NCBI GenBank assembly: GCA_964586735.1
Contig: CAZPIN010000125.1
Coordinates: forward strand, 563-64,562
DNA length: 64,000 nt
Direction of reading: 5' to 3'
DNA from: an uncultured Rhodobacterales bacterium
GTDB taxonomy: Bacteria > Pseudomonadota > Alphaproteobacteria > Rhodobacterales > CAZPXZ01
The position numbers and the translations under genes were made by a program. The notes under the pieces are model-generated. The model ran no database searches. It was not told where the DNA came from and saw nothing but the letters and a program-made list of their open reading frames with translations. Below are positions 1 to 64,000 of the stretch, one piece after another; within the stretch, counting starts at the first letter, position 1, and the number at the start of each line of letters is the position of its first letter.

Positions 1-1
1 G

Positions 2-1030
2 CATGCACAGCGCGTACTGCTGGGTCATCTGCCTGGCGTACAGTTGCCGCATGAGTGGCTGCCACAGGAAGGTGACCGGATGTGGACTCCCGCTGACTGG
101 GCTTGGATGGGTGGCTTGACCAACGTCATGATGCCATCGCTGCGATTCGGGGTACCGCTGGTGGCATATCGCCAAAGGCGTTTCGATCCCGAGTCGGCTC
201 TGGCAATGATACGTCGGGAAGAGGTACGCAACGTCTTTCTGCCGCCCACGGCACTACGCATGATTTACGAGGCGGCCCCAGCTGGTGGCGGCATCCAGCT
301 ACGGTCGCTGGCCAGCGGAGGCGAGTCGCTAGGTGCCGAGACGCTGGAGTGGGGCAGGGAGGCGTTCGGTCGAACCATCAACGAGTTCTACGGCCAAACT
401 GAATGCAACCTGGTTGTCGGAAACTGCGCTTCCCTCTTCGACCCGGTGCCGGGTTCGGCGGGACGGTCGTTGCCAGGGCATGAGGTGGCAGTACTGGATG
501 ACTCGGGTAGCGTCCTGCCGTCTGGCGAAGCGGGAGAGCTGGCCGTGCGCTGGCCTGATCCGGTCATGTTTCTGGGCTACTGGAAGCGCCCCGATACGAC
601 GCGGGACAAGTTTGCTGGGCTGTGGATGCGCACTGGCGATATCGCGGAGCTAGACGACAGCGGCTATGTGCGATTCGTCGCTCGAACGGACGACATCATC
701 ACCTCGTCGGGCTATCGCATAGGACCGACTGAGATCGAGGACTGCTTGGGCGGACACCCGGAAGTGGCGATGGCCGGGGTAGTGGGGATTCCAGATCCGG
801 TCCGCAAAGAAGCGGTGGCTGCTTTTGTCGTGCAGGCGACGGGCAGTATCTCGAGTCCCGACGACCTTGCAGCAACACTGAAGGAGCGGGTGCGGCAGCG
901 CCTGGGGGCACATCTTGCGCCGCGAAGAGTAGTGTATCTGGACTCGCTGCCAATGACGGCAACAGGCAAGATACTGCGCCGAGAGCTGCGCAACTGGACA
1001 CCCGAAAGTGCTGATTCGACCAAGGACTAG
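2..1030 (+). CDS. AMP-dependent acyl-CoA synthetase/ligase, C-terminal ~340 aa (5' end lies upstream of the window)
   Basis: The frame is open from base 2. Adenylate-forming enzyme motifs are present: 'EFYGQTE', 'TGDIAELDDSGYVRFVARTDDIITSSGYRIGPTEIE' and C-terminal 'TATGKILRRELR'. Confidence 0.85.
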   Translation, partial: HAQRVLLGHLPGVQLPHEWLPQEGDRMWTPADWAWMGGLTNVMMPSLRFGVPLVAYRQRRFDPESALAMIRREEVRNVFLPPTALRMIYEAAPAGGGIQLRSLASGGESLGAETLEWGREAFGRTINEFYGQTECNLVVGNCASLFDPVPGSAGRSLPGHEVAVLDDSGSVLPSGEAGELAVRWPDPVMFLGYWKRPDTTRDKFAGLWMRTGDIAELDDSGYVRFVARTDDIITSSGYRIGPTEIEDCLGGHPEVAMAGVVGIPDPVRKEAVAAFVVQATGSISSPDDLAATLKERVRQRLGAHLAPRRVVYLDSLPMTATGKILRRELRNWTPESADSTKD

Positions 1031-1267
1031 AGGTTCCCCTGTGGACGTGGTTCAGCAGCAGACGCAGCTCCGATGCATTTAGACGCTGGTACCGCTGCTC
1101 CAAGTGAGGCACATGACGCAGAGATGTCTCGGGTACAGGGAAGACTTCAAGGTAGCCAGGTATGTAGGCTGGTGCGCTTGCAGGGGTTGACAGAGAGGCA
1201 GAAGTCAGATAGAGTGGGCGGCGCAGCCAAGGGATCATGGCGAAGCCGTGCTGGCTAAGGGGGTAAC

Positions 1268-2245
1268 ATGCAAGAACAGGCACTATCGGCAGCGTGGTCC
1301 AGGGCGCCTAGAGGGCTGACAGACATGCGTCGGCTAGCCAAGCGTATTGTAGCCAGCAGGCCCTGGCTGCAGGCAGCTATACTGTTCGGATCGAGGGCGC
1401 GCGGCACAGCGCGCCCTGACAGCGACTGGGATGTTGCGCTACTTGCGTCAGAGCGCTATAGAGACGAGGTGCTGCGCCTCGCTCCTAGAGTGCCTGCCGT
1501 GAGTTACGTACCGCTTAGCCCCAGACGGCTGCGCGAGCGATACAATAGGCTTGGTACGCTAGAGAGGTCCATAGCCAGGGATGGCGTACTGCTGGCAGGG
1601 GACTGGATCATGCCTAAATCACAGAAGAGGCAGGTTGTCTCATACCCAGACTTGGCGAACGATCTTGAGGCGTCGGCAAGCAAGATTAGTTCGGCTATCG
1701 AACGTATTCGGCGGAAGATTCCGCATCAACCTTTATTTGGAGACAACCTTCTTTGCAGCGCTACACAGGACGCGGGAGAGTTGCTGTCCAAGGCCGCATT
1801 GCTACATATGGGCATCCACCCGCCACATACCCACAATGCGCTGGAGTTGGCTGACGAGCTGCGGAAAAAACAACTCGATCATGACTGGATTGATATGATT
1901 GAGTCATTGAATGGGCTGTCAAGAGAGCGTCATGTCGCGTTCTATACTGCAGCAATACTAGAGAGTTTTGAAGATTCCCTGCACCGTCTTCACATGGTGG
2001 TGGAATTCTATATGGAAGTGGTCGAAACAATTTTGGAAAAGCGTCCCGGCATGACAGGACACTTGCTGGAAATTTGTGAAGATATTGTCCATACAGTTTC
2101 AGATCATCAGCATGCAAGCAATTGGGATCTGCTGCCAGAAGACCTAAAGCAGACTTTGCTGCAGTGGAAAGGCATGGCCGAAGGGCTGCTGGATGCGGCG
2201 GCCGCCAACAAGCGCAAAGCTGCGAAACGCCGCCGTACTCACTGA
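1268..2245 (+). CDS. Fused minimal nucleotidyltransferase (MNT) - HEPN domain protein with a helical, basic C-terminal tail
   Basis: The N-terminal 'LFGSRARGTARPDSDWDVALL' matches the pol-beta NTase signature G-S-x(n)-D-x-D. The central 'ELLSKAALLHMGIHPPHTHNALELADEL ... LSRERHVAFY' resembles HEPN (PF05168-type) helices. The 3' two-thirds is visibly AT-richer than its neighbours. Confidence 0.7.
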   Translation: MQEQALSAAWSRAPRGLTDMRRLAKRIVASRPWLQAAILFGSRARGTARPDSDWDVALLASERYRDEVLRLAPRVPAVSYVPLSPRRLRERYNRLGTLERSIARDGVLLAGDWIMPKSQKRQVVSYPDLANDLEASASKISSAIERIRRKIPHQPLFGDNLLCSATQDAGELLSKAALLHMGIHPPHTHNALELADELRKKQLDHDWIDMIESLNGLSRERHVAFYTAAILESFEDSLHRLHMVVEFYMEVVETILEKRPGMTGHLLEICEDIVHTVSDHQHASNWDLLPEDLKQTLLQWKGMAEGLLDAAAANKRKAAKRRRTH

Positions 2246-2310
2246 TTTCGGCAGTTCAGGCAGGCTGACGCGCCCCTTAACATGCGCAGTATCACTCGGG
2301 CGAGACGAGG

Positions 2311-2805
2311 TTACTGCGATGGAGGCACCGCCGGGGAGTCGCCCTCTGCTGGAGCCTCGCTTGGCGCATCGGCGGGTGCTTCGGTCTGCGGTGATTCGGA
2401 CGACTCGCCCTGCTCGCCGGACGCGGGCGCGGCAGGTTCCAGCTGAATCTCGAACGGCGTGTCTTCCGACGTTTCGGGGGCGGGCGGCGCAAGTGGGTCT
2501 CCTAAATCTGGTATCAGCAGCTCGAACTCGCCCGACTCGGGTTCCACGCCGCGTACGACGCTCTCGTCGCGCGCGTCCCGCGACGCGAGAATGGTGAGCA
2601 GCAGGCTGGCGCCGACAAACGCCGCGCCGAGTCCCCAGGTCAGCTTTGTCAGCGCGGTGGCGGCCGAGCGGCCTGTCATCAGCCCGCCGCCTCCACCGCC
2701 GCCGCCGCCGATGCCCAGCGCGCCCCCTTCGGAGCGCTGCAGAAGCACCACCGCGATCAGGAACAGGGCGATGACCAGCAGTATGACGAGAACCACGTTT
2801 TCCAT
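2311..2805 (-). CDS. secG: Preprotein translocase subunit SecG with an acidic, Pro/Glu-rich C-terminal extension
   Basis: Has an N-terminal TM helix, then 'LLQRSEGGALGIGGGGGGGGG' and a second hydrophobic helix. This is the typical SecG layout. It is 164 aa, longer than the usual ~110 aa. Confidence 0.8.
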   Translation of the reverse strand: MENVVLVILLVIALFLIAVVLLQRSEGGALGIGGGGGGGGGLMTGRSAATALTKLTWGLGAAFVGASLLLTILASRDARDESVVRGVEPESGEFELLIPDLGDPLAPPAPETSEDTPFEIQLEPAAPASGEQGESSESPQTEAPADAPSEAPAEGDSPAVPPSQ

Positions 2806-2871
2806 GGGATGTTTCCGGCGAGTTGGAAGTGAAGGGGATAGACTAGCGGACCGCGGCGATTGGGCAAGTGG

Positions 2872-4445
<1,574 letters not shown>

Positions 4446-4447
4446 GG

Positions 4448-6202
4448 CTACACCATCACCTTGCCGGCGTCTCCCACCTCCGGCCTGTTGGTCTCGCCGC
4501 CGAGGATCATCTCGTTGTGGGCCTTGCCGGAGGGGATCATCGGATAGCAGTTTTCGGCGGGGTCGACCACGCAGTCGAACACCACCGGACCGTCGAAGGT
4601 TACCATCTCGTCGATCATCTCGTCCAGCTTGGCCGGATCATCGCAGCGAATGCCGTGGCAGCCGAACGCCTCGGCGAGCTTGACGAAGTCGGGCAGCGCC
4701 TCGGAGTAGCTGTGGGCGTAGCGCCCGCCGTGCAGCAGCTCCTGCCACTGGCGGACCATGCCGAGGTACTTGTTATTGAGGATGAACACCTTGATGGGTA
4801 GGTGGTGCTGCACGGCGGTGGACAGCTCCTGCAGTACCATCATCACCGAGGCTTCGCCGGCGACGTCGATGATCAGGCTGTCGGGATGCGCCATTTGCAC
4901 GCCGATGGCGGCCGGCAGCCCGTAGCCCATGGTGCCCAGCCCGCCGGACGTCATCCAGCGGTGCGGCTCCTCGAACGGCAGGAACTGGGCCGCCCACATC
5001 TGGTGCTGGCCCACCTCGGTGGTGATGTAGACGTCCTCGTCCTTGATGCGCTCGCGCAGCCGCTGCAGGGCGTACTGCGGCTTGACCACCTCGGTGGAGT
5101 TTTCGAAGGCCAGGCAGTCGACGGCGCGCCACTCGTCGATTCGCTTCCACCAGTCCTTGACGGCGTCGGCTTTGGTGCGCCGCCCTCCCGACTTCCACAG
5201 GGCGAGCATCCCCTCTAGAGCGTGGGCCGCGTCGCCGATCAGAGGCACGTCGACGTGGACGTTCTTGTTGATGGAGGAGGCGTCGATGTCGATGTGCACC
5301 TTCTTGGAGTGCGGGGCGAAGGCGTCGAGACGGCCGGTGATGCGGTCGTCGAAGCGGGCGCCGACGGCCAGCATGAGGTCGCACTCGTGCATGGCCAGGT
5401 TGGCCTCGTAGGTGCCGTGCATGCCCAGCATGCCCAGCCACTGGGAGTCGGAGGCGGGGTAGGCGCCCAGTCCCATCAGCGTCGAGGTGATGGGAAAGCC
5501 GGTGGCCTGGACCAGCTCGCGCAGGAGGGTCGAGGCATGACGGCCGGCATTGATGACGCCGCCGCCCGTGTAGAACAGCGGGCGCTCGGCCGACTCCATC
5601 AGCTCGACGGCCCTCTCCACGCTGGCCTGCTCGGGTCGCATGACGGGGTTGTAGCTGGGGTGGCGGATGTTGCCGGGCGGGCGGTACTGGCACTGGGCGA
5701 ACTGCACGTCCTTGGGGATGTCAACCACCACCGGACCGGGGCGGCCGGCGGTGGCCACGTAGAACGCCTCGTGCAGGGTGGTGGCGAGGCGGTCCGGGTC
5801 GCGCACCAGCCAGTTGTGCTTGGTGCAGGGGCGGGTGATGCCGACGGTGTCGGCCTCCTGGAAGGCGTCGTTGCCGATGAGGAAGGTGGGCACCTGGCCG
5901 GTGAGGCAGACGATGGGAACGGAGTCCATCAGGGCGTCGGTGAGGCCGGTGACCGCGTTGGTGGCGCCGGGGCCGGAGGTGACTAGCAGCACGCCGGGGC
6001 GTCCGGTGGAGCGGGCGTAGCCCTCGGCGGCGTGGGCGGCGCCCTGCTCGTGGCGGACGAGGACGTGGCGGATGCCGCTCTCGCCGAAGAGGGCGTCGTA
6101 GATGGGCAGCACGGCGCCGCCCGGATAGCCGAACACCACGTCGACCTGCTGGTCCTTGAGCGCGCGAATCACGGTCTCGGCGCCGGTGATGGTGTCTGTC
6201 AT
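4448..6202 (-). CDS. ilvI: Acetolactate synthase large (catalytic) subunit
   Basis: ThDP-enzyme motifs are present ('GYPGGAVLPIYDAL', 'GGLGTMGYGLPAAIG'). The ATG at 6202 ('MTDTITGAETVIRAL') is the likely start. The track ORF extends to 6274. Confidence 0.95.
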   Translation of the reverse strand: MTDTITGAETVIRALKDQQVDVVFGYPGGAVLPIYDALFGESGIRHVLVRHEQGAAHAAEGYARSTGRPGVLLVTSGPGATNAVTGLTDALMDSVPIVCLTGQVPTFLIGNDAFQEADTVGITRPCTKHNWLVRDPDRLATTLHEAFYVATAGRPGPVVVDIPKDVQFAQCQYRPPGNIRHPSYNPVMRPEQASVERAVELMESAERPLFYTGGGVINAGRHASTLLRELVQATGFPITSTLMGLGAYPASDSQWLGMLGMHGTYEANLAMHECDLMLAVGARFDDRITGRLDAFAPHSKKVHIDIDASSINKNVHVDVPLIGDAAHALEGMLALWKSGGRRTKADAVKDWWKRIDEWRAVDCLAFENSTEVVKPQYALQRLRERIKDEDVYITTEVGQHQMWAAQFLPFEEPHRWMTSGGLGTMGYGLPAAIGVQMAHPDSLIIDVAGEASVMMVLQELSTAVQHHLPIKVFILNNKYLGMVRQWQELLHGGRYAHSYSEALPDFVKLAEAFGCHGIRCDDPAKLDEMIDEMVTFDGPVVFDCVVDPAENCYPMIPSGKAHNEMILGGETNRPEVGDAGKVMV

Positions 6203-6494
6203 GTCTGGTCTCCCGCGCCGGGAGGCGGGTTGGGGAATGCGCTCGGCTGGAGTGACGGACTTGCGGAACGGCACGGCCGGCGCACGCCCTGCTCCGGGCG
6301 CGCGCTAGGTTACGACTACGACAACAATTGCCGTCCGATGCGTCATGCGTCGATCTTTCCGTTCCGCCGCGTCTCGCTGGACACGGACTCCGTTGGCGGC
6401 TAAGATAAGGTAATTTGCGGAGCGGTCAAGGCGCAGCCTGCGGAAACGTCTTGGGGGCCTAGGCGCGGGAGCGCCGAAGCCGGGAGGAAGTGGA

Positions 6495-6926
6495 ATGCGC
6501 CTGTGGAGCCTGCATCCGCGGTACCTTGATGTCCGGGGCCTCGTGGCCCTGTGGCGTGAGGCGCTTCTGGCGCAGGCGGTGCTGTGCGGGCGGACGAGGG
6601 GATATACTCGCCATCCGCAGCTGCGCCGGTTTCAGGAGCACGCCGCGCCACGGGCTGCCGTCGCCGCCTACCTGCGGAGGGTGCAGGCAGAGGCAGCCGA
6701 ACGGGGCTATAGTTTCGACGCCAGCCGCATCGAGTCGGCGAAGGGCGAAGTTGCTAGAATCGCGGTGCCCCGGGGGCAGGTGCGGTACGAGTGGGAGCAT
6801 CTGATGGCGAAACTTCGCATCCGCGACTCCGCGCGCCAGGCGCGGCTTGCGCCGCTGACGCGGCCGAGCACGCATCCGCTGTTTCGGGTGGTGCCGGGCG
6901 GCATAGCCGAGTGGGAACATCCATGA
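6495..6926 (+). CDS. Pyrimidine-dimer DNA glycosylase / endonuclease V (DenV-like) family protein
   Basis: The N-terminus 'MRLWSLHPRYLDVRGLVALWREALLAQAVL...GYTRHPQLRRF' matches the bacterial Pyr_excise-type family as I recall it. A strong RBS 'gggaggaagtgga' precedes the ATG. Confidence 0.7.
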   Translation: MRLWSLHPRYLDVRGLVALWREALLAQAVLCGRTRGYTRHPQLRRFQEHAAPRAAVAAYLRRVQAEAAERGYSFDASRIESAKGEVARIAVPRGQVRYEWEHLMAKLRIRDSARQARLAPLTRPSTHPLFRVVPGGIAEWEHP

Positions 6927-7180
6927 CCGGGATCAGAATACGGACAGAAGCTGCCCGCGTCCGACGGGCTGTCGCTGGGCACGATGGCGGGGCCTCAGCG
7001 GCGGCGCGGTCGGCGAGGGGAATGGACGCTTGCAGCGGGAGCATTGACAGGCAGGGCGGACTGTGGAAGATGCCACCGCAAACGGCAGTGGTACCGGTAA
7101 GGCCGCCGTGGGCAGGTCGCGGCGCGGTTGGAACGTACCCGCTGGAAAGCGGAACGCTGAGGTGGAGCAGGTAGAGCATC

Positions 7181-10100
7181 ATGCAGGCTGCACAGCTAGA
7201 AGGCATTTGCGGACGCCGGAGGGACGGAGACGGTCTGTCGGTACCGCGAGAGGGCATTGGCGGCGGAACTCGACAGGTGCGTCGAAAGCGAGGCGTCTGC
7301 TGGAGTCGGGGGGCACTGTGGGGAATCTGCCTGCTGATGGTGCCCGCGACGGTGCCCCTGTATGCTCCGTCCGCCGTCGCACAGACGCCCGCAGCGACGA
7401 TCGATTTTCGGCGGGTTACCGTCGACTCCCAGCCTGACGGCGAACGTTCAGCATGGGTTGGATTCTTGCTGCGAGGAGGACTCGACAATAGGCCAAGCGG
7501 TGTTACAGAGAATGACCTCAAATACGAGTGGAGGAGCGCGAGCACTGTCGATACCGGACAAGACATAAATCCACAGTTTAGTCCGATTGCTGGCGCGACT
7601 GGTCCAGCCTATAGGCTTACTTCCACCGACGACGACCATTACATTCAGCTGCGGGTTTACGTGGAAGGCGGCGATTCTTGGTATAGGAGACTGCAACGCG
7701 ACGACGGAACAGACCAAAAAATTGATACTATAACCAATCACTGTACTCGTACTGCGGACAATGATACTGAAACGGTTAATCTTACTGGCTTTACGCGCGA
7801 GCTAAATGACGAAGGAACATATAGCAACGTGTATAGAGTGGGAAACACTCTGTCTATCGAATTTACCGATAATGGAGGGCTGCAAGATATGCTGGCCGAC
7901 CGCCCTATCCCCGGCCGTACCGGGTGGACTTATGGTGACAGTGGCAACACCCACGGCCAGGGCATAGCCTACGGGTGGGAGCTGGTAGATGAAAACGGCG
8001 ACTCATTCGATCCCGCCAAGTTCCTTGGCGGAGAAGCGACATATGAAATTCCGGCAACCACCACTGAAGGCGATACGGTTGCGGGCAATAGAATCAAAGG
8101 CGCCGTTCTCTACACGGACGACTGGGGGTGCCCTGAGGTACTTGCGCAGACATCCGAAGTAGTAGTAGGCGATGAAACCACCAATAGTGACGCAACCGGT
8201 CGGCCATTGATTTTATTCAATGCCGGCAACAACGCAGGAGAGTCGGCAATCGGTATACCAGTGGAATCCGGCCAAGTGCTTAGGTATGACAGGGGAAGCA
8301 TCGATGATTCCAACGGCTGGGATGGAACGGTTCACGAGTACCAGTGGCAGTCGCAGACCAAGCCCGATACCTCCGACTGGGAAGACATTGCGGGAGCCAG
8401 CGGAGCCACCTACACCATCCCCTCAGCAACTGACGCCAACGACATATTGAGGTTCAGAATCAAGATCACTTATAGGGATGACGACTACGCTCAAACATCC
8501 ATGGAAGAGGTAGTGGAAAGCATGCCCACGGGGTACATCAACATTCCGCCAGGAGGCGCGCCGCAGATAGGAGTTACCAACAATCTTACAATGGTTGGCA
8601 ATGACATGAGCGTCGCTCCAGCCGCTGAACAAGAGTTTATTGAAATCCTGTCTGATCCGAATGGAGCCGCCGCCCCATTTGCGTACCGGTGGGAAAAATG
8701 CGCGGCAGGACAGGACTGCGGCGCGGACGGGGGCGGCTGGACGAACTTGACGAATGTTGAGGCAGACCCAGACACCACGGATACGGCGGGCCAGCAGTTC
8801 ACGGGTAGTTCATTCACGCTGCTAGTGACGCACGCGGGATACAGGTTTCGCTATATTGTTTCCTACACGGACGAGGACGGCAGCGATGAGGAGGCTGTTT
8901 CTGCCGTTTCCGAGGCGGTCAACGCCTCCGCAACCGGCTCAGTGACAATTGTGTTCAGCAGCCCCAGATACCCGACAGAAACGCCATATAGCAGGACGCC
9001 AGTGGTAGGCGAAGTCCTGCAGGCCGACACGAAAAGCATCGCTGACCTCAATGGACTGGGCGACTTCACGTACAGTTGGTTCAGGGAAGACAAGGATGGC
9101 GCTAATCGCGTGCCGATATCGGGCAGTACCCAGCCGCTCTACACGCTGCAGGACGAGGACGCCGGCAAGAAGATCTCGCTGGAGGTGCGGTTCACCGACG
9201 GGGAAGGGAACCCGGAGGAACCGGGTGCGAGCAATCCCACAGACATTGTCAACGACCCCGTCAAGGGATTTCAAGTCAATGCTGGCGCTCCTTCGGGGGC
9301 TCCGGAGTATGAAGTTGGCGGCGTGTTCGCCGACCGGTTGCAGGTATCGACAGCCAGTCTCAGGGACTTAAACGAGAATCAATTGGCGATAGCGAACAGG
9401 TTTGACCCAATCACCTGGGCATGGGCAAGGGTGAACTCTGATGGCGTGGCCACCACCGTTTCCGGCCAAATAGCAGCGGTTTACACGTTGACTCCTGAGG
9501 ACGCGGGCTTGCGCATTCGGGCGACGGCGAGCTACACGGACGAAGATGGCTTTGACGAGACAATCAGCGCCACAAGCGATGTCGTCAACGCCCGTGCATC
9601 AGGAAGTCCGACAATATCCGGCCCTGTTTCACCCGAGCCGGGCAGCGTATTGACAACTGAAATTTTGTCCGTCGTCGATAACAACGGGTTTGACCGGTCG
9701 AAAGCTATCCTAACCTGGATCCGGGTCGCGGCGGATAACATCGCCTCCGACATAGCTGGGGCGCACGGCGACACCTACACCTTGGCGGAAAACGATGCGA
9801 ACAGCAGGATTATGGTCAGGGTAGACTTCACTGACGATGACGGCTTTGCAGAATCACGGTTCAGCGCCCTCTATCCGGCTGGTACTGTTGCGGACGGCAC
9901 CTTCGCGACGGTCAATGGCCGCCCGACGGGAGCCCCGGTACTGGAAGGCTCGGCGCAGGTTGACATGATGGTCGAGGTCAATACCGACGGTATTGACGAT
10001 GCCAATGGTCTTGCTGGTTTGGAGGCGCGAGGAGGCTACGCCTATACCTGGATCCGCCTCAACGCTGATCGCACGGGTCCTGTTACGCTTGTTGGAGAGA

Positions 10101-12733
10101 ATTCTGATAGCTACACGCTGGTTAAGGATGACGAGGGGAAGCGTATTCAGGTAGTAGTAAGATTTGTTGATGACAAGGGATATGATAACGTAATACCCAG
10201 CAACCCCAGTGCGGTGGTCCAGCGCAGGGAAAACTCCGCGCCTCAAGGTCTGCCGGTAGTCTCTGCTGTGGAAAATTGCAGTTCTTCCACTTCTGCGGCT
10301 CTGAAGGTTGGTGTGGCTGTGAAAGCAAGTACGGCGGGCATCATGGATGACAACCAAATGACAACCGCTAGGTCCTCCGCAGCGTTTAGCTATCAGTGGG
10401 TGCGCCTGAATGCTGACGGCAGCAGCCCCCTCAGCATCGGCACTGATTCGGACTGCTACACGCTTCAGAAGGCGGACGAGGCAAAGAGGCTGCAGGTGGT
10501 GGTGCGCTACATCGACGACGATGGCTATGAAGAGACAGTCAGGAGTCTGCCGACAGGCTCCTCCGTGGTGCGCAGGGATCAGGTCCCGGCTACTGGTATG
10601 CTAGCTATTGTCGGCACGGCGCAGGTTGACGCGACGCTTACGGCGGATGCGTCAAGCATCGTAGATCCCGTCAACGGGCTGGATGCGGCGACAATGCAGT
10701 ATCGGTGGGAGCGGCTCGACTCTCCGAACGATCCAAACCCGGTTACGGTAGGCGAAGGCCCTAGCTATACCCCCGTCAAGGCTGACGCGCGCAGTTTCCT
10801 GCGGCTGACTGTGATCTTCCATGATGACGATGACCATCCCGAAAAGTTGAGCGTACTGTTCACTGGCCCCGACGGCGTTACTCCTGCGAGAGTCGAGCGC
10901 CGTGCCAACGCGGAAGCCACGGGTGCACCGGTTATTCGCGGGGCGGCGCGGGTAGGCGAGACGCTGGAGGCGTTTCGCGGCTCCATTGAGGATGACAACG
11001 GAGTGCCAAATGCCGGTACCTTTACCTGGCAGTGGTTCCGCGTGGACGCGAATGGCGACCGCGAGCAGATAACCGGTGCGACAAGGGACCGCTATGCCGT
11101 TACGCCCGATGACTCCGAGAAGCGGCTTATGGTGAGGGCTACGTTCGATGACCTTGATGAGTACGAGGAGTCTTTAGATAGCTCTCTCACTGGACTGGTA
11201 ACCGAAATTGCCGCGGTGCGCTCAAGTGGCCTGACCCACCTGCTCTCCGGTATGGGGCGTACTTTTTCCATTAGCCTCGTCGACGTGGTTTGGGAGCGCG
11301 TTGGCAGCTTGGAGTCGTGGAGGAGCGGACCGACGGCCTCGGCATCGATTGGCGGACGTGTCATTGACACTGGCGCCTTTACGGAAGACGACGTCGGCAG
11401 GGCAGTGGAGGAGGTCGCCGGCTTTCTAGGACTGAAGGCTGTTTCGCCAGAATTGATCGATCTGGAAGCCGGGCGGGGGACGACGTCTGGTTCTGGGCTT
11501 GACGCCTACAGCGCCTGGGCCGGGCTGCCCACTGGACGCGACCTCTTTGGCAGATCGCGAATTTCGATGCTCCTTGGCGGGGGGAAAAGATCGGATGGGG
11601 GCGGCCTGTCTATGTGGGCGCAGGGAGACATGGGCGCTTACGAGCGGGAGCGGGCGGACAGCGAATTCTCTGAGGCCAATTCCGAAGGCACAATGTTGGC
11701 TGGGCATCTGGGTTTCGAGTACGCCTCTTCCGGCGGCGGGCTGATGGGGGTCGCGCTGAGCCACTCGCTGGGAGAGGCAGAATACGCTTTCGCTGACGAT
11801 CGGCACAGTGACGCCACGGTAGATACTGCAGTGACCAGCGCCATGCCGTATCTGTATTTCCGTTCCGAAGGCGGCGCGGGCGTCTGGGCCTCTTACGGTC
11901 AGGGCAACGGCACTTTGGAGCTGGCAGACGACGTTAGTGATGTTGAAACCGACATTGCGCTGCAAACAACGGCCGCTGGTTTCCATGGTGGAGCGCTGCC
12001 CTACGGAGACGTCGCCCTTCGACTCAAGGCCGATTACTTCCGTACCGACGTTACGGCCGACGAGGTTGACGACGGAAGCAGCCTGATCGGGGTGGATACC
12101 TTCAGCTCACGGGCTCGTTTGGTTCTTGAAGGCACTGTGCAAAGTTTTTCCGATGGTGGTGGCAGAACAACAGGCAAGTTCGAGCTCGGCGCCCGTATTG
12201 ACGACGGGGACGTTGGCGAAGGAATCGGGGCGGAAGCTGCTGCCGAGGTTCGCTTTGGCAGCACGAATACGGGCCTCGAATTGCGTGGCCGGGGCAGCGT
12301 CCTGTTCTTCCACGAGCAGGAAGGGTATCGCGAGTGGGGTGCCAGCCTTGGCTTGATATACGACCCCGGCCGCAGAGGGCGAGGGGTCAGCCTGACGCTG
12401 GAACCTGCCTGGAATGCCCCCAGCACGGGTGTGGCGAGCGCCATGTGGGACACCGACTCGTTGCCGGACTACAGCGGGCAAACAGCCTCCAGTGACGACG
12501 CTTCCTTCCGGGCGAGGCTTGGATACGGCGTTGGCGCACTGCACGAGAGCGGACTGGTAACCCTCTACAGCGAGGTTGAAGACGACGATGACCGCCGCCT
12601 GCGGCTTGGCTCCGAATTTGACGGTATCGGGACAGGTTTAGGGGGGCTGCGGCTTGACCTATACGGCGAGCGGCGCGACAGCGGCGACGACCCGGAAAAC
12701 GCGGCCATGTTCAAGGGCACAATTGGCTTCTAG
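7181..12733 (+). CDS. Giant autotransporter-type surface protein (1850 aa): signal peptide, repeat-rich passenger, C-terminal beta-barrel
   Basis: Sec signal 'RRKRGVCWSRGALWGICLLMVPATVPLYAPSAVA/QT'. There are 11 degenerate ~100-140 aa repeats. The C-terminal ~390 aa has alternating beta-strand character and ends in the OMP signature '...FKGTIGF' (terminal Phe). Confidence 0.85.
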   Translation: MQAAQLEGICGRRRDGDGLSVPREGIGGGTRQVRRKRGVCWSRGALWGICLLMVPATVPLYAPSAVAQTPAATIDFRRVTVDSQPDGERSAWVGFLLRGGLDNRPSGVTENDLKYEWRSASTVDTGQDINPQFSPIAGATGPAYRLTSTDDDHYIQLRVYVEGGDSWYRRLQRDDGTDQKIDTITNHCTRTADNDTETVNLTGFTRELNDEGTYSNVYRVGNTLSIEFTDNGGLQDMLADRPIPGRTGWTYGDSGNTHGQGIAYGWELVDENGDSFDPAKFLGGEATYEIPATTTEGDTVAGNRIKGAVLYTDDWGCPEVLAQTSEVVVGDETTNSDATGRPLILFNAGNNAGESAIGIPVESGQVLRYDRGSIDDSNGWDGTVHEYQWQSQTKPDTSDWEDIAGASGATYTIPSATDANDILRFRIKITYRDDDYAQTSMEEVVESMPTGYINIPPGGAPQIGVTNNLTMVGNDMSVAPAAEQEFIEILSDPNGAAAPFAYRWEKCAAGQDCGADGGGWTNLTNVEADPDTTDTAGQQFTGSSFTLLVTHAGYRFRYIVSYTDEDGSDEEAVSAVSEAVNASATGSVTIVFSSPRYPTETPYSRTPVVGEVLQADTKSIADLNGLGDFTYSWFREDKDGANRVPISGSTQPLYTLQDEDAGKKISLEVRFTDGEGNPEEPGASNPTDIVNDPVKGFQVNAGAPSGAPEYEVGGVFADRLQVSTASLRDLNENQLAIANRFDPITWAWARVNSDGVATTVSGQIAAVYTLTPEDAGLRIRATASYTDEDGFDETISATSDVVNARASGSPTISGPVSPEPGSVLTTEILSVVDNNGFDRSKAILTWIRVAADNIASDIAGAHGDTYTLAENDANSRIMVRVDFTDDDGFAESRFSALYPAGTVADGTFATVNGRPTGAPVLEGSAQVDMMVEVNTDGIDDANGLAGLEARGGYAYTWIRLNADRTGPVTLVGENSDSYTLVKDDEGKRIQVVVRFVDDKGYDNVIPSNPSAVVQRRENSAPQGLPVVSAVENCSSSTSAALKVGVAVKASTAGIMDDNQMTTARSSAAFSYQWVRLNADGSSPLSIGTDSDCYTLQKADEAKRLQVVVRYIDDDGYEETVRSLPTGSSVVRRDQVPATGMLAIVGTAQVDATLTADASSIVDPVNGLDAATMQYRWERLDSPNDPNPVTVGEGPSYTPVKADARSFLRLTVIFHDDDDHPEKLSVLFTGPDGVTPARVERRANAEATGAPVIRGAARVGETLEAFRGSIEDDNGVPNAGTFTWQWFRVDANGDREQITGATRDRYAVTPDDSEKRLMVRATFDDLDEYEESLDSSLTGLVTEIAAVRSSGLTHLLSGMGRTFSISLVDVVWERVGSLESWRSGPTASASIGGRVIDTGAFTEDDVGRAVEEVAGFLGLKAVSPELIDLEAGRGTTSGSGLDAYSAWAGLPTGRDLFGRSRISMLLGGGKRSDGGGLSMWAQGDMGAYERERADSEFSEANSEGTMLAGHLGFEYASSGGGLMGVALSHSLGEAEYAFADDRHSDATVDTAVTSAMPYLYFRSEGGAGVWASYGQGNGTLELADDVSDVETDIALQTTAAGFHGGALPYGDVALRLKADYFRTDVTADEVDDGSSLIGVDTFSSRARLVLEGTVQSFSDGGGRTTGKFELGARIDDGDVGEGIGAEAAAEVRFGSTNTGLELRGRGSVLFFHEQEGYREWGASLGLIYDPGRRGRGVSLTLEPAWNAPSTGVASAMWDTDSLPDYSGQTASSDDASFRARLGYGVGALHESGLVTLYSEVEDDDDRRLRLGSEFDGIGTGLGGLRLDLYGERRDSGDDPENAAMFKGTIGF
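7478..11213 (+). repeat. Passenger-domain repeat array: 11 degenerate modules ending in 'Y-T-L-x3-D-x-G-x-x-I-x-V-x-V-x-(F/Y)-T-D-(D/E)-D-G'
   Basis: Anchor motifs occur at aa 144, 288, 411, 545, 654, 768, 866, 978, 1093, 1196 and 1305. Examples are 'YTLTPEDAGLRIRATASYTDEDGF', 'YTLAENDANSRIMVRVDFTDDDGF' and 'YTLVKDDEGKRIQVVVRFVDDKGY'. Confidence 0.85.
11558..12733 (+). other. Autotransporter beta-barrel translocator domain of the giant protein
   Basis: 'LSMWAQGDMGAYE...' is followed by regularly alternating aromatic/Gly strands, with terminal 'GTIGF'. Confidence 0.7.
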
Positions 12734-12915
12734 CGCGTGGCGCGGCTTCCTTGTGGCAGGTACTTGTCGCTGTCCAATCGCGGCATGGCGTTTCGGCAAA
12801 GCTCTTGGTACCGTCCGGGTTATGAAATTGGGATATGGATTTAGACGGCCTGCCGTTCTGCCGCGGGACAGGACGGCGTGGCGCGGCTGGATCTGAAATC
12901 TGGGAGTAGTGCGCA

Positions 12916-14148
12916 GTGACCGACGCGTTTGTCAGCCACCTCGAGTGCTCGGCGACCGGCCAGCGCGTCGAGGCGCGTCAGGTGCACGGCCTGTCAGAGG
13001 CAGGACGGCCGCTGCTGGTGCGCTACCACTTGGACCGCCTGAAGGACGTCTGGCCCCGTTCCAGCCTGGCAGGGGAAAGCGTTCCTGGCTTTTGGCGCTA
13101 CGCCCCGCTGCTGCCCGTGCAGGACCCCCAAAACAGAATCTCGCTGGGCGAGGTGGCGACGCCTCTCATCTCGCTTCCCGCCGCGGCCAAAGAGCGCGGG
13201 ATGGACGCGGACCGGGTGCTGGTCAAGGACGAGGGCCGCCTGCCAACCGGCTCCTTCAAGGACCGCGGCCTAGCGCTTGCAGTCTCCATGGCCCGCGAGC
13301 TGGGCCTCAAGCATCTGGCGATGCCCAGCAACGGCAACGCCGGAGCCGCACTGGCGGCCTACGCCATGCGCGCCGGGCTGCGCGCAACCGTGCTCTGCCC
13401 CGAGGACTCGCCCGACATCAACCTGCGCGAGATACAGCAGCGCGGCGCCGAGGTCTGGAAGGTGGATGGCCTCATCGATGACTGCGGAAAGATTGTACGC
13501 GAGGGGGTCAAGGAGGCTGGATGGTTCGACGTGTCGACTCTCAAGGAGCCGTATCGCATCGAGGGCAAGAAGACCATGGGACTCGAGCTCGCCGAGCAGC
13601 TGAGATGGCGGCTGCCGCAGGCCATCTTCTATCCCACGGGAGGGGGCACCGGCATGATCGGCATGTGGAAGGCGTTCCGGGAGATGATCGAGCTCGGCTG
13701 GATCGAGGGCGACCTGCCAAAGATGATCGTCGTGCAGGCCGAGGGATGCGCGCCCATCGTAAGGGCCTGGGAGGAGGGGACGGAGCACGCGGAGCGCTGG
13801 GAGGATGCGCATACCGTCGCCGCTGGCATACGCGTGCCGGCGGCCATTGGCGACGTGCTGATCCTGGGAGCGGTGCGCGAGTCGGGCGGTTTTGCGATGG
13901 CGATATCCGACGACGACCTGCTTGCAGCCCGCGACCGGGTGGCCCGCGACGAAGGACTGCTGCTGTGCCCGGAGGGCGCGGCGACCTATGTCGCCTGGCA
14001 GCGGTCTCTCGACGAGGGGCTGATCGATGGCAGCGGCCAGTCGGTGCTGTTCAACTGCGCGACGGGCCTCAAATACCCTATGCCTCCCGTAGGGCTGTCG
14101 CTTCGCCGAGACAGCGTGGACTTTGGCAGGTTTGGCGCACCGACCTGA
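12916..14148 (+). CDS. thrC: Threonine synthase family PLP enzyme
   Basis: PLP-lysine motif 'PTGSFKDRG', 'NGNAGAALAAYA' and 'TGGGTGMIG'. GTG start with RBS 'gggag'. Confidence 0.8.
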   Translation: MTDAFVSHLECSATGQRVEARQVHGLSEAGRPLLVRYHLDRLKDVWPRSSLAGESVPGFWRYAPLLPVQDPQNRISLGEVATPLISLPAAAKERGMDADRVLVKDEGRLPTGSFKDRGLALAVSMARELGLKHLAMPSNGNAGAALAAYAMRAGLRATVLCPEDSPDINLREIQQRGAEVWKVDGLIDDCGKIVREGVKEAGWFDVSTLKEPYRIEGKKTMGLELAEQLRWRLPQAIFYPTGGGTGMIGMWKAFREMIELGWIEGDLPKMIVVQAEGCAPIVRAWEEGTEHAERWEDAHTVAAGIRVPAAIGDVLILGAVRESGGFAMAISDDDLLAARDRVARDEGLLLCPEGAATYVAWQRSLDEGLIDGSGQSVLFNCATGLKYPMPPVGLSLRRDSVDFGRFGAPT

Positions 14149-14676
14149 CGCCTCCTTCTACGTTGGCGGGCTGGTTTCCTGCTGCGCACAGTACGTTGCG
14201 GGCTGCGGGGCATTCGCTAGCCCATGACTGGTCTTCTCCGCCGCTGACTGCGGCGGTATCCGGTCGTCCGAAGCGGAGCACCCGACCGTCGTCGCCTCAG
14301 AACTCTGCGCAGGCCTTGTAGTCTAGGGCGGCCAAAACGCAAGCCCTCTGTTGGGCGGCTGCACTATCCCTCCCTGCTGATTCCCTTCACGGCGGCATAG
14401 GGGTACGTATCAAACAGAGTCACATTGCGGCAAACAAATTTTCCGCGTTAATTAATGCTGCTCCGGGATGGGCCCCTCCCATGTGGCGACGGCCGTGCCG
14501 CTGCGCCCTTTGGTCCGTCCGCTTTCCGCCGCCTCCCTCAATGTCTACCCCGCCATCAATTGTGCGCTGCTCGAGGGACATGTGCATACGATGCCAGCAG
14601 ACTGCCGCCAACTGCCTCTTGAGGCGTCTATTTCTCTACAGCCTCCAGTGGTACAATCAGCGCTGCTTATCGGCCT

Positions 14677-15624
14677 CTATGCTGGAGGCGCAGCCTGCCG
14701 CCATTCAGCCCGCTCAAGCAGCGGCAGATGGCTCTTGGGATTGCCGCTCGGCCAGTCGGCCAGCCGGTTGCGAAACCACGTCCTCTGACGCTTCGCGTAC
14801 TGCGCGGTAGCGGCGATGGCGCGCTCCACTGCCTGTTCTCTGCTGATTTCGCCGTCAAGGCAGGCGGCCAGATCGCGTCCACCCAGCGGCCATCGCCCGT
14901 CCGGCACAGGCCCCGTCTCTCTTGCATTCGCCACTTCCTCCATCGCGCCGGCCTCCATCATCAGGGCAAACCGCCGCGCGATACGCCCGCGCAGTTCTTC
15001 TGCGTCAGGCGCCAGTACCATCGCCTCGGTTTCCTCAAGGCGCAGCAAAGGCGGCTCCGTGCTCTGGTGCCAGGCGGCTAGACCCTTGCCGGTGTGGCGA
15101 AGCACTTCCAGCGCCCGGGTCACCCGGCGGGGATTGTCGAGCGCCACCGCGTCCGCGGTCGCAGAATCAAGGCGGCGCAGCTCGTCGGCCAGCGAGTCCA
15201 GTCCTCGTTCGACCAGTTCGGCTTCCACCTGCCTGCGCAGATCTGCGGGGATGCGCGGTATGGGAGCGATTCCGCTGGTCAGCGCCGTGAAGTAGGCCCC
15301 CGTACCGCCTGCAATGACCGGGGGAGGAGCGTTGGATCCAGGCGGCGGTAGGACGGATTTCAGGTCGTCAAGCCAATGTCCCATGGAATAGGGCGACCGA
15401 AGCCCAACATGCCCGTACAGCAGATGCGGTACCCCCTGCATTTCCTCCTCGGATGGCCTTGCCGTGAGGATGCGCCACTCGCGGTACACCTGCATCGAGT
15501 CGGCGTTGACGACGGCGGAGCCCAGGCCGCAGGCGACTTCCACCGCCAGCGACGACTTGCCGGACGCGGTTGGGCCGGCAAGCAGGATGGCGCGCAGGGG
15601 TGGGGGGGTCACTCCACCCGCCAA
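14677..15624 (-). CDS. miaA: tRNA dimethylallyltransferase
   Basis: P-loop 'ILLAGPTASGKSSLAVEVA' and 'VNADSMQVYREWRILTARPS'. An alternative GTG start at 15612 forms a GTGA overlap with the korB stop. Confidence 0.9.
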   Translation of the reverse strand: MAGGVTPPPLRAILLAGPTASGKSSLAVEVACGLGSAVVNADSMQVYREWRILTARPSEEEMQGVPHLLYGHVGLRSPYSMGHWLDDLKSVLPPPGSNAPPPVIAGGTGAYFTALTSGIAPIPRIPADLRRQVEAELVERGLDSLADELRRLDSATADAVALDNPRRVTRALEVLRHTGKGLAAWHQSTEPPLLRLEETEAMVLAPDAEELRGRIARRFALMMEAGAMEEVANARETGPVPDGRWPLGGRDLAACLDGEISREQAVERAIAATAQYAKRQRTWFRNRLADWPSGNPKSHLPLLERAEWRQAAPPA

Positions 15625-16616
15625 GTACGCGCATGGCGTACCAAGCCAGCCACCTCCTCGAAAGGATTGCCGCCGCGGGCAGCGGTGTCCGCTGGCGTAG
15701 CCGCCGCCGAGGGGTGTACCGCCGTTTCGCGCCGGTGCAGCACACCGAGCGCCACGGGAAACGCGGGCGGCGCCAGCGAGGCCAGCAGCACCGCCAGAGT
15801 CGGGTCGGTTTCGTCATGCACTAGCAGGTCGTCCGGAGGCGAGGCCGGGTCAAATTCCATGGTCTCCATGCGCAGGGTGCCTGGCGTCAGGCGAAGTCCC
15901 CGCTGGCTGTCGCCGCCGTAAACCAGAGGCTTGCCGTGTTCCAGCAGAAGGCAGCTGTCGGCCGAGGAGGCGCGGTCGGTGAGGCTGTCAAAGGCGCCGT
16001 CATTGTAGATCGGGCAGTTCTGCAGCACTTCGACGAACGCGGCTCCGCGATGGGCGCGGGCTGCGGCGAAAACCGTCTGCAGGTGCTTCTGGTGTACGTC
16101 GACGCTGCGGGCGACGAAGGTGCCGCCCGCGCCCATAGCGTACCTGCACGGGTCCACCGGCTGGCTCTCGACGCCGCGGGGCGTGGAGGGCGTGCGCAGG
16201 CCCGGCAGCGAGGTGGGCGACGCCTGGCCTTTGGTCAACCCGTAAACCTGGTTGTTGCACAGCAGAATCTGCAGGTCGACGTTGCGCCGCAGTACGTGGA
16301 GCAGGTGGTTGCCGCCAATGCTCATGCCGTCGCCGTCGCCCGTCACGACCCATACCTCCAGGTCCGGCCGCGCCGACTTGAGGCCGGTGGCGAAGGCGGG
16401 CGCCCGCCCGTGGATAGTGTGCATGCCGTAGGTGTTCATGTAGTAGGGAAAGCGGGCGGCACAGCCTATGCCCGACACGAACACCGTCTGGTGCGGCTGC
16501 GCCCCGCCGTCGGCCAGCGCCTGGCGCATGGCCTTGAGAATGGCGTAGTCGCCGCAGCCAGGGCACCAGCGGACCTCCTGGTCCGTGGCGAACCGCTTGG
16601 CGTCCACGGCGTTCAT
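15609..16616 (-). CDS. korB: 2-oxoglutarate/2-oxoacid:ferredoxin oxidoreductase beta subunit
   Basis: 'RWCPGCGDYAILKAMRQAL' and the TPP-binding 'VVTGDGDGMSIGGNHLLH'. It has an ATGA overlap with korA. Confidence 0.9.
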   Translation of the reverse strand: MNAVDAKRFATDQEVRWCPGCGDYAILKAMRQALADGGAQPHQTVFVSGIGCAARFPYYMNTYGMHTIHGRAPAFATGLKSARPDLEVWVVTGDGDGMSIGGNHLLHVLRRNVDLQILLCNNQVYGLTKGQASPTSLPGLRTPSTPRGVESQPVDPCRYAMGAGGTFVARSVDVHQKHLQTVFAAARAHRGAAFVEVLQNCPIYNDGAFDSLTDRASSADSCLLLEHGKPLVYGGDSQRGLRLTPGTLRMETMEFDPASPPDDLLVHDETDPTLAVLLASLAPPAFPVALGVLHRRETAVHPSAAATPADTAARGGNPFEEVAGLVRHARTWRVE

Positions 16617-18493
16617 GAGTCCAGCATCCCGGCGATCGCGTCGCCGATTTCCCGCGCCAGAAACGGGCTTCCCGCTACCTTGTTGAAGGGGGTGATCCTC
16701 CGCGCAAGCCTTGCCGCCAGCACCGCCTGAAGCTGGCCGGCGTTGTTTTCGGGCAGCAGCACCTGCCCGAAGCCGTCGAGCAGTTCTTCAAGGTTTTCGG
16801 GCAGGGGACTGAGATGGCGCAGGTGGATGTGGCTTACTTCCTGTCCCGCCGCCCGCGCCCGCAGCACCGCAACCTGAATTGAACCGAACGTCGACCCCCA
16901 GCCCAGCACCGCGAGCTTGCCCGAGGTTTCGCCGAGCGCCGGCGCGGCGGGCGGCACGCCGATGCTGACGGCGGCGGTCTTGGCCACGCGAATCTCCGTC
17001 ATGCGCTGATGGTTGGCCGGGTCGTAGGAGACCCTTCCCGTCTTCTCGTCGCGTTCCAGTCCGCCTAGCCGGTGCTCGAATCCGGGCGTGCCCGGCAGGT
17101 GCCAGTCGCGGACGAAGGTCTCGGCGTCGCGCTCGAACATCGCCTCGGGATCCTGACCGCGCCTCGGCCTGAACGCCAGCTCCTCGATATCGCCCGCCTC
17201 CGGTATCCGCCAGGGCTCCGCCGCGTTGCCGATATAGCCGTCGGCCAGAAGCATAACCGGCGTCATGTGGCATACGGCGATGCGCGCCGCCTCGATGGCG
17301 GCGTCGAAGCAGTCGGCGGGACTCGTCGCCGCGACCACCGGTATGGGCGCGTCGCCGCTGCGTCCGTACAGCGCCAGAAACAGGTCCGACTGCTCCGCCT
17401 TGGTGGGCATGCCCGTGGAGGGACCGGCCCTCTGCATGTCCACCACCAGCAGCGGCAGCTCGGCGGCGACGGCAAATCCCAGCGCCTCGCTCATGAGGGC
17501 GATTCCCGGACCGGAGCTGGCCGTGGCGGCGAGGGCTCCGCCAAAGGAGGCGCCGATGGCCGCGCACACCGCGCCAATCTCGTCCTCCGCCTGAAACGTG
17601 GTCACGCCTTCCTCCTTGCCCTCCATGCCCGCCAGATGGTGGAGGATGGGCGATGCCGGGGTGATGGGGTAGGAGGCGAAATACAGCGGCAGGCCGGAGA
17701 TTCTGGCGGCGGCCGCCAGCCCCAGCGACAGCGCCTGGGTGCCGCTGACCGATCGGTACTCGCCGGGGCGCATGGCCGCCGGGGCGATGTCGTACGGGGC
17801 GGCGGCCTGCGGCATCTCCAGCGTTTCGCCGTAGGCATGGCCCGCGCGCAGCGCGGCGAGATTGGGCTCCACCGCCTCGGGCATGCGGGCGAACCGGGCG
17901 CGGATGTCCTCGACGGCGCTGTCGAGATCGCGCCCGAACAGCCACAGGGTCAGTCCCAGCGCCCACATGTTGCGCGACAGCAGCGCCTTCTTGCGGCCCA
18001 GATTCCAGGATTCGACCGCTGCCAGCGTTAGGGCGGAAACGTCCGCCTCGACCACCTGATAGCCGTCCAGCGCGCCGCTGCCGCGGGGGTCCTCGTCGTA
18101 GCATGCCCGCTTCCAAGCCCGCTCGCTGAATCCGGCGCTGTCGAGAATCAGCACGCCGCCCTCGCGCACGTCCTTGAGGTGCACCGCCAGCGCCGCGGCG
18201 TTGAGAGCCACCAGCACGTCGGGCTGGTCGCCGTGGGTGAAGATCATGGTGTGGCCGAGATTGATGGAGAAGGCCGAGACGCCCGCCAGGCTGCCGGCGG
18301 GGGCGCGGATCTCCGCCGGGAAGTCGGGGAAGGTGGCGAAGTCGTTGCCGTAGTCGGCGACGGTGTCGGTGAAGACCGACCCGATGGTCTGGATGCCGTC
18401 GCCCGAATCGCCGGCGAAGCGCACCCGCACGAAGTCGATGCCGGGATGCAGCGGGACGCCCTGGGTAGCGTCGGTCGGCGGGATGTAGTTCAT
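16613..18493 (-). CDS. korA: 2-oxoglutarate/2-oxoacid:ferredoxin oxidoreductase alpha subunit
   Basis: 'VRFAGDSGDGIQTIGSVF' and 'ASYPITPASPILHHLA'. The ATG at 18493 ('MNYIPPTD') is the likely start. The track ORF is over-extended to 18718. Confidence 0.9.
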   Translation of the reverse strand: MNYIPPTDATQGVPLHPGIDFVRVRFAGDSGDGIQTIGSVFTDTVADYGNDFATFPDFPAEIRAPAGSLAGVSAFSINLGHTMIFTHGDQPDVLVALNAAALAVHLKDVREGGVLILDSAGFSERAWKRACYDEDPRGSGALDGYQVVEADVSALTLAAVESWNLGRKKALLSRNMWALGLTLWLFGRDLDSAVEDIRARFARMPEAVEPNLAALRAGHAYGETLEMPQAAAPYDIAPAAMRPGEYRSVSGTQALSLGLAAAARISGLPLYFASYPITPASPILHHLAGMEGKEEGVTTFQAEDEIGAVCAAIGASFGGALAATASSGPGIALMSEALGFAVAAELPLLVVDMQRAGPSTGMPTKAEQSDLFLALYGRSGDAPIPVVAATSPADCFDAAIEAARIAVCHMTPVMLLADGYIGNAAEPWRIPEAGDIEELAFRPRRGQDPEAMFERDAETFVRDWHLPGTPGFEHRLGGLERDEKTGRVSYDPANHQRMTEIRVAKTAAVSIGVPPAAPALGETSGKLAVLGWGSTFGSIQVAVLRARAAGQEVSHIHLRHLSPLPENLEELLDGFGQVLLPENNAGQLQAVLAARLARRITPFNKVAGSPFLAREIGDAIAGMLDS

Positions 18494-18801
18494 GGGTTGC
18501 CTCTGACCTCGGCGGCGCCGCGGACGGGCGTCGCTCGCGGCGCTCTTTGCTACCGCGCCCTGTACCCAAGGTAGTGCAAAACCACGCATGATTCCGCGCG
18601 CATGCCTTGCCGGAGGCTTCCGACATAGCCGGCCGCCGCGGTTTGGCAATGCTGGATTGCCGCAGAGTGCCTGTCCAGTCTGCCGCTTGCCAAAGCCGCA
18701 TACCGCCTTAAGGGGCAAACGCAGGTACTGGCTACGATGAATTGGCGCCAGTCAAGACTACACTGTTCCGGCGAAAGCGACTCGCGCGTTTCGGGACTGC
18801 C

Positions 18802-19110
18802 TCACACAGGCGCTCCGTTCCCCCAGCTCCCGTTGCCTTTCATCGCCTCGTCGATGCTGGGCGCCCTCAACAGCCGGATCCGCCAGCTGTCCAGATCCTC
18901 CTCCGACGCCGCCCGCAGCCGTTCATCCAGATCGTCTGGAACCTCGCCGAAACGCTCTTGGGCAATACCTAAGAGTACCTCGACTTTGCCTTCCGCCCAG
19001 CCTTTCGCTAGGCCCCGAGCCTCGCCCCGAGCCTCGCGTTCCGCAAGCAGACCCGGGGACAGCTGCTCTATCGCCATGTCCATCATCTCTTTACCTCTCT
19101 CGTTTCCCAA
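18802..19110 (-). CDS. Stand-alone DUF4351-like C-terminal-domain ORF (copy of the C-terminus of the upstream Rpn-like gene)
   Basis: It aligns end to end with the last ~100 aa of 19174..20232 ('GNERGKEMMDMAIEQLSPG...RFGEVPDDLDERLRAASEEDLDSW...EAMKGNGSWGNGAPV'). It is in the same frame as the upstream gene and is offset from it by 348 nt. Confidence 0.6.
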   Translation of the reverse strand: MGNERGKEMMDMAIEQLSPGLLAEREARGEARGLAKGWAEGKVEVLLGIAQERFGEVPDDLDERLRAASEEDLDSWRIRLLRAPSIDEAMKGNGSWGNGAPV

Positions 19111-19173
19111 AGCCTCAAGCGCCAGGCGGCGGCACCGCTCCGGCGGGAGCGCCTCAGGCGATTCGGGGCCACC

Positions 19174-20232
19174 TCACACTGGCGTCCCGTTTCCCCAGCT
19201 CCCGTTGCCTTTCATCGCCTCATCGATGTTGGGCGCGTCCAGCACCCGGTCCAGCCAGTCGTCGAGCTTCTCCTCAGACGCCGCTAGAAGCTGCGCCTCC
19301 AGATCACTCGGCTCTACGCCGAAACGCTTCCGGACAACGCGCAAGATCGACTCGACTTTGACTTCCGCCCGGCCCTCCGCCCGGACTTCAGCAAGCCGAC
19401 CCGGGGACAGCTGCTCTATCGCTATGTCCATCATCTCTTTACCTCTCTTGTTTCCCAAAGCCTCAAGCGCCAGGCGGCGGCACCGCGCATTGTCCTTCAG
19501 GCCGTTGACGATGTTAACAGCAATCGCCGTGCCTTTCAACTGCAGCTCCTCCATGATGTACCGATAGGCAAAGCCATACAGATCCCGTATCAGACCGTCG
19601 GTAACGTCCTTGCGGTTCTCCAGCCCAATCGCCACCAGCAGCGCCCAGAAATCGGGGTTCGCGTACAGCCTTTCCAAGGGTATCTCTCCCAGCAGAAGCA
19701 AATGCGTCGGCCCCATGCTGAAAAAGCCGCCCTCGAAGCCCATTGCCTTCAGTATCTCCTCGACGGTCGGCGGGACTCTGTCAGCGGCGGGGCCATGTAC
19801 CACCAGCCCCGCCAGCATCAGTATGGTCTTGCCTTCAAACGGGCCCTTCGGCCTGGACAGGTCTTCCGCCGCCAAGGCCGCATTGGCGCTAAGCTGCATC
19901 CGCGCCATCCGCTCGTAGTTGTGCTTGTGCTCCAAGACAGCGGCGAGGACAGCCTCGTCTGAAAGGTCGCCGACGAGGAGACCGTCCAGCTCCCGTCGCC
20001 GGCCGCCTTTGGTGATGACCGTACCGGACAGGAGCCGGACATTGTACAGTCGGCTGACCCGCGCTTTCGCCACCTCGACGATCATCCACATCAGCCCGCA
20101 AATGGACCCGGAGTCGCCGGTTGCGATGCGGAACGACGTGTCGTAGGGATGATGCTCGAAGTCCACCCTGAATGGAGGAGGGGACTCCTCCGGGCCTTGC
20201 GGCGATTCAGCGGGTTGTATTCTGATGGTCAT
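19174..20232 (-). CDS. Rpn/YhgA-like PD-(D/E)XK nuclease family protein with DUF4351-like C-terminal domain (paralog A)
   Basis: N-terminal 'HHPYDTSFRI' resembles the Rpn 'HDxxFK' motif. 'RELDGLLVGD...AAVLEHKHNYERMARMQL' resembles the Rpn 'D...hhhEhQS' nuclease core, with K in place of Q. The C-terminal 'RAEGRAEVKVESILRVVRKRFGVEPSDLEAQLLAASEEKLDDWLDRVL' has the DUF4351 pattern. Confidence 0.7.
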   Translation of the reverse strand: MTIRIQPAESPQGPEESPPPFRVDFEHHPYDTSFRIATGDSGSICGLMWMIVEVAKARVSRLYNVRLLSGTVITKGGRRRELDGLLVGDLSDEAVLAAVLEHKHNYERMARMQLSANAALAAEDLSRPKGPFEGKTILMLAGLVVHGPAADRVPPTVEEILKAMGFEGGFFSMGPTHLLLLGEIPLERLYANPDFWALLVAIGLENRKDVTDGLIRDLYGFAYRYIMEELQLKGTAIAVNIVNGLKDNARCRRLALEALGNKRGKEMMDIAIEQLSPGRLAEVRAEGRAEVKVESILRVVRKRFGVEPSDLEAQLLAASEEKLDDWLDRVLDAPNIDEAMKGNGSWGNGTPV

Positions 20233-20235
20233 TGG

Positions 20236-20604
20236 GAGTCTCCTCGTCCGGCTGCGAATCGGCGGAGTGCCGACTCTGGCAGCGAGGCAAATCTTCGTAC
20301 AGCTTCTGAGTCGATGTCAAATCGCGGCTAGAAAATTTTCACTAACACCTTGCCGGCAAAGGGCAAACTGCCGCAGCGCGTTGTTTTTAAGACCGTCTAA
20401 AAAGAGCGCCGAAACGGCACCTTCCCCGATTCGCGGGTGGAGGGTGCGAGGTGATTCGCTGCTGCCCGCGAGGCGATTCGCCGCCGCCCGGAGTGATTCG
20501 CCAAGGGTGATTCGCTGCTGGCCTGTGTCCATGGCGCGAGGTGATTCGCCGCTGCCCGAGGGGTGATTCGCTCGCCACCCGCAATCCTTCGCAGAGCGAT
20601 TCGC
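20236..20604 (+). repeat. Intergenic GANTC-dense region. Its core holds 8 same-strand copies of GATTCGC within degenerate ~22-bp units (gag-gtGATTCGCyGCTGCCCG)
   Basis: GATTCGC starts at 20428, 20453, 20475, 20495, 20509, 20543, 20565 and 20598. Additional GANTC sites lie at 20236 (GAGTC), 20256 (GAATC), 20272 (GACTC) and 20308 (GAGTC). Confidence 0.85.
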
Positions 20605-20685
20605 CGCTGTCAAGGGGCACCCCGCCCCCGGCTCCGGTCGCCAGAGCGTACCAGTCTGCCTGCTGCCGTTTCGTACAAATTGAAG

Positions 20686-20708
20686 GCCGTCGCGGCGGCG
20701 GCTTTTTT
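20686..20708 (+). terminator. Candidate intrinsic terminator (7-bp GC stem, 3-nt loop, T6)
   Basis: 'GCCGTCG-CGG-CGGCGGC' is followed by 'TTTTTT'. It is plus-strand oriented only, and no annotated plus-strand gene lies upstream of it. Confidence 0.4.
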
Positions 20709-21050
20709 GCCTCGGTCAGGGTACGGAGGTCCGTCGACGGAGCGGCATCCCATCAGCGTCGCGGGCACGGGCGCCGACGCGGAGTCCGAAACCACCATGC
20801 TGGAGTCCGTCCGCCAGCTGCATCGCAGCGGCTGGCAGGCGATGGTTCAGCCTAGCCGGGAAATTTCCCGCTGCTCCGCCGCCGCTGCGCTTAGCGACTG
20901 TGAGCCGTGATTCTCTCGGGACTGCGCAGCGTACAGAAGCCGTCTGAAGCCGCGGCAGCTGACCGCCGCCGCACTGGCCGTACTGACGGAGACGGCACCT
21001 CGGCGGCTGCGGCAGCCCGACTGCCTGCCATTGCCGCCGCACGGGGCGGG

Positions 21051-21079
21051 TTGACGTTCCTGCCGTTGTTTGCCATATT
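21051..21079 (+). promoter_or_regulatory. Candidate sigma70-type promoter of rpsB-tsf
   Basis: TTGACG-N17-CATATT, about 110 nt upstream of the rpsB start. Confidence 0.35.
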
Positions 21080-21189
21080 GCCTCCATTCCACACGCAGGC
21101 AACGGGACGGCTGCGCCTGCGCCGCCGTCCCTCCGGTTGTCCGGCCGCTGGCCGGATCGCGCCTGCGGAGGCAGAAACCGGAGGGTAAC

Positions 21190-22812
21190 TTGAACATTCC
21201 GCATTTCACCATGCGCCAGCTGCTGGAGGCTGGCGTGCATTTCGGCCATCGCACCGACCGCTGGAACCCCAAGATGGCCCAGTACATCTACGGGGCGCGA
21301 GGCGGCATCCACATCATCGACCTGACCCAGACCGTGCCTCTGCTGCACCAGGCGCTGGTGGCCATCCACCAGTGCGTGGCCAAGGGCGGCCGGCTGCTGA
21401 TGGTTGCCACCAAGCCCCAGGCTCGGGAGCCCATCCGTCAGGCGGCGGTGAGCGGCCAGCAGTTTTACATCAACAACCGCTGGCTGGGCGGCACGCTGAC
21501 CAACTGGAAGACCGTCTCGGCCTCGATCAACCGGCTGGTCGACCTGGAGAAGACGCTCGACAACCACGAGGCGGGGTTTTCCAAGAAGGAGCGCCTGCAG
21601 CTGGAGCGGCAGCGCGACAAGGTGGAGCTGGCCCTTGGCGGCATCCGCAACATGGGCACGCTGCCGGACATGCTGTTCGTGGTCGACGTCAACGAGAAGC
21701 GCATCGCCGTGGCGGAGGCTCGCAAGATCGGCATACCGGTGGTGGCCATCGTCGACACCAACTCCGACCCCACCGGCATCGACTACCCCATTCCCGGCAA
21801 CGACGACGCCACGCGGGCGGTAAGCCTGTACTGCGACCTCATCCTTGGCACGCTGATCGACGCTCTCGAAGTGCAGCTTGGCAGCCAGATGGAGGATCCT
21901 GGCGAGGCCAACGCGCCGGCGGGCGAGGCGGCGCTGAAGGAGGCGGCGGCTTCGGCTGGCGCCGATTCGCCGGCTGCCGCGGAGGAGGCTGTTGCCCAGT
22001 CGGCGGCTTCTCCGGTCGCGACGGCCGCTGTCGGCGCCGCGTCTCCACCAGCCGCGCCCGAGGTGTCTGCCGCCGCCGCAGCCGTGTCGCCGGTCGCGCC
22101 CGCTCCAGCGGATGCGCCCGCGCAGTTTGCGGCTGAGCCGGTTTCTGCTCCCGCGCCTGCAGCGCCTGTCGCATCGCCACCTGCAGTGGAGGCTCCAGCG
22201 GCCCCATCTCCCGCAGCGTCTCCAGCGGCCGAAGTCCCCGCGGCTGCGCCGCCAGCGGTTGAGCCGCCCCCGGCTCCCGCGCCTGCAGCGCCTGTCGCAT
22301 CGCCAACTGCAGTGGAGGATCCGGCGACCCCATCTCCCGCAGCGTCTCAAGCGGCCGAAGTTCCCGCGGCTGCGCCGCCAGCGGTTGAGCTGGTACCAGC
22401 CCCCGCGCCAGAAGCGCCCGTCACATCGCCACCCGCAGTGGAAGCCCCAGCGGTCCCATTTCACGCAGCGTCTCCAGCGGCCGAAGTCCCCGTGGCTGCG
22501 CCGCCAATGGTCGAGGCGGTACCAGCCTCCACGCCGGAAATGCCTTCCGCCGCACCGTCGACAGTGGAGGCTCCGGTGGTTCCATCTCCCGATTCGTCTA
22601 CTGCAGTTGAGGTTCCAGCGGCTCCATCTCCCTCTCCGTCTCCTGTGGTCGAAACCCCCGTGGCAGCGCCGCCAGCGGTGGAGTCCCAGTCGGCCACAGC
22701 GCCCGTCGGCGGCGTCGCGGACCCTGTGCAGTCGCCAGCCGCCGCGCCCGCTGCAGAGGAGGCGGCGCCGTCGCCAGCAACGGACGGCACCGCCGGGGAG
22801 GCATCCCAGTGA
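21190..22812 (+). CDS. rpsB: 30S ribosomal protein S2 with a ~290-aa Ala/Pro-rich repetitive C-terminal extension
   Basis: '[24 protein letters not shown]...' is the canonical S2 core. The start is TTG at 21190 after RBS 'ggaggg', or ATG at 21211. The tail begins near aa 260. Confidence 0.9.
22147..22690 (+). repeat. 126-bp (42-codon) tandem repeat, ~4 copies, inside the rpsB tail
   Basis: The string 'gctcccgcgcctgcagcgcctgtcgcatcgcca' recurs at 22147 and 22273. Diverged copies begin near 22399 and 22525. The peptide unit is '[38 protein letters not shown]..'. Confidence 0.85.
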
Positions 22813-23720
22813 GCGTGCCCGCTACGCTGGTCAAGGAGCTGCGCGACCGCACCTCCGCCGGCATCCTCGACTGCCGCAAGGCGCTCGAAGCCTGCGAAGG
22901 CGACATCTCCGCCGCCGTCGACTGGCTGCGCAAGAAGGGGCTTTCGGATGCCGCCCGCAAAACCGGGCGTATCGCCGCCGAGGGCATGGTGGGCATCGCC
23001 GCCAGCGACGACCTTGCGGCCATGGTCGAAGTCAACTCCGAAACCGACTTCGTCGCCCGCAGCGAGGGATTCCAGAAGCTGGTTGGCGATATTGCCGCCG
23101 CCGCGCTGGAGGTGGGCAAGGAGGACCTTGAGTCGCTGCTGGCCGCGCAGGTCGGCGGCAAGGCGGTTAGCGATCTGGTGCAGGAAGCAAGCGCCAGCGT
23201 CGGCGAGCATCTGGCGCTGCGCCGCGTAGCCTGCCTGTCCGCCCAGGGCGGATGCCTCGCGACCTACATCCACAACCGCGTCGGACCGCAGATGGGAAGC
23301 ATCGGCGTGCTGGTGGCGCTGGACCCGGGCGGCCACGGCCGCGAGGAGGCCATGAATTTCGCCCGCCAGGTTGCCATGCATGTGGCTGCGAGCCGGCCGC
23401 TCGCCTTGGACGAGGGGGACCTTGACCCCGACGCGCTGGCGCGCGAGCGGACGGTGCTGGAGGAGCAGGCCCGGGAGTCCGGACGCCCGCCGGAGGTCAT
23501 CGAGAAGATGGTCGAGGGGCGGATGCGGAAATTTATCGGTGAAAGCTGCCTGCTCAAGCAGCCGTTTGCCATCGAGCCTAAAATTTCCGTGGCCGAGGCG
23601 CTGGCCAAGGCGGGCGAATCGATGCGAATCGCCGGCTTCCGCCGCTTCCAGACGGGGGAGGGCATGGAGACGCGGCAGGAGGACTTCGCCGAGGAGGTAC
23701 GCAAGGCGGCCGGAGGCTGA
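22809..23720 (+). CDS. tsf: Elongation factor Ts
   Basis: '[38 protein letters not shown]'. The GTG start overlaps the rpsB stop. Confidence 0.97.
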
Positions 23721-23737
23721 CCGCGCGCAAAGCTGGC

Positions 23738-24472
23738 ATGGAAGACGCTCAAGCGACACCGGTGGCCGAAGGCCGAATCCTGCTGAAGATCTCCGGCGAA
23801 GCGCTGATGGGCGACCGGGAATTCGGCATCTGCGCCGAGGCCGCCAGCCAGCTTGCCGAGGACATCTGCGAGGTGCGCGAACGGGACCGCCAGCTGTGCC
23901 TTGTCATCGGCGGCGGCAACATTTTCCGCGGGCTCTCGGCTGCGGGGCAGGGCGTCGACCGGGTCGCGGCCGACCAGATGGGCATGCTTGCGACCGTCAT
24001 GAACGCCCTCGCAGTGCAGAGCGCCCTAGAAAAGCGGGACGCGCCGACGCGGGTGCTGTCGGGCATACCGATGACCACCATCTGCGAGCCCTACATCAAG
24101 CGTCGCGCCGTACGGCATCTGGAAAGGGACAGAATCGTGATCTGCGCCGCCGGTACCGGCAACCCGTACTTCACCACGGACACGGCGGCAGTGCTGCGGG
24201 CGCTGGAGACCGGATGCGAGGCTCTGTACAAGGGAACCACCGTCGACGGGGTGTATGACTCCGACCCCAAGGCCAACGTCGACGCCAAGCGCTACGAGTC
24301 GGTTACCTACACGGAAATCCTGTCCCGCCACCTAAGGGTCATGGACTCCGCGGCGATTGCGCTGGCGCGCGACAACCGGCTTCCCATCAACGTGTTCGCC
24401 ATTGGCCGCGAACGCGCTCTTTCAAGCGTGCTGGACGGTAGCGCGCCCTGCACCAGTGTAACTGCCGGCTAG
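23738..24472 (+). CDS. pyrH: UMP kinase
   Basis: 'RILLKISGEALMG' and 'LVIGGGNIFRG'. Confidence 0.97.
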   Translation: MEDAQATPVAEGRILLKISGEALMGDREFGICAEAASQLAEDICEVRERDRQLCLVIGGGNIFRGLSAAGQGVDRVAADQMGMLATVMNALAVQSALEKRDAPTRVLSGIPMTTICEPYIKRRAVRHLERDRIVICAAGTGNPYFTTDTAAVLRALETGCEALYKGTTVDGVYDSDPKANVDAKRYESVTYTEILSRHLRVMDSAAIALARDNRLPINVFAIGRERALSSVLDGSAPCTSVTAG

Positions 24473-24499
24473 GCTGGCAACCATGGGAGGAACTGCACC

Positions 24500-25057
24500 A
24501 TGGACGAGGAACCGGATGTTGACGGCCTGAAGAGCCGCATGGACAAGAGCGTCGCCGGACTGCGGCGAGAATTCGCCGGACTGCGTACTGGCAGGGCCTC
24601 CGCCTCCATGCTCGACGCTGTGGTGGTCGACGCCTACGGGGCCAAGATGCCCATCCAGCAGCTGGCCACCATTAACGTCCCCGAGCCCAGAATGATTCTG
24701 GTCAGCGTCTGGGACCGCTCCGTGGTGGGGGCCGTGGAAGACGCGATCCGCAAGTCCAACCTGGGCATCAATCCGGTGGTGGACGGTACCGCCATCCGCC
24801 TGCCGATTCCCGAGCTCAACGAGGAGCGCCGGCGTGAGATCGTCAAGGTCGCCGGCGGTTTCGCCGAGCAGGCCCGCGTAGCCATCCGCAACGTCCGCCG
24901 CGACGGTATGGAAGAAGTAAAGAAGCTCAAGGGCAAGGGCATGTCCGAGGACGACCAGCGCCTCTGGCAGACGGAGATTCAGGAGCTGACCGACGCCCAT
25001 ATCGGCCAGGTCGACGAGGCGCTGGCGGCGAAGGAAGCGGAAATTCTGAAGGTATGA
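24500..25057 (+). CDS. frr: Ribosome recycling factor
   Basis: '[12 protein letters not shown]', '[18 protein letters not shown]'. Confidence 0.97.
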
Positions 25058-25773
25058 CCGGAGCGGAGAACGGGAGGGTGCCGCCGCGGCATATCGCCGT
25101 GATCATGGATGGCAATGGCCGCTGGGCGGCCGCGCGCGGCCTGCCGCGGGCGGACGGCCACCGCGAAGGAGCCGAGGCCGCCTATCGCGCTATACAGGGC
25201 TGCCTTGACCGAGGTGTGCGCTACCTGACCCTGTTCGCCTTTTCCACAGAAAACTGGAGCCGTCCCCGCGGCGAGATTCACGAGCTCATGGGACTCTTCT
25301 GCTCCCGCCTGCTGTCGCTGGAAGAGCGGCTGCCGGTCGGCGCGCGGGTGCGGTTCGTGGGGCGGCTCGATGCCCTGGGGCCGCGGCTGCGCGGCCTGAT
25401 CGCCGATGCCGAGCGCGGCGGCGGAGACGATGAGCGCCTGCTGGTCAGCGTCGCCATCAACTACGGCAGCCGCGCCGAAATCGTCGACGCCGCCCAGCGG
25501 CTTGCAGCCCGTGTCTCCAGCGGCGATCTGGATCCCGGGCGAATCTCCGAGGAGGAGTTCGAGAGCGAGCTGATGTTCAGGGGCGTTCCCGACCCGGATC
25601 TGGTGGTGCGCACCGCCGGCGAAAAGCGGCTGTCCAACTTCCTGCTCTGGCAGAGCGCCTACGCGGAGCTCATGTTCCTCGACATTTTCTGGCCCGACTT
25701 TGGCGAGGAGGCTCTGGACGGCGTGCTGGCCGAGTACGCGGCGCGGGAGCGCCGCTTCGGGGCCGTTGCCTGA
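25054..25773 (+). CDS. uppS: Undecaprenyl-diphosphate synthase (cis-prenyltransferase)
   Basis: '[13 protein letters not shown]', '[14 protein letters not shown]', '[15 protein letters not shown]'. Confidence 0.95.
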
Positions 25774-25810
25774 CATGAGGGGTGCCTGACATGAGGGGTG
25801 CCTGACATGG
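25767..25810 (+). repeat. 16-bp tandem repeat (TGCCTGACATGAGGGG x2.75) spanning the uppS stop and the cdsA start
   Basis: Units lie at 25767-25782, 25783-25798 and 25799-25810 (partial). Confidence 0.9.
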
Positions 25811-26619
25811 CCAGCGATTTAGCCAGACGTACCGCTTCCGGCGGGCTTCTGGGCCTGCTGGGACTGGGGGCCGTGTCGGTGGGAGGTCCCTGGCTGGTGG
25901 CCGTTGCCGCCCTTGCCGCCGCCGCGATGGCCATGGAATGGCGCCGCCTTCTCCATCCCGGCGGGGACCTCTGGCAGGGGGCGGGTTTCGCTCTGGGATG
26001 CGCTTCGGTTCCTTTTGCCGCGGCCGCATTTGGGGCGGTTGCCCTGGTACCCGCCGCTGCGCTGGCGGCCGTCTTGGGGTTTGCCGATGGCTCCGCCGTA
26101 CAGGCCCGCGCGGCGCCTCTGCTTCTGGCGGGCGCGATAGTTGCGGGCGGGGCGCCAGCTGCGCTTGTGGATCTTCGCTCGGTCGCCGGCGCTGGCCTTG
26201 GCATCGCGCTTTGGATATGCGTTGCGGTGGTGGCAACCGACGTGGCGGCCTACGCGGGCGGACGGATCATGGGCGGCCGCAAACTGGCCCCGCGCATCAG
26301 CCCGGGCAAGACCTGGGCTGGCCTTTGGGCCGGCCTTTTGGCCGGAGCCGCGCTTGGCGCGGCGGCGCATGCGTTCCTATTCCCCGAAGCCAGCCGAATC
26401 GCCGGAGTGGCGTCCTCGGCCGCGGTTGCGGCTGTTGCCGTGCTTGGCGACTTGGGCGAGTCGGCGCTCAAGCGGCGGGCGGGCGCCAAGGACTCCGGCC
26501 AGCTGATACCGGGCCACGGCGGCGCGCTGGACCGGTTCGATTCCCTGGCGGCGGCGCTTTTGGCCATCTGGGCGGCGCAGCCGGCGCACGCGTGGATATT
26601 TGGCGCGGAGGCAGGCTGA
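25798..26619 (+). CDS. cdsA: Phosphatidate cytidylyltransferase
   Basis: A multi-TM protein with the C-terminal signature 'SALKRRAGAKDSGQLIPGHGGALDRFDS'. The ATG at 25807 is the more likely start than the GTG at 25798. Confidence 0.9.
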   Translation: MPDMASDLARRTASGGLLGLLGLGAVSVGGPWLVAVAALAAAAMAMEWRRLLHPGGDLWQGAGFALGCASVPFAAAAFGAVALVPAAALAAVLGFADGSAVQARAAPLLLAGAIVAGGAPAALVDLRSVAGAGLGIALWICVAVVATDVAAYAGGRIMGGRKLAPRISPGKTWAGLWAGLLAGAALGAAAHAFLFPEASRIAGVASSAAVAAVAVLGDLGESALKRRAGAKDSGQLIPGHGGALDRFDSLAAALLAIWAAQPAHAWIFGAEAG

Positions 26620-27779
26620 TGCGCATAACCATTCTTGGCTCCACGGGCTCGGTTGGGCGCCAGGCCCTTCAGGCGCTGGAGGTCTGCGGCGTCGAGTTCG
26701 AGGCGGTGGCCCTGACCGGCTACGGCAATGCCGCTCTTCTTGCCGAGCAGGCGCTGGCGCTGCGTCCGCAGGTTGCCGCCATTGGTGATCCGGCGCAGGG
26801 GGGGGAGCTGGCGCGGCGGCTGGAGGGAAGCGGCATTGAAGCGGCGGTCGGGCGCGAGTCGGTGGTCGCAGCGGCGGGTCGCGGCGCGGACCTGTGCGTC
26901 GCCGCCATCGTCGGCTTGGAGGGGCTGGAGCCAACCGTCGCCGCGCTGGATTCCTGCCACACCCTTGCGCTGGCCAACAAGGAGTGCCTGGTGGCGGCGG
27001 GCGAGCTGTTCATGGCTCGGGCGGCGAAGGCGGGGGTCAGCGTCGTCGCCCTCGACTCCGAGCACGCGGCTATCAGCGAGCTGCTCGCGGCCCACGGCCG
27101 CGACCGCCTGCTGCGGGTGGTGATTACCGCCTCCGGCGGTCCTTTTCGCGGCTGGAGCCTGGAGGACATGGCGGACGTTACGTTCGAGGAGGCCGCCCGC
27201 CATCCAAAATGGGACATGGGCGACCGCATCAGCGTCGCCTCGGCGTCGATGTTCAACAAGGCGGCTGAGATCATTGAGGCGCACCATCTCTTCGGCCTCG
27301 AGTCCCGCCAGATCGAGGTACTCGTTCATCCCCAGTGCCTGACGCACGGCCTGGCCGAATACGCGGGTGGGCAGATCTACGCGCAGCTTGCCCCCACCAG
27401 CATGGCGGCCGTCATTGCCAACGCCCTTGACTGGCGCTTCGCTGAGGATGACCTGCCCCGCCTGCCGCTGGCTGACCTGACGCGTCTCGACTTCGATCCT
27501 CCGGACGAGGCCCGATTTCCAGCGATTCGCCTGGCGCGGCAGGCGCTGGCGGCGGGCGGCACGGCGGGATGCGTGTTCAACGCGGCGCACGAGTGCGCCT
27601 TGGAGGCTTTCATCGCCGGGCGCCTCGGTTTTCTCAACATGGCGGCGGTTGTCGAGGAGGCCATGGAGCGCTTCCCCGCCGCCGAGGCTTTCGCCAGTTT
27701 CGAGGAGGTCCGCGAAACCGCGCGCTCCGTCCACAGTCTGGCTGATGGCCTTGTCGCCGCCCGATTGGCGAATATCTAA
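26619..27779 (+). CDS. dxr: 1-deoxy-D-xylulose-5-phosphate reductoisomerase
   Basis: 'MRITILGSTGSVGRQAL' and 'LANKECLV'. It has an ATGA overlap with cdsA. The track ORF from 25938 is over-extended. Confidence 0.95.
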   Translation: MRITILGSTGSVGRQALQALEVCGVEFEAVALTGYGNAALLAEQALALRPQVAAIGDPAQGGELARRLEGSGIEAAVGRESVVAAAGRGADLCVAAIVGLEGLEPTVAALDSCHTLALANKECLVAAGELFMARAAKAGVSVVALDSEHAAISELLAAHGRDRLLRVVITASGGPFRGWSLEDMADVTFEEAARHPKWDMGDRISVASASMFNKAAEIIEAHHLFGLESRQIEVLVHPQCLTHGLAEYAGGQIYAQLAPTSMAAVIANALDWRFAEDDLPRLPLADLTRLDFDPPDEARFPAIRLARQALAAGGTAGCVFNAAHECALEAFIAGRLGFLNMAAVVEEAMERFPAAEAFASFEEVRETARSVHSLADGLVAARLANI

Positions 27780-27871
27780 GCGGGGGCGAGTCGCGACGTG
27801 GCCACATTCGTTTCTATGTTGCGCAGTGGCGGCAGCCCGCATACCACCGGTCAGGAGGCCTGATTCGAGCA

Positions 27872-29206
27872 ATGATGGAATTTCTGCTGTCGGTCCCATA
27901 TCTGGGAGCGACCCTAAAATACGTGGTTCCCTTCCTCGTCCTGCTAACGCTGGTGGTGGCGGTCCATGAGTTCGGCCATTACCTGGTCGCGCGCTGGTGC
28001 GGCGTGGTTTCGACCGTGTTCTCCGTCGGCTTTGGCCGCGAGCTCGTCGGCTGGACCGACCGGCACGGCACCCGCTGGCGCTTCTCGCTTATTCCGCTAG
28101 GAGGTTACGTGCGCTTTCTGGGTGACCAGGACGCCGCCAGCGTGGCGTCGGATGAGGACGCGGCGGAGACTCAGGGCACGATGGCGGCGGCTCCATTGTG
28201 GCGGCGGGCGGCCATCGTATTCGCCGGTCCTGCCGCCAATTTCCTGTTCTGCGGTGCGCTTCTGTTCGGCTTGGCGCTGGTGGAGGGCCATCCAGTCCTC
28301 GAACCGCAGGTGAATGTGGTGCGCAGTGAGCGCGGACTTGACGCGCTCGGCCTGGAGCGGGGAGACGTCATTCTCGAGGTCAACGGCAGGCCGGTATGGC
28401 TGTACGGCGAGGCTATCCAGGCGATTTTGACCAGCGACCGCGAGCGGATCGACCTGCTGGTGGAGCGCGGAGGAAACAGGGTGCGGACGGGGGGCGTTCT
28501 GCTTCAGGAGCCGCGCGTCGAATCGGTCGTGCGGGGCTCGGCGGCGGCCGAGGCGGGCTTCATGGCCGACGATCTGGTGCTGCTCGTGGACGGCGCGCCG
28601 GTAGACGACTTTGGCGGCGTGCAGCGCCTGGTGCGGGAGTCGGGCGGCGCGCTGATGGCGTTCACGGTCCAGCGCGGGGACGGCGAGGTGGAGCTGCGCG
28701 TCCGGCCGCGCTGGCAGGAGGGGACGGACCCGGTCAGCGGCCTTGCCGCCAGAACGCCGGTGCTCGGAATCACGGGCAGCGTCCAGCTGCCCTTCAGCTC
28801 CGGAATGGAGTCCGCCGGTTTTATCGAGGCGCTGAAGTACGGGGTCGTCCAGACTTACGAAGTGCTGTTCATCTCGCTGCGCACCGTTGGCGACATGGCG
28901 ACGGGCCAGGCGAGTTTCGACAACGTGGGCGGGCCTATCGCCATCGCTAGTTTCACCGGCGAGGCGGCGGAGCGGGGACTCTACGAGTTCATGTTCCTGC
29001 TTGCCCTGATCTCGGCTTCCATCGGCCTGATCAATCTTTTCCCGATTCCGGTGCTTGACGGCGGGCATCTGCTATTGTTTGCGCTGGAGGCGATTCGAGG
29101 CCGACCCCTCGGAGAGCGGGCGACCCAGACGCTGTTTCGGTTCGGGATCGTTCTGCTCATTGGCCTGATGGCGCTGGTGACCTTCAACGACATTGTCAAT
29201 CTCTGA
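27872..29206 (+). CDS. rseP: RIP zinc metalloprotease RseP (M50 family, PDZ-containing)
   Basis: 'HEFGHYLVARWCGV' and C-terminal 'NLFPIPVLDGGHLL'. Confidence 0.9.
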   Translation: MMEFLLSVPYLGATLKYVVPFLVLLTLVVAVHEFGHYLVARWCGVVSTVFSVGFGRELVGWTDRHGTRWRFSLIPLGGYVRFLGDQDAASVASDEDAAETQGTMAAAPLWRRAAIVFAGPAANFLFCGALLFGLALVEGHPVLEPQVNVVRSERGLDALGLERGDVILEVNGRPVWLYGEAIQAILTSDRERIDLLVERGGNRVRTGGVLLQEPRVESVVRGSAAAEAGFMADDLVLLVDGAPVDDFGGVQRLVRESGGALMAFTVQRGDGEVELRVRPRWQEGTDPVSGLAARTPVLGITGSVQLPFSSGMESAGFIEALKYGVVQTYEVLFISLRTVGDMATGQASFDNVGGPIAIASFTGEAAERGLYEFMFLLALISASIGLINLFPIPVLDGGHLLLFALEAIRGRPLGERATQTLFRFGIVLLIGLMALVTFNDIVNL

Positions 29207-29244
29207 CCAGACGAAGCGCTGGCGCGGCTAGGGAGCAAGGGCCA

Positions 29245-31563
29245 ATGATCTGCATGACTCGCGCCCGCGTCGCACTGCGTGGCTGGCTTGTGGCGATGGC
29301 TGTGGCCGGTGCAGTCCTAGCCGCGTGGCCTGCGGCCGCGCAGGAGTTCCAGATCGACCGCATCGTCATCGAGGGCAACCAGCGCCTCGACGAGGAGACC
29401 ATCCGCTCCTACCTGACCGTCGAGGAGGGGACGGTGGCCAGCGCGGGCGACATCAACGACTCGCTGCGCGCCCTCAACGAATCGGGGGTGTTCAACGAGG
29501 TGTCCATCGAGCCGCGTGACGGCGTCCTGGCGGTGCGCGTGACGGAGCGCCCGTTCATTTCAGAAGTGAGTTTCGAGGGCAACCAGAGCATCGCCGACGA
29601 CCTCATCTCGCCGGTCGTGCAGTCGCGCTCGCGCACCGTGTTCTCTCCGGCGCTCGTGGAGGAGGACGCGCTGCGCATCGTCGATGCCTACAGCCGGTCG
29701 GGGAGGCTGGGGGCGACGGTAGTGCCCAAGGTGATCGAGCGGGAGGAGAATCGGGTCGACGTCGTCTTCGAGATCGACGAGGGGTCGATTACCCGCATTC
29801 GCAAGATCTCGTTCATCGGCAACCGGGCGTTCTCCGACAGCCGCCTGCGGGGGGTGATTGAAAGCCGCGAAGCCGCCTGGTTCCGCATCTTCACCAGCAC
29901 CGACCGTTTCGACCAAGGCAGGGTCGAGGTCGATAAAGAGGCGCTCGTCCGCTACTACACCGGGCGCGGCTACGCCGACTTTCGCGTGCTTTCGGCAGTG
30001 CCTTCGCTCAGCGAGCTTGGCAGCGGCTTTGTGATCACCTTCACGCTGGACGAGGGGCCGCGCTACGCGTTTGGCGACGTCAGGGTGGTTTCGGAGGTGC
30101 CCTCCGTCGATCCGGGCGAGCTGGAGGACCTGCTGGTTTCCGCGCCAGGCGACGTCTTCGACTCGCTGGTGGTCGAGCGTACCGTCGGGGCGATGATCGA
30201 GCGTCTCGAGACTGGCGGCGCCCTGTTTCTGACCGTTGTCGAGGACATCCGCAAGGACCGCGATGCTCGCATCGTCAATGTTGACTTTCGCGTGCGCCGT
30301 ACCGCCGCACGCTACGTGGAGCGCATAGAGATCGAGGGCAACGTGCGCACCCTCGACTCGGTGATCCGCCGCGAGTTCAACTTCGCTGAGGGAGACCCGC
30401 TGAGCGCCGCCAAGCTTGCCGAATCGCGTCGCCGCGTGCGACGGCTGGGGTTCTTCGACCAGGTGGAGATGCAGGTCGAGCCGACGGAGCAGGAGGACAA
30501 GGTGGTGGTGCGCGCCACCGTTCAGGAGCGCTCCACCGGCTCGTTGAGCTTTGGCGCCGGCTACTCGTCGTCGTCCAAGGGGGTGTTCACCATCGCCCTC
30601 AGCGAGCGCAACCTGCTGGGCAAGGGGCAGCGACTGAGGTTCGAGTACGAAACCTCGGAAACGGGCAACCTCTACGACATTGGCTTCACCGAGCCGCGGC
30701 TGTTCGGCGCCAACCGGGCCGGGGGCTTCGACTTCTACCGCCAGGAAGAGACGTCGAGCAGCAGCTACGATCTCAACCGCACTGGCTTCACGCCTCGCCT
30801 TACGGTGCCGGTCTCCGACAACGCCACCCTGCGCGCGAGCTACACCTTCGAGCAGCGCGTGCTGGACGAGGGAACATCCGACATTTCGCCGCTGCTGGAA
30901 ACAACTGGCGGCTCAAAGAACCGCTCGACGCTGGGCTACCGCCTGACCTGGGACCGCCGCGACGACCCGATTTTCCCGGGGCGGGGATGGCTGGTGAGCG
31001 TCGAGCAGGACCTGTCGGGACTGGGCGGCGACGTGAAGCTCGCCAACGCCGAACTGTCGGGACGCTACTTCACCCCCCTCGATCGCGACGAGAAGGTCAC
31101 CGGCATCCTGACCGGCCGGTTCGGGGCGGTTACGTCCCTCGGCAGCTACGAGCTGGAGGCTGCGGACCGCTTTTTCCTCGGCGGAAGCCGCATCCGCGGC
31201 TTCGCAAGCCGGGGTCTTGGCCCGCGTGACCCGATTACCGAGGAGGCGCTGGGTGGCAAGTACTACGCGCTGGTCAGCGGCCAGGTGCTTAGCTCATTCC
31301 CATTCCCCGAGGAGACCGGCATCCGCACCGGGCTGTTTTTCGACTATGGCACGCTGTTCGGCCTCGACACCGACAGCTACCTTTCGGCATCCAACCAGAC
31401 TGTCGAGGTGGACAGCGAGGCGCATGCGCGAGCCTCCACTGGCATCGTCTTTTCCTGGTTCTCGCCGGCCGGGCCTATGCAGTTCATTTTCTCGCGGGCG
31501 CTGCTGAGCCAGGACGAGGATGAGACCGAGTCCTTCCGCTTCACCGTTGGAGCGCCATTCTGA
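29245..31563 (+). CDS. bamA: Outer membrane protein assembly factor BamA
   Basis: Has a signal peptide, POTRA repeats ('IDRIVIEGNQRL', 'IEIEGNVRT') and a barrel ending 'FRFTVGAPF'. Confidence 0.95.
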   Translation: MICMTRARVALRGWLVAMAVAGAVLAAWPAAAQEFQIDRIVIEGNQRLDEETIRSYLTVEEGTVASAGDINDSLRALNESGVFNEVSIEPRDGVLAVRVTERPFISEVSFEGNQSIADDLISPVVQSRSRTVFSPALVEEDALRIVDAYSRSGRLGATVVPKVIEREENRVDVVFEIDEGSITRIRKISFIGNRAFSDSRLRGVIESREAAWFRIFTSTDRFDQGRVEVDKEALVRYYTGRGYADFRVLSAVPSLSELGSGFVITFTLDEGPRYAFGDVRVVSEVPSVDPGELEDLLVSAPGDVFDSLVVERTVGAMIERLETGGALFLTVVEDIRKDRDARIVNVDFRVRRTAARYVERIEIEGNVRTLDSVIRREFNFAEGDPLSAAKLAESRRRVRRLGFFDQVEMQVEPTEQEDKVVVRATVQERSTGSLSFGAGYSSSSKGVFTIALSERNLLGKGQRLRFEYETSETGNLYDIGFTEPRLFGANRAGGFDFYRQEETSSSSYDLNRTGFTPRLTVPVSDNATLRASYTFEQRVLDEGTSDISPLLETTGGSKNRSTLGYRLTWDRRDDPIFPGRGWLVSVEQDLSGLGGDVKLANAELSGRYFTPLDRDEKVTGILTGRFGAVTSLGSYELEAADRFFLGGSRIRGFASRGLGPRDPITEEALGGKYYALVSGQVLSSFPFPEETGIRTGLFFDYGTLFGLDTDSYLSASNQTVEVDSEAHARASTGIVFSWFSPAGPMQFIFSRALLSQDEDETESFRFTVGAPF

Positions 31564-32117
31564 TGCTCCGCCGAGGGGCAATAGCGGCGCTGGTCGCCCT
31601 CGCGTTTTTGGCGCCCGCTGCGGTCGCGGCGCAGCAGAACGACGGCGCAATCCTCGTCGTCGACTGGGACCGGGCGCTTAGCGAGTCGATGGCGGGACAG
31701 GACATTCGCCGCCAGGTGGCGGAAATTGGAGAGCGGGTGCGCGTCGAGGTGCAGGGGCGCGACTCCGAGCTTCGCGCGGAGGAGGCTGACATCGCCAGCC
31801 AGCGCGGCGAGCTGGGGGCGGTGGAATTCGAGGAGAGGGTGCGGGATTTCGAGGAGAAGGTGGCCCGTCTGCGCGCCTACGTCCAGGCGAACGAGGAGGC
31901 GGCCGAGCGGGCTTTCCAGAGGGCGCTCGGCATGCTCGCCGTTGACGCCCAGCAGGCTCTCGGCGACGTCATGCGTGAGACCGGCGCGGCCTACGTATTC
32001 GACCGGCGGGTGGTGCTGGCGCATTCCACCAGCGAGGCGACGGATCTTCTGATTGAGCGGATCAACGAGCGCGTGCAGCAGATTGCGGTGGACTACGAGC
32101 CGCCGGAGCTGGAGTGA
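31563..32117 (+). CDS. OmpH/Skp family periplasmic chaperone
   Basis: Has a signal peptide and coiled-coil Glu/Arg-rich sequence. It lies between bamA and fabZ. Confidence 0.8.
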   Translation: MLRRGAIAALVALAFLAPAAVAAQQNDGAILVVDWDRALSESMAGQDIRRQVAEIGERVRVEVQGRDSELRAEEADIASQRGELGAVEFEERVRDFEEKVARLRAYVQANEEAAERAFQRALGMLAVDAQQALGDVMRETGAAYVFDRRVVLAHSTSEATDLLIERINERVQQIAVDYEPPELE

Positions 32118-32593
32118 CGGACATGGAGAGCCGGCGCGCGCGCATGGAGCTCGACGAGGCGAAGCGGTACATACCGCACCGCGCCCCCTTCCTGTTCATC
32201 GACGCCATCGAGGACATCGTGGTCGGCGAGAGCGCCGTCGGCGTTCGCCGGGTCGACCCCGGAGAGGACTATTTCCGCGGCCATTTCCCGGGACGTCCCA
32301 TCATGCCCGGCGTACTGGTGATCGAGGCGCTGGCGCAGACGGCCGCCGTGCTGGTCGGCTACAGCGAGGATGTGCCGGGCGACCGCGCCGAGATCTACTT
32401 CATGTCGGTGGAGCGGGCCCGCTTTCGCAAGCCCGTGGCGCCAGGCGACGAGCTGCGGCTGCGGGTGAGCAAAATCAATTCCCGTCGCCGCGTTTGGCGC
32501 TTCGAAGGCCTCGCCGAGGTCGACGGCGCGCCGGTGGCGGAGTGCCGTTTCACGGCAATGTTCAACATCGCCGGCGAATCCCGGGAGGCCTGA
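32114..32593 (+). CDS. fabZ: 3-hydroxyacyl-ACP dehydratase FabZ
   Basis: 'IPHRAPFLFID', 'FRGHFPGRPIMPGVLVIEALAQ'. Confidence 0.95.
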   Translation: MTDMESRRARMELDEAKRYIPHRAPFLFIDAIEDIVVGESAVGVRRVDPGEDYFRGHFPGRPIMPGVLVIEALAQTAAVLVGYSEDVPGDRAEIYFMSVERARFRKPVAPGDELRLRVSKINSRRRVWRFEGLAEVDGAPVAECRFTAMFNIAGESREA

Positions 32594-33405
32594 CGCTGCC
32601 CGCCGCGGTCCATCCCACGGCGACCGTCGAGGCGGGAGCGCAGCTGGGCGACGGCTGCGTAGTCGGCCCGTACTGCCACGTCGGCGGCGAGGCTGTACTC
32701 GGCGACTCCGTCGAGCTGGTTGCGCACGTCTGGATTGGCGGCAGGACCACGCTTGGCGACGGCGTGCGGGTGTTCCCTTTCTCCGCGCTGGGCGGAGAGC
32801 CCCAGCTTCTGCGCGACAGGGGCGATGGCTGCTCGCTGGAGGTGGGCGAAGGCACCGTGATTCGCGAGCACGTGACGCTGCACAAGGGAAGCCCGGTCGG
32901 CGCTGGGGTTACCCGTATCGGTCCCGGCTGCACGTTTATGGCCGGCACGCACGCCGCCCATGACTGCCAGCTCGGCAGCGGCGTACTGCTCAACCAGGGG
33001 GCCATTCTTGGCGGCCATGTCGAGGTGGGCGAGTCGGCGGTGTTCGGGGCGCAGTCAGGGGTGCATCCGTACTGCCGCATCGGGCGGCACTCCATGGCGG
33101 AGGCCAAGACGGGCGTGTTCCATGACGTCATTCCCTACGGCTACAGCCGGGGCACCAAAGCCTATCTCAAGGGAATCAACGCCAAGGGCCTCAAACACCG
33201 GGGATTTTCGACGGAGATCATCCGCGGCCTGAAGGACCTGCTTGGGCGAATTTTTGGCGAGGAAGGCACCCTGGCCGAGCGCTTGGCGGCGCTGGCGGCG
33301 GAGGACGGGCTTGGCGCCGAGGCGCGGGAGGTGGTGGACTTTGCCATGGCCCAGGACGCCAGGCGCAGTCTCATGCAGCCCCGCGCTTCCAGCGGCGACG
33401 GGTGA
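32542..33405 (+). CDS. lpxA: Acyl-ACP--UDP-N-acetylglucosamine O-acyltransferase LpxA (start uncertain)
   Basis: 'VHPTATVEAGAQLGDGCVVGPYCHVGG' hexapeptide repeats and 'GINAKGLKHRGFS'. The only canonical in-frame start near the N-terminus is GTG at 32542. CTG at 32590 would instead give a CTGA overlap with the fabZ stop. Confidence 0.85.
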   Translation: MPFHGNVQHRRRIPGGLTLPAAVHPTATVEAGAQLGDGCVVGPYCHVGGEAVLGDSVELVAHVWIGGRTTLGDGVRVFPFSALGGEPQLLRDRGDGCSLEVGEGTVIREHVTLHKGSPVGAGVTRIGPGCTFMAGTHAAHDCQLGSGVLLNQGAILGGHVEVGESAVFGAQSGVHPYCRIGRHSMAEAKTGVFHDVIPYGYSRGTKAYLKGINAKGLKHRGFSTEIIRGLKDLLGRIFGEEGTLAERLAALAAEDGLGAEAREVVDFAMAQDARRSLMQPRASSGDG

Positions 33406-34241
33406 TGGAGCCGGACAGGGCCAGTCTGGGCATTGTCGCTGGAAGCGGAGCGCTTCCGCGGATTCTCGCCGACTGCTGCCGCGCCGAGGGCAGGTCCTAC
33501 CAGGTCTACGGCGTGGAGGGTTTCGCTGGCGACTGGACCGAAGGGCATCCGGGCCAGCGGCTAAGCGTCTGGTCGCTGGCGGAGCTCGTGGAAAGCCTTC
33601 GCCAAACCGGATGCGCCGATGTGTGCCTCGCTGGCGGAGTGCGCCGTCCGTCCTTTGCCGGTCGTCCGGCGGAGGCGTCCGGCCTCGACCGGCTGGAGGG
33701 GGTATTTCGGGAGGGCGACGATTCGCTTCTGCGGGCAGTGTCCAGCGTACTCGCCGAAGCGGGGCTCAGGCTCGTGGGGGCGCATGAGGTCATGCCCGAT
33801 CTGCTGGCGCCGGACGGCCGCATTGCTGGTCCTGACCCTGCGCCCGGCCTGCAGGCCGACTCCGAGAGGGCGCGCGAGATCGTCCTGGCGATGGGGCGGC
33901 TTGACGTAGGGCAGGCCGCAGCCGTCGCCGAGGGCCGGTGCCTGGGCGTCGAGGCGGTGGACGGCACGGATGCGCTCCTTGCGCGAATCGCGGCGATGGA
34001 CGAGGCGGCGCGGGGCGGCGCGGCTCGAGGCGCGGGCGTGGTGGTCAAGGCGCCCAAGCCTCAGCAGAACCGTCGGCTGGATCTGCCGGCGATCGGACCC
34101 GAAACCGTGGAGGGCGCGGCCCGGGCGGGGCTGAAGGGCGTGGCGGTCGAGGCGGAAGGCGTGCTGCTGGTGGAGCGGGAGGCCATCGAGCGCGCCGCAG
34201 AGTCTTTGGAAATCAGCGTGTGGGCTTTCCCGCCAGAGTAG
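33402..34241 (+). CDS. lpxI: UDP-2,3-diacylglucosamine pyrophosphatase LpxI (DUF1009 family)
   Basis: 'LGIVAGSGALPRIL' and 'GVVVKAPKPQQNRRLDLPAIGPETV'. It lies between lpxA and lpxB. Confidence 0.8.
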   Translation: MMEPDRASLGIVAGSGALPRILADCCRAEGRSYQVYGVEGFAGDWTEGHPGQRLSVWSLAELVESLRQTGCADVCLAGGVRRPSFAGRPAEASGLDRLEGVFREGDDSLLRAVSSVLAEAGLRLVGAHEVMPDLLAPDGRIAGPDPAPGLQADSERAREIVLAMGRLDVGQAAAVAEGRCLGVEAVDGTDALLARIAAMDEAARGGAARGAGVVVKAPKPQQNRRLDLPAIGPETVEGAARAGLKGVAVEAEGVLLVEREAIERAAESLEISVWAFPPE

Positions 34242-34254
34242 GCGGACCGTATTC

Positions 34255-35454
34255 ATGAGCAGGATTTTTCTGCTTGCCGCCGAGCCTTCGGGCGACCAGC
34301 TGGGAGCGCGGCTTGCGGCAGCGCTGCGGGAGATGGCCGGCAACCGGCTGGAGCTTGCGGGCATGGGCGGGCCCGCCATGGCGGAGCATGGCATCGAGGG
34401 GCCGTACGACACATCCAAACTCGCCGTCATGGGGCTTGCCGAGGTGGTGCCGAAGATTCCCCAGCTGCTGCGGCGCATCCGGCAGACCTGCCGCTGGATC
34501 GTCAAGGCGCAGCCTGCGGCGGTGGTGACCATCGACAGCCCGGATTTCATGCACCGCGTGGTGGCGAAGGCCCGCCCGCTTTGCCCCAACACCGCCTTCG
34601 TCAACTACGTGGCTCCCACCGTATGGATGTGGCGGGCGAAACGGGTGCATCGGATTGCCCAGCTCTACGACCTGCAGCTTGCCCTGCTGCCGTTTGAGCC
34701 GCCTTACTTCGAAACGTCGGGAGTGCGCTGCGCGTTCGTGGGGCATCCGGCCGTAGAAACGGCCGCCGATGGGCTGCCTTCGAAACGGGAGGCGCGGCGG
34801 TTGCTGGGACTGGATGACGAGGCTCCGGTTGCTGTGGCGCTGCCTGGCAGCCGCAGGTCTGAGATCCACCGCCACGGAAAGGTGTTTGGCGAAGCGCTGG
34901 CCCTGCTTGCGCGGCAGGTTCCGGGACTGGAGGTGATCCTGCCCATGGCCCCCGGCGTCGAATCGAAGGTAAGGGGCATGACGGAGTCTTGGCAGCCGAA
35001 ACCGCTGCTGGTGGAGGCGGGGTCCGGCGGTCCGGCGTCCCGCTGGACGGCCTACGCCGCCGCCGACGTGGCCTTGGCGGCATCGGGCACCGTAACGGTG
35101 GAGCTTGCCGCGGCGGGCTTGCCGATGGCTGTCGCCTACCGCCTTTCGCCGCTGACCTGGACGGTGCTGCGTAGGCTGGCCAAGCGGCGCCATGCCAGCC
35201 TGGTCAACCTGATGCTTGACGAGGATGCGGTGCCGGAGTTTCTCCAAGGCCGGTGCCAAGCCAAGCCCATCGCCAAATCGCTGGCAAGGCTGCTGGAGGA
35301 CAGGGCGGCGGCAGCGCTGCAGCAGTCTTCGCTGGAACGGGCTGCCGCCATGCTGTGGGGGGTCGGCGAAAGCAGCCCGCCGTCCATGCGGGCGGCGCGG
35401 GCGGTCTGGGAACTCGCAAGCAGCCGGGCGGAGACAGGGACCGCGGCCAGCTGA
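34255..35454 (+). CDS. lpxB: Lipid-A-disaccharide synthase
   Basis: 'IFLLAAEPSGDQLGARL' and 'VTIDSPDF'. Confidence 0.95.
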   Translation: MSRIFLLAAEPSGDQLGARLAAALREMAGNRLELAGMGGPAMAEHGIEGPYDTSKLAVMGLAEVVPKIPQLLRRIRQTCRWIVKAQPAAVVTIDSPDFMHRVVAKARPLCPNTAFVNYVAPTVWMWRAKRVHRIAQLYDLQLALLPFEPPYFETSGVRCAFVGHPAVETAADGLPSKREARRLLGLDDEAPVAVALPGSRRSEIHRHGKVFGEALALLARQVPGLEVILPMAPGVESKVRGMTESWQPKPLLVEAGSGGPASRWTAYAAADVALAASGTVTVELAAAGLPMAVAYRLSPLTWTVLRRLAKRRHASLVNLMLDEDAVPEFLQGRCQAKPIAKSLARLLEDRAAAALQQSSLERAAAMLWGVGESSPPSMRAARAVWELASSRAETGTAAS

Positions 35455-35505
35455 AGCCGATTCGCAGCCGCCAGACGGCCGCCAGCAGAGCGGCGCATGC
35501 ATGGC
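35361..35505 (+). repeat. Left copy of an imperfect ~140-bp direct repeat (lpxB 3' end plus ~50 bp downstream)
   Basis: The 25-nt identical core 'tccatgcgggcggcgcgggcggtct' at 35383-35407 recurs at 37316-37340. The flanking sequence aligns with mismatches and indels. Confidence 0.8.
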
Positions 35506-35845
35506 GACAGCCGCCTGAATCTGGCGACGCCATTCTGTAGCCCCTTGGCTTGCAGGCATCTTCCGGCCGCTCAAAGAGCGGCATTTGGCATGGACAGTCC
35601 CCGCATCCGAAGCGGTCCGCGCGTCGGGGAGATTGCTCGCTATGGTGAGGTCAAGCTGGAATTGGCCCTCGGTTTCGAGATGCGTCCGAGGGAATTGCAT
35701 CTGACCTTCGTCACGGCGCATCGAGTACAGTCAGGTGCCTCCAGCTCCGCCGCGGCGTGCGCCGAGTGGACTGGGAGTTCCACCCGAAACCAGCCAGAAA
35801 CCGCCGCTGGCCGAGTCCAGAGGCGGGAGAAAGGAGAAAGCCAAA

Positions 35846-36904
35846 ATGGCCTACCCGATGGGAGAGCAGCCGCGCCAGAATCAGGGCGGCGAAGAGACCA
35901 CTGAGACCGAGCGGCTGGAGGCATGGATGCAGGGCTGGCCGAGCCAGTTCTACGACGGCTACAGCTTCAGGATACTCAGCAACATGGAAACAGCGTTGGC
36001 GGTCATCGTTTACGCCGTGCGAAAAGCCGGAAAGCACAGGCTTGCAAAGAAGCTGGAGGGAGGCTCGCTGGTAATGGCTCCCACTCGCCTGGTCGGTGAA
36101 ACCCTGCGCCAGAGATACCGCGACCTTTCGTACAGGTGGAAGCCCAAAAGAAAAGGTTCTAACGAGATTCGGATTGACATTGAGGCCACCAGTGGCTCCG
36201 ACCAGCTGGTCACGGTCCGCTCGACGGACTACTCGGTTCAGGGAGCGTTGCAGGAGGCAGCTTCGCAGAAGAGGGTCAGCCGCCGCGCCCCCGGATTCAC
36301 GATGGTCATCAATTTCGGCCCCAGGGGTCTTCGGGTGTCCTGCGTGTTCGAGGAGATGTTTTCGGACTACGACGAGCTTGAGGGGCTCGGGCCTCGCAAC
36401 ATAACTGTCCAGCTGGACCTTATGGCGATGACGCTTGAGGAAATCCTTGCGGCATTCGACTGCCGTACCGCGTGTGTCCTTGGGATACTCCGCATCGCCA
36501 ACAGGCCGCGGGAGTTTCGCAAGGCGGACATTTTCAGGGTGATCAAACTGGCGGCGGGGGACTGGGAGCGCGAGCAGATGGTCGCTCTCTGCATTGCATG
36601 CCGGTTCAAGGGAGTGTACTATAGGTGGGCGCTGCAGGCGCTGGACGAAGCAGGAATAGGGAGAGACAACGTGGAAGGCATGATGGAAATCCGGGAACGG
36701 GAGGCCAAGGCCGAGGGCGTGGCCGATGTGCTGCTGCGGCAAGTACGGGAGAAGTTCAAGGACATATCTGACCGGAGGGAGGCGCAGGTGCGGTCAGCTA
36801 CGCTTGAGCAGCTGGAGGAGTGGGCGGTGCGCCTTCTGCATGCCCGCGACATCGATGCGCTGTTCGCCGGAAGCGGCCGGGCTAGGAGCCAGCCTCAGGG
36901 ATAG
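35846..36904 (+). CDS. Divergent Rpn-like family protein with DUF4351-like C-terminal domain (paralog B)
   Basis: The ATG at 35846 follows RBS 'aaaggagaaag'. The C-terminal 'REREAKAEGVADVLLRQVREKFKDISDRREAQVRSATLEQLEEWAVRLLHARDIDALF' has the DUF4351 pattern. 'FYDGYSFRIL' resembles the Rpn N-terminal motif, but the nuclease core motif is not clear. Confidence 0.55.
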   Translation: MAYPMGEQPRQNQGGEETTETERLEAWMQGWPSQFYDGYSFRILSNMETALAVIVYAVRKAGKHRLAKKLEGGSLVMAPTRLVGETLRQRYRDLSYRWKPKRKGSNEIRIDIEATSGSDQLVTVRSTDYSVQGALQEAASQKRVSRRAPGFTMVINFGPRGLRVSCVFEEMFSDYDELEGLGPRNITVQLDLMAMTLEEILAAFDCRTACVLGILRIANRPREFRKADIFRVIKLAAGDWEREQMVALCIACRFKGVYYRWALQALDEAGIGRDNVEGMMEIREREAKAEGVADVLLRQVREKFKDISDRREAQVRSATLEQLEEWAVRLLHARDIDALFAGSGRARSQPQG

Positions 36905-37000
36905 CCGTCGGCGGCTTGGCTGCGGTAGCGGCGACTTACTCTCTCCTGCTGCTCTGGGCAGCGGCCGACGCTGGACGAGGCAGGAATTGGGAGAGACAAC

Positions 37001-37234
37001 GTGGAAGGCATGATGGAAATCCGAGAACGGGAGGCCAAGGCCGAGGGCAAGGCCGAGTTGCTGCTCCAACTTGTACGGCAGAAGTTCAAGGACATATCCG
37101 ACCGGAGGGAGGCACAGGTGAAGTCGGCCTCGCTTGAGCAGCTGGAGAATTGGGCGGCGCGTCTGCTGAGCCCTCGCGATCTCGATTCGCTGTTTGGCGG
37201 GAGTGGCCGGGCAAAGCGCCAGCCGCAGGGGTAG
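37001..37234 (+). CDS. Stand-alone DUF4351-like C-terminal-domain ORF (copy of the paralog B C-terminus)
   Basis: 'EGMMEIREREAKAEGKAELLLQLVRQKFKDISDRREAQVKSASLEQLENWAARLL' closely matches the last 77 aa of 35846..36904. It is offset by 330 nt and is in the same frame. Confidence 0.55.
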   Translation: MEGMMEIREREAKAEGKAELLLQLVRQKFKDISDRREAQVKSASLEQLENWAARLLSPRDLDSLFGGSGRAKRQPQG

Positions 37235-37299
37235 CCGTCGGCGGCTCGGCTGCGGCTGCAGCGACTGCAGAGTAAGGATGCATTCGGTTGACCGCAGCG

Positions 37300-37436
37300 G
37301 GTCGGTCAGCAGCAGTCCATGCGGGCGGCGCGGGCGGTCTTGGAACTGGCGAACGCCCCATACGGAGGAGGGCAGAGCAGCCGGCTGAAAGCGGCACGCA
37401 TTTGACAGACCGCCAGCAGCCTTGCGGTGCATAGAC
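37300..37436 (+). repeat. Right copy of the lpxB-3'-end direct repeat
   Basis: See 35361..35505. This copy is non-coding and more decayed. Confidence 0.8.
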
Positions 37437-37517
37437 TATGCTGGAGGCTAGGCAGAGGGCGGCAGCCGGAGCAGTAGCGGCAAGTCTTCGTCTCCGCGGC
37501 AGTACAGGAGCCCTATC

Positions 37518-38624
37518 ATGGCAAAGAAAATCAAGATCAGGAAATACAGGCCACCGAGGCTTTCCGCGTCGCACTACACCAGGTATGCGTTTGAGCAGCT
37601 GATCACTGGGTATTCGGACGAGCCTGCAGAGCGCTCGTCCCTCGTCCGTACCGCTACCCGTCTTCTTATCGAGGAAGCCTTGGAGGAGGAGGCCAAGGAT
37701 GTCATGGGCCGCGGCTATTACCAGCATGGAGGCGCGAATGGAGGGGGATACCGCAACGGCACCCGCATATGCCGCCTCAAGTCCGCCAGCAGCGTCATCG
37801 AATACGGTGCGCCGCAGATTACCGGCAGAGAGGGGGGATTCAGCTCCGGAATCCGGAGGCATCTCAAGAAGCGCGGTGAAGTGGCCGAGAGTCTGGCGAT
37901 GCACATTCTGGCCCGCGGCTGCACCGCCCGCGAAGTCAACTGCTCCTTCACCGGCGAGGACGGAAAGCCGCTTCTTTCGCGAGCCGCGGTGAAGCGGCTA
38001 GCCGAGCGGCTGCAGGAGGACTACAGCAACTTTTCCACCCGCGAACTGTACCGGTACAAGGTTGCCTATCTTGTCTTCTGCCCTGTCATCGAACGGCGAC
38101 ATCCGGGCAAAAAGAAGGAACGAGTCATGGCAGCTTGGGGGAGTATCGAAACGGAAAGATGGCGATACGTCGAAAAGGGAAAGAAAGTTCTGCTTGGGCT
38201 CATGGCCAGCGCAAAGGAGGACGAGGAGACCGTAACCGGCTTCTTCCAGGACATGCGTTCCCGCGGTCTCGCTGACCCTGTGATGGTGCTTGCCGACGGC
38301 GCGCCAGGAATTACCAAGGCGATCGAGGCATGCTTTCCAGACGCGGTGCGGCAGCGCAGACTGGTTAATAGGTATCGCGCTCTGGAATCCAAAGTGCCGA
38401 AGAGCGTTTGGCCAGAGTTCGAAACGCGGGTGAAGGCCGCCTATCAGGCTCCCGGCAGGTTCCTGTCCCGCGACCTGGCCAAAGAGGTGGAGAGGGACTT
38501 CGAGGGGAAGCATCCAGAAGCGGTAGCCTGCTTTCTGGACGATTTCGACGCGTGCAATGCGTATCTTCGCATGCCGGTCGACCATCGCCAAGAGATTGAA
38601 AACGTCAACCTGTTCGCGTGGTAG
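37518..38624 (+). mobile_element. IS256/Mutator-family transposase-like gene, degenerate (probably inactive)
   Basis: 'VMVLADGAPGITKAIEACFPDAVRQRRLVNRYRALESKVPKS' parallels IS256 'SDgh.Gl..ai...fp.a.wQRC.vH..RN'. Conserved residues are replaced: the first Asp region is 'YLVFCPV', and C->R, H->N. The ORF stops at 'IENVNLFAW', where 'irTTN.iE' continues in intact members. I found no inverted repeats. Confidence 0.65.
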
Positions 38625-38858
38625 CCGCATCTCGAGCGGCGGGCAGGCAGATGGCGGGAGCGCCTATGCGATTCTCGTCGATGCCATCAAGACGCGCCGC
38701 AGCCGCCAGCCCTGCAGCGGCCGCGCCGGTGAGAGAGGGGCTCAGCGCTGAAAATTTCCAATGTCGGCGGAGCCAGATAGGCAGCGCCTCCGGCGCCGCC
38801 GTGTGTCGCAGCGGCAGGGAAGCGGGCAGCGCTCCGATGCGCGGCTGGTAACCCGCCG

Positions 38859-40157
38859 CTACCGCTTTTTCTGCGGCACGTAGTCGCGCGGCCCTTCGCC
38901 GATGTAGAGCTGCCGCGGTCGCCCGATCTTGCTTTCATCGTCCTCGCGCATCTCTTTCCACTGGGCGATCCAGCCCACCGTTCGGCTAAGCGCGAAAATC
39001 GCGGTGAACATGGACGTTGGGAAGCCCAGCGCCTCGAGGATGATGCCGGAGTAGAAGTCGACGTTCGGGTAGAGCTTGCGGTTCACAAAGTACTCGTCAT
39101 CAAGGGCGATGCGCTCCAGTTCGCGGGCGATTTTGAGCAGGGGATTGTGCTCGTAGCCCAGTTTTTCCAGCACCTCTTCAGCGGACTTCTGCAGTATCTT
39201 CGCCCTTGGGTCGTAGTTCTTGTAGACCCGGTGGCCAAAGCCCGACAGGCGGAAATCGTCGCTATTGTCCTTGGCCCTGGCGACGTACTCCGCGACCCTG
39301 TCGGGGCTGCCGATTTCCTTGAGCATGTTGAGGCAGGCTTCGTTGGCGCCGCCATGGGCAGGCCCCCACAGCGAGGCGACGCCGGCGGCGACGCAGGCGA
39401 AGGGATTGGCGTCGGACGATCCCGCCAGCCGTACCGTGGAGGTGGAGGCGTTCTGCTCGTGATCGGCATGCAGCAGAAAGATCAGGTCCATGACCTTCGC
39501 CAGAATCGGGTCGGGCTCGTATTCCTCGCATGGCACGGCGAAGCACATGTGCAGGAAGTTGGAGGCGTAGTCGAGCGAATTGCGGGGGTAGATGAAGGGC
39601 TGCCCCAGAGCGTATTTGAAGGCCCAGGCGGCGATGGTGGGCATTTTCGAGATCATGCGAATCGAGGCGATCTCGCGCTGCTCGGGATCGTTGATGTCAA
39701 GAGAGTCGTGATAGAACGCCGACATGGCTCCTACCACGCCGCAGGTGATAGCCATGGGGTGGGCGTCGCGGCGGAAGCCGCGGTAGAAATACTGCATCTG
39801 CTCGTGCAGCATCGTGTGCATGGTTACGCGGTGGACGAATTCCTCCTCCTCCTCCGCCGTGGGCAGGTGGCCGTAAAGCAGCAGAAAGCACACTTCGAGG
39901 AAGTTGGAGTGCTCGGCGAGCTGCTCGATGGGAAAGCCCCGGTACAGCAGCTGGCCGTTGTCGCCGTCCACATAGGTGATGGCCGAGCGGCAGCTGGCCG
40001 TAGAGATGTAGCCTGGGTCGAAGGTGAAGCACCCGGTTTCTTTGTACAGCGGGCGGATGTCGATCACGTCGGAGCCGCAGCTGGCGTGCAGCACGGGGAG
40101 CTCGATGTCGCGGCCCTCGTAGGTGATGCGCGCCGTCTTGGTTTCGCCGTTTTCCAT
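38859..40157 (-). CDS. gltA: Citrate synthase (type II)
   Basis: '[14 protein letters not shown]' and '[12 protein letters not shown]'. Confidence 0.97.
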
Positions 40158-40175
40158 AAGGTCCTCTCGCCTGGT

Positions 40176-41579
40176 TCAGGGCCGCTCCACGCTGGAGACG
40201 CGCGCCAGAGTTTCCGCGCGGCCCAGCAGCGCCATCACGCTGAATATCCCGGGAGACACCGTCCGTCCGGTTAGCGCGGCTCGCAGCGGCTGCGCGACCT
40301 TGCCGAGTTTGGTCTCCCGGCTGTCCGCGAATTCGCGGAGGAGTCCCTCCAGCTCGCCGCTTTCCCACACCCTAGCGGCCGTCAGGACGGGGGTCAAATC
40401 GCGCAGCGTCTGCCGTCCCCCGTCATCGAGCGCCCGCCGCGCCTTGTCGTCGAGCTCCGGCCGGCTGTCGGAGAGGAAAAACTCCGAATACTCCCATAGC
40501 TCGTCGAAGGTTCTCACGCGGGGCATCAGCTCCGGCAGAAACTGCAGCAGCGCTTCGCGGCGGTCGTCGTTCAGGGTTTCGCCTCGTTCCTCGGCTAGAT
40601 GACGGGCGAAGGCTTTCACCGCTTCGCCGTGCTCCATGGCGCGCAGGTGCTGGGCGTTGAGATTGAGGAGCTTCTGGGGATCGAAGCGGGCCGCCGAGCG
40701 CCCGACCGCCTCCAGCGAGAACCACTCCGCCGCCTGCTCGGTCGAGAAAAACTCCTCGTCGCCATGCGACCATCCGAGGCGGGCCAGATAGTTGCGCATC
40801 GCCGCCGGCAGGTAGCCCTCCCGCCGGTAGGGTTCCAGGCCAACGGCGCCGTGGCGCTTCGAGAGCTTCTTGCCGTCCGTGCCGTGGATGAGGGGAATAT
40901 GGGCGAATACCGGGCGGGACCAGCCCAGAGCGTCGTACACCAGGCACTGACGGGCGGCGTTGGTCAGGTGGTCGGCGCCGCGTATGACGTGGCTGATCTC
41001 CATATCATGGTCGTCCACCACAACCGCCAGCATGTAGGTGGGGGTGCCGTCCGAGCGCAGCAGCACAAGGTCGTCGAGCTCGGCGTTGCTCCACGACACG
41101 CCGCCCTGCACCGCGTCTTCGATGGCCGTCTTGCCCTCCCGCGGCGCCCGGAGGCGTACGGCAAACGGGCCGCCATTGGCAGGTGGGGGCTGATCCCTCC
41201 ACGGGCTGCGGAAACGGAAAGGCTCGCGGGCGGACTGGGCTTTTTCCCGCGCCTGCTGGATTTCCTCCGGGGTGGCGTAGCAGCGGTAGGCGTTGCCGGA
41301 TTCCAGAAGCGCCTCCGCCGCCTCGCGATGGCGGCCAGCCCGCTCCCGCTGCGAGACCGCGTCTCCGTCCCAGTCCAGGCCCAGCCAGGCGAGTCCCTCG
41401 GTGATGGCGCGCTTGGCGTCCTCGGTGGAGCGCTCGGCGTCGGTGTCCTCGATGCGCAGCCTGAACGCGCCGCCGTGGTGGCGGGAGAACAGCCAGTTGA
41501 ACAGCGCCGTGCGGGCGCCGCCCAGATGGAGGTAGCCCGTGGGGGAGGGGGCGAAGCGGGTGATGACGGAATCGGCCAT
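40176..41579 (-). CDS. gltX: Glutamate--tRNA ligase
   Basis: 'RFAPSPTGYLHLGGARTALFNW' (HIGH) and 'KLSKRHG' (KMSKS). The ATG at 41579 is the likely start. The track ORF is over-extended to 42332. Confidence 0.95.
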   Translation of the reverse strand: MADSVITRFAPSPTGYLHLGGARTALFNWLFSRHHGGAFRLRIEDTDAERSTEDAKRAITEGLAWLGLDWDGDAVSQRERAGRHREAAEALLESGNAYRCYATPEEIQQAREKAQSAREPFRFRSPWRDQPPPANGGPFAVRLRAPREGKTAIEDAVQGGVSWSNAELDDLVLLRSDGTPTYMLAVVVDDHDMEISHVIRGADHLTNAARQCLVYDALGWSRPVFAHIPLIHGTDGKKLSKRHGAVGLEPYRREGYLPAAMRNYLARLGWSHGDEEFFSTEQAAEWFSLEAVGRSAARFDPQKLLNLNAQHLRAMEHGEAVKAFARHLAEERGETLNDDRREALLQFLPELMPRVRTFDELWEYSEFFLSDSRPELDDKARRALDDGGRQTLRDLTPVLTAARVWESGELEGLLREFADSRETKLGKVAQPLRAALTGRTVSPGIFSVMALLGRAETLARVSSVERP

Positions 41580-41581
41580 GG

Positions 41582-42769
41582 TCAGCGCAGCTCGATGTAC
41601 TCGATGGGATCTCCCACCGCGAGGGCGGGGGAGTTGATTGGCTGGATGGCGAGGGCGTCGGCGCGGGCAAGGTTGCGCAGGATCGAGCTGTCCTGTTCGC
41701 CAAACGGGTCGCAGCGCAGCCGCCCGTCCTGGGCCGTCAGGCGCGCCCGCATGTAGTGCTCCCGCTTGCCGTTGGCGGGGACCGTCCGTCCCAATGGCGC
41801 CGCATGCCGTTTGGCGGGACCGGCGGGCAGTCCCAGGGCGGCGTCCAGCGCGGGTAGCAGGAAGACGTGGGCGCAGACCAGCGCCGAGACCGGATTGCCG
41901 GGCAGTCCGATGAACACCGCGCCGCCGAGCCGGCCGGCGAGAGTGGGCTTGCCGGGGCGCATGGCGACTCTCTGGAACGCCAGCTGCAGATCCTCCCGCG
42001 CCAGCACTTGGCCGACGATGTCGTGATTGCCAACCGAGGCGCCGCCAAGGGTGACGAGGAACTCGGCCTCCTGCTCCAGCAGCCGTCCGCGGATGGCGTC
42101 GATGTCGTCGCCGGCCGGCGGCAGCAGCTCGACCTGCGCGCCGCGGCTTTCGAGCAGGGCGGCCAGTCCGTAGCCGGTGGAAGCGACGACCTGCGCGGGC
42201 CCGGGGTCCTGGCCGGGCAGCACCAGCTCGTCGCCGGTCGCCAGAATGGCTACCCGCGGCCTGGAGGCGACGGGCAGGTCGGGGTGGTTCATGGCGGCCG
42301 CCAGGGCCAGGTCCTCCGGCGTCAGCCGGCATGGCCCCCGAAGCAGCGTCTCGCCGCTGCGGAAGTCGAGGCCCTCGGGCCGCACGTAGCCGCCGGAGGT
42401 CACCGGCTCGCGCAGCCGTACGCGGTCGCCTGCCATTTCGACGGTTTCCTGCGGGGCCACCGCGTCGGCGCCTTCGGGCAGCATCGATCCGGTAAACAGC
42501 CGAAGCGCCTCGCCCCGGTCCAGTCCCGATTCAGGCTTCTGTCCGGCGGGGCACCGGCCGGTTATCCGCAGCCAGCCGCCGGCGGAGGCGTTTTCCGCCC
42601 GCACGGCGTAGCCGTCCATCGATGACACCGCCGCGGCGGGATGCGAGACCCGCGCCACCAGGTCCCGGCGCAGCACCCGCCCGGCGCACTGGCGCAGCGG
42701 CGCATGCTCGACCGCCGTCGGCTCGACCATCTCCAGGATGGACTGAAGGGCGCTGCTGACGCTGCGCAT
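41582..42769 (-). CDS. moeA: Molybdopterin molybdenumtransferase MoeA
   Basis: 'VSSMDGYAVRA', 'TGDELV', 'LVTLGGASVGNHD', 'VAMRPGKP'. Confidence 0.9.
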   Translation of the reverse strand: MRSVSSALQSILEMVEPTAVEHAPLRQCAGRVLRRDLVARVSHPAAAVSSMDGYAVRAENASAGGWLRITGRCPAGQKPESGLDRGEALRLFTGSMLPEGADAVAPQETVEMAGDRVRLREPVTSGGYVRPEGLDFRSGETLLRGPCRLTPEDLALAAAMNHPDLPVASRPRVAILATGDELVLPGQDPGPAQVVASTGYGLAALLESRGAQVELLPPAGDDIDAIRGRLLEQEAEFLVTLGGASVGNHDIVGQVLAREDLQLAFQRVAMRPGKPTLAGRLGGAVFIGLPGNPVSALVCAHVFLLPALDAALGLPAGPAKRHAAPLGRTVPANGKREHYMRARLTAQDGRLRCDPFGEQDSSILRNLARADALAIQPINSPALAVGDPIEYIELR

Positions 42770-42775
42770 CCGCGG

Positions 42776-43258
42776 TCAGTCCGCTTCCCAGTCGCCGGAG
42801 CGGCCGCCCGACTTCCGCATGAGCCGCACCTCTTCGATGCGCATGCCCCGGTCCACCGCCTTGCACATGTCGTAGACGGTCAGGGCTGCCACCGCCGCCG
42901 CCGACAGTGCCTCCATCTCTACGCCGGTGCGTCCGGTCACCGCCGCGGTGGCCTCGATGCGCACCGCGCTTGCCTCGGCGTCGGCGGTCAGACTGACCTC
43001 CACCGAATCGATGGGCAGGGGATGGCAGAGGGGAATGAGGTCGCTGGTGCGCTTGGCCGCCTGGATGCCGGCGATTCGCGCCACGGCGAAGACGTCGCCC
43101 TTGTGGTGGCCGCCGGCGACGATTCGCTCCAGCGTCTGCGGCTCCATGCGCACCGTGGCGCAGGCGGTGGCCTGGCGCCGGGTGGTGTCCTTGTCCGACA
43201 CGTCCACCATCCGCGCCGCGCCGTCGGCGTCGACATGGGTAAGGCCCTTGCCGTCCAT
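42776..43258 (-). CDS. moaC: Cyclic pyranopterin monophosphate synthase MoaC
   Basis: '[18 protein letters not shown]', '[29 protein letters not shown]'. Confidence 0.95.
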
Positions 43259-43261
43259 GCC

Positions 43262-44050
43262 TCAGCCCTCCAGCAGGGCGCGGGTTGCCGCGGCGAGGTC
43301 GTCCTGCCGCATCAGGCTCTCTCCCACCAGAAAGCAGCGTACGCCGCAGGCCGCCAGACGGTGGAGGTCCGCCGGGGCGACGATGCCGGACTCCGAGACG
43401 ACCAGCGTCTCTTCGTCCAGCAGGGGGCGCAGGCGCTCAGTAACCGCCAGGTCGGTCTCGAAGGTGGCGAGGTCGCGGTTGTTGACGCCCACCATGTCCG
43501 GCGCGAGCGCCACCGCCCGCTCGGCCTCCTCGGACGTGTGCGCTTCGGCGAGCACGTCGAGATTCCAGCGCCGTGCCGCTTCGGCCAGCTCCTCCGCCTG
43601 GCCGTCTCCCAGCGCTGCCATGATGAGCAGCACGCAGTCGGCGCCCATGGCCCGAGACTCGGCGATCTGCCAGGGGTCGATCATGAAGTCCTTGCGCAGC
43701 GCCGGCAGGCCGCAGGCGGCGCGGGCCGCCTCAAGGTCATCGGGGCCGCCGCGGAAATGGGCGCGTTCGGTCAGCACCGACAGGCAGGCGGCGCCTCCCG
43801 CCTCGTAGGCAAGGGCCGCGGCGGCCGGGTCAAGGTCGCGCCGGATCCATCCTTTGGAGGGACTGGCTCGCTTGATCTCGCCGATCAGTCCGTAGCCGCG
43901 CTCGGCGTCCGACCGCAGCTTCCTTGCAAAGCCTCTTGGCGGCTCGGCGCGTTCGGAGATGCGCGCTTCCAAATCGGCCAGCGGCTCCTGGTTCTGCCGT
44001 TTCCGGACGTCCTGACGGACGTCATCGACGATGTCCGCCAGCCTGCTCAT
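43262..44050 (-). CDS. trpC: Indole-3-glycerol phosphate synthase
   Basis: '[12 protein letters not shown]', 'LSVLTE', '[12 protein letters not shown]', 'GVNNRDL'. Confidence 0.95.
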
Positions 44051-45060
44051 GGTCCGGCGATTCCCCGCAGCGTCTCCAGCGCCTTCCGTGCGCTGCCGCT
44101 GTCGATGCTTTCAGCCGCCATGGCCGCTCCCTCGTCCAGCGCCTCGGTCCGGCCCGCCACCACCAAAGCCGCCGCCGCGTTAAGTATCGCCGCATCGCGG
44201 AAGCCTGAAGCCTCCCCGTCAAGCAGGGCGCGGATGCGGGCCGCGTTTTCGGCGGGGGTGCCGCCAGCCACGGCCGAGACCGGGTGTTCCGGCAGGCCGG
44301 CGTCCTCGGGGCGGATGGCGCCTTCGGTTACCGCTCCATCAGCAAGGCGGGCGACCCTCGTCGTACCCGATATGGAGATCTCGTCGCTGCCGTCCTCGCC
44401 ATGCACCACCCATGCCGCCTCGGATCCCAGCTCGCCAAGGGCCTCGGCCAGCGGGCGGCACAGGCTAGGGTCGTAGACGCCGGTCAGCTGGCGGGGGACG
44501 CCGGCCGGGTTGGTCAGCGGGCCCAGCGCGTTGAAGATGGTGCGCGTGCCCAGCTCCTGGCGGGTAGGGCCGACATGGCGCATCGCAGAGTGGTAGACGG
44601 GCGCCATCATGAAGCCGATGCCCGCCTCGCGCAGCTCCCGCTCGACGGCGTCGGGCTCGGCCGCGATGTCGACGCCAAGTTCGCCCAGCGTGTCGGCGGC
44701 CCCCGCCTTCGACGACAGCGCCCGGTTTCCGTGCTTGGCGACGGGTACGCCGCATCCAGCCACGATCAGGGCGGCGGTGGTGGAGATGTTGAGGGTGCCC
44801 TTGCCGTCGCCGCCGGTGCCGACGATATCCATGGCGCCCTCCGGCGCCTGCACCGGGCGGCAGCGCGCCCGCATCGCCCGCGCCGCGGCGGCGATCTCGG
44901 TTACGGTTTCGCCCCGCGTCCGCAGGGCCATGAGAAATCCGCCGATCTGCCCCGATGTGGCCTCGCCGGACATGATGATCTCGAAGGCTCGGGCCGCGTC
45001 CCCGGCGGAGAGCGGTCCCTGCGCGGCGAGACCGATGAGGGGCTTGAAGGCGTCGGACAT
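44047..45060 (-). CDS. trpD: Anthranilate phosphoribosyltransferase
   Basis: 'DIVGTGGDG', '[19 protein letters not shown]'. Confidence 0.95.
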
Positions 45061-45629
45061 CAGCGCAGTCCCGTCAGGGCGAGGAAGTTGGCGAGCAGGT
45101 CGTGGCCGCCCTCCGTGGCGATCGACTCGGGATGGAACTGGATGCCGTGGAGCGGGCGGTCGCGGTGGGCGATCGCCATCACGGTTCCGGCGCCGGTTGT
45201 GGCAGTTACGTCGATCATATCGGGCAGGGTCTCAGGCTTGACGACAAGCGAATGGTAGCGCGTTGCCCGAAAAGGGCTTGGCAGTCCGGCGAACAGTCCT
45301 TCTCCCTCGTGGCGGATGTCGCTGATCTTGCCGTGGACGATCTCGTCGCCGACGTCCACCGTTGCGCCATGGGCCGCGGCGATGGCCTGGTGGCCAAGGC
45401 AGACGCCCAGCAGCGGTACGTCCGAGCGGTGCGCAAGATCCATGGAGATGCCCGCGGTTTCGGGCCGTCCCGGTCCCGGCGAGATGATGATGGCCGCCGG
45501 GCGCAGCGCCAGGGCCTCGTCGGCGGTGAGCGAGTCGTTGCGGCGCACGTCGCACTCGGCGCCGAGCTCGCCCAGATAGTGGGCGAGGTTGAAGGTGAAA
45601 CTGTCGTAGTTGTCGATCAGCAGAATCAT
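45060..45629 (-). CDS. trpG: Anthranilate synthase component II (glutamine amidotransferase)
   Basis: '[15 protein letters not shown]', '[10 protein letters not shown]', 'GIQFHPES'. Confidence 0.95.
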
Positions 45630-45652
45630 CGGTCGGATTCCTTGCCGCTTTC

Positions 45653-47206
45653 CTAACGGTCGGGGGCTGCGGCCGCCAGCTGCGCCGCCCGCCGCAGCGC
45701 CAGGCCGAGCTCTGTCAATGGTTGCGGCTGGGCTTCGGCCGCCAGCTGCGCCGCCCGCCGCAGCGCCCAGGACTTCTGGATGGTCTCCTGAAGTTCAAAC
45801 TCGGGATCCGAATCGTGTACCACGCCGCCGCCGGCCTGGATGTGCATGCGACCGTCCTTGAACACGGCGGTGCGCAGGGCGATGCAGGTGTCCATGTCGC
45901 CCGAAGAGGAAAAGTAGCCCAGCGCGCCGGCGTAGACGCCCCGCTTGAGCGACTCGAGCTCGTCGATGATCTCCATTGCCCGGATCTTGGGAGCGCCGGA
46001 CACGGTGCCGGCGGGCAGGGCGGCCAGCAGCGCGTCGAGGGCGGTGAGGTCGTCGCGCAGGTTGCCCTCTACGTTGGAGACGATGTGCATGACATGGCTG
46101 TAGCGTTCGACCGTAAACTCCTCGGTGGGGCGCACCGTGCCCACCTTGGCGACCCGTCCGACGTCGTTGCGCCCCAGATCGAGCAGCATCAGATGCTCGG
46201 CGCGCTCTTTGGGGTCGGCCAGCAGCTCCTCTTCCAGCTGCCGGTCCTCCTCGGCGGTTGCGCCGCGGGGGCGGGTGCCGGCGATGGGCCGCAGCGTGAT
46301 CCTGCGGTCGCGGCAGCGCACCAGAATCTCCGGGCTGGCGCCGGCCACCTGAAAGCCGCCAAACTCGAAGTAGAACATGTACGGCGAGGGGTTGGTGCGG
46401 CGCAGCGCCCGGTACAGGTCGAAGGGCGAATGGGGGAAGTCGATGCTCCACCGCTGGCTTGGCACCACCTGGAAGATGTCGCCGGCGCGGATGTACTCCT
46501 TGGCGCGCAGCACAGTCTCGCGGAACGTCTCCGGCGCCGTCTGCGCCTCGAACTCCAGCTGCTGGCCATCGCCGTCGCGGGCGCGGGGCAGGGCAAGAGG
46601 GGACTCGAGCTTCCCTAGCGCGCTCTCCAGCCTGCCATGCGCCTCCTGCCAGGCGGATTCGGCGTCCACCTCGGGATCGTGCCAGGCCGGCGCGCACAGC
46701 ATGGTCTCGTCGCGGACGCTGTCGATGATGGCCAGCAGGCCGGGGCGAAGCAGCAGCGCGTCGGGCAGGCCAAGGGGATCCTCGTTGGGCGGCGGCAGCC
46801 GCTCGATCAGGCGCGCCATGTCGTAGCCGAGATAGCCGAACAGTCCCGCCGCCATCGGCGGAGCGCCCTCGGGCAGGTCCATGGCGCACGAGTCCAGCAG
46901 CGCACGGAGGTTTTCCAGCGGAGGAGCCGATTCTGGCCTGAAGTCGCCATCCGCCACGGCCGTCTCCGCCTGTCCGCCGCGGCAGCGCCAGACGAGATCG
47001 GGGGCGACGCCAACCACCGAGTAGCGTCCGCGGGTTTCGCCGCCGGTGACCGATTCGAGGAGGAACGCGCTGTCCTCGCCGCGGGCGAGCCGCAGGTACA
47101 GCGAAACCGGCGTGTCGAGGTCCGAGCTCACGTCCAGCCGCAGCAGCTGGCTGCGGCCTTCCCGCCAGCCGCGGGCGAAGGTCTCGGCATCAGGTGTAAC
47201 GCGCAT
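45653..47206 (-). CDS. trpE: Anthranilate synthase component I
   Basis: 'LLESV', 'GAPKIRAMEIIDELE', 'RGVYAGALGYF'. The ATG at 47206 ('MRVTPDAETF') is the likely start. Confidence 0.95.
   Translation of the reverse strand: MRVTPDAETFARGWREGRSQLLRLDVSSDLDTPVSLYLRLARGEDSAFLLESVTGGETRGRYSVVGVAPDLVWRCRGGQAETAVADGDFRPESAPPLENLRALLDSCAMDLPEGAPPMAAGLFGYLGYDMARLIERLPPPNEDPLGLPDALLLRPGLLAIIDSVRDETMLCAPAWHDPEVDAESAWQEAHGRLESALGKLESPLALPRARDGDGQQLEFEAQTAPETFRETVLRAKEYIRAGDIFQVVPSQRWSIDFPHSPFDLYRALRRTNPSPYMFYFEFGGFQVAGASPEILVRCRDRRITLRPIAGTRPRGATAEEDRQLEEELLADPKERAEHLMLLDLGRNDVGRVAKVGTVRPTEEFTVERYSHVMHIVSNVEGNLRDDLTALDALLAALPAGTVSGAPKIRAMEIIDELESLKRGVYAGALGYFSSSGDMDTCIALRTAVFKDGRMHIQAGGGVVHDSDPEFELQETIQKSWALRRAAQLAAEAQPQPLTELGLALRRAAQLAAAAPDR
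45671..45767 (+). repeat. 31-bp perfect direct repeat (two copies, 35-bp spacer) in the 3' end of trpE
   Basis: 'ggccgccagctgcgccgcccgccgcagcgcc' occurs at 45671-45701 and 45737-45767. It encodes a duplicated 'ALRRAAQLAA' in the TrpE C-terminus. Confidence 0.9.
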
Positions 47207-47306
47207 CGTCAAGGAGCGTCGGTTCGGCGGTTGTACGTCCGTCAGATAGAGGATGGGGCGGGCCGCCAGCGGCAAGCGTTACGTGCGTGTACAAGGCACG
47301 GCCTGG

Positions 47307-47687
47307 CTAGCTCGCTACCCGCTTCCGGCGTGGGGACCGGGCGGTAACTTCATTGAGGGCAGGGTCGCTGTCGGTGTCGTCGTCGAACACCGCGTTGATA
47401 CTGCTGGCCGTGAGTATCCGGCACAGCCAGGTGTCAATTTGCTGCTTCGAAGCGGTGCGCACCTGCGCCTGCCTGTCTTCGGGCACGCTCCCATACTTGC
47501 TCGTTGCCAGCATCAGGAAGTTCTCGAACTTGGCCTTGGCCCAGCCCTTATCCCATCCCTCGGACCAGTACTCGCCCCAGTCCTCGGCCACGCCCCTAGC
47601 CATGGTTTGCTTCCAGTCTTCGGCCCGAAGCGCCTCTAACGACGTGTCCATAATCTCCTCATTTGCCTTCGGTGCCGCAACACCCAC
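47307..47687 (-). CDS. DUF4351-like C-terminal-domain ORF (single module)
   Basis: 'EEIMD...WSEGWDKGWAKAKFENFLMLATSKYGSVPEDRQAQVRTASKQQIDTWLCRILTASSINAVF'. It has a GTG start. The N-terminal 'MGVAAP' is shared with 48160..48726. Confidence 0.5.
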   Translation of the reverse strand: MGVAAPKANEEIMDTSLEALRAEDWKQTMARGVAEDWGEYWSEGWDKGWAKAKFENFLMLATSKYGSVPEDRQAQVRTASKQQIDTWLCRILTASSINAVFDDDTDSDPALNEVTARSPRRKRVAS

Positions 47688-47825
47688 CGTTCACCCTCTT
47701 GAGGCAAACGCACGAAACGCCATGCCCGGCGATACGTGCCAACAGAACATACAGTTTTAGTTCTTCGTGTAAAACTTCGGCCTCCTGAACGGATTGGCAA
47801 TGTCCTCGTCATAAGAGGGGGCGGT
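47688..47825 (-). pseudogene. Remnant of the central part of an Rpn-like paralog
   Basis: Bases 47709-47822 align at DNA level with 49081-49194 of paralog C ('...YTKN' followed by an in-frame TAA where paralog C has Gln). Confidence 0.5.
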
Positions 47826-48059
47826 CGCCTGCCCGCCGCGGCGGCGCCAGGCGATTTCGGAGCGGCGCCGGTCACCAAGTAGCATCGGTGCGCTTTGCCT
47901 TCGGTGACCGATTCGAGAAAGAGCGTCATGTCCTCAATGGGGGAGCGCCTCAGGAACAGCGAAACCGGCGTGTCGATGTCCGGTCCTGCATTCAGGCGAA
48001 GCAGCTGGGTGCGACCCTCCTGCCAGCCGCGAAGTCTCGGCACCAGAGGCAACGCGCGT
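47826..48059 (-). pseudogene. Duplicated 5' fragment of trpE (about 75 codons) with its start codon destroyed
   Basis: 'RGWQEGRTQLLRLNAGPDIDTPVSLFLRR...FLESVTEGKAHRCYLVTGAAP' aligns with TrpE 'RGWREGRSQLLRLDVSSDLDTPVSLYLRL...LLESVTGGETRGRYSVVGVAP'. The ATG has become ACG (plus-strand 'cgt' at 48057-48059 versus 'cat' at 47204-47206), and there is a small indel. Confidence 0.75.
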
Positions 48060-48159
48060 CGCCAAGGAAACGTGGTCAGGCAGTCGTTCGTCTGTCTGGC
48101 TTTAGCTGGAACGGACCGCCGACGGCAAGCGCCAAACGGGTGCCCAAGACATGGCCAGT

Positions 48160-48726
48160 CTACTTGGCCGTACGCTTCAGCGGTGGTGACTTGACGGGAA
48201 CATCATTGACGGCGTGGCCGTTGCCTGCGTCTTCGTCAAACACCGCATTGAGACTTGTAGCAGTGAGTATCCGGGGTAGCCAGTATTCAATCTGCGGTAC
48301 CGAAGAGGCGCGCACCAGTTCCTCTATGTGACCTGGCACTCGCCGATACTTGCTCCTTGCCAGTATCAGGAAGTCCTCGGCCTTGGCTTCGGACCTGGCC
48401 TTGGCCTCGTTCTGGGTCATGCCCCTGTCATCGTCGAACACCAGGCTGAGACTGGGAGCCCTGAGAACCCGGAGCAGCCAGTTGTCAAGCTGCGGTATCC
48501 AAGCGGAGCGTACCTGCGCCTCTCTGTCCTCCGGCACTCGACCAAACTTGCTCCTCGCCAGCATCAGGAAGTCCTCGGTTTTGGCCGTGGCCTCGGCCTG
48601 TTCCATGCCATCGTCTGCGACTACCTCATAGGCTACGGCCATAATCTCTTCGACCAACGGCTTCGATGCCACTTTGTCCGACGTCTCCATGGTCTCCTCC
48701 ATCACTTCCGGTCCTGCGACGCCCAT
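48160..48726 (-). CDS. ORF made of two tandem DUF4351-like modules
   Basis: Module 1 is 'TEDFLMLARSKFGRVPEDREAQVRSAWIPQLDNWLLRVLRAPSLSLVF'. Module 2 is 'AEDFLILARSKYRRVPGHIEELVRASSVPQIEYWLPRILTATSLNAVF'. Confidence 0.5.
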   Translation of the reverse strand: MGVAGPEVMEETMETSDKVASKPLVEEIMAVAYEVVADDGMEQAEATAKTEDFLMLARSKFGRVPEDREAQVRSAWIPQLDNWLLRVLRAPSLSLVFDDDRGMTQNEAKARSEAKAEDFLILARSKYRRVPGHIEELVRASSVPQIEYWLPRILTATSLNAVFDEDAGNGHAVNDVPVKSPPLKRTAK

Positions 48727-48803
48727 AATCGCTGTCGGGCAACTACGGCAGTCTCAGCGATTCTGTGCTTACCCTCAGCACGGCTGCCAGTTCGCAGAAC
48801 CAT

Positions 48804-49910
48804 CTAGTCGGTGCGCTTGCCGCTGCCGTTGAACACCGCCTCGATGTCGGGCGCGGCATACAGGCGATCAAGCCAGTCATCGACCTGCTCCTGCGAAGCG
48901 TTGCGCACCTGGTCTGCCAAATGGTCAGGGACGCTCTGAAACCGCCTTTCGGCAGCCCGCAGAAATGTCACACTTCGGCCTTCGGCCAGACCTTCGGCCC
49001 AAAACATCTCGAATGACGGGTCCATAATCTCCTCCACCATGTCCTGTCCCAGAACGTTCGCAATCGCCTTCTCGATTCGAACGCGCGAAACGCCTTGCTC
49101 GGCGAGTGCACCTACAGCATACTGCCTCTGGTTCTTCGTGTAAAGCCCGAGCCCCTCTGCAATATATTCAAGGTCCTTGTCACTCAGCGGCGGTCCGTCA
49201 CGGGTTCCCCTTGCAACCAGCAGCGGCGCACCCGCCGCCGCGTTCTTGGTGAGTTCCTGCCGGCGAAGGTTCCCCAGGTAGAAGTGGACGACCTTCTCCG
49301 CCGTCAGCGTTTCCGCCTTTTCCTCGGGTGTCAGTTTCGCCAGCTCGGCCAGAGATTTCGGGCGGGTCTGCGTCGCCTTCCCGTTCAGTACAATAACGCC
49401 ATTGAGGATTGGCACTTCGCCCCATGTCGTTACTCCATCTTCCACCAGCTGGCGGGTAAGACGGAACGCGGAGCTGACCACCTGAAGCTCGGCCAGCTTC
49501 GTCTTGTCCGACTTGTGCTCATAGGCGCTGACCACGGGCCTCCCGTCGGTGTGCTTTGCCAGCAGGCCCAAATCGGCCTCGTCGATGAGGAAGTCTCCGC
49601 CCTCAACGCGAGTGGGAAGCGGGCGGGGATGAAAATTCCTGTCGAGATTCCGGTAGACCACACCCGCCAGCGTGAGGCGAAGCAGCTCCCAAAGGGTATC
49701 GGGGAAATTGGCGAGCCAGCGGATGTTGGCATCCCACGGGTGGGCCCTTCTCCTTGGTGGCTTCTCTGTTCCAGCCTGTTCCTGCTCCGGCTGGTTCGAC
49801 TCGTGTGTCTGTTCTGGCATGGCCATGCCTCCTCTGTCTGGGGTGACGCTTGGCATCGCCGCCCGGCGAATCACTCCGCCGCCGCGGCCATGCTCGTTTG
49901 TGCAGTCCAC
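48804..49910 (-). CDS. Rpn/YhgA-like PD-(D/E)XK nuclease family protein with DUF4351-like C-terminal domain (paralog C)
   Basis: 'HPWDANIRWLANFPDTLWELL' is an Rpn-like N-terminal motif. 'DEADLGLLAKHTDGRPVVSAYEHKSDKTKLAELQV' fits the D...EhK core. The C-terminus reads 'WAEGLAEGRSVTFLRAAERRFQSVPDHLADQVRNASQEQVDDWLDRLYAAPDIEAVF'. Confidence 0.7.
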   Translation of the reverse strand: MDCTNEHGRGGGVIRRAAMPSVTPDRGGMAMPEQTHESNQPEQEQAGTEKPPRRRAHPWDANIRWLANFPDTLWELLRLTLAGVVYRNLDRNFHPRPLPTRVEGGDFLIDEADLGLLAKHTDGRPVVSAYEHKSDKTKLAELQVVSSAFRLTRQLVEDGVTTWGEVPILNGVIVLNGKATQTRPKSLAELAKLTPEEKAETLTAEKVVHFYLGNLRRQELTKNAAAGAPLLVARGTRDGPPLSDKDLEYIAEGLGLYTKNQRQYAVGALAEQGVSRVRIEKAIANVLGQDMVEEIMDPSFEMFWAEGLAEGRSVTFLRAAERRFQSVPDHLADQVRNASQEQVDDWLDRLYAAPDIEAVFNGSGKRTD

Positions 49911-50266
49911 AGAGAATCAAGACGCGACCCGTGTCAAGTTGAAAGAATTTGTAACCGTTCCGAAAAAGATCACGCCATGAGGCAAATCCATATTCTACAA
50001 CGCGTTAGGGGCAAAAATTTGCCGTTTATCGGGAGGCCATTTTTCCGCCGGGATGACACGCCACTTCGTCACGTTGTCCGGAATCGTGCCTGTGCCGCGA
50101 CGCGATACCCGCGGATGCCTTGTGACCAATTCGCTCAGACCGTCCGCCACGCCGTCCATCCATGCGCACCCGCGTTCGGTTGGCGCGAGCGCTCGCTATC
50201 CGGCACGGGCCCGGCTGTCAAGCGGATGGGGCAGGCGGCCGATTCGCCTGCCGGAGGGATGGGGTT

Positions 50267-52162
50267 CTACAGGGACTCGGAAAGCAGGCCGAGGGCCGCG
50301 TCCACGCTGGCCGGGTTGACCGCCACGCCGTAGTCCTCGGACAGGTGGTCGATGAAGCGCACCAGAATGTCGCCGCCAAGGCTGGCGCGCAGCTGCGGGC
50401 GTATGGTTTCGACTTCGCCGTCCACCTCCTCCTCGTCGCCGGGGGTGATCTCGTCGAGCCGCGCCACCAGCGCCTGCCGCGGCGCGCGGGCCTTGCCGGC
50501 GAGATGGTCTCCTGTCTCGGCGCGGAACAGGTCGTCAGCCAGATCGCGGGTGAGGACGGGGTCGGGAGAGCGGCGGCGGAACGGCTCGCTGGTCGCCGTC
50601 TCCAGCTCCATGGACGCGGCGACATCCTCCAGGCTCTCGCCCGCCTCGACGCGCTCAAGGGCGGAGTCCGCGGCCGCCTCGGTGGCGGCCTCCCATGCCT
50701 CGTCCTCGAGGATGCGGACAATTTCCTCGCGGGCCTCGTCGAGCGTCTGGTCGCGGCTCTCGTCAATCGCGTCGACGCGCAGCGCGGCGATGCCGCCGTC
50801 GTCAAACTCCAGCAGGTCGAGATCCTCCTCGACCAGCGAATCGAACGCCGCCTCGAGGAAGGCGCGGTCCTGGGGCAGGCCCTCGGCCAGGGCGTCGTCG
50901 GCGTCGCGTCCGAAGCGGTCGAGGCCCTCGCGGACGCCCAGCTCGATCTCCATCTCACCGGCGATTTCCTCCAGGCTGAGGCCGGCGGCGCGGCGGTCCT
51001 CGATGTCGGCGATGATCTCGGGCATCTGGTCAAGCGCGGTTTCGAGGGCGAGGGCGCCGGCGATCTCCTCCCGCACCTCGTCGAACGGCCGCTCGCTGGC
51101 CTCCGCGGCCGCCACCACCTCCAGCGCCGCCCAGCCGAAGGGCGTCCGCGCGGGTCCGGCGGGTCCGGGCTCGGTGACCGCGAAGGCGGCCTCGGCGATG
51201 GTCTCGCTAAGGTCCTCGCGCAGCGCTTCGCCCAGATCCACCTCCGTTTCGGTGAGGCCCATCTCGCCGGCGATGGTCAGCAGGCTGACGTCCTCGCCCA
51301 GCCGGTCCAGCGCCTCCTGGGCCTCCTCCTCGGTCTCGAACACGATCTGCCGCAGGGTGCGCGTGGCGGGGGTGCTGTAGAGGTCGAGCTGGGACTGGTA
51401 GTACTCTTCGGCCTCTTCGTCGCTCACCGACTCGGCGTCGGCCAGGCTGTCGGGACTAACCCATATGTACGTCAGGCCGCGGCGCTCCGGGGTGCGGAAG
51501 TTGTCCTGGTTCTCGTCGAGGTAGCTGGCGATCGCCTCCTCCTCGGACGGGGCGGGGGCTTCGATCTTGTCCTCCTCGATCAGCAGGTAGGTGATGGTGC
51601 GGTTCTCAAGGCCGCGGAGGATGTACTGCCGGTAGGCTGCCTCGGGGGCTGCCGTGCCGGCGGCGACCGCCGACGTTAGATGCCTGCGCACCAGGTCCCT
51701 GCGGACGCTGGCCTCGAACTCCTTCTGCGACATGCCGACGCGGGCGATCTGGCTGGCGTACACGGCCGGGTCGAACCGGCCGCCGGCGTCCTGAAAGGCG
51801 GGCAGGGAGGCGATGGCCTCCGACACCGCGTCGTCGGGCGCCGAGAGTCCGAGGTCGACTGTGGCCTGGTTGACGGCCGCCCGGCGGGTGAGCTCCGCCA
51901 GCACCGTTCCGTCTATGCCCCGCTCGAGGGCCTCGGCGACGCTGAGCCTGCCGCCTTCGCCGGACGCCTGGTCGACGGCCGCCTGGAAGGCGTTGAGGAA
52001 CACGTTGGCGGAGACCTCCTGGTCGCCCACCGTCGCCACCGTCTGGCTGGCCCGGTTGATGAAGACGTCGCCCACGCCCCAGACGGCGAAACTGGCCACC
52101 AGCAGGGCGATCATCAGCTTCGCCAGCCAGGAGCGCACCATGTTGCGCATTCGGTTGAGCAT
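50267..52162 (-). CDS. ppiD: Periplasmic chaperone PpiD-like (SurA N-terminal/PPIase family)
   Basis: N-terminal membrane anchor 'WLAKLMIALLVASFAVWGVGDVF'. It has the length and Asp/Glu-rich chaperone body typical of PpiD, and the common trpE-adjacent position. Confidence 0.8.
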   Translation of the reverse strand: MLNRMRNMVRSWLAKLMIALLVASFAVWGVGDVFINRASQTVATVGDQEVSANVFLNAFQAAVDQASGEGGRLSVAEALERGIDGTVLAELTRRAAVNQATVDLGLSAPDDAVSEAIASLPAFQDAGGRFDPAVYASQIARVGMSQKEFEASVRRDLVRRHLTSAVAAGTAAPEAAYRQYILRGLENRTITYLLIEEDKIEAPAPSEEEAIASYLDENQDNFRTPERRGLTYIWVSPDSLADAESVSDEEAEEYYQSQLDLYSTPATRTLRQIVFETEEEAQEALDRLGEDVSLLTIAGEMGLTETEVDLGEALREDLSETIAEAAFAVTEPGPAGPARTPFGWAALEVVAAAEASERPFDEVREEIAGALALETALDQMPEIIADIEDRRAAGLSLEEIAGEMEIELGVREGLDRFGRDADDALAEGLPQDRAFLEAAFDSLVEEDLDLLEFDDGGIAALRVDAIDESRDQTLDEAREEIVRILEDEAWEAATEAAADSALERVEAGESLEDVAASMELETATSEPFRRRSPDPVLTRDLADDLFRAETGDHLAGKARAPRQALVARLDEITPGDEEEVDGEVETIRPQLRASLGGDILVRFIDHLSEDYGVAVNPASVDAALGLLSESL

Positions 52163-52174
52163 GGCCGCGTCTCC

Positions 52175-57432
<5,258 letters not shown>

Positions 57433-57471
57433 AGGGGCCGCGGCGGAACGCAGGCAAGCTGGAGCGAACAC

Positions 57472-57948
57472 ATGCCCAAACCATCCCTCAAGTCTTTTCC
57501 GGTCTCCTGGGACCAGCTGCACCGCGACGCGCGGGCGCTCGCATGGCGGCTGGCCGGCAAGGGGCCCTGGCGGACCATCGTTGCGATCACGCGGGGCGGC
57601 CTGGTGCCGGCGGCGATCGTCGCCCGCGAGCTGGAGATACGGCTCATCGACACGGTCTGCGTCGCCACCTACGACTACCAGACACGCGGCGAGGTCAACG
57701 TCATGAAGGAGGTGGCGGACGAAGGGTCGGACGTGCTGGTGGTCGACGACCTGGTGGACACCGGCACGACCATGAAGGCGGTGCGCGAGATGCTGCCCAA
57801 CGCCCATGTGGCGACCGTCTACGCCAAGCCGGACGGCCAGCCGATGGTGGACACCTACATCACCGAGGTCAGCCAGGACACGTGGATCTACTTCCCGTGG
57901 GACATGGATCTGCAGTTCGTGGCGCCCATCGCCAAGGCGGACAGCTAG
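57472..57948 (+). CDS. gpt: Xanthine-guanine phosphoribosyltransferase
   Basis: '[13 protein letters not shown]' PRPP motif, at the Gpt-like length of 158 aa. Confidence 0.9.
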
Positions 57949-57985
57949 GGGAATTGTCCGTTTGCGACATAGGCGCGTTGCGCGC

Positions 57986-58014
57986 TTGACAGGCTGTCGC
58001 GATGAGTCTATGGT
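57986..58014 (+). promoter_or_regulatory. Candidate sigma70 promoter of the ABC transporter operon
   Basis: TTGACA-N17-TATGGT, about 70 nt upstream of the ATG at 58085. Confidence 0.45.
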
Positions 58015-58084
58015 CCCGCCACCCAGGCTGGCAGGGGTGTCGGCCGCACAGCGCAGACCAGCGCGTTCTCAAGTGGAGGATTTC

Positions 58085-59761
58085 ATGAGCGACAGTATGA
58101 CAATCAACGGCAAGCCGTTGCATCCAGCGGTAGAGCAGCTCGCGGAGGCGGTCAGCCTCAGGCAGTTCGGCCGGCGCGAGTTTATCGCCGCGGCGACAGC
58201 TCTTGGCGTAACGGCGGCGGGAGCCTACTGGCTTCTGGGGTCGAGGCAGCCCGCTCCGGTAGGGGGCGGCGCGTTTCGCCAGGGCGGTACGATGCGCATC
58301 CAGACCGAGGTGCGCACGCTCAAGGACCCAAGGACCTACGACTGGAGCCAGATGGCCAACTACACCCGCGGCTGGCTCGAGTATCTGGTGCAGTACAACC
58401 GCGACGGCACCATCGAGGGCAAGCTGCTGGACAGCTGGGAGATCAGCGACGACGCGACCGAGTACACGCTCAACGTCCGCAAGGGGGTGACGTGGAACAA
58501 CGGCCAGCCGTTCACGGCGGAGGACGTGGCCCTGATCATCGAGCAGTGGGCGGACCTGAACGTGGAGGGCAACTCCATGGCCGCCCGCATGGGGTCGCTG
58601 GTGGACGACAGCACCAAGACTCTGCGGGCAGGAGGCGTCGAGGTGGTCGACAGCCATACCGTCAAGCTCAACACAAGCTTTCCGGACATCACCCTGATCG
58701 TCGGTATGGCGGACTATCCGGCCGCCGTCTACCACCACTCGATGAGGGGCGACCCGCTGGACAATCCCGTCGGCACCGGCCCATACCTGCCGGGCGAGTA
58801 CGAGGTGGGCGTGAAGGCGGTCCTCCAGCGCAACAGCGACCACAACTGGTGGAGAGGGGATGGCGGAGCGTTCATCGATACGTACGAGTATCTCGACTAC
58901 GGCACCGAGCCGGCGCAGTGGATGTCGGCGATCGAGGCGGACGAGGTGGACGTCATCTACGAGAACGTCGGCGACTTCATCGATGTCGCCAACAATCTGG
59001 GCTGGGTGGAGTCGGACGCCGTTACGGCGGCGACGGTGGTCATCCGGCCCAACCAGGATGCCGAGGTAGACGGAAAGAAGATCTACGCCGACCGCAACGT
59101 CCGCAAGGCGCTGCAGCTGGCGGTGGACAACCAGCCGCTGCTCGAGCTTGGAATTTCCGGGCGGGGCACGATCGCGGAGAACCATCACGTCTGCCCGATC
59201 CATCCGGAGTACGCGGAGCTGCCTCCGCTTGAGGTCGACCCAGCCAAGGCGAAGCAGATGATGGACGCGGCGGGGCTCGGCGATTTCGAGCATGAGCTGA
59301 TCTCCATCGACGACGACTACCGGCGCAACTCCAGCGACGCGGCGGCGGCCCAGCTGCGCGCCGCGGGCATCAAGGTCAAGCGCACCATCCTGCCTGGCAG
59401 CACGTTCTGGAACGACTGGGCGAAGTATCCGTTCAGCTGCACCAACTGGAACATGCGTCCGCTGGGCGTGCAGGTGCTGGCGCTGGCCTACCGCAGCGGC
59501 GAGGCGTGGAACGAGACCGGCTTCAGCAACGCCGAGTTTGACAGCACGCTTGAGCAGGCACTGGGCGTCGCGGATGTCGAGAAGCGCCGCGAACTCTCGA
59601 AGAGGCTTCAGACCATCATGCAGGAGGAGGGCGTGACCATCCAGCCGTACTGGCGGTCGCTGTATCGGCACTACCGTCCCGGCGTCGTCAACGCCGAGAT
59701 GCATCCGACCTTCGAGACTCACATTCTCGACTACGCGTGGTCGGACAGCGCGACCAGCTGA
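58085..59761 (+). CDS. ABC transporter substrate-binding protein (family 5, peptide/nickel type) with a Tat signal
   Basis: Twin-arginine '[21 protein letters not shown]'. RBS 'gtggagga'. SBP_bac_5-like body. Confidence 0.9.
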
Positions 59762-59878
59762 TCCATGCGGGCGGGGGCCTGGCACCCCCGCCCGTTAACC
59801 TATGCCAATTCTTCACAATTGCTGTTTTCCAACCGGGCGGGCGCCCGGCGGTAAAGGGCAGGGCGAGGCGTCAGTCTG

Positions 59879-60925
59879 ATGCTTCTGTTTCTCGCCAGAC
59901 GACTGGGCGTGATGGCCCTGACCGTCCTCTGCCTTTCTGCGGTGGTTTTCTTCCTGACAAACCTGCATCCCAATCTTGAGAAGCTGGCGAAGACCCAGGG
60001 AAACAACCGCATGACCGACGCGCAGGTGGTCACCTGGCTGGAGAACCACGGCTACGCCCGGCCCTGGATCGTGCGCTACGGCGAATGGCTGGGACTCGCC
60101 CCGGGCTGGCAGCACGTCGACTCGGATGGAGTAGTGAGCGGGCGGTGCATACGGCTTGGCGCGCCCGCCGTCGAGGAAAACCAATACTGCGGCGTACTGC
60201 AGGGTACCTTTGGGTGGTCGACGGTGTTCAGGGAAACCGTCGGCGAGGTGATTCTGCGCAAGCTGGGACTGACCGGCATCCTCATGTGGTGGGTGATGGT
60301 GGTCATGGTGCCCACCGCCCTGGTGGTTGGCGTCATGGCGGGCATGCGCGAAGGCACCCGGCTCGACCGCTCGCTGTCCACCTTCTCGATCGCCACGACG
60401 GCGACGCCCGAGTACGTGTCGGGCGTCATCATGATCGTGGTGTTTTCCAGCTCGATCGTCGGCCTCAAGTGGTTCAAGGGGTCGGCGGCCTCGGCCATGG
60501 ACGAGGTCACCTTCGTCAACTTCACGCTGCCGGTCATGACCATGGCGCTCTACGGCATGGGCTACATCGCCCGCATGAGCCGCGCCTCCATGGCGGAGGT
60601 CATGACCGCGCAGTACATCCGCACCGCCCGGCTCAAGGGCGTCAAGTTCAGCAGCGTCGTGATTCGCCACGCGCTGCGCAACGCCCTGATCGCTCCGTTT
60701 ACGGTGATCATGCTCCAGTTTCCGTGGCTGCTCACCGGGGTGGTGATCGTCGAAACGCTTTTCAACTACAAGGGATTCGGCTGGACTCTGGTGCAGGCGG
60801 CGACTGGCAACGACGTCGAGCTGCTGCTGGGATGCTCGGTGGTGGCCGTTATCGTGGTGCTGGTAACGCAGCTGATTTCGGACGTAGGCTACGTCTACCT
60901 CAATCCGCGAATCAGGGTGACCTGA
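59879..60925 (+). CDS. ABC transporter permease (DppB/OppB-like)
   Basis: Multi-TM protein with the EAA-loop region 'YIRTARLKGVKFSSVVIRHALRNAL'. Confidence 0.9.
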   Translation: MLLFLARRLGVMALTVLCLSAVVFFLTNLHPNLEKLAKTQGNNRMTDAQVVTWLENHGYARPWIVRYGEWLGLAPGWQHVDSDGVVSGRCIRLGAPAVEENQYCGVLQGTFGWSTVFRETVGEVILRKLGLTGILMWWVMVVMVPTALVVGVMAGMREGTRLDRSLSTFSIATTATPEYVSGVIMIVVFSSSIVGLKWFKGSAASAMDEVTFVNFTLPVMTMALYGMGYIARMSRASMAEVMTAQYIRTARLKGVKFSSVVIRHALRNALIAPFTVIMLQFPWLLTGVVIVETLFNYKGFGWTLVQAATGNDVELLLGCSVVAVIVVLVTQLISDVGYVYLNPRIRVT

Positions 60926-60938
60926 GGGGAGCGGGTTC

Positions 60939-62090
60939 ATGGAGGAGCTTGGCTGGGGACAGATTTTTCTGCAGGCGCTGATTCGGTTCTGGCCCGTCTG
61001 GATCGCCATGGCGGCGGTGTACGCCGTTTCGATCCGGTACCGCAGCCGCCTAGGGCTGTACGGACGTCTCTTCGACAGCCGGGTGGGGCTGATCGGTTTC
61101 GGCATCGTCCTGTTCTGGTTTCTCACGGCGATCTTCGCCGACCTGATCGCCATTCACGATCCGCTCCAGCAGATCTCCGGCCTCAAGAACAAGCGCCCCG
61201 GCGCCCCGGTGCCGGGCGCGGACACCTATTTCCTGTTCGGCGGCGACCATCTCGCCCGCGACGTGTTCTCGCGCATGGTGCACGGCTCGCGCACCGTGCT
61301 TGCCATCGCCCCGGCCGCCACGACCTTCGCCTTCATGGTGGGCATTACCCTCGGCCTGCCCGCCGGCTACTACGGAGGGCGGCTCGACACGGTGCTGACC
61401 TTTCTGGCCAATCTCGTTCTGGCGTTCCCGGTCATCCTGCTGTTCTACCTGCTGGTCACGCCCGAAATCCGCTCGACCGGCGTGCCCATCTATCTGGCTG
61501 GCGTGCTGTTCCTGTTCCCGATAATTTTCTTCTCCATGCTGTTCATATCGCGGTTCCTCGAGCAGCCGACCAAGCTGGTCTTCTATCTCGTTCCCACGCT
61601 GGTCCTCGGCTTCTGGGCCTACACCGGCCTGGCCTTCAACTCGGACCCGCTCGGCGTGTTCTATATGGACCCCAACCTTCTCAACATCTTCGTCTCGGTG
61701 GTCTTCGTAAACTCGCCGACCGTGTTCCGCATCGTCCGCGGCATAACTCTCGACATCAAGACCCGCGACTACGTGGCGGCGGCGCAGACCCGCGGAGAGG
61801 GGCCATGGTACATCATGCTGTGGGAGGTGCTGCCCAACGCCCGCGGGCCGCTGATCGTCGATTTCTGCCTGCGCATCGGCTACACCACCATCCTGCTGGG
61901 CACGCTGGGCTTCTTCGGCCTCGGCGTCAGCCCGGAGAGCCCGGACTGGGGCCTGACCATCAACGAGGGCCGCAAGCTGCTCTCCATCTACCCCCATCCG
62001 GCCCTGCCGCCGGCCCTGTCGCTGATGAGTCTGGTGCTGGGCCTCAACCTGCTCGCCGACGGGCTGCGCGAGCAGTCGCTGAAGGACTGA
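60939..62090 (+). CDS. ABC transporter permease (DppC/OppC-like)
   Basis: Multi-TM protein with 'YVAAAQTRGEGPWYIMLWEVLPNARGPL'. Confidence 0.9.
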   Translation: MEELGWGQIFLQALIRFWPVWIAMAAVYAVSIRYRSRLGLYGRLFDSRVGLIGFGIVLFWFLTAIFADLIAIHDPLQQISGLKNKRPGAPVPGADTYFLFGGDHLARDVFSRMVHGSRTVLAIAPAATTFAFMVGITLGLPAGYYGGRLDTVLTFLANLVLAFPVILLFYLLVTPEIRSTGVPIYLAGVLFLFPIIFFSMLFISRFLEQPTKLVFYLVPTLVLGFWAYTGLAFNSDPLGVFYMDPNLLNIFVSVVFVNSPTVFRIVRGITLDIKTRDYVAAAQTRGEGPWYIMLWEVLPNARGPLIVDFCLRIGYTTILLGTLGFFGLGVSPESPDWGLTINEGRKLLSIYPHPALPPALSLMSLVLGLNLLADGLREQSLKD

Positions 62091-62094
62091 GACC

Positions 62095-64000
62095 ATGAGC
62101 GGCGACCCCATCCTCGAAATCGACCGGCTGTCGATCAGCTTCTTCACCCGCGCTGGCGAAATCCCGGCGGTGATGGACTTCTCCTGCACGGTGCAGCCGG
62201 GCGAGGCGATGGGACTGGTGGGCGAGTCGGGATGCGGCAAGTCGACGGTGGCTTTGGGGGTGATGCGCGACCTGGGGGCCAACGGCAAGATCGTCGACGG
62301 CACCATCAAGTTTCAGGGCCGCGACATGGGCACCCTGTCGGAGGACGAGCTGCGGGACATTCGCGGATCGAAGATCGCCATGATCTACCAGGAGCCCATG
62401 GCCTCGCTCAATCCGGCCATGAAGATCGGCAACCAGCTGATCGAGGTGCCGATGATCCACGAGGGGGCGACGCTCGAGGAGGCCCGCAAGCTGGCGCTGG
62501 AAATGATCGAGGCGGTGAAGCTGCCCGACCCCGAGCGCATCTACAAGTCTTTCCCGCACCAGCTGTCGGGCGGCCAGCAGCAGCGAATCGTCATCGCCAT
62601 GGCGCTGATGTCCAAGCCGGCGCTGCTGATTCTCGACGAGCCGACGACGGCCCTCGACGTTACGGTGGAGGCGGGCATCGTCGAGCTGGTGCGCAGCCTC
62701 GGCAAGGACTTCGGCACGTCGATGCTGTTCATCTCCCACAACCTTGGACTGGTGCTGGACGTGTGCGACCGCATCTGCGTGATGTATTCGGGCGAGGCGG
62801 TGGAGACGGGGGCCATCGGCGAGGTGTTCGACCACATGCGCCATCCCTATACCCAGGGCCTGATGCGCTCGATTCCGCTGCCGGGGGCCGACAAGAACCT
62901 GCGCCCGCTGGTGGCCATACCGGGCAACTTCCCGCTGCCCCACGAGCGTCCGCCGGGCTGCAACTTCGGCCCCCGCTGCGACTACTTCGTGGCCGGTCGC
63001 TGCGACGCGGGCGACATCCCGATGGCGACGCTGCCGGACCGCGAGCGGCACGAGACCCGCTGCATTCGCTGGAACGAGATCGACTGGGAGGGCGAGATCA
63101 AGGCCGCCGCCACGACGGAGGCGACCGAGCCCGGCAAGGTGGTGCTCAAGGCGGTGGACCTCAAGAAGCACTACCAGATATCCGCCAGCGCCCTGTTTGG
63201 CGGCGGCGAGCAGAGGGTGGTCAAGGCCAACGAGGCGGTGTCGCTGGAGATGCGCGAGGCCGAGACCCTGGCGCTGGTGGGCGAGTCGGGATGCGGCAAG
63301 TCGACGCTGGCCAAGGTGCTGCTGGGCCTGGAGACGGCGACCGACGGCGAGGTGACCCTCGACGGCAAGCCCATCCAGGCCAGCCCGGTCGAGGAGCGCG
63401 ACACCCGCACGGTGGCCTCCATACAGATGGTGTTTCAGAACCCGTTCGACACGCTCAACCCGTCGCATTCGGTGGGCGGGCAGATCCGCCGGGTGCTGGA
63501 AAAGTTCCGCATCGGCAAGAACGGCCAGGAGCGCGAGCAGCGGGTCATGGAGCTGCTGGACCTGGTCAAGCTGCCCCGCGAGTTCGCCAAGCGCATGCCG
63601 CGGCAGCTGTCGGGCGGCCAGAAGCAGCGCATCGGCGTGGCGCGGGCGTTCGCCGGCGAGCCGCGGGTGGTTGTGGCCGACGAGCCGGTTTCGGCCCTCG
63701 ACGTCTCGGTGCAGGCGGCCGTCACGGACCTGCTGATGGAGATCCAGCGCACCAGCCGAATCACCATGCTGTTCATAAGCCACGACCTCTCGCTGGTGCG
63801 CTATCTGGCGGACCGGGTGATGGTCATGTATCTGGGCCACGAGATGGAGATCGGCAGCACCGACCAGGTGTTCGCGCCGCCCTACCACCCTTACACCGAG
63901 GCGCTGCTGTCGGCGGTGCCGATTCCAGACACCCATGTGCAGCGCAAGCGCATCGTGCTGGAGGGCGACATACCCTCGGCGATCGACCCGCCGCCCGGCT
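62095..64000 (+). CDS. Fused duplicated ABC transporter ATP-binding protein (DppD/DppF-like), 3' end beyond the window
   Basis: My translation gives MSGDPILEIDRLSISF... Walker A 'GESGCGKST' occurs twice (near 62220 and 63285), as does the signature 'LSGGQ(Q/K)QR'. No stop codon occurs before the window end. Confidence 0.9.
   Translation, partial: MSGDPILEIDRLSISFFTRAGEIPAVMDFSCTVQPGEAMGLVGESGCGKSTVALGVMRDLGANGKIVDGTIKFQGRDMGTLSEDELRDIRGSKIAMIYQEPMASLNPAMKIGNQLIEVPMIHEGATLEEARKLALEMIEAVKLPDPERIYKSFPHQLSGGQQQRIVIAMALMSKPALLILDEPTTALDVTVEAGIVELVRSLGKDFGTSMLFISHNLGLVLDVCDRICVMYSGEAVETGAIGEVFDHMRHPYTQGLMRSIPLPGADKNLRPLVAIPGNFPLPHERPPGCNFGPRCDYFVAGRCDAGDIPMATLPDRERHETRCIRWNEIDWEGEIKAAATTEATEPGKVVLKAVDLKKHYQISASALFGGGEQRVVKANEAVSLEMREAETLALVGESGCGKSTLAKVLLGLETATDGEVTLDGKPIQASPVEERDTRTVASIQMVFQNPFDTLNPSHSVGGQIRRVLEKFRIGKNGQEREQRVMELLDLVKLPREFAKRMPRQLSGGQKQRIGVARAFAGEPRVVVADEPVSALDVSVQAAVTDLLMEIQRTSRITMLFISHDLSLVRYLADRVMVMYLGHEMEIGSTDQVFAPPYHPYTEALLSAVPIPDTHVQRKRIVLEGDIPSAIDPPPG

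Follow-up and report, generated by a model that had tools for sequence, protein, structure and literature searches.

A putative autotransporter-like surface protein with Ig-like repeats and a C-terminal barrel of an unnamed family in an uncultured Rhodobacterales bacterium

Between the ilv genes and the threonine synthase gene of an uncultured Rhodobacterales bacterium lies a gene for a protein of 1850 aa, which a preliminary description of the surrounding DNA (64,000 nucleotides, here called the window) had taken for an autotransporter with unassigned repeats and an AT-rich 5' third. This raises the question of what the protein is built from, how it would reach the cell surface and where its gene came from.

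Reading frame, leader and repeats

The reading frame was borne out at its full length (Table 1), and ATG 7181 is likely its true start, because the in-frame leader and the upstream SD-like GGTGGAG are both shared with the sole orthologue that we found (L001, Logan SRR26493825) and no alternative start in this orthologue keeps the signal peptide intact, leaving ATG 7181 as the only viable shared start. Both public calls of the gene, P0001 at NCBI (from M237) and the Logan call, are 5'-shortened. The leader shows a charged extension (aa 1–43), a hydrophobic core (about aa 44–62) and an A-V-A-Q cleavage-type motif around aa 67, and we read aa 1–67 as a putative Sec signal peptide that carries a long extension at its N-terminus. 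Judged by eye, the protein would thus have the N-terminal Sec signal peptide of a type Va autotransporter, while the Pfam ESPR model gave no match to the leader. The net charge of the gene product is −102 and the passenger is strongly acidic. A search for tandem repeats at the DNA level and for phase-variation tracts, in and upstream of the gene, returned just trivial matches of 2–4 copies, and a promoter and terminator scan gave no more sites than shuffled sequence.

Table 1: Features of the gene and its flanks (nucleotide positions in the window).
Feature	Residues (aa)	Position (nt)	Strand	Basis and remarks
ilvI (AHAS large subunit)		4448..6274	-	flank; normally adjoins miaA in Alphaproteobacteria
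Pyr_excise (DenV-type pyrimidine-dimer glycosylase)		6495..6926	+	flank; in block wedged between ilvI and miaA
Complete ORF	1850 plus stop	7181..12733	+	ATG start, backed by conserved leader of orthologue L001
Leader and putative signal region		7181..7381	+	read from sequence; 64% identical in orthologue
AT-richest stretch		7440..8750	+	GC about 0.47–0.55; R1–R3 and part of R4, membrane-distal
R1	96–172	about 7493..7678	+	self-HMM, partial match
Region between R1 and R2	173–249	7697..7927	+	'LSIEFTDNGG' hairpin motif by inspection
R2	250–328	about 7937..8164	+	self-HMM, partial match
R3	351–453	about 8234..8539	+	self-HMM; carries insertion
R4	474–580	about 8636..8920	+	self-HMM; insertion of ~20 aa
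R5	598–690	8972..9250	+	self-HMM; best IG_AIR9 stretch aa 627–668
R6	704–802	9290..9586	+	self-HMM
R7	806–900	about 9596..9868	+	self-HMM
R8	915–1013	9923..10219	+	self-HMM; AF2 model with R9, pLDDT 94
R9	1031–1128	about 10274..10558	+	self-HMM; AF2 model with R8
R10	1137–1230	about 10589..10867	+	self-HMM
R11	1246–1340	10916..11200	+	self-HMM; best SCAB-Ig stretch aa 1273–1318
Predicted long alpha-helix	1342–1379	11204..11317	+	AF2, segment residues 2–39, pLDDT 65–78
Variable linker	1380–1459	11318..11557	+	pLDDT below 50; poorly conserved in alignment A1
Predicted C-terminal outer-membrane beta-barrel	1460–1850	11558..12730	+	AF2; terminus ...AMFKGTIGF
Threonine synthase (thrC)		12916..14148	+	flank; same wedged block
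miaA		14677..15624	-	flank; ~8.4 kb from ilvI here

Using an HMM built iteratively from the protein's own sequence we found exactly 11 repeat units, the number counted before, with domain E-values of 7e-16 to 3e-35 and pairwise identities of 14–40%, but with a unit length of about 95–105 aa and not 100–140 aa as had been estimated. The motif quoted as best conserved in the preliminary description, which runs into an acidic TDDDG loop, is visible in the repeat alignment, where the units share an invariant Trp and the acidic loops I-x-D-x-D-G and F-T-D-D-x-G. The early modules are indeed the more divergent ones, because R1 and R2 match only partly and R3 and R4 carry insertions. As the region between R1 and R2 has the hairpin motif without a match to the self-HMM, it is possibly a degenerate 12th unit. 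No further copy of the repeat or of the barrel module described below was found elsewhere within the 64-kb window.

The repeats had been left unassigned, yet they match two Pfam families above their cutoffs, namely IG_AIR9 (PF23197, 86.9 bits against a cutoff of 27.5, E = 8.5e-25, in five stretches, with sub-segments passing as well) and SCAB-Ig (PF16709, 61.1 bits against 27.6, E = 1.1e-16). Both overlap on the same residues and thus represent related families rather than two separate domains. The NCBIfam model ZirU_fam (NF040485) was also matched (61.4 bits, E = 1.3e-16), with two consecutive repeats (aa 1129–1320) covering its positions 15–209 of 210; this score lies below the curated cutoff of 100, which rules out a ZirU orthologue and leaves a domain type common to both. 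A profile search of the PDB sequences found the SCAB1 Ig domain 4dix (E = 4.5e-5). Prediction of a two-module structure followed by Foldseek, as had been proposed, gave two all-beta modules for R8–R9 (AF2, pLDDT 94.2) that form beta-sandwiches, with FN3/Ig tandems as best matches and the adhesin SiiE among the matches. Going by these profile matches and the model, the repeats are Ig-like domains of the A9/SCAB/ZirU type, a known kind, which also supports the earlier view that they are neither a pertactin-type beta-helix nor RTX repeats. They resemble the Ig domains of AIR9 and SCAB1 in their scores above the gathering thresholds, the predicted beta-sandwich, the invariant Trp and the 4dix match. 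However, the namesakes are intracellular eukaryotic cytoskeleton-associated proteins, plant AIR9 and SCAB1 (PMC8625193), whereas the domain described here is a bacterial and presumably secreted repeat with conserved acidic loops. Dozens of large proteins from bacteria contain the A9-type Ig domain in multiple copies, and our literature search on bacterial A9 domains found nothing specific.

A predicted C-terminal barrel and its family

Downstream of the repeats AF2 predicts a helix of 38 residues, then about 80 residues of low confidence and, following these, a barrel of about 18 strands over about 390 aa (16-sequence alignment, moderate mean pLDDT of 65.9). The strands were counted from the DSSP string together with a crude hydrophobic-periodicity check, which gave at least 14 amphipathic segments for this barrel and 13 for the true 12 strands of E. 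coli controls. The protein ends in F-K-G-T-I-G-F, with hydrophobic residues in alternation and an aromatic one in last place, a beta-signal as in a BAM substrate. Foldseek with the barrel model returned outer-membrane barrels only.

[quoted passage not shown] The family has 27 invariant columns and a helix motif in common (alignments A1 and A3), which reads LSGMGRTFSISLVDVVWERV in our protein and AWLARFGRTVAxQVLDAVExR in the family consensus. The module sits at the exact C-terminus in 128 of 150 members, 143 of 150 end in W or F, and the passengers consist of Calx-beta, FN3, SWM, cadherin-like and Ig domains. With significant similarity over helix plus barrel and its C-terminal position, the module of our protein belongs to this very large unnamed family, whose barrel is predicted to have more than 12 strands. 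Neither Pfam nor NCBIfam has a model dedicated to the family, none of its structures has been solved, and a literature search found nothing specific describing it. The two members named at NCBI are both called 'hypothetical protein'. Nearly all members of this barrel class come from uncultured bacteria and are so far annotated as hypothetical.

Is this simply a type Va autotransporter, whose 12-stranded beta-domain has become too divergent for sequence models to recognise? The signal peptide, the N-terminal passenger, the helix before the barrel and the C-terminal F would all agree with this, and Foldseek aligns the autotransporter beta-domains of BrkA and EspP (E = 3e-6 to 2.5e-5) with a TM-score of 0.53–0.56 on the target. 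On the query, however, their TM-score is only about 0.31–0.32 and thus lower than the 0.41–0.45 of the 22-strand TonB-dependent receptor barrels, which are the top matches on this measure; TamA and BamA match weakly (0.26–0.30). Among the 16 closest relatives, 8 show a match to TIGR01414 (autotrans_barl), but always at model positions ~158–242 of 432, thus over only about 80 positions and with 12–21 bits, and the likeness of the family to autotransporter barrels seems limited to one short local motif in the initial strands of the barrel. The barrel of our protein itself gave no match to PF03797 or TIGR01414, whether the whole protein or the isolated C-terminus was searched and even at E ≤ 1 to 10. 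Alignment with hhalign to the E. coli type Va barrels of Ag43, YfaL, YpjA and YcgV resulted in a probability of 0.7–0.8% with shallow as well as deep family profiles, and neither phmmer nor profile searches found a barrel or any solved relative in the PDB. A classical type Va barrel was thus rejected by the Pfam, NCBIfam, PDB and hhalign searches alike, with the local TIGR01414 touch in relatives as the only trace. The length of the beta region, its number of predicted strands and amphipathic segments and an Ig-like instead of a beta-helical passenger also argue against a diverged type Va protein, which we regard as improbable. The architecture of leader, passenger, helix and C-terminal barrel still resembles an autotransporter, so that this part of the earlier assignment stands, whereas the classical type Va failed every sequence test.

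Proposed export and surface display, and known systems

We favour, with moderate confidence, an autotransporter-like and self-contained outer-membrane protein that consists of an Ig-repeat passenger and a barrel of the unnamed family, acts as an adhesin and is encoded by a horizontally acquired gene. For its export in the host, a diderm alphaproteobacterium, we infer the following route. The long leader with the Sec signal peptide would direct the protein into the periplasm and the C-terminal ~390 aa would form the outer-membrane barrel, presumably inserted by BAM via the aromatic beta-signal at its end. The conserved helix shortly before the barrel would connect it to the N-terminal passenger, and the 11 (possibly 12) Ig-like domains would be threaded to the surface to fold there one by one, in the way Ig-type passengers of type Ve systems fold domain by domain at the surface. 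The exposed passenger may then form a strongly acidic rod of about 40–45 nm with the membrane-distal tip as the partner-binding part, and the protein is probably a cell-surface adhesin.

It is rather unlikely in our view that the Ig region instead stays in the periplasm as a scaffold on an outer-membrane barrel serving as channel or anchor, as in BamA, LptD or usher-type proteins. Such an arrangement would agree with a predicted barrel exceeding that of type Va, with TonB-dependent receptors as top Foldseek matches on the query and with the long low-confidence segment before the barrel, which could be a plug. A periplasmic N-terminal part is also conceivable because in some family members the barrel is preceded by Cache domains, sensors that mostly act in the periplasm. 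On the other hand, the passengers of the family listed above are of types found in surface adhesins, and both the acidic passenger and the hypervariable tip opposed to a conserved barrel (see below) are features typical of proteins exposed at the surface. Known type V cargo moreover includes Ig proteins of the ZirU type, and Pfam found neither POTRA nor other known periplasmic modules.

The surface-displayed protein that we prefer can be compared with several known systems. With type Va autotransporters such as Ag43, EspP and BrkA it shares a single polypeptide in the order signal peptide, passenger, helix and C-terminal barrel, an aromatic last residue, a long leader with an N-extension that recalls ESPR in its function, the weak and local resemblance to TIGR01414 in the initial barrel strands of the family and the Foldseek alignment to BrkA and EspP barrels. 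It also shares the lack of a partner translocator gene, as none adjoins the gene, its orthologue or the gene of relative P0084. Unlike type Va, with 12 strands in about 280 aa, it has about 18 predicted strands over about 390 aa, a low-confidence segment of ~80 aa between helix and strand 1, Ig-like beta-sandwiches in place of a beta-helix and a leader without a match to Pfam ESPR. The tandem Ig-superfamily domains and the adhesin-like rod recall type Ve systems (intimin, invasin and ZirT with ZirS/ZirU), in which the type Ve barrel ZirT serves to export ZirS and ZirU, both of the Ig superfamily (PMC4943183), but the domain order is reversed, with the barrel C-terminal and the repeats N-terminal, and no match to the intimin/invasin barrel or LysM was found in the protein.

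Long acidic chains of tandem beta-sandwiches with acidic loops are also found in SiiE, in adhesins of the LapA/Bap type and in BapP. Giant Ca2+-dependent Ig-repeat adhesins are mostly substrates of type I secretion and carry RTX or retention modules without a fused barrel. Our protein differs from these type I adhesins in its Sec-type leader, the C-terminal barrel fused to it and the absence of any HemolysinCabind (RTX) match, and from type Vd (PlpD-like) and type Vb (TpsB) systems in the absence of Pfam matches to POTRA, Omp85 or patatin in the protein or its isolated C-terminus. BapP itself is Sec-dependent with an undefined route across the outer membrane (PMC12153261).

Composition, locus and origin of the gene

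The neighbours of the gene were confirmed as a DenV-like glycosylase, thrC and, upstream, ilvC/ilvH/ilvI. Of 80 alphaproteobacterial loci, 34 have miaA next to ilvI, but at this locus a block of 8.4 kb, which runs on the opposite strand, comes between the two genes. As Pyr_excise and thrC show a normal GC3 of 0.78 and 0.84, this inserted block is not uniformly foreign.

The GC content falls to 0.529 over positions 7440–8500 and to 0.435 over 7681–7880, compared with an average of 0.669 ± 0.045 in 300-nt windows outside the gene (z = −4.3 for the gene minimum). While the AT-rich stretch that had been noticed in the 5' third, and its extreme at 7681–7880, are therefore real, it is the whole gene and not this third alone that is atypical, with a mean GC of 0.585 below the local level, a second dip around 9950–10400 and a GC3 of 0.64 against a median of 0.82 and against 0.84–0.93 in the adjacent ilv and thrC genes. 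An origin of the shift purely in the amino-acid composition can be dismissed because synonymous codon choice makes up about 76–90% of the deficit; for codons 91–440 the amino-acid composition contributes 0.036 and the choice of codons 0.117 to the deficit of 0.153. In composition, the gene is foreign to the genome that carries it.

Comparison with the orthologue revealed a gradient, with identities of 25–42% at the tip, 52–78% in the middle repeats and 80% in the barrel (dN/dS 0.16), and of 79–91% in the neighbouring genes. The membrane-distal tip is hypervariable and the fastest-evolving part between the two known orthologues; its dS is saturated (above 2, from a poor alignment at 25–42% identity) in comparison with 0.36–0.56 for the neighbours. 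No more orthologues were found in GTDB genomes (by barrel sequence), JGI metagenomes or plasmids (tblastn) or by an exact look-up of P0001. For the AT-rich N-terminal region neither a donor nor any closer relative turned up, in a search that is unreliable in that it missed even the identical P0001.

The foreign or mosaic origin considered in the preliminary description fits the GC3 values, the broken miaA–ilvI synteny and the divergence gradient, and we infer that the gene was probably acquired horizontally, before the split of the two known host lineages. The distal third may since have been replaced by recombination or evolved under diversifying or relaxed selection. It is possible, though we doubt it, that the low GC of the 5' third does not point to a foreign or mosaic origin but simply results from rapid, weakly constrained evolution: with AT-biased mutation in a GC-rich genome, a weakly expressed gene would drift towards AT where the constraint on it is lowest. 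The dip is present in both orthologues at different positions and depths (GC3 of 0.53 and 0.66 in R1, 0.55 and 0.67 in R8), lower identity goes along with lower GC3 across the regions, identity climbs gradually from R2 to R4 without a single step, and the unreliable search gave no donor of the segment, all of which would suit such a drift. Yet low constraint alone fails to explain the gene-wide deficit because the conserved barrel is also low in GC3 (0.68 against 0.84–0.93 in ilv/thrC), and the gene sits in a synteny break. The saturated dS of the tip favours a replacement of alleles as well, an argument weakened by the poor alignment. The locus neatly illustrates how a conserved pair of core genes is interrupted by a putative adhesin gene that is foreign in composition and encodes a hypervariable tip.

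Once the repeat is seen as an Ig domain of the IG_AIR9/SCAB type it becomes ordinary, and the point of interest is the barrel that anchors it. Tentatively, helix and barrel might represent an undescribed and very widespread type V-like class of surface display with more than 12 strands (~18 predicted), a strongly conserved helix ('AWLARFGRTVA') and perhaps a linker resembling a plug, specialised for the export of independently folding beta-sandwich chains such as Calx-beta, FN3 and Ig. If so, the protein described here would be the first examined member with a passenger made up entirely of A9-type Ig domains. Adhesins of the barrel family are missed by genome annotators, and gene calls are shortened because of AT-rich 5' ends, as in both public calls of this gene. 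Should more than 12 strands and the conserved helix hold, the repertoire of type V-like secretion would be extended, and with it there would be a route for the export of beta-sandwich chains that could otherwise fold beforehand.

The large gene and its Ig-like repeats

The reading frame of the large gene (7181-12733, + strand, 1850 aa, ATG start) agreed exactly with the preliminary description on re-reading, and comparison with L001, the sole orthologous locus (Logan run SRR26493825), makes ATG 7181 very probable as the true start. In L001 the leader is kept in frame (MQAAQL...) and is preceded by an identical SD-like GGTGGAG; 5' of the hydrophobic core this locus offers no further start codon, the following one lying inside the core. 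No other orthologue was found in GTDB genomes or JGI metagenomes. As this start and the leader are conserved in L001, the NCBI and Logan calls of the protein, P0001 and P0002, are both 5'-truncated. Leader and signal peptide are missing from both calls (window 7181-7891; L001 1054-1314), and the gene callers seem to have been misled by the AT-rich 5' region of the gene in a GC-rich genome. Directly upstream, an arginine-rich ORF shares an ATGA overlap with the stop codon of Pyr_excise and is separated from ATG 7181 by 6 nt. It is open in L001 with the same boundaries and common patches ('SID..G.LWKM.PQT', 'G.LRWS') at a DNA identity of only 57-73%, gave no match in a family search and may be either a short co-transcribed gene or a frame left open by chance at high GC.

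A repeat HMM that started from four obvious repeats and was then iterated over the protein itself converged on 11 units (R1-R11 from the N-terminus, R1 being membrane-distal), the copy number proposed before. Their domain E-values range from 7e-16 to 3e-35 with a pairwise identity of only 14-40%, and a search for a DNA-level repeat in the gene found none; the units are domains that diverged long ago, not products of recent duplication. The early modules are divergent as had been noted, with R1 and R2 matching the HMM partially and R3 and R4 containing insertions. Residues 173-249 carry the hairpin motif 'LSIEFTDNGG', show no match to the HMM and may represent a degenerate twelfth unit.

The preliminary description had left the repeat unassigned and had named a mapping to a known family as evidence against its view, and such a mapping was found. 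Pfam assigns the repeat to IG_AIR9 (PF23197; E = 8.5e-25, 86.9 bits vs a threshold of 27.5, five stretches), and the related SCAB-Ig (PF16709) matches the same residues (E = 1.1e-16), both names reflecting the eukaryotic cytoskeletal proteins of their first description (PMC8625193). The NCBIfam ZirU model spans two consecutive repeats (aa 1129-1320 corresponding to positions 15-209 of 210, E = 1.3e-16), with 61.4 bits not reaching the family cutoff of 100. Of the 75 large bacterial proteins from the homology search, 74 contain the A9-type Ig domain, with 1-21 copies each, usually next to FN3, Calx-beta, LRR or cadherin-like modules. The repeat is a known, widely distributed Ig-like module; it is ordinary and the interest of the find is therefore moderate.

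The R8-R9 tandem was modelled by AlphaFold2 from a 36-sequence alignment of repeat pairs and gave two all-beta modules (mean pLDDT 94.2). Foldseek against the PDB retrieved tandem FN3 and Ig domains from titin, cytokine receptors and the Salmonella adhesin SiiE, and a profile search of PDB sequences matched the Ig domain of plant SCAB1 (4dix, E = 4.5e-5). In the model the 'TDDDG' motif is located in a tight hairpin joining the last two strands (in R8 RIQVVVRFV, then DDKGY, then DNVIP), and a second conserved acidic motif, I-x-D-x-D-G, in the loop joining strands B and C. General Ig topology would place both loops at the same pole of the domain near the junction with the preceding one, and because of this placement a putative Ca2+ site at the domain junction is plausible. 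The passenger is very acidic (D+E 199 vs K+R 97).

Composition and history of the locus

The AT-rich stretch noted earlier is real, with a GC of 0.529 over 7440-8500, 0.435 over 7681-7880 and a sliding-window minimum at z = -4.3 (300-nt windows outside the gene: 0.669 +/- 0.045). As an anomaly of the 5' third it holds in part: GC3 is 0.48 at codons 101-250, but the shift is not confined there, as the whole gene is atypical in composition (GC3 0.64 vs a window median of 0.82 and 0.84-0.93 in the adjoining ilv and thrC genes). When the protein was re-coded using codon frequencies from typical genes of the window, the GC deficit of 0.153 in codons 91-440 split into 0.036 from amino-acid composition and 0.117 from synonymous codon choice, and that of 0.094 in the whole gene into 0.010 and 0.084. 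Amino-acid composition alone, which had been considered as an explanation, therefore fails, because most of the deficit is synonymous. A second, shallower dip (GC 0.51-0.54) lies at 9950-10400 over R8 and the start of R9, the GC3 of R8 being 0.55 in the window and 0.67 in the orthologue. Elsewhere in the 64 kb only the unrelated HEPN/nucleotidyltransferase gene is comparably AT-rich. With the lowest GC3 in the window (0.56) and a local GC down to 0.447, this is the second gene of foreign composition; its role is probably toxin-antitoxin or defence-like.

In 34 of the 80 alphaproteobacterial loci compared, the gene order is miaA-ilvI-ilvH-ilvC, with miaA some 200-250 bp upstream of ilvI. In the window and L001 an opposite-strand block of 8.4 kb with Pyr_excise, the large gene and thrC is wedged between miaA and ilvI (region 4448-15624). 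As Pyr_excise and thrC show a near-normal GC3, assembly of the block may have taken more than one step. The pair of oxidoreductase genes directly downstream of miaA is also kept in L001. The orthologue has the same low-GC3 5' region, not identical in its details. In the simplest reading the large gene would have come from a source of lower GC when the two lineages had not yet separated. Afterwards the exposed tip would either have been exchanged by recombination, for which the conserved leader offers an upstream crossover point, or have diverged through AT-biased mutation and diversifying or relaxed selection; a comparison of two sequences does not separate these options.

The AHAS large subunit of the host shows at most 71% identity to any of 185,579 GTDB species representatives, with all matches belonging to Alphaproteobacteria, and neither the large gene nor its barrel was found among these representatives. 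The window comes from an alphaproteobacterial lineage that has been sampled sparsely.

Features of the window and comparison of the large gene and its neighbours with L001
Feature	Position	Strand	Remark	Identity to L001	dS or dN/dS
Polbeta/NTP_transf_2 nucleotidyltransferase + HEPN fusion, 325 aa	1268-2245	+
Arginine-rich ORF, 83 aa	6923-7174; L001 802-1047	+
NCBI call P0001, 1614 aa	start M237		5'-truncated
Logan call P0002, 1741 aa	start 87 codons into true ORF		5'-truncated
Leader	just upstream of tip			64%
Mature N-terminal tip	aa 68-328			25-42%	dS saturated, above 2 (unreliable with an alignment at this identity)
Repeat units R1-R6	aa 96-172, 250-328, 351-453, 474-580, 598-690, 704-802		iterated HMM
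Repeat units R7-R11	aa 806-900, 915-1013, 1031-1128, 1137-1230, 1246-1340		iterated HMM
Mid repeats	R4-R11			52-78%
Helix, 38 residues	aa 1342-1379		AlphaFold2
Low-confidence segment, about 80 residues	between helix and strands		AlphaFold2
About 18 long antiparallel strands	aa ~1475-1849		AlphaFold2
Barrel				80%	dN/dS 0.16
Two adjoining 2-oxoacid:ferredoxin oxidoreductase genes (TPP_enzyme_C; POR_N plus POR)	15609-18718	-
Neighbouring genes				79-91%	dS 0.36-0.56

The C-terminal barrel and its family

The part without family assignment is the C-terminus and not the repeat: the last ~510 aa gave no Pfam match at E <= 10, no NCBIfam match at E <= 1 and no phmmer match in the PDB. A phmmer-type search returned 16 relatives with 23-32% identity, some stand-alone (305-490 aa) and others fused behind Calx-beta or Cache, a few of them touching the generic OMP_b-brl family. 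The AlphaFold2 model from a 16-sequence alignment (mean pLDDT 65.9, 70-90 across most of the sheet) retrieved only outer-membrane barrels in Foldseek. The best score on the query came from 22-stranded TonB-dependent receptors (TM 0.41-0.45), and the 12-stranded BrkA and EspP reached a TM of 0.53-0.56 on the target (E = 3e-6 to 2.5e-5) while covering just about one third of the query. A crude dyad-hydrophobicity count on the family alignment, which gives 13 segments for 12 true strands in E. coli autotransporter controls, found at least 14 amphipathic segments, all coinciding with AlphaFold2 strands. The modelled barrel module is probably larger than autotransporter barrels. The helix motif P-x-AWLARFGRTVA-x-QVLDAVE-x-R is strongly conserved in the family and degenerated to LSGMGRTFSISLVDVVWERV in the window.

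The designation as autotransporter stands for the architecture, which looks autotransporter-like (leader and signal peptide, N-terminal passenger, helix and C-terminal barrel with aromatic end), but not for the barrel, which comes from a large uncharacterised family. As an alphaproteobacterium the host is diderm, and no partner translocator gene adjoins the large gene in the window or in L001, or lies by the relative P0084. The protein is not recognisable as type Va: there is no PF03797 match, hhalign of the 16- and 166-sequence family profiles vs Ag43, YfaL, YpjA and YcgV gave a probability of 0.7-0.8%, and among solved structures the profiles found no autotransporter barrel even at E <= 10. 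The one positive signal is a partial match to TIGR01414 (autotrans_barl) in 8 of the 16 closest relatives and in 2 of 46 typical members, always at positions ~158-242 of 432 and with 12-21 bits around the 16-bit cutoff. These positions correspond to the initial two or three strands of the barrel, and hhalign had aligned this short region as well; we read the signal as a distant, local kinship to autotransporter barrels inside a module otherwise distinct. A precedent for this Ig type using the type V route is ZirS/ZirU (PMC4943183), where a separate protein carries the barrel at its N-terminus, whereas here it is C-terminal and fused. As its most likely function we propose, with moderate confidence, that the protein serves in adhesion at the cell surface, its chain of about 11-12 Ig domains forming a rod whose tip is hypervariable.

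An exhaustive profile search at E <= 1e-3 yielded 10,714 cluster representatives (clusters at 50% identity), of which 6,120 also pass E <= 1e-30; no family member occurred in the 72,556 plasmids searched. Of the 150 top members, 128 carry the module at the exact C-terminus and 143 end in W or F. The listed proteins have about 500 to 5,500 aa, with Calx-beta passengers in 38 of 46 members examined and FN3, SWM repeats, choice-of-anchor R, Cache and occasionally A9/ZirU-type Ig as further passengers. Both members with NCBI names are called 'hypothetical protein' and derive from MAGs. In size the barrel family is predicted to differ from every described type V subclass and, being abundant, unannotated and without a solved relative, it is a lead worth following.

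What the first reader, a model, noticed from the sequence alone, without database searches (positions are those of the whole stretch)
18802..49910. Dispersed Rpn/YhgA-like nuclease family in which every full-length gene is trailed by stand-alone copies of its own C-terminal domain: a candidate extragenic 'RpnS-type' toxin/antitoxin or defence arrangement
Three loci wedged between core operons carry paralogous proteins: korA|rpsB, lpxB|gltA and trpE|ppiD. Each protein has an Rpn-like N-terminal region and a C-terminal domain with the DUF4351 pattern. The N-terminal region shows an HDxxFK-like motif and a D...EhK nuclease core. The C-terminal domain has a charged AEG/KAE linker followed by 'hLL..h..RFG.hP..h...h..As.EQLD.Wh.RLL.A.sh..hF'. 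Immediately downstream of each full-length gene, on the same strand, lie 1-3 intact ORFs that encode only that C-terminal domain: 18802-19110, 37001-37234, 48160-48726 (two modules) and 47307-47687. The orphan ORFs start exactly at the domain boundary. In loci A and B, both the full-length gene and its orphan carry an SD-like purine run followed by ATG-ATG at that boundary ('gagaggtaaagagATGATGgac' in A, 'gtggaaggcATGATGgaa' in B). Locus C has only single Met codons there ('EEIMD'). Published work on E. coli Rpn proteins, as I recall it, describes them as toxic, phage-defensive nucleases. Their toxicity is neutralised by a small C-terminal-domain protein (RpnS) translated from an internal start. 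Separate, amplified genes for that domain would be a different genetic solution and, to my knowledge, have not been described. The orphans have diverged in their middles but keep open frames, which argues for selection rather than pure decay.
Basis: partly seen in the sequence, partly recalled or inferred. Interest (0 to 1): 0.85.

Follow-up and report, generated by a model that had tools for sequence, protein, structure and literature searches.

The report
Rpn nuclease genes with spare antitoxins
Three horizontally acquired, highly divergent Rpn-type toxin/antitoxin (phage-defence) nuclease genes are each followed by stand-alone copies of their small C-terminal "antitoxin" domain, the same arrangement already published for E. 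coli rpnE-ypaA, so this is a new example of a known design rather than a new one.

Summary
The sequence observation holds. Three paralogous ~340-350-aa genes sit in low-GC inserts between core genes. Each is followed on the same strand by 1-2 intact ORFs (5 modules in all) that encode only the C-terminal domain. Each module starts at a Shine-Dalgarno + ATG that also lies inside the parent gene.

Pfam and NCBIfam barely detect the proteins, but profile searches place them in the Rpn/YhgA family (PF04754 nuclease + DUF4351). A and C keep the D...ExK catalytic motif; B has lost it. The orphans arose by tandem 3' duplications of 330-372, 198 and ~855 bp, and the last also copied the 5' end of trpE.

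The novelty claim fails. Zhong et al. 2023 (PMC10400941) describe separately encoded downstream RpnS genes (rpnE-ypaA, rpnC), their tandem-duplication origin and the DUF4351 stand-alone genes. I re-derived the same anatomy for K-12 rpnE-ypaA.

New details:
- The orphans are not simple decay. They recur in relatives, and A's orphan is closer to the orthologues than A's own C-terminus.
- The C orphans are a different, old C-terminal type.
- N- and C-terminal phylogenies disagree, which hints at cassette exchange.

Verdict: new member of a known kind, modest interest.

The parts
19174..20232 (-). Locus A full-length Rpn-like gene (RpnL-type, 352 aa; identical to database protein P0001). It carries HPYDTSFR, D83, E101-H-K103 and VVHG motifs and a DUF4351-type C-terminal domain.
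   Evidence: hhalign to a canonical Rpn gives probability 97.9, E 4e-13. An HMM of 45 PF04754-positive proteins scores it 129.6 bits over the full length. The AF2 model has pLDDT 82 with alpha-beta-beta-beta-alpha-beta order. The top Foldseek PDB hits are PD-(D/E)XK nucleases, none significant.
19174..19434 (-). Predicted internal RpnS-type ORF of locus A. The SD GAGAGG is at 19447-19442 and ATGATG at 19434-19429 (86 aa).
   Evidence: Sequence read. The Met is invariant in 10 family members. Promoter-like hexamers lie at 19539-19489 inside the gene. Expression was not tested.
18802..19086 (-). Locus A orphan (RpnSs-type, 94 aa from ATGATG at 19086; identical to database protein P0035; the longest ORF reaches 19110). 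It has two extra tetrads, including a perfect 12-nt x2.2 repeat at 19012-19037 (EARGEARG).
   Evidence: Its core is 77/73/62% identical to the C-termini of orthologues P0002/3/4, against 46/60/56% for A_full's own core.
18761..19486 (-). Tandem duplication of locus A (two units of 372/348 bp). Each unit runs from ~50 nt upstream of the internal ATG to ~40 nt past the stop.
   Evidence: The pattern is mosaic: pS ~0 over the first ~30 codons and pS ~0.5, pN ~0.3 in the middle.
35846..36904 (+). Locus B full-length Rpn-like gene (352 aa from ATG at 35846; identical to P0020; the longest ORF starts at 35735). Its active site is degenerate (D present, 'IEAT' in place of 'EHK').
   Evidence: Pfam gives DUF4351 27.0 bits (passes) and PF04754 19.3 bits (below 21). 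The canonical-Rpn HMM scores it 107 bits.
36680..36904 (+). Predicted internal RpnS-type ORF of locus B (ATGATG at 36680-36685, preceded by GGAAGG; 74 aa).
37010..37234 (+). Locus B orphan (74 aa from ATGATG at 37010; the longest ORF starts at 37001). It has the same length as the parent module and is 78% identical to it.
   Evidence: DUF4351 scores 34.0 bits. dN/dS against the parent is 0.30 (0.15-0.61). A related stand-alone 77-aa protein, P0128, occurs in another genome.
36626..37266 (+). Tandem duplication of locus B (330-bp unit, 84% identity). It includes ~45 nt upstream of the ATGATG and ~30 nt past the stop.
37312..37350 (+). A 39-nt copy (92%) of the 3' coding end of lpxB (35379-35417). 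Together the two copies bracket the whole locus B insert as direct repeats.
   Evidence: (E 2.5e-8). The origin is unresolved.
48804..49820 (-). Locus C full-length Rpn-like gene (338 aa from ATG at 49820; identical to P0021; the longest ORF reaches 49910). It carries HPWDANIR, D and EHK motifs and a 'type 1' C-terminal core.
   Evidence: The canonical-Rpn HMM scores it 155 bits. Relatives P0026 and P0027 pass the PF04754 gathering score.
48804..49025 (-). Predicted internal RpnS-type ORF of locus C (GGAGGAG-ATT-ATG at 49025; 73 aa). A promoter-like TTTACA-17-TATGCT lies at 49144-49116.
48160..48726 (-). Locus C orphan 1: two fused 'type 2' C-terminal modules (188 aa) made by an internal 198-nt duplication. 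SD + ATG candidates are at 48690 (GGAGGAG) and 48420 (module b).
   Evidence: Two- to four-module DUF4351 proteins exist elsewhere (P0033, P0045, P0049, P0087).
47307..47687 (-). Locus C orphan 2 ('type 2' core with a long W-rich tetrad run). The likely start is GAGGAG-ATT-ATG at 47651 (114 aa).
   Evidence: Its 5' boundary and ~200 nt upstream are copied from inside C_full (79-84%), including the promoter-like element at 47773-47746. The upstream part no longer codes (stop, 1-nt indel).
47826..48159 (-). Pseudo-trpE: a decayed copy of the trpE leader and first ~310 nt, co-duplicated with an orphan in an 853-859-bp tandem unit.

Best explanation
The three loci are horizontally acquired, very divergent members of the Rpn (YhgA-like, PF04754/COG5464) family. 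Each has an N-terminal PD-(D/E)XK DNA endonuclease (RpnL) fused to a helical DUF4351-type C-terminal oligomerisation domain.

Shown here:
- Family membership.
- The D...ExK motif in A and C, and its loss in B.
- A conserved in-frame SD + Met at the domain boundary.
- A variable run of 4-residue (12-nt) repeats in the first long helix.
- Orphans generated by tandem duplication of the gene's 3' end, starting upstream of the internal ribosome-binding site.

Inferred by homology to the E. coli and C. difficile systems of Zhong et al. 2023:
- RpnL is toxic.
- A short RpnS is translated from the internal start and binds RpnL through the shared C-terminal domain to block it.
- The pair acts as a toxin-antitoxin-type anti-phage system.
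- The downstream ORFs are 'RpnSs' genes, giving extra or alternative RpnS-type proteins, probably co-transcribed with or read from the duplicated internal signals.

Published specificity depends on matched repeat number. On that rule B_orph (same length, 78% identical) could act on B_full. A_orph (+2 tetrads) and the C orphans (a different core type) are more likely to be non-cognate partners or former or alternative C-termini.
For: Family:
- A profile of the window family finds 4683 proteins (435 at E<=1e-10).
- Of 50 aligned, 46 match PF04754 (best 9e-52) and 29 match DUF4351.
- An HMM built only from the 45 canonical proteins aligns A, B and C end to end at 130, 107 and 155 bits.
- hhalign to a PF04754+DUF4351 protein gives probability 97.9, E 4e-13.
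- Relatives P0026 and P0027 pass the PF04754 cut-off.
- The AF2 model (pLDDT 82) has PD-(D/E)XK secondary-structure order, and nuclease folds top the Foldseek list.

Internal start: the Met is invariant in 10 members, SD strings are present, and promoter-like elements are present.

Tetrads: length variation of 0-33 aa and a perfect 12-nt repeat.

Same anatomy as the published case: K-12 rpnE-ypaA re-analysed; text.

Orphans not mere debris:
- B dN/dS is 0.30 (0.15-0.61), and C_o1a/C_o2 is 0.44 (0.23-0.76).
- A_orph is closer to the orthologues than A_full's own C-terminus.
- The coding sequence upstream of C_orph2's start has decayed while the ORF is intact.
- Intact orphans occur with cognate-like full-length genes in other genomes: P0046 (94% core identity to P0004) and P0052 (83% to P0003), each inferred to share a contig with its partner from matching contig lengths.

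Acquired inserts:
- GC is 0.59-0.64 against 0.67-0.73 in the flanks.
- ppiD abuts trpE in all 40 inspected rows of the 76 (of 80) alphaproteobacterial loci with a PpiD match, and none of the 80 carries a relative.
Against: - No experiment: toxicity, internal initiation, binding and phage defence are all inferred.
- Direct Pfam and NCBIfam hits are sub-threshold for A and C, and PADLOC has no match.
- The N-terminal-only hhalign is weak (probability 41%, P 3e-4).
- No Foldseek hit reached E<=1e-3, and the orphan model did not retrieve RpnA_S (7TH0).
- dN/dS for A (0.60, CI to 1.13) and C_o1b/C_o2 (0.70, CI to 1.21) cannot exclude neutrality.
- The co-duplicated trpE fragment is plainly junk.
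- One relative's orphan (P0095) is decayed.
- RefSeq calls ypaA a pseudogene.
- B_full probably cannot cut DNA, so at least that pair is not a working nuclease toxin.
Confidence: 0.75

Rival explanations
1. The orphans are non-functional debris of error-prone tandem duplication around the rpn 3' ends. The open frames persist by chance in GC-rich DNA, and only the intragenic RpnS matters.
For: - Stop-free survival is not improbable per orphan (P 0.09-0.57).
- dN/dS for A and for C_o1b/C_o2 overlaps 1.
- The same duplication process copied a useless trpE 5' fragment.
- P0095 is a decayed orphan in a relative.
- ypaA is annotated as a pseudogene in RefSeq.
Against: - The joint probability that all modules stay open is about 0.002-0.03 before counting indels, and every indel in the modules is in frame.
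- B has dN/dS 0.30, and the orphan-orphan pair C_o1a/C_o2 has 0.44 with CI <1.
- A_orph keeps 77% core identity to an orthologue whose N-terminal domain is only 59% identical.
- The sequence upstream of the orphan start decays while the ORF and its SD do not.
- The arrangement recurs in other genomes.
- YpaA is translated in E. coli.
Confidence: 0.2
2. The orphans serve mainly as a reservoir of alternative C-terminal specificity cassettes. Recombination between the near-identical 'handle' at the domain boundary (and the conserved 3' tail) swaps or fuses a new C-terminus onto the nuclease domain, or displaces an old one downstream. This would work like orphan toxin tips of Rhs/CdiA loci or silent pilS copies. 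It is not exclusive of the best explanation.
For: - Identity is mosaic. In A, 95 nt around the internal start differ at 3 positions (pS ~0), while the core has pS ~0.5. In B, the boundary and the stop-proximal non-coding 26 nt are the best conserved. In C, only the boundary is C_full-like.
- N- and C-terminal trees disagree. P0027 has a 32% N-terminus but a 69% C core to C_full. P0026 has a 41% N-terminus but a 40% C core to C_full, 56-60% to the C orphans and 77% to orphan module P0045a.
- P0045 joins a type 2 and a type 1 module.
- A_orph carries the family-typical core, whereas A_full's resident core is the outlier.
- Zhong et al. note fusions of the rpn N-terminal region with the downstream rpnSs region.
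Against: - No switching event was observed, and no close strains were available.
- The conserved boundary could reflect selection on the SD, start and first helix, or ordinary gene conversion.
- A simple deletion between handles only loses material.
- No dedicated recombinase is present.
Confidence: 0.25
3. The loci are autonomous mobile elements ('transposase_31'). Their insertion generates long target duplications, and the orphans are by-products of transposition.
For: - All three sit as low-GC inserts between conserved core genes.
- Locus B is bracketed by a 39-nt direct repeat of the lpxB end.
- Locus C has weak 20-nt repeats at both edges plus the trpE 5' copy.
Against: - No terminal inverted repeats were found.
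- Repeat lengths are inconsistent (39 nt, ~330 nt, none significant at A).
- The trpE copy lies inside the island as part of an 853-859-bp tandem unit, not at its edge.
- No PD-(D/E)XK protein is known as an autonomous transposase, and Zhong et al. found no evidence of transposition.
- A truncated IS256-family transposase next to locus B offers another source of rearrangement.
Confidence: 0.05

Closest known systems
E. coli rpnE-ypaA (RpnE_L/RpnE_S plus downstream RpnE_Ss) and rpnC with downstream rpnC_Ss (Zhong et al. 2023, PNAS, PMC10400941)
   Same: - A full-length Rpn gene is followed on the same strand by a stand-alone ORF for the C-terminal domain.
- The copy starts at the duplicated internal RBS/ATG.
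- The 5' part is nearly identical and the 3' part more diverged.
- The copy differs by whole 12-nt (4-aa) repeats: ypaA +1, A_orph +2.
- Each orphan derives from its own upstream gene by tandem duplication.
- rpnE, like B_full, is a catalytically inactive member.
   Different: - The window proteins are only ~20-25% identical to canonical Rpn proteins and escape Pfam and NCBIfam thresholds.
- Their C-terminal domain is the longer DUF4351 type, whereas RpnE_S and YpaA give no DUF4351 hit.
- Up to three modules follow one gene, and two of them are fused into one ORF.
- In locus C the orphan cores are a different, anciently diverged type.
- One duplication swallowed part of a neighbouring essential gene.
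Rpn / YhgA-like family in general (PF04754 Transposase_31, COG5464; Kingston et al. 2017, PMC5350276) with DUF4351 (PF14261) C-termini
   Same: - Domain order is conserved.
- The motifs PHD..FR, D, EHK/EHQ and YHG are present.
- There is an internal Met at the domain boundary and a hypervariable tetrad repeat in the first helix of the C-terminal domain.
- Distribution is patchy, as single-gene inserts without inverted repeats.
   Different: This is a small alphaproteobacterial clade (fewer than 15 proteins at 50% clustering with E<=1e-30). YHG is replaced by VHG/LNG. No experimental data exist.
Orphan toxin/immunity cassettes downstream of rhs and cdiA genes; silent pilS cassettes (analogy only, from general knowledge)
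   Same: Promoter-less or weakly expressed 3' modules lie downstream of a full gene. They share a short, highly conserved 'handle' with it and carry a divergent specificity region. Module phylogeny is incongruent with that of the main gene.
   Different: There is no homology. Here the variable module is the regulatory or antitoxin-like domain rather than the toxic tip. Each module has its own SD/ATG. Switching was not observed.

Membership tests
Rpn (YhgA-like) recombination-promoting nuclease family | N-terminal domain homologous to PF04754/COG5464 | tested here: met
   Direct Pfam hits are sub-threshold (only B_full, 19.3 < 21), but several indirect tests agree:
- 46 of the 50 sequences in alignment A10 (45 family-profile hits plus 5 proteins of the window's own clade) are PF04754-positive.
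- An HMM of those 45 proteins aligns A, B and C across the N-terminal domain at 107-155 bits.
- Relatives P0026 and P0027 pass the cut-off.
- The N-terminal-only hhalign is weak (P 3e-4).
Rpn (YhgA-like) recombination-promoting nuclease family | PD-(D/E)XK fold with catalytic D ... E-x-K/Q | tested here: inconclusive
Rpn (YhgA-like) recombination-promoting nuclease family | C-terminal helical RpnS-type domain (DUF4351 in many species) | tested here: met
   DUF4351 passes for B_full and B_orph and is near threshold for A. All eight modules align with the C-terminus of a PF04754+PF14261 protein. The AF2 models show one long helix plus short helices. The Foldseek search did not retrieve 7TH0.
Rpn (YhgA-like) recombination-promoting nuclease family | Internal translation start (RBS + ATG) at the domain boundary giving RpnS | not testable with these tools
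   The sequence prerequisites are met: SD-like strings 3-8 nt before an in-frame ATG in all three genes and all orphans, a Met invariant in 10 members, and promoter-like hexamers upstream in A and C. Actual initiation needs Ribo-seq or tagging.
Rpn (YhgA-like) recombination-promoting nuclease family | Hypervariable number of 4-aa (12-nt) repeats in the first helix of the C-terminal domain | tested here: met
   The region varies from 0 to ~33 aa among 13 modules with EGRx / xGWx periodicity. A_orph has a perfect 12-nt x2.2 repeat that A_full lacks (24-nt gap). P0052 has +1 tetrad relative to P0003.
Rpn (YhgA-like) recombination-promoting nuclease family | RpnL toxicity and endonuclease activity blocked by cognate RpnS; anti-phage activity | not testable with these tools
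   Known only from Zhong et al. 2023 for E. coli and plasmid Rpn proteins. PADLOC has no model that matches.
RpnSs arrangement (downstream stand-alone RpnS, as in rpnE-ypaA) | A same-strand downstream ORF encoding only the C-terminal domain, derived from the upstream gene by tandem duplication that includes the internal RBS | tested here: met
   Loci A and B meet it fully. In locus C it is met for the boundary segment only, because the cores are of another type. The reference case was re-analysed.

The most novel reading that the evidence does not exclude
The stand-alone modules are not just spare antitoxins. They form a cassette system: a conserved recombination handle at the internal-start boundary (and at the 3' tail) lets C-terminal specificity domains move between 'resident' and 'orphan' positions. 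This re-pairs the nuclease with a new oligomerisation/antitoxin domain and stores displaced or alternative versions downstream. It would be a diversification mechanism for a toxin-antitoxin defence gene, analogous to Rhs/CdiA orphan tips. The nuclease itself may provoke the local tandem duplications, including collateral copies of trpE and lpxB ends.
Probability: 0.25. Interest if true: 0.6.

Novelty: new member of a known kind. Interest (0 to 1): 0.3.

Why it matters
The finding adds a remote alphaproteobacterial clade to the Rpn toxin/antitoxin defence family, one that current Pfam, NCBIfam and PADLOC models miss. It shows that the 'extra RpnS gene' arrangement described in E. coli also recurs outside the enterobacteria, with up to three modules per gene.

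The mosaic identity and the disagreement between N- and C-terminal phylogenies give a concrete, testable lead on two questions Zhong et al. left open: how the downstream copies arise, and what repeat-mismatched copies are for. It does not reveal a new kind of system.

Tried and rejected
- Exact-protein contig look-ups for P0001-P0004, P0022, P0023, P0046 and P0128 returned nothing. Only two short Logan contigs came back: L001 (C_full alone) and L083 (P0026 plus a truncated downstream ORF).
As a result, no DNA of close relatives was available, and branch-specific dN/dS and synteny of the orphans could not be done.
- The TrpE-anchored genome scan gave only distant genomes (<=66%). It was useful only to show the empty ppiD-trpE site.
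- Foldseek of the orphan model against PDB gave nothing.
- Profile searches of PDB sequences gave only noise.
- NCBIfam and PADLOC gave no hits.
- The plasmid tblastn found only C-terminal matches to Skermanella Rpn genes, with no orphan downstream.
- A transposon reading was rejected: no inverted repeats and inconsistent flanking repeats.
- A further copy elsewhere in the window was rejected. The 62-64 kb repeat is the two halves of an ABC ATPase.

Full report
**1. Observation**

The seven ORFs are present as described:
- Locus A, minus strand: a 352-aa gene (19174-20232) followed by a 102-aa ORF (18802-19110).
- Locus B, plus strand: 35735/35846-36904 followed by 37001-37234.
- Locus C, minus strand: 48804-49820/49910 followed by 48160-48726 and 47307-47687.

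All-against-all BLASTP shows that each small ORF matches only the last ~80-100 residues of the long proteins:

| Pair | Identity |
|---|---|
| A orphan to A_full | 63% |
| B orphan to B_full | 78% |
| C orphans to C_full | 33-41% |
| C orphans to each other | 45-51% |

At DNA level the orphans are tandem duplications:
- A 372/348-bp unit in A (75.7%).
- A 330-bp unit in B (84%).
- In C, a 198-nt internal duplication that makes the two-module ORF.
- In C, an 853-859-bp unit that contains an orphan plus the leader and first ~310 nt of trpE. This leaves a decayed pseudo-trpE at 47826-48159.

They occur in both parent and orphan: GAGAGGTAAAGAG-ATGATG in A and GGAAGGC-ATGATG in B. Locus C has GGAGGAG/GAGGAG-ATT-ATG.

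The flanking genes are korA, rpsB, lpxB, gltA, trpE and ppiD. There are no other copies in the window.

**2. What the proteins are**

Standard libraries almost miss them. DUF4351 passes Pfam's threshold only for B_full and B_orph. PF04754 reaches 19.3 bits (cut-off 21) on B_full only, and NCBIfam and PADLOC give nothing.

The word-indexed protein search found only 3, 0 and 2 relatives for A, B and C.

A profile of the eight family members, run against 1.84 billion representatives, found 4683 proteins at E<=1e-3 and 435 at E<=1e-10. Most align end to end and are ~300-350 aa long.

Further profile evidence:
- Of 50 aligned sequences, 46 match PF04754 (best 9e-52) and 29 match DUF4351.
- An HMM built only from the 45 canonical proteins aligns A_full, B_full and C_full over both domains at 130, 107 and 155 bits.
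- hhalign against a PF04754+PF14261 protein gives probability 97.9%, E 4e-13.
- With the C-terminal domain removed, the signal is weak (P 3e-4). The motifs PHD..FR, D, EHK and (Y)HG still align.
- Two relatives of C_full pass PF04754 directly.

The AlphaFold2 model of A_full (pLDDT 82, pTM 0.70) has the alpha-beta-beta-beta-alpha-beta order expected of a PD-(D/E)XK core. D83 lies before strand 2 and E101-x-K103 at the end of strand 3, followed by a helical C-terminal domain.

Foldseek against the PDB gave no significant hit. Its top ranks are mainly PD-(D/E)XK nucleases: R2 endonuclease, NucC, McrC, Can2/Card1, EndoMS and cap-snatching endonucleases.

A_full and C_full keep D...ExK. B_full has D and E, but 'EAT' replaces 'EHK'. 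It is therefore probably inactive, like E. coli RpnE.

**3. The C-terminal module**

The eight modules in the window, and those of relatives, share this core: AEGK.E.LL..A..RFG.VP...E.Q.R.AS.EQLD.W..RLL.A.SID..F.

Before that core lies a segment whose length varies from 0 to ~33 residues with 4-residue periodicity: EGRx in the A clade and xGWx in C_orph2. A_orph carries a perfect 12-nt x2.2 repeat (EARGEARG) where A_full has a 24-nt gap.

The Met at the boundary is invariant in ten family members.

Promoter-like hexamers lie 60-100 nt upstream of the internal ATG in A_full and C_full. The C_full element is duplicated, and retained, upstream of C_orph2.

Three of these features match what Zhong et al. 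2023 describe for Rpn proteins: an internal RBS and start producing RpnS, an internal transcription start, and hypervariable 4-aa repeats in the first helix of a three-helix domain that mediates RpnL-RpnS binding. In their work only RpnS with a matched repeat number neutralised RpnL.

**4. Comparison with the literature**

Zhong et al. report the following:
- ypaA downstream of rpnE (RpnE_Ss) is translated.
- A second rpnC_S lies downstream of rpnC in some strains.
- Each downstream copy clusters with its own upstream gene.
- Rpn arrays arise by tandem direct duplication.
- The downstream gene can be lost by deletion or by fusion with the rpn N-terminal region.

Koonin's commentary also notes the second RpnS copy.

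I fetched K-12 rpnE-ypaA and found the same anatomy as loci A and B:
- The duplicated segment begins at the internal RBS (AAAAGGAGAGATTAATG).
- The 5' half is almost identical.
- There is one 12-nt (KLEG) indel.
- The 3' half is more diverged.

Multi-module stand-alone DUF4351 proteins with 2, 3 or 4 modules are also present in the databases (P0033, P0045, P0049, P0087).

**5. Debris or selected?**

Open frames alone are weak evidence. Simulated neutral divergence leaves each orphan stop-free with P 0.09-0.57, or about 0.002-0.03 jointly.

Pairwise dN/dS values:

| Pair | dN/dS (95% CI) |
|---|---|
| B | 0.30 (0.15-0.61) |
| C_o1a / C_o2 | 0.44 (0.23-0.76) |
| A | 0.60 (0.32-1.13) |
| C_o1b / C_o2 | 0.70 (0.37-1.21) |

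Stronger arguments for selection:
- **Relative rate.** A_orph's core is 77/73/62% identical to the C-termini of orthologues P0002/3/4. A_full's own core is only 46/60/56% identical, so the orphan is the conservative copy.
- **Internal control.** The ~200 nt upstream of C_orph2's start are coding in C_full. In the orphan unit they have acquired a stop and a 1-nt indel, while the ORF, its SD and the promoter-like element are intact.
- **Recurrence.** Intact orphans exist in other genomes: P0046 (94% core identity to P0004), P0052 (83% to P0003, +1 tetrad) and P0128 (63% to B_orph). P0046 and P0052 are on contigs of the same length as their full-length partners (28,025 and 35,499 bp), which suggests the same contigs. 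A Logan contig shows P0026 followed by a same-strand ORF that ends in a tetrad-like run at the contig edge.

Against selection, one relative's orphan (P0095) is decayed, and the trpE fragment shows that the duplication process is indiscriminate.

**6. What goes beyond the published picture**

*Mosaic identity.* In A, the ~95 nt around the internal start differ at 3 positions (pS ~0 over 30 codons), while the core has pS ~0.5 and pN ~0.3. In B, the boundary and the 26 nt after the stop are the best-conserved parts.

*Locus C.* The orphan cores are a separate 'type 2': 56-63% identical to each other but only 33-40% to C_full's 'type 1'. Only the boundary is C_full-like.

*Incongruent domains.* Domain phylogenies disagree:

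| Relative | N-terminal identity to C_full | C-terminal core |
|---|---|---|
| P0027 | 32% | 69% to C_full (type 1) |
| P0026 | 41% | 40% to C_full; 56-60% to the C orphans, 77% to orphan module P0045a (type 2) |

P0045 joins a type 2 and a type 1 module.

These observations fit exchange of C-terminal cassettes between resident and orphan positions through the conserved boundary. That is consistent with the 'fusion' events mentioned by Zhong et al. No switching event was seen, and gene conversion plus selection on the start region could give the same pattern.

**7. Context**

The three loci have lower GC (0.59-0.64) than their surroundings (0.67-0.73).

Of 80 alphaproteobacterial trpE loci, 76 have a PpiD match. 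In all 40 of those rows that I inspected, ppiD ends within ~100 bp, occasionally a few hundred bp, of trpE. None of the 80 carries a relative of these genes. Locus C is therefore a ~3-kb insertion into a conserved gene junction.

The closest TrpE in the species-representative collection is only 66% identical (a Rhodobacterales MAG), so no close genome was available.

Locus B is bracketed by a 39-nt direct repeat of the lpxB 3' end (92%, E 2.5e-8). It is followed by a 3'-truncated IS256/Mutator transposase gene. Locus A has no significant flanking repeat.

These features do not fit a transposon: there are no inverted repeats and the repeat lengths are inconsistent. They are better read as varied tandem duplications around the rpn 3' ends, as Zhong et al. 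also concluded.

**8. Verdict**

The Rpn/RpnS reading is well supported by homology and anatomy. The function (toxic nuclease, intragenic antitoxin, phage defence) is inferred and untested.

The 'extragenic RpnS' arrangement is already published, so this is a new, remote member of a known kind.

The residual interest lies in the evidence that orphans are maintained, that several are repeat-mismatched or of a different type from their neighbour, and that C-terminal domains appear to be exchanged.

Noticed in passing
window 47826-48159 (-), compared with 46967-47306: A decayed copy of the trpE leader and first ~310 nt (pseudo-trpE, frame lost after ~65 codons) lies between the two locus C orphans. 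It was co-duplicated with an orphan in an 853-859-bp tandem unit.
   Followed up: yes
window 35379-35417 and 37312-37350 (+): A 39-nt direct repeat (92%, E 2.5e-8) of the 3' coding end of lpxB brackets the whole locus B insert (spacing 1,933 bp). Weaker similarity continues for ~90 nt. The cause is unresolved: it could be a larger tandem duplication later truncated, or an insertion with target duplication.
   Followed up: partly
window 37518-38624 (+): An IS256/Mutator-family transposase ORF (PF00872, E 3e-35, profile positions 22-337 of 379, so 3'-truncated) lies immediately after locus B, between it and gltA.
   Followed up: partly
window 20443-20611 (+): A cluster of 4-6 copies of an 18-nt motif, GGTGATTCGCYGCYGCCC (spacings 22/34/34 nt), sits between the start of A_full and rpsB. 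It occurs nowhere else in the window (4 matches against 0.9 expected). Its function is unknown.
   Followed up: partly
window 47248-47267 and 50221-50240: A weak 20-nt direct repeat (85%) lies just upstream of trpE and just downstream of the ppiD stop, at both edges of the ~3-kb locus C insert. It may be a remnant of the original ppiD-trpE spacer or a chance match.
   Followed up: partly
window 21070-22812 (+), repeats 22129-22645: rpsB carries a long Ala/Pro-rich C-terminal extension built from 126-nt tandem repeats (3.7 copies, 81%). NCBIfam's 'S2 sunset domain variant' model scores below its cut-off.
   Followed up: no
window 60502-60680 (-): The only Rfam hit in the window is the Ruegeria Cis52 sRNA (96.5 bits, E 3e-17). 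This fits a Rhodobacterales-like organism whose closest TrpE in the species collection is only 66% identical.
   Followed up: no
window 19174-19176 / 19110 and 36902-36904 / 37001: In loci A and B the orphan is in the same reading frame as the upstream full-length gene. It is separated by a single stop codon and 21-32 sense codons, because the duplication units (372 and 330 bp) are multiples of 3. Locus C is not in frame. This is probably incidental.
   Followed up: no
protein P0023 (relative of C_full, another genome): This 377-aa homologue reads the C-terminal domain in a shifted frame from the domain boundary onward. A frameshift or sequencing error there would uncouple the nuclease domain from its C-terminal module while leaving an internal-start RpnS possible.
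   Followed up: no
L083 2525-2728 (+) (Logan SRR16090826): Downstream of P0026 (a full-length relative with an 'orphan-type' C-terminus) lies a same-strand ORF. It ends in a tetrad-like run (AKGWNLGEAEG) at the contig edge and is likely another orphan, with a longer N-terminal extension.
   Followed up: partly
window 62199-63718: An internal DNA repeat (72-87%) corresponds to the two ATPase halves of one ABC-transporter gene. It is unrelated to the finding.
   Followed up: partly

Follow-up and report, generated by a model that had tools for sequence, protein, structure and literature searches.

How a copy of a gene's C-terminal module comes to lie in frame directly behind that gene's own stop codon, and by what route such a copy might be translated, is the question raised by locus A, one of three related loci in the window (the whole 64-kb stretch of DNA analyzed here). 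On the minus strand, the parent ORF ends in ...EAMKGNGSWGNGTPV and a stop codon, the same frame stays open beyond it as GGPESPEALPPERCRRLALEALGNERGKEMMD..., and this frame leads into an orphan ORF (18802..19110) that ends in ...EAMKGNGSWGNGAPV and a stop codon of its own. The initial annotation described this uninterrupted frame, which the sequence bears out, and suggested that a single read-through of the TGA would yield a protein with two tandem C-terminal domains. The same arrangement has already been described in E. coli (rpnE-ypaA), which makes the layout a further instance of a known toxin/antitoxin-type arrangement and not a stop-codon read-through device. Locus A is probably an Rpn nuclease "gene within a gene" with a spare copy of its small gene on the downstream side.

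In E. coli, the Rpn layout described by Zhong et al. (2023, PNAS, PMC10400941) comprises the toxin RpnL, the intragenic antitoxin RpnS, and, downstream of these, a duplicate gene, rpnSs. RpnS is made from an internal start and blocks RpnL by binding the toxic nuclease, and the rpnSs genes, which carry a DUF4351 annotation, are located downstream of rpnE (the gene ypaA) and of rpnC (PMC10400941). Rpn proteins vary in the number of a 4-amino-acid (4-aa) repeat, and neutralization is repeat-number-specific (PMC10400941). The toxicity of RpnL, its cleavage of DNA, its block by RpnS, and protection against phage are known only for E. coli and plasmid systems (PMC10400941). In RefSeq, ypaA is still annotated as a pseudogene.

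On the basis of profile comparison, the parent is a very divergent Rpn-family protein with a predicted PD-(D/E)XK nuclease domain at its N terminus. A profile built from its clade only (four members) aligns with nine Pfam-certified Rpn proteins at an hhalign probability of 99.93% (E 1.5e-35, 312 columns), and the alignment extends through the C-terminal DUF4351 domain. The parent motifs PYD31, ELD83, E101-H-K103, and Q113 line up with Rpn family motifs in hhalign, with D31, D83, and E101-H-K103 corresponding to the invariant catalytic residues D14, D66, and E86-x-K of certified members. Both N-domain features tested for Rpn membership, homology to PF04754 (Transposase_31) and the catalytic residues, are present according to the profile and motif alignments. 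In the AF2 model of the parent (pLDDT 79), which has an alpha/beta core and, in the C-domain, a long helix followed by two short ones, D31, D83, and E101/K103 are placed on neighboring strands, and the top matches of a Foldseek PDB search with this model are PD-(D/E)XK nucleases such as NucC, at weak scores. Among the paralogous proteins of the window, that of locus B matches Transposase_31 at E 9e-4 and DUF4351 above the Pfam cutoff (27 and 34 bits at this locus), and it has lost the K of the ExK motif; the locus C paralogue aligns with certified Rpn proteins at an hhalign probability of 99.94%.

Direct searches reach less far. In a Pfam hmmscan of the locus A parent, PF04754 is absent and the sole match is a sub-threshold DUF4351 (PF14261) at 18.6 bits, with 16.9 bits for the orphan, both below the gathering score of 25 bits. 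NCBIfam and PADLOC searches left all seven proteins without a family assignment, and PDB sequence searches with profiles A1 and A4 gave either nothing or spurious matches. An hhalign comparison of the clade profile with the single E. coli RpnE sequence was insignificant; such a single-sequence comparison is weak, and the family link requires a profile of certified members. A search with the clade profile retrieved 1922 proteins, the full-length ones bearing both PF04754 and PF14261, and about one third of the best 150 of these 1922 matches are free-standing single or double modules. Neither the Rpn/DUF4351 family nor its published precedent had been recognized in the initial annotation.

The duplication of the parent's last ~100 codons is far above chance (blastn E 2.4e-77, tblastn E 4.7e-37), and pairwise alignment, with conserved ends on either side of a divergent core, supports the earlier description of a tandemly duplicated C-terminal module with mosaic divergence (Table 1). 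The offset of 348 nt reported there holds at the 5' end of the unit (19486 to 19138) but becomes 372 nt at the two stops (19174 to 18802), because the orphan has 24 extra nt, corresponding to two 12-nt repeat units. A near-identical 3' end had also been described; identity is ~90% over the last 20 codons plus the stop (6 mismatches in 63 nt, 4 of them synonymous) but only ~70% in the flank beyond it. The near-identical block is the 5' one, in which 4 mismatches occur over ~100 nt (19488-19387 versus 19140-19039). This block had previously not been stressed.

Table 1. Features of locus A and of the related loci B and C (positions in the window)
Feature	Position	Strand	Description
Parent gene	19174..20232	-	352-aa ORF; divergent Rpn family, YhgA-like predicted PD-(D/E)XK nuclease + DUF4351, RpnL-type
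Orphan gene	18802..19086	-	Free-standing DUF4351 small protein, predicted RpnSs-type, 94 aa from ATG 19086
Duplication copy 1	19139..19486	-	348 nt: last 103 codons of parent, stop, ~35 nt of 3' flank; pairwise alignment
Duplication copy 2	18765..19138	-	~372 nt, holds the orphan gene; 24 nt longer than copy 1; pairwise alignment
Sigma-70-like promoter matches	19489..19539	-	Two, overlapping; inside parent, just upstream of duplicated unit
Shine-Dalgarno-like GAGAGG	19442..19447	-	7 nt 5' of internal ATG; from sequence
Internal ATG-ATG, M267/M268	19429..19434	-	Predicted start of small C-terminal RpnS-type protein, ~85 aa
12-nt tandem repeat	19012..19037	-	2.2 perfect copies, EARG-EARG, in orphan helix 1; TRF and codon alignment
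Conserved orphan tail PSIDEAMKGNGSWGNGAPV	18805..18861	-	Parent equivalent 19177-19233
Locus B	35843..37234	+	Rpn-like parent P0006 (35843-36904) and free-standing module (37001-37234); 330-nt tandem unit
Locus C	47307..49910	-	Rpn-like parent (48804-49910), fused double module (48160-48726), trpE 5' fragment (47636-48052), single module (47307-47687)

The Shine-Dalgarno (SD)-ATG inside the parent should also give the C-terminal ~85 aa alone, as a predicted RpnS-type protein. M268 is invariant across seven homologues, certified Rpn proteins among them, and free-standing small homologues start at this very position. The SD-ATG context is identical in the parent and in the orphan, where GAGAGG (19094-19099) lies 7 nt before ATG 19086. 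The orphan ORF reported at 19110 is present, but its TTG is probably not the start, which is more plausibly placed at ATG 19086 with its SD; the public gene call P0010 (94 aa, start ATG 19086) is identical to the gene so defined. The sigma-70-like matches upstream of the unit (2 found versus 0.3 expected in shuffles; consensus matches only) constitute a candidate internal promoter. Judged from its coding-like GC3, a tail dN/dS of ~0.1, and free-standing homologues in other genomes, the orphan appears to be a live gene: its GC at the three codon positions is 0.73/0.46/0.73, and the homologues P0157 and P0015, located on other contigs, show 72-86% identity to it. Its AF2 model consists of a 36-residue helix and two short helices; among the matches of a Foldseek search with this model, the RpnA-S crystal structure (7TH0, a three-helix bundle dimer) was absent. 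Scans of genome contigs and metagenome contigs found no relatives.

Relative to the parent, the orphan is longer by 8 aa, equivalent to two of the 4-aa (12-nt) repeats that are a hallmark of the Rpn family. The parent has three units (AEVR AEGR AEVK) and the orphan five (AERE ARGE ARGL AKGW AEGK), which begin at orphan residue 14; in Rpn systems, the 4-aa repeats of RpnS helix 1 are expected to begin 8-20 residues past the start Met, and both repeat variation in helix 1 and a downstream rpnSs-type copy are found at locus A. P0002 and P0157 carry further repeat expansions.

Segment-wise substitution analysis attributes the two conserved ends to different causes, protein-level selection at the 3' end and nucleotide-level conservation at the 5' end. 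The 3' tail is under purifying selection: its dN is 0.046 against a dS of 0.44, and the motif IDEAMKGNGSWGNG is retained in orthologues whose N-domains are only 36-60% identical, which supports the earlier suggestion of selection on the extreme C terminus. This tail is conserved in P0002, P0003, P0004, P0008, P0009, P0011, P0012, P0015, and P0157, and is predicted to be disordered (pLDDT <50 in the AF2 models of parent and orphan). The 5' ~100 nt, in contrast, are conserved at the nucleotide level (dS 0.04, compared with a core value of 0.53; Fisher p = 0.002), a pattern indicative of gene conversion or regulatory constraint, and the core (helix 2-3) has changed at synonymous and non-synonymous sites alike, with a dN/dS of ~0.6-0.75. 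Gene conversion, the other cause initially considered, is therefore plausible at the 5' block but rejected at the 3' end, because synonymous divergence there matches that of the core.

The history proposed for locus A combines these elements. The 352-aa RpnL-type product would combine a PD-(D/E)XK nuclease domain at its N terminus with a helical DUF4351 domain at its C terminus, and the internal SD-ATG (19447-19432) would yield the C-terminal ~85 aa as a separate RpnS-type protein. A tandem duplication of ~350 nt, with one end ~50 nt 5' of the internal start and the other ~35 nt beyond the stop, would have generated the free-standing RpnSs-type gene (18802-19086). No terminator separates the genes and the candidate promoter lies just upstream of the unit, so that co-transcription of this gene with the parent is most likely; it would be translated from its own SD-ATG copy rather than via read-through. 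During subsequent divergence, orphan helix 1 would have gained two 12-nt (4-aa) units and the helix 2-3 core would have changed, while purifying selection would have held the disordered tail, and gene conversion and/or nucleotide-level constraint would have kept the 5' ~100 nt, which cover the initiation region and the beginning of helix 1, near-identical. By analogy with the E. coli systems, we infer that both small proteins are translated, that they bind in an antitoxin-like manner, that the nuclease is toxic, and that the system has a defense role. The orphan may fail to inhibit its own parent, because it has five repeats against three and a mismatch of one repeat abolished neutralization in E. 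coli RpnC (PMC10400941).

The resemblance to rpnE-ypaA and rpnC-rpnCSs extends over the whole arrangement. Like these pairs, locus A combines a PD-(D/E)XK N-domain and a DUF4351 C-domain in the parent, an internal SD-ATG at the domain boundary, a tandem copy that begins just 5' of the SD and includes the stop, a difference of whole 4-aa (12-nt) repeats in helix 1, and a homogenized 5' part followed by a diverged distal part; the orphan is also in frame, as ypaA is behind the rpnE stop. Re-derivation of E. coli ypaA gave a 183-nt tandem unit with an additional 12-nt KLEG repeat, the 5' part of rpnE-ypaA is likewise homogenized (dS 0.15 versus 1.39), and conserved ends flank a divergent repeat tract in rpnC-rpnCSs. 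Unlike the 183-nt unit of E. coli, that of locus A is longer (348-372 nt) and includes ~50 nt 5' of the start. The window proteins have diverged so far from the E. coli Rpns that intermediate profiles are needed to link the two, and the window clade has a conserved Gly/Asn/Trp-rich tail under purifying selection; the E. coli proteins are experimentally characterized, whereas the window clade is known here from sequence. Like other free-standing DUF4351 proteins, of which many homologues exist (74-130 aa for single-module and 145-260 aa for double-module forms), the orphan is small, helical, and matches DUF4351, but its match is sub-threshold and its origin can be traced to the adjacent parent. 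The predicted neutralization of a toxic nuclease by a small protein from the same locus recalls type II toxin-antitoxin modules; in contrast to these, the predicted antitoxin of locus A is not an unrelated upstream gene but a copy of the toxin's own domain, present within the toxin gene and again downstream.

Programmed read-through of the TGA (19176-19174) would produce a nuclease of ~470 aa with two tandem C-modules and the junction ...GNGTPV-X-GGPESPEALPPER. The junction at locus A is indeed in frame and open, E. coli rpnE-ypaA is likewise in frame with a single stop, and fused double modules occur naturally, both at locus C, where the one reported initially is present, and in ~25 of the best 150 database matches. 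Read-through is nevertheless highly improbable, since in-frame placement is not conserved. Six junctions were compared (locus A, locus B, two at locus C, E. coli rpnE-ypaA, and E. coli rpnC-rpnCSs); three of them (locus A, rpnE-ypaA, and locus B) are in frame, against a chance expectation of two (binomial P (>=3) ~0.32), and the first two are read-through-competent, locus B having a second in-frame stop. At both junctions of locus C and at rpnC-rpnCSs, the downstream module is out of frame and many stops intervene; with loci B and C and the two E. coli pairs checked, conservation of in-frame placement was rejected. The open stretch at locus A is mostly inherited coding sequence, so that just 13 new codons had to be stop-free, and the orphan possesses a separate SD-ATG that is identical to the one at the parent's internal start. 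A recoding signal 3' of the stop was also rejected, the 106-nt spacer folding no better than shuffles (z = -1.27). An Rfam search at locus A matched no family.

A reading of the orphan as a pseudogene, left behind by tandem duplication and decaying without a function, is improbable as well: a high core dN/dS, a unit without its own promoter within it, and a repeat number mismatched to the parent would fit decay, but the ORF, SD, and ATG are intact despite a dS of ~0.5 since duplication, the tail is constrained, codon-position GC is coding-like, other genomes keep free-standing homologues, and the E. coli counterpart YpaA is translated (PMC10400941). It is conceivable, if unlikely, that the main use of the orphan is that of a donor or alternative C-module, such that exchange swaps the specificity domain of the nuclease together with that of its intragenic antitoxin, either by recombination between the homogenized 5' blocks or by gene conversion between the conserved blocks at the 5' and 3' ends. 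For the orphan core, the C terminus of the full-length orthologue P0002 (75%) is a closer match than the orphan's own parent (64%), and the parent and P0002 are 60% identical in their N-domains but only 52% in their C-cores. A W-x-I-R-x-L-R-A-P-S-I signature is common to the orphan, the P0002 C-module, P0157, P0012, and P0015, whereas the window parent, P0003, P0004, and P0011 have W-x-D-R... instead; P0012 is a mosaic of the two types, and a divergent core between conserved blocks occurs in three independent pairs. Against such exchange, the trees comprise 61 columns with modest bootstrap values of 55-79, module exchange is read from the protein sequences of relatives, and a deletion-type switch would be irreversible. 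Tandem free-standing modules might, as a tentative and rather doubtful proposal, represent standby specificity cassettes, in which a divergent core (the repeat tract and helix 2-3, bearing the W-x-D-R or W-x-I-R signature) between the homogenized 5' block and the selected 3' tail would allow the C-terminal domain of the nuclease, and with it necessarily that of the intragenic antitoxin, to be swapped with the downstream copy. If so, swapping would diversify a defense nuclease in a manner comparable to silent-cassette or hsdS shuffling, and P0002, in which a parent-type N-domain carries a module of the orphan type, would be one product of it. Cassette exchange is compatible with an antitoxin role of the same module.

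Read as an Rpn gene within a gene with a spare copy of its small gene, locus A would extend this organization, documented mainly in E. coli, to a new clade too divergent for Pfam, NCBIfam, and PADLOC to name. The repeat mismatch and the apparent module exchange provide a testable handle on whether rpnSs genes supply additional antitoxin or act as a reservoir for recombination. Two forces that would give the same picture in a dot plot are told apart by the segment-wise substitution analysis: protein-level purifying selection on the disordered tail, and nucleotide-level homogenization of the initiation region and the beginning of helix 1. For annotation, small ORFs of this kind should not be dropped as pseudogenes or attributed to read-through.

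With loci B and C, where the parent-plus-orphan layout recurs, the 64-kb stretch offers three parallel loci for comparison, one of them with a fused double module, a situation unlike that in E. coli. All three lie among housekeeping genes and in no defense island, which counts against the interpretation proposed here. A putative alphaproteobacterial origin is suggested by genes in the surroundings, which include korAB, rpsB, tsf, lpxB, gltA, trpE, and a ppiD-like gene, along with a match to the Ruegeria Cis52 sRNA.

At locus A, the parent gene and the orphan module behind it form a genuine, non-random feature that the initial annotation rightly spotted, and the two regions are, judged by alignment, clearly homologous (blastn 75.7% over 378 nt, E 2.4e-77; tblastn E 4.7e-37). 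As proposed there, the orphan lies in frame behind the parent stop, the parent frame staying open past its TGA through GGPESPEALPPERCRRLALEALGNERGKEMMD... into the orphan ORF. Gapped pairwise alignment also bears out the reported mosaic of conserved ends around a diverged middle, and resolves four parts: a 5' block of ~100 nt with only 4 mismatches, a centre of ~150/174 nt at 65-75% identity in which the orphan carries a net 24-nt insertion, the final 63 nt at ~90% identity, and a ~35-nt 3' flank at ~70%. The earlier description was correct overall but understated the 5' block; the 3' end is conserved, its near-identity having been slightly overstated, and the duplication offset of 348 nt holds at the 5' end, against 372 nt at the stops.

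Features of loci A-C and of other sequence in the window
Feature	Position	Strand	Remarks
Locus A parent ORF	19174..20232	minus	352 aa, C-terminus ...IDEAMKGNGSWGNGTPV-TGA
Locus A orphan ORF	18802..19110	minus	C-terminus ...IDEAMKGNGSWGNGAPV-TGA
Clade tail IDEAMKGNGSWGNG	19177-19218 (parent), 18805-18846 (orphan)	minus	also P0002-P0004, P0008, P0009, P0011, P0012, P0015, P0157
Parent internal ATG-ATG	19434-19429	minus	GAGAGG upstream at 7-nt spacing
Orphan SD-ATG context	19099-19081	minus	identical to parent
Sigma-70-like matches	19539-19489	minus	two, within parent
Perfect 12-nt repeat	19012-19037	minus	TRF
Repeat array	20440-20610		at least 5 copies, 22-34 nt apart
Terminator-like hairpin	20421-20405	minus
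Array 9-mer in spacer	19157-19165		between parent stop and orphan
Locus B parent (P0006)	35843-36904	plus
Locus B free-standing module	37001-37234	plus
Locus C parent	48804-49910	minus
Locus C fused double module	48160-48726	minus	188 aa; public call P0025, 176 aa
Locus C single module	47307-47687	minus
trpE	45653-47275
trpE fragment ORF	47636-48052	minus	56% over 59 aa, E 1e-17
IS256-family transposase ORF	37518-38624	plus	E 9.5e-42
rpsB (ribosomal protein S2)	21070-22812	plus
Cis52 sRNA (RF02647)	60502-60680	minus	96.5 bits, E 3e-17

For the locus A parent and orphan, Pfam returned only sub-threshold DUF4351 matches and NCBIfam no match. Loci B and C follow the same design, and at locus B DUF4351 exceeds the Pfam threshold and the parent, at E 9e-4, reaches PF04754 (YhgA-like, 'Transposase_31'). 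Close relatives in public databases are a handful (P0002-P0004, P0008 and P0009); a profile of the locus A clade only, searched against 1.84 billion representatives, retrieved 1922 proteins, the full-length ones bearing PF04754 and PF14261. Aligned by hhalign with nine certified Rpn proteins carrying both domains, this profile matched with a probability of 99.93% (E 1.5e-35, 312 columns); the family motifs fell into register, PYD31TSFR opposite PHDALFR, ELD83 opposite the invariant Asp and E101-H-K103 opposite EHK. The AlphaFold model of the parent (pLDDT 79) combines an alpha/beta core with a downstream helical domain at the C-terminus, and its best PDB matches, which are weak, are PD-(D/E)XK nucleases (NucC, Card1/Can2 and restriction enzymes). 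Because of the profile match, the aligned motifs and the modelled fold with its PDB matches, the parent is a divergent member of the recombination-promoting nuclease (Rpn) family, with seemingly intact catalytic residues.

The rpn genes are genes-within-genes, in which the full-length product, the DNA endonuclease RpnL, is toxic and its C-terminal domain, RpnS, made separately from an internal start, binds and blocks RpnL (Zhong et al. 2023, PMC10400941). RpnS folds as a three-helix bundle with a variable number of 4-aa repeats in its first helix, and a one-repeat mismatch abolishes neutralization; a second copy, rpnSs (annotated DUF4351), may be encoded by a separate downstream gene, as in ypaA after rpnE and the copy after rpnC in some strains, and N-domain fusions to the rpnSs region are known (PMC10400941). 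Re-derived here, E. coli ypaA is a 183-nt tandem unit starting at the SD, with one additional 12-nt repeat (KLEG), and follows the rpnE stop immediately, in the same frame and with no further stop; its 5' two-thirds are homogenized (dS 0.15 vs 1.39 distally). The rpnC-rpnCSs pair has a divergent repeat tract between conserved ends.

Locus A agrees with the E. coli model feature by feature (internal start, promoter and transcription, repeats). The small C-terminal protein would be translated from the predicted internal start in the parent, whose Met268 is invariant in 7/7 aligned homologues; in the public gene call P0010 (94 aa) the orphan has its start at ATG 19086, the profile position at which free-standing small homologues also begin. 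The two sigma-70-like matches, against 0.3 expected, lie just upstream of the duplicated unit, and no terminator-like site was found between parent and orphan, so that co-transcription is the simplest inference. The orphan is longer than the parent module by exactly 8 aa and, from 14 residues past Met, carries five A-x-x-x units (AERE ARGE ARGL AKGW AEGK) against three in the parent (AEVR AEGR AEVK); repeat numbers differ among relatives, P0157 having three GIAKGEAR units. Given this mismatch (5 units against 3), the orphan might fail to neutralize its own parent. The orphan model consists of a 36-residue helix and two short helices, and 7TH0 was not among the PDB matches retrieved by Foldseek. 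The best explanation of locus A is a new and very divergent member of the known RpnL/RpnS architecture with a downstream Ss copy; toxicity, neutralization and a defence role would be carried over to the window loci wholly from the E. coli work.

Read-through of the parent TGA, put forward in the initial annotation as joining parent and orphan, draws on the open, in-frame junction, but such a junction is unspecial, being mostly inherited coding sequence in which only 13 new codons needed freedom from stops. Junction frames lie near chance: among six comparable junctions, three are in frame against two expected, two of them open (locus A and rpnE-ypaA) and one with a second stop (locus B), while both locus C junctions and rpnC-rpnCSs are out of frame. 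Moreover, spacer RNA structure is ordinary (z = -1.27), and the orphan carries start signals itself. Trace-level read-through is conceivable; as a mechanism, nothing in these data supports it.

The conserved ends, earlier ascribed to gene conversion or selection on the extreme C-terminus, differ in segment-wise Nei-Gojobori rates between parent and orphan: dS 0.04 and dN 0.07 over the 5' 34 codons, 0.53 and 0.40 in the core, and 0.44 and 0.046 over the last 19 codons. Since silent divergence at the 3' end is on par with the core while replacement sites have barely changed (Fisher p = 0.0003), and since the tail occurs in every clade member, full-length and small, this predicted-disordered peptide is, on its substitution pattern, under strong purifying selection. 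It is clade-specific, lacks a description in other Rpn proteins, and may act as a degron or partner-binding peptide. The conversion signal falls instead on the 5' block, where almost unaltered silent sites (p = 0.002 vs core), including ~50 nt non-coding in the orphan, indicate gene conversion, constraint on the initiation region at the nucleotide level, or both. Locus B (dS rising from 0.17 to 0.51 and then to 0.80) and rpnE/ypaA show this 5' polarity too.

Across the 61-residue C-terminal core, the orphan is 64% identical to its own parent, 75% to the full-length orthologue P0002, 79% to the small protein P0015 and 72% to the small proteins P0157 and P0012; parent and P0002 share 60% in N-domains and 52% in C-cores. 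The helix-3 signature W-x-I-R-x-L-R-A-P-S-I unites the orphan, the P0002 C-terminus, P0157, P0012 and P0015, the alternative W-x-D-R... occurs in the window parent, P0003, P0004 and P0011, and P0012 is a mosaic of both types. P0157 repeats the window pattern, with a 5' peptide identical to that of its presumed parent (P0003), expanded repeats, a W-x-I-R core and the conserved tail. These short alignments of relatives' protein sequences, with modest bootstraps, suggest an old parent/orphan pair with repeated partial conversion and occasional fusion; a more novel reading, of low probability, is that the orphans act as cassettes through which recombination would switch the specificity domain at the C-terminus.

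Loci A-C are insertions amid housekeeping genes (A between korA/korB and rpsB-tsf, B between lpxB and an IS256 transposase remnant beside gltA, C between trpE and a ppiD-like gene) with no recognisable defence island, and no PADLOC model covers them. The parent of locus B aligns with Rpn profiles at 97.9%. Its E-x-K motif lacks the Lys (IEAT) and its N-terminal H-D motif is gone; like E. coli RpnE, it is probably inactive as an enzyme, yet the copy of the small gene downstream of it is well conserved (84% nucleotide identity). Directly downstream, the IS256 ORF scores just under the NCBIfam cutoff and is probably a remnant. At locus C, the naturally fused double DUF4351 module noted earlier is present; two-module proteins of 145-260 aa make up about 25 of the 150 best database matches, and some longer ones have 3-4 modules. 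A duplicated N-terminal trpE fragment sits between its double and single modules, and therefore the tandem duplication there took in a module together with the first part of trpE, its housekeeping neighbour.

Upstream of the locus A parent, and on the minus strand upstream of a terminator-like hairpin, lies an array of GGTGATTCGC[C/T]GC[C/T]GCCC (minus strand CGAATCRCC), which may be a REP-like element or binding-site array; its 9-mer is present in 16 copies across the window, where 2.4 would be expected. The adjacent rpsB encodes a ~300-aa Ala/Pro-rich repetitive C-terminal extension and also matches the NCBIfam 'S2, sunset domain variant' below that model's cutoff. An alphaproteobacterial origin of the window is hinted at by a full-length Rfam match to the Cis52 sRNA, first described in Ruegeria.

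What the first reader, a model, noticed from the sequence alone, without database searches (positions are those of the whole stretch)
20236..20708. Array of eight same-strand GATTCGC repeats (12 GANTC sites in ~370 bp) upstream of Rpn-like paralog A, ending at an orphan intrinsic terminator
The ~960-bp gap between paralog A (start at 20232, minus strand) and rpsB holds a degenerate ~22-bp unit, '(c)gag-g(t/c)GATTCGC(c/t)GCTGCCCG'. It repeats 8 times with spacings of 25, 22, 20, 14, 34, 22 and 33 bp. Four more GANTC sites lie between the array and the paralog A start codon. GANTC is the CcrM methylation and GcrA-responsive motif of alphaproteobacteria. A back-of-envelope estimate from base composition predicts fewer than one site per ~180 bp, so the array is strongly enriched. 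Downstream, a clean plus-strand hairpin followed by T6 (20686-20708) has no annotated gene to terminate, so the repeats may be transcribed as a small RNA or leader. Possible roles are methylation- or cell-cycle-gated control of the Rpn-like gene, an iteron-like protein-binding array, or a structured or sponge RNA.
Basis: partly seen in the sequence, partly recalled or inferred. Interest (0 to 1): 0.6.

Follow-up and report, generated by a model that had tools for sequence, protein, structure and literature searches.

The report
Eight GcrA/CcrM-type boxes beside a nuclease gene
A short stretch of non-coding DNA next to a toxin-like nuclease gene carries eight copies of the sequence (C/T)GATTCGC, which matches the published best binding site of the alphaproteobacterial cell-cycle regulator GcrA and contains the CcrM methylation site, so it is most likely a methylation-dependent control region rather than a small-RNA gene.

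Summary
There are eight same-strand GATTCGC at 20428-20604 with the stated spacings, and 12 GANTC in 367 bp against about 1.5 expected.

The part under constraint is only the 8-9-mer (G)YGATTCGC. The core is invariant in 8 of 8 units, while the flanks are about 34% diverged. That core is five TGATTCG and three CGATTCG, which is the published top GcrA consensus (TGATTCG / YGAKTCG) around a CcrM site.

The same box forms clusters of 4-6 copies, in either orientation, in the dnaG-rpoD spacer of five alphaproteobacteria that my pattern scan happened to fetch. This points to a host DNA-level box.

One sense-strand copy lies upstream of each of the three Rpn-like paralogs in the window, 22 and 40 nt before the start codons of A and B and 388 nt before that of C. 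The paralog A promoter and 5' end form the second-densest GANTC cluster in the 64 kb.

The array sits in a strain-specific island between the PFOR genes and rpsB and is absent from relatives. It grew by duplication of a 90-bp block.

The plus-strand "orphan terminator" is weak evidence. An equally good minus-strand terminator lies between the array and the gene. Neither strand folds better than shuffled sequence.

Best reading (about 0.45): a methylation/GcrA-coupled cis-regulatory array. Methylation, binding and transcription remain untested.

The parts
20425..20611 (+). Array of eight (G)YGATTCGC boxes. Cores start at 20428, 20453, 20475, 20495, 20509, 20543, 20565 and 20598. Five are TGATTCG and three are CGATTCG.
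   Evidence: The core is invariant in 8 of 8 units, while flanks differ from the column majority at 34% of cells.
20443..20520 (+). Block L of the array (units 2-5). It is one copy of a roughly 90-bp duplicated super-unit.
   Evidence: blastn found 80% identity over 79 nt to 20533-20609.
20533..20609 (+). Block R of the array: units 6 and 7, a decayed unit, and unit 8.
   Evidence: Core columns are identical at 26/28, non-core columns at 37/51, Fisher P = 0.027.
20581..20592 (+). Decayed ninth unit (GCAATCCTTCGC). It is the counterpart of unit 4, and a GA->CC change has destroyed its GANTC.
   Evidence: alignment
20395..20421 (-). Terminator-like hairpin (7 pairs) plus T5 on the minus strand. 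It lies between the array and the promoter region of Rpn-like A.
   Evidence: (-13.7 kcal/mol, z = -1.5)
20320..20410 (.). A+T-richer stretch (about 53% G+C in a 66% G+C window). It lies upstream of the -35-like hexamer of Rpn-like A.
20291..20320 (-). Candidate sigma-70-type promoter of Rpn-like A: TTGACA (20320-20315), an 18-nt spacer, then GAAGAT (20296-20291), with an inferred TSS near 20284. The spacer holds TGAGTCG (20307-20313 on +), at about -26.
   Evidence: My own reading. It is below the threshold of the scan, so it is inferred only. The TGAGTCG is listed.
20254..20261 (-). Inverted ninth box, CGATTCGC, on the sense strand of the Rpn-like A leader. It lies 22 nt before the ATG and about +26 from the inferred TSS.
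   Evidence: (inverted repeats I1-I3)
20236..20312 (.). Four further GANTC sites (20236, 20256, 20272, 20308) in the promoter and leader. Together with 20111, 20183 and 20204 they make the second-densest GANTC 200-bp window of the 64 kb.
19174..20232 (-). Rpn-like paralog A (352 aa). It has a D83...E101-H-K103 nuclease-type motif and a DUF4351-like C-terminus.
18802..19110 (-). Stand-alone DUF4351-like ORF directly downstream of paralog A. It is 66% identical to the C-terminus of A and looks like an RpnS-type small protein.
   Evidence: The arrangement is described for E. coli rpnE-ypaA in PMC10400941.
20584..20613 (-). Candidate minus-strand promoter at the right end of the array: CTTGACA (20614-20608), a 17/18-nt spacer that contains box 8 (centre about -22), then GAAGGA/AAGGAT.
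   Evidence: My own reading; the CTTGACA is listed. Speculative, and below the threshold.
20682..20708 (+).
   Evidence: -15 kcal/mol, z = -1.5
20902..20918 (+). Outlying degenerate unit, GAGCCGTGATTCTCTCG, about 300 bp to the right of the array.
   Evidence: family D3
18720..21043 (.). Strain-specific island between the PFOR genes and the rpsB promoter. It holds the DUF4351 ORF, Rpn-like A, the array and about 430 bp of further non-coding DNA.
   Evidence: In the closest relative, L120 (95% RpsB identity), homology starts only at 21044. L121-L124 carry other genes at this position.
49866..49873 (-). TGATTCGC on the sense strand of the leader of Rpn-like paralog B (CDS 48804-49826, minus), 40 nt before its ATG. 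It is the best match to the array's weight matrix anywhere outside the array.
35458..35465 (+). CGATTCGC on the sense strand 388 nt upstream of Rpn-like paralog C (CDS 35846-36904, plus), and 5 nt after the lpxB stop codon.

Best explanation
The array is a cluster of eight (originally nine) binding and methylation boxes of the host's CcrM/GcrA system. Each unit carries a GANTC, the CcrM target, embedded in (G)YGATTCGC, the sequence context that GcrA binds best.

GcrA is a monomeric cofactor that rides on sigma-70 RNA polymerase and prefers N6-methylated boxes close to promoters. The array probably works together with three more boxes in the promoter and leader of the adjacent gene: TGAGTCG at about -26, AGAGTCG at about +11 and CGATTCG at about +26. 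In this model it acts as a landing pad and methylation sensor. That would tie transcription of the toxic Rpn-like nuclease gene to the methylation and replication state of the chromosome. It might do the same for a short minus-strand transcript that starts at the right end of the array and stops at the terminator at 20421-20395.

Shown here:
- The boxes, their excess over chance, and their identity with the published GcrA consensus.
- The higher conservation of the core than of the flanks.
- The recurrence of the same box in clusters at rpoD in other alphaproteobacteria.
- One copy upstream of each Rpn-like paralog.

Inferred:
- That this genome has ccrM and gcrA.
- That the sites are methylated and bound.
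- Where the promoters lie.
- That binding changes transcription, and in which direction.
For: (1) All eight cores are YGATTCG, five TGATTCG and three CGATTCG. [quoted passage not shown] Wu 2023 (PMC9976885) gives YGAKTCG, with boxes at -20, -30 or +5 to +30 and monomeric binding.

(2) Constraint is confined to the 8-9-mer. There are 0 changes in 56 core cells against 34% in the flanks. Between the two duplicated blocks the core is identical at 26/28 and the rest at 37/51, P = 0.027. That suits a small monomer site, not a 22-bp iteron or long RNA pairing.

(3) Independent comparative support comes from the 13 alphaproteobacterial loci among the 119 fetched by the pattern scan. Five of them have the cluster in the dnaG-rpoD spacer. 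There, 25 of 26 GANTC are YGATTCG, in both orientations. None of the 106 non-alpha loci shows this.

(4) The array is the densest YGAKTCG cluster in the window, with 8 per 200 bp against 3 for the next best. The densest GANTC window outside it is the adjacent promoter and 5' end of the gene, with 7 sites.

(5) The best weight-matrix hit outside the array is in the leader of paralog B. All three paralogs have a sense-strand box upstream.

(6) CcrM and GcrA are reported as well conserved across Alphaproteobacteria (PMC7987155). RpsB places the window in that class.
Against: - No methylome, ChIP or transcript data exist for this organism.
- ccrM and gcrA are not in the 64 kb. I tested this only with sequences recalled from memory, and the rest of the genome could not be reached.
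- Seven of the eight boxes lie 110-290 bp upstream of the inferred promoter of the gene, outside the -30 to +30 range in which GcrA boxes are known to act.
- Both promoters are my own reading and failed the scan's threshold.
- In Brevundimonas no extended-motif preference was found, so the YGAKTCG rule may not be universal.
- The array is strain-specific and has a plain duplication history, and one unit has decayed. A by-product of slippage is therefore not excluded.
- Conservation extends one base either side of the published 7-mer (G at -2, C at +8). GcrA data do not explain this.
Confidence: 0.45

Rival explanations
1. The array is a neutral minisatellite. A roughly 22-bp segment that happened to contain one host box was amplified by slippage and then by a 90-bp block duplication inside a fast-evolving accessory island. 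The boxes may bind GcrA or be methylated incidentally, but the array as such has no selected function.
For: - The two-level duplication structure and one decayed unit.
- The array is absent from every relative and from the metagenome and viral scans.
- There are no other copies in the 64 kb.
- Neither strand has a significant RNA structure.
Against: - The core is invariant in 8 of 8 units while the flanks have diverged 34%. The 177 bp leave no room for many lost units.
- Core against non-core identity between the blocks gives P = 0.027.
- The neighbouring non-repeat DNA is itself a GANTC cluster.
- The chance that a random repeat core equals one of the four YGAKTCG 7-mers on either strand is about 5e-4 (my estimate).
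Confidence: 0.2
2. The array is an operator or iteron-like array for a different sequence-specific DNA-binding protein, such as the Rpn-like protein itself, its small DUF4351 partner, or an unknown host factor. In this model the eight upstream sites and the inverted site in the leader give cooperative or looping repression of the toxin gene.
For: - The layout of direct repeats, an A+T-richer stretch and an inverted partial copy in the leader of the adjacent gene resembles iteron-plus-operator arrangements.
- GYGANTCGC is a near-palindrome (my reading).
- Box positions are phased at 11.3 bp, with R = 0.84 and a scan-corrected P of about 0.014.
Against: - There is no rep gene and no DnaA or CtrA boxes.
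- Phasing is absent at 10.5 bp (R = 0.20).
- Paralogs only 24-26% identical share the same box, which points to a common host factor.
- The same box clusters at rpoD in unrelated genera that have no Rpn-like gene nearby.
Confidence: 0.15
3. The array acts as RNA. One version is a plus-strand sRNA of about 300 nt ending at 20708 that displays eight GAUUCGC motifs and sponges a factor which also binds the Rpn-like leaders. The other is a minus-strand RNA (promoter at about 20613, terminator at 20421-20395) whose GCGAAUC units pair with the leaders. That would be an antitoxin RNA laid out like type III toxin-antitoxin loci: repeats, then terminator, then toxin.
For: - Terminator-like hairpins sit after the array on both strands.
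- The leader copies are on the sense strand in all three paralogs.
- The leader of A is 15/19 complementary to a minus-strand unit, including the Shine-Dalgarno sequence (I3).
- Unit 4 and the leader of B share 13 nt exactly.
Against: - No promoter passes the scan on either strand.
- Folding z-scores are -1.2 and +1.2.
- On the plus strand the motifs are predicted to pair with one another, not to sit in loops.
- Duplex energies with the leaders are no better than with random 80-mers.
- Units are irregular (14-34 nt apart) and diverged, unlike type III antitoxin repeats.
- There is no Rfam match.
- At rpoD loci the box occurs in either orientation, which an RNA motif would not tolerate.
Confidence: 0.1

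Closest known systems
GcrA boxes at CcrM-methylated promoters of Caulobacter crescentus (for example PcsM with a box at -20, and PmipZ with boxes at +4 and +12)
   Same: The core sequence is identical (TGATTCG / YGAKTCG around GANTC). Boxes lie in the -35/-10 spacer and in the early transcribed region of the adjacent gene. The host class is the same, Alphaproteobacteria.
   Different: [quoted passage not shown] Here there are eight in a row 110-290 bp upstream plus three near the promoter, all in a strain-specific island next to a toxin-like gene. Binding and methylation are untested here.
Clusters of YGATTCGC boxes in the dnaG-rpoD spacer of Rhodobacterales and Pannonibacter
   Same: The 8-9-mer is the same, with 4-6 copies within about 60-130 bp at irregular spacing of 12-40 bp, directly upstream of a gene.
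   Different: Those clusters are conserved at a core housekeeping gene and mix both orientations. The window's array is all one orientation, is larger, arose by recent duplication, and is not conserved.
Multi-GANTC promoters occluded from CcrM by MucR (for example Caulobacter P169 with four GANTC; PMC5172544)
   Same: Several GANTC lie in one promoter region, so a regulator and the methylase may compete for them.
   Different: No MucR site or gene was examined here. In those promoters the GANTC are not repeats of one unit.
Dam GATC clusters read by SeqA, OxyR or Lrp in enterobacteria (oriC, agn43, pap). This comparison rests on my own knowledge.
   Same: Both are dense clusters of methylation sites that turn replication-dependent hemimethylation into a regulatory signal. 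SeqA needs sites on one face of the helix, and the boxes here are phased at about 11.3 bp.
   Different: The methylase, motif and readers all differ. Alphaproteobacteria have no SeqA.
Iterons of theta-replicating plasmids
   Same: Both have direct repeats of about 22 bp next to an A+T-richer stretch, with an inverted partial copy in the promoter of the adjacent gene.
   Different: There is no Rep protein and no DnaA box. Only 8-9 bp of the unit is conserved, and the locus is chromosomal.
Type III toxin-antitoxin loci (ToxIN and relatives)
   Same: The order of repeat array, terminator and toxin gene on one strand is the same.
   Different: Repeats there are near-identical 34-45-nt units cut by an endoRNase toxin. 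Here the units are irregular and diverged, and the toxin is a PD-(D/E)XK-type nuclease with its own protein antitoxin domain.

Membership tests
GcrA box / CcrM-methylated cis element | GANTC core (the CcrM target) | tested here: met
   All eight units plus the leader copy contain GATTC.
GcrA box / CcrM-methylated cis element | Extended context YGAKTCG (best: TGATTCG) | tested here: met
   8 of 8 units match, five TGATTCG and three CGATTCG. The consensus comes from PMC4647560 and PMC9976885.
GcrA box / CcrM-methylated cis element | Box close to a sigma-70 promoter (about -20, about -30, or +5 to +30) | tested here: inconclusive
   The promoters are only my reading and are below the scan threshold. 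On that reading the gene's own promoter has boxes at about -26, +11 and +26, and box 8 lies at about -22 of a candidate array-internal promoter. Boxes 1-7 lie 110-260 bp from the gene's TSS.
GcrA box / CcrM-methylated cis element | The genome encodes CcrM and GcrA | not testable with these tools
   Neither was found in the 64 kb with sequences recalled from memory. The source genome was not retrievable. This is inferred only from the alphaproteobacterial affiliation and from the literature.
GcrA box / CcrM-methylated cis element | N6-adenine methylation of the sites and GcrA occupancy | not testable with these tools
   This needs a SMRT or Nanopore methylome and ChIP.
Plasmid-type iterons / origin | An adjacent rep initiator gene and DnaA boxes | tested here: not met
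   The adjacent gene is Rpn-like. There is no DnaA box with up to 2 mismatches in 20233-21189, where about 1 is expected by chance.
Plasmid-type iterons / origin | A whole repeat unit of about 17-22 bp is conserved and phased with the helix | tested here: not met
   Only 8-9 bp is conserved. R = 0.20 at 10.5 bp, and the best period is 11.3 bp.
Type III toxin-antitoxin RNA repeats | Near-identical tandem units of constant length upstream of an endoRNase toxin, separated from it by a terminator | tested here: not met
   A terminator-like site is present. But spacing is 14-34 nt, flanks are 34% diverged, and the gene is a PD-(D/E)XK-type Rpn-like protein.
Genome-wide REP/BIME-like element | Many dispersed copies of the unit in intergenic regions | tested here: not met
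   The 19-mer with up to 3 mismatches is found only in the array. The weight-matrix scan gives no other array. Only 64 kb of the genome could be tested.
Protein-sponge sRNA (CsrB/RsmZ/CrcZ type) | A discrete transcript with its own promoter and terminator, and motifs exposed in loops | tested here: inconclusive
   A terminator-like site is present. No promoter was found, the motifs are predicted to be paired (mean unpaired probability 0.23), and the fold z-score is -1.2. No transcript data exist.
Rpn / YhgA-like nuclease (the adjacent gene) | Pfam PF04754 N-terminal nuclease domain | tested here: inconclusive
   Paralogs A and B give no hit. Paralog C scores 19.7 bits, E = 7e-4, just under the cut-off of 21. 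A D...E-H-K motif is conserved in the alignment. The low-confidence model (pLDDT 61) has its best, non-significant matches to restriction-endonuclease-fold nucleases.
Rpn / YhgA-like nuclease (the adjacent gene) | C-terminal DUF4351 (RpnS) domain, optionally repeated as a separate small gene downstream | tested here: met
   DUF4351 scores 27.2 bits in C, above the cut-off, and 18.6 in A, below it. Stand-alone DUF4351-like ORFs follow A, B and C. The arrangement is described in PMC10400941.

The most novel reading that the evidence does not exclude
A mobile toxin/defence cassette (the Rpn-like nuclease plus its DUF4351 partner) has built an eight-box array of the host's optimal GcrA/CcrM sites. 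The array would read the chromosome's methylation and replication state as a switch. It could fire the nuclease only when methylation is normal, or release it when CcrM or GcrA are perturbed, for example by phage. It could also act as a local sink for GcrA-RNA polymerase. The same box, clustered upstream of rpoD across alphaproteobacterial orders, would then mark a so far undescribed feedback between GcrA and the sigma factor it rides on.
Probability: 0.2. Interest if true: 0.65.

Novelty: new variant of a known kind. Interest (0 to 1): 0.45.

Why it matters
GcrA/CcrM control has been described as one or two boxes close to a promoter. A tandem array of eight optimal boxes would be an extreme case. 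It would offer a natural test of whether box number tunes GcrA recruitment or makes a promoter sharply dependent on methylation.

Its position next to a toxic Rpn-like nuclease in a strain-specific island suggests that accessory or defence genes can plug into the host's epigenetic cell-cycle circuit.

The side finding may be of wider interest than the array itself. Clusters of the same box upstream of rpoD in several genera suggest that the primary sigma factor gene is a conserved target of this system.

Tried and rejected
- **Protein-coding repeat.** Rejected. The spacings are not multiples of 3, there is no codon-position G+C signal across 20440-20680, and all ORFs in 20233-21043 look like high-GC noise and have no family hits.
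- **Known RNA family.** Rfam finds nothing in the array. The only match nearby is a weak one to the rpsB leader model at 21090-21199.
- **Stable RNA structure.** Not found.
- **Antisense pairing energy with the leaders.** No better than random segments. duplexfold is a poor measure in 66% G+C DNA (one search timed out).
- **Genome-wide search for similar arrays.**
  - The metagenome scan returned chance two-copy matches in coding DNA and regular repeats.
  - The viral scans returned nothing.
  - blastn against plasmids found nothing.
- **Contexts of the close homologues P0001-P0004 and of the window's own proteins.** Not on record. The cluster look-up gave no accessions. P0129 gave only a 1.2-kb contig.
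- **Remnants of the genes that occupy this position in relatives.** None found.
- **Shared non-coding modules among the three paralog upstream regions.** None beyond the box.
- **Iteron origin.** No DnaA or CtrA boxes.
- **CTTGACA as a promoter marker.** 7 in the window against 4 expected, not significant.
Full report
**Observation.** The sequence is as described.
- GATTCGC occurs eight times on the + strand between 20428 and 20604, with spacings of 25, 22, 20, 14, 34, 22 and 33.
- The window as a whole has 42 copies against 16 expected. Eight in 177 bp is far beyond the background rate (P about 1e-13).
- GANTC is not enriched in the window overall: 261 found and 261 expected, or one per 245 bp.
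- Twelve GANTC sites fall in 20236-20602. Four of them are outside the repeat, between the array and the ATG of the minus-strand gene at 20232 (P about 3e-4 for those four alone).
- Tandem Repeats Finder sees only 2.7 copies of a 22-bp unit, because the array is degenerate.
- The plus-strand hairpin plus T6 at 20686-20708 is there. The region has four terminator-like sites against 1.5 +/- 1.3 in shuffles, so this one is not distinctive.
- One of the other sites is an equally good minus-strand hairpin plus T5 at 20421-20395, directly between the array and the gene.

**Anatomy of the array.**
- Aligned on the core, the units read c.gagg(t/c)-GATTCGC-(c/t)gc(t/c)gccc.
- Information content falls off sharply outside (G)YGATTCGC. 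The seven core positions are invariant in all eight units, while the eight positions on each side differ from the column majority in 34% of cells.
- The array has a history. A block of about 90 bp holding four units (20443-20520) is duplicated at 20533-20609 with 80% identity.
- In the right-hand block one unit has decayed (TGATTCGC to TCCTTCGC, about 20585). Individual units are therefore dispensable.
- Between the two blocks the core columns are identical at 26 of 28 and the others at 37 of 51 (one-sided Fisher P = 0.027).
- Box positions are phased at 11.3 bp (R = 0.84, scan-corrected P about 0.014) but not at 10.5 bp.
- There is no codon periodicity across the array, no credible ORF anywhere in 20233-21043 and no Rfam match.
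- Neither strand folds better than shuffled sequence (z = -1.2 and +1.2).

**Surroundings.**
- The gene to the left (19174-20232, minus strand) has only four detectable homologues among 5.8 billion proteins.
- It has a conserved D...E-H-K motif and a weak DUF4351 C-terminus.
- A paralog in the window (C, 35846-36904) scores above threshold for DUF4351 and just below threshold for the YhgA-like Transposase_31 domain. 'Rpn-like' is therefore a fair label, though membership of the N-terminal domain is not proven.
- Each of the three paralogs (A; B at 48804-49826; C) is followed by stand-alone DUF4351-like ORFs. This is the arrangement described for E. coli rpn toxin genes and their RpnS antitoxin proteins (PMC10400941).
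- Syntenic loci from relatives show that the PFOR-rpsB gap is a variable island.
  - In the closest relative (95% RpsB identity), homology to the window begins only at 21044, at the rpsB -35 hexamer.
  - More distant relatives carry a Band_7 gene or an unrelated hypothetical gene there.
  - None has the Rpn-like gene or the array.

**What the core is.** The conserved 7-mer is YGATTCG in all eight units, five TGATTCG and three CGATTCG.
- Haakonsen et al. 2015 derived the GcrA-binding consensus in Caulobacter as 'TGATTCG or, more broadly, YGAKTCK'. They showed that the bases flanking GANTC and its middle base set GcrA affinity and activation (PMC4647560).
- Wu et al. give YGAKTCG. They describe monomeric binding and boxes centred near -20 or -30, or at +5 to +30 (PMC9976885; PMC5887438).
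- The array is therefore eight copies of the best known GcrA/CcrM box, not just GANTC. That only 8-9 bp is constrained fits a small monomer site.

- Thirteen of the 119 loci are alphaproteobacterial.
- In five of them the GATTCGC cluster sits in the dnaG-rpoD spacer, 30-300 nt upstream of rpoD. These are a Roseovarius MAG, a Rhodobacterales MAG, Pseudogemmobacter sonorensis and two Pannonibacter species.
- In those five spacers, 25 of 26 GANTC sites are YGATTCG, most of them GATTCGC. This includes the 11 sites that the search pattern did not select for.
- The boxes occur in either orientation relative to rpoD.
- None of the 106 non-alphaproteobacterial loci shows this.
- So (G)YGATTCGC is a recurrent, multi-copy, orientation-independent box at a core promoter region in several alphaproteobacterial genera. 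That points to a conserved host factor reading double-stranded DNA.
- I found no paper in the library that mentions GANTC together with rpoD and dnaG.

**Link to the Rpn-like genes.**
- A ninth box, inverted, lies on the sense strand of the leader of paralog A (CGATTCGC, 20261-20254), 22 nt before the ATG.
- The best match to the array's weight matrix anywhere else in the 128 kb of both strands is on the sense strand of the leader of paralog B (GGAGTGATTCGCC, identical over 13 nt to unit 4).
- Paralog C has CGATTCGCAGCCG 388 nt upstream of its start.
- At the background rate of about 2.4e-4 per position and strand (counted), a box in both 60-nt leaders of A and B has a chance of about 2e-4. 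This estimate is post hoc.
- The densest 200-bp GANTC window in the 64 kb is the array itself (8 sites). The next densest is the adjacent 20111-20310 (7 sites), which is the promoter and 5' end of paralog A.
- By my own reading, which is below the threshold of the promoter scan, that promoter is TTGACA (20320-20315), 18 nt, then GAAGAT (20296-20291). It would have TGAGTCG in the spacer at about -26, AGAGTCG at about +11 and the CGATTCG box at about +26. All three are within or near the ranges reported for GcrA boxes.
- A second CTTGACA at 20614-20608 has box 8 in its spacer at about -22. It could drive a minus-strand transcript through the array to the terminator at 20421-20395. This is speculative.

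**Mechanism proposed.**
- The array and the promoter-proximal boxes form a CcrM-methylated, GcrA-read control region.
- It couples expression of the toxin-like nuclease to the methylation and replication state of the host chromosome.
- The eight upstream boxes act as a landing pad, or as a methylation-dependent amplifier.
- The box identity, its excess, its constraint and its recurrence elsewhere are shown here. Methylation, binding, promoter positions and the sign of the effect are all inferred.
- Weaknesses are that most boxes lie outside the -30 to +30 range, and that ccrM and gcrA could not be checked. The tblastn search of the window used recalled sequences and found nothing, and the rest of the genome was unreachable.
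- Further weaknesses are that the extended-motif rule was not seen in Brevundimonas, and that the array is strain-specific with an ordinary duplication history.

**Rivals.**
- *Neutral minisatellite carrying a host box (0.2).* The invariant core, the neighbouring non-repeat GANTC cluster and the exact match to the GcrA optimum count against it. The duplication structure and lack of conservation count for it.
- *Operator or iteron-like array for another protein (0.15).* It fits the layout of direct repeats, an A+T-richer stretch and an inverted copy in the leader, and the near-palindrome GYGANTCGC. But there is no rep gene and no DnaA or CtrA box. Paralogs only 24-26% identical share the box, and the box recurs at rpoD.
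- *RNA-level roles, either a plus-strand sponge or a minus-strand antisense or type-III-like antitoxin (0.1).* They have terminators in the right places and sense-strand leader copies. They lack a promoter, significant structure, exposed motifs and distinctive pairing energy. They are also hard to square with orientation-independence at rpoD.

**Verdict.**
The iteron and sRNA/terminator ones are not.
- I classify the feature as a new variant of a known kind: an unusually large tandem cluster of GcrA/CcrM boxes attached to an accessory toxin-like gene.
- Interest is moderate, and everything functional still needs a methylome, transcript ends and binding assays.

Noticed in passing
L003:4440-5000, L032:4560-4800, L033:3130-3900, L115:6500-7330, L111:7060-7330: In five alphaproteobacteria (a Roseovarius MAG, a Rhodobacterales MAG, two Pannonibacter species and Pseudogemmobacter) the dnaG-rpoD spacer carries 4-6 GANTC sites. 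Of 26 sites, 25 are in the YGATTCG(C) context, and they occur in both orientations, 30-300 nt upstream of rpoD. This suggests rpoD is a conserved target of the CcrM/GcrA system. No paper in the library holds GANTC, rpoD and dnaG together.
   Followed up: partly
window 18802-19110, 36443-37207, 47307-47687, 48160-48726: Each of the three Rpn-like paralogs (A 19174-20232, B 48804-49826, C 35846-36904) is followed by one or two stand-alone DUF4351-like small ORFs. One of them (48160-48726) holds two copies of the domain. This looks like the separate RpnS-type antitoxin genes described for E. coli rpnE-ypaA.
   Followed up: partly
window 21190-22812 (repeats at 22129-22645): rpsB encodes a 540-aa protein. 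A normal S2 domain is followed by an Ala/Pro-rich tail of about 290 aa built from 3.7 copies of a 126-nt (42-aa) repeat. Relatives have tails of different lengths (410, 380 and 399 aa in total).
   Followed up: partly
window 18720-21043; L120, L121, L123: The gap between the PFOR (2-oxoacid:ferredoxin oxidoreductase) genes and rpsB is a hot spot for accessory DNA. It holds an Rpn-like cassette here, Band_7 plus a 98-aa protein in L121 and L122, and a 229-aa hypothetical in L123 and L124. The contig of the closest relative (L120) breaks 130 nt upstream of the rpsB promoter.
   Followed up: yes
whole window: YGAKTCG is enriched window-wide (96 found against 53 +/- 7 expected, still about 86 without the array), although GANTC as such is at expectation (261 vs 261). 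In addition, 31 of 34 GATTCGC outside the array are preceded by C or T. This could reflect codon usage or selection for the GcrA context.
   Followed up: no
window 60502-60680 (-): A full-length match to Rfam RF02647 (Ruegeria cis52 sRNA) scores 96.5 bits against a gathering score of 56.
   Followed up: no
window 21044-21199; L120, L121, L123: The rpsB promoter (TTGACG, 17 nt, CATATT at 21051-21079) and the start of its leader (CCATTCCACACGC...) are conserved across relatives. The leader gives a sub-threshold match to Rfam rpsB (RF01815, 27.4 bits, E = 0.004).
   Followed up: partly
window 20965-20988 and 21033-21056: A 24-nt direct repeat (79% identity) duplicates the sequence around the rpsB -35 hexamer 68 bp upstream, near the right edge of the island. 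It may be a trace of the insertion event.
   Followed up: no
L012, L017, L052, L067, L107, L010: Several Helicobacteraceae MAG contigs carry multiple irregular clusters of GATTCGC, up to four clusters on one 8-kb stretch. They are unrelated in taxon to the window and their nature is unknown.
   Followed up: no
L116:7438-7493; L004:979-1057; L108:6823-6864: Other alphaproteobacterial box clusters turned up. One has three boxes about 470-530 nt upstream of rne (RNase E) in Methylocapsa. One is a 36-bp tandem repeat alternating GGGTGATTCGC and GGGTGATTCGG in Hasllibacter. One has four TGATTCG in an A+T-rich spacer in a Ferrovibrionaceae MAG, with flanks (GAGGGTGATTCGC) much like the window's unit.
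   Followed up: partly
window 19000-19110 vs 19340-19470: The 3' end of Rpn-like A and the downstream DUF4351 ORF share a near-identical stretch of about 80 nt (…CAGCTGCTCTATCGC.ATGTCCATCATCTCTTTACCTCTCT.GTTTCCCAAAGCCTCAAGCGCCAGGCGGCGGCACCGC). This indicates a recent partial duplication or gene conversion.
   Followed up: no
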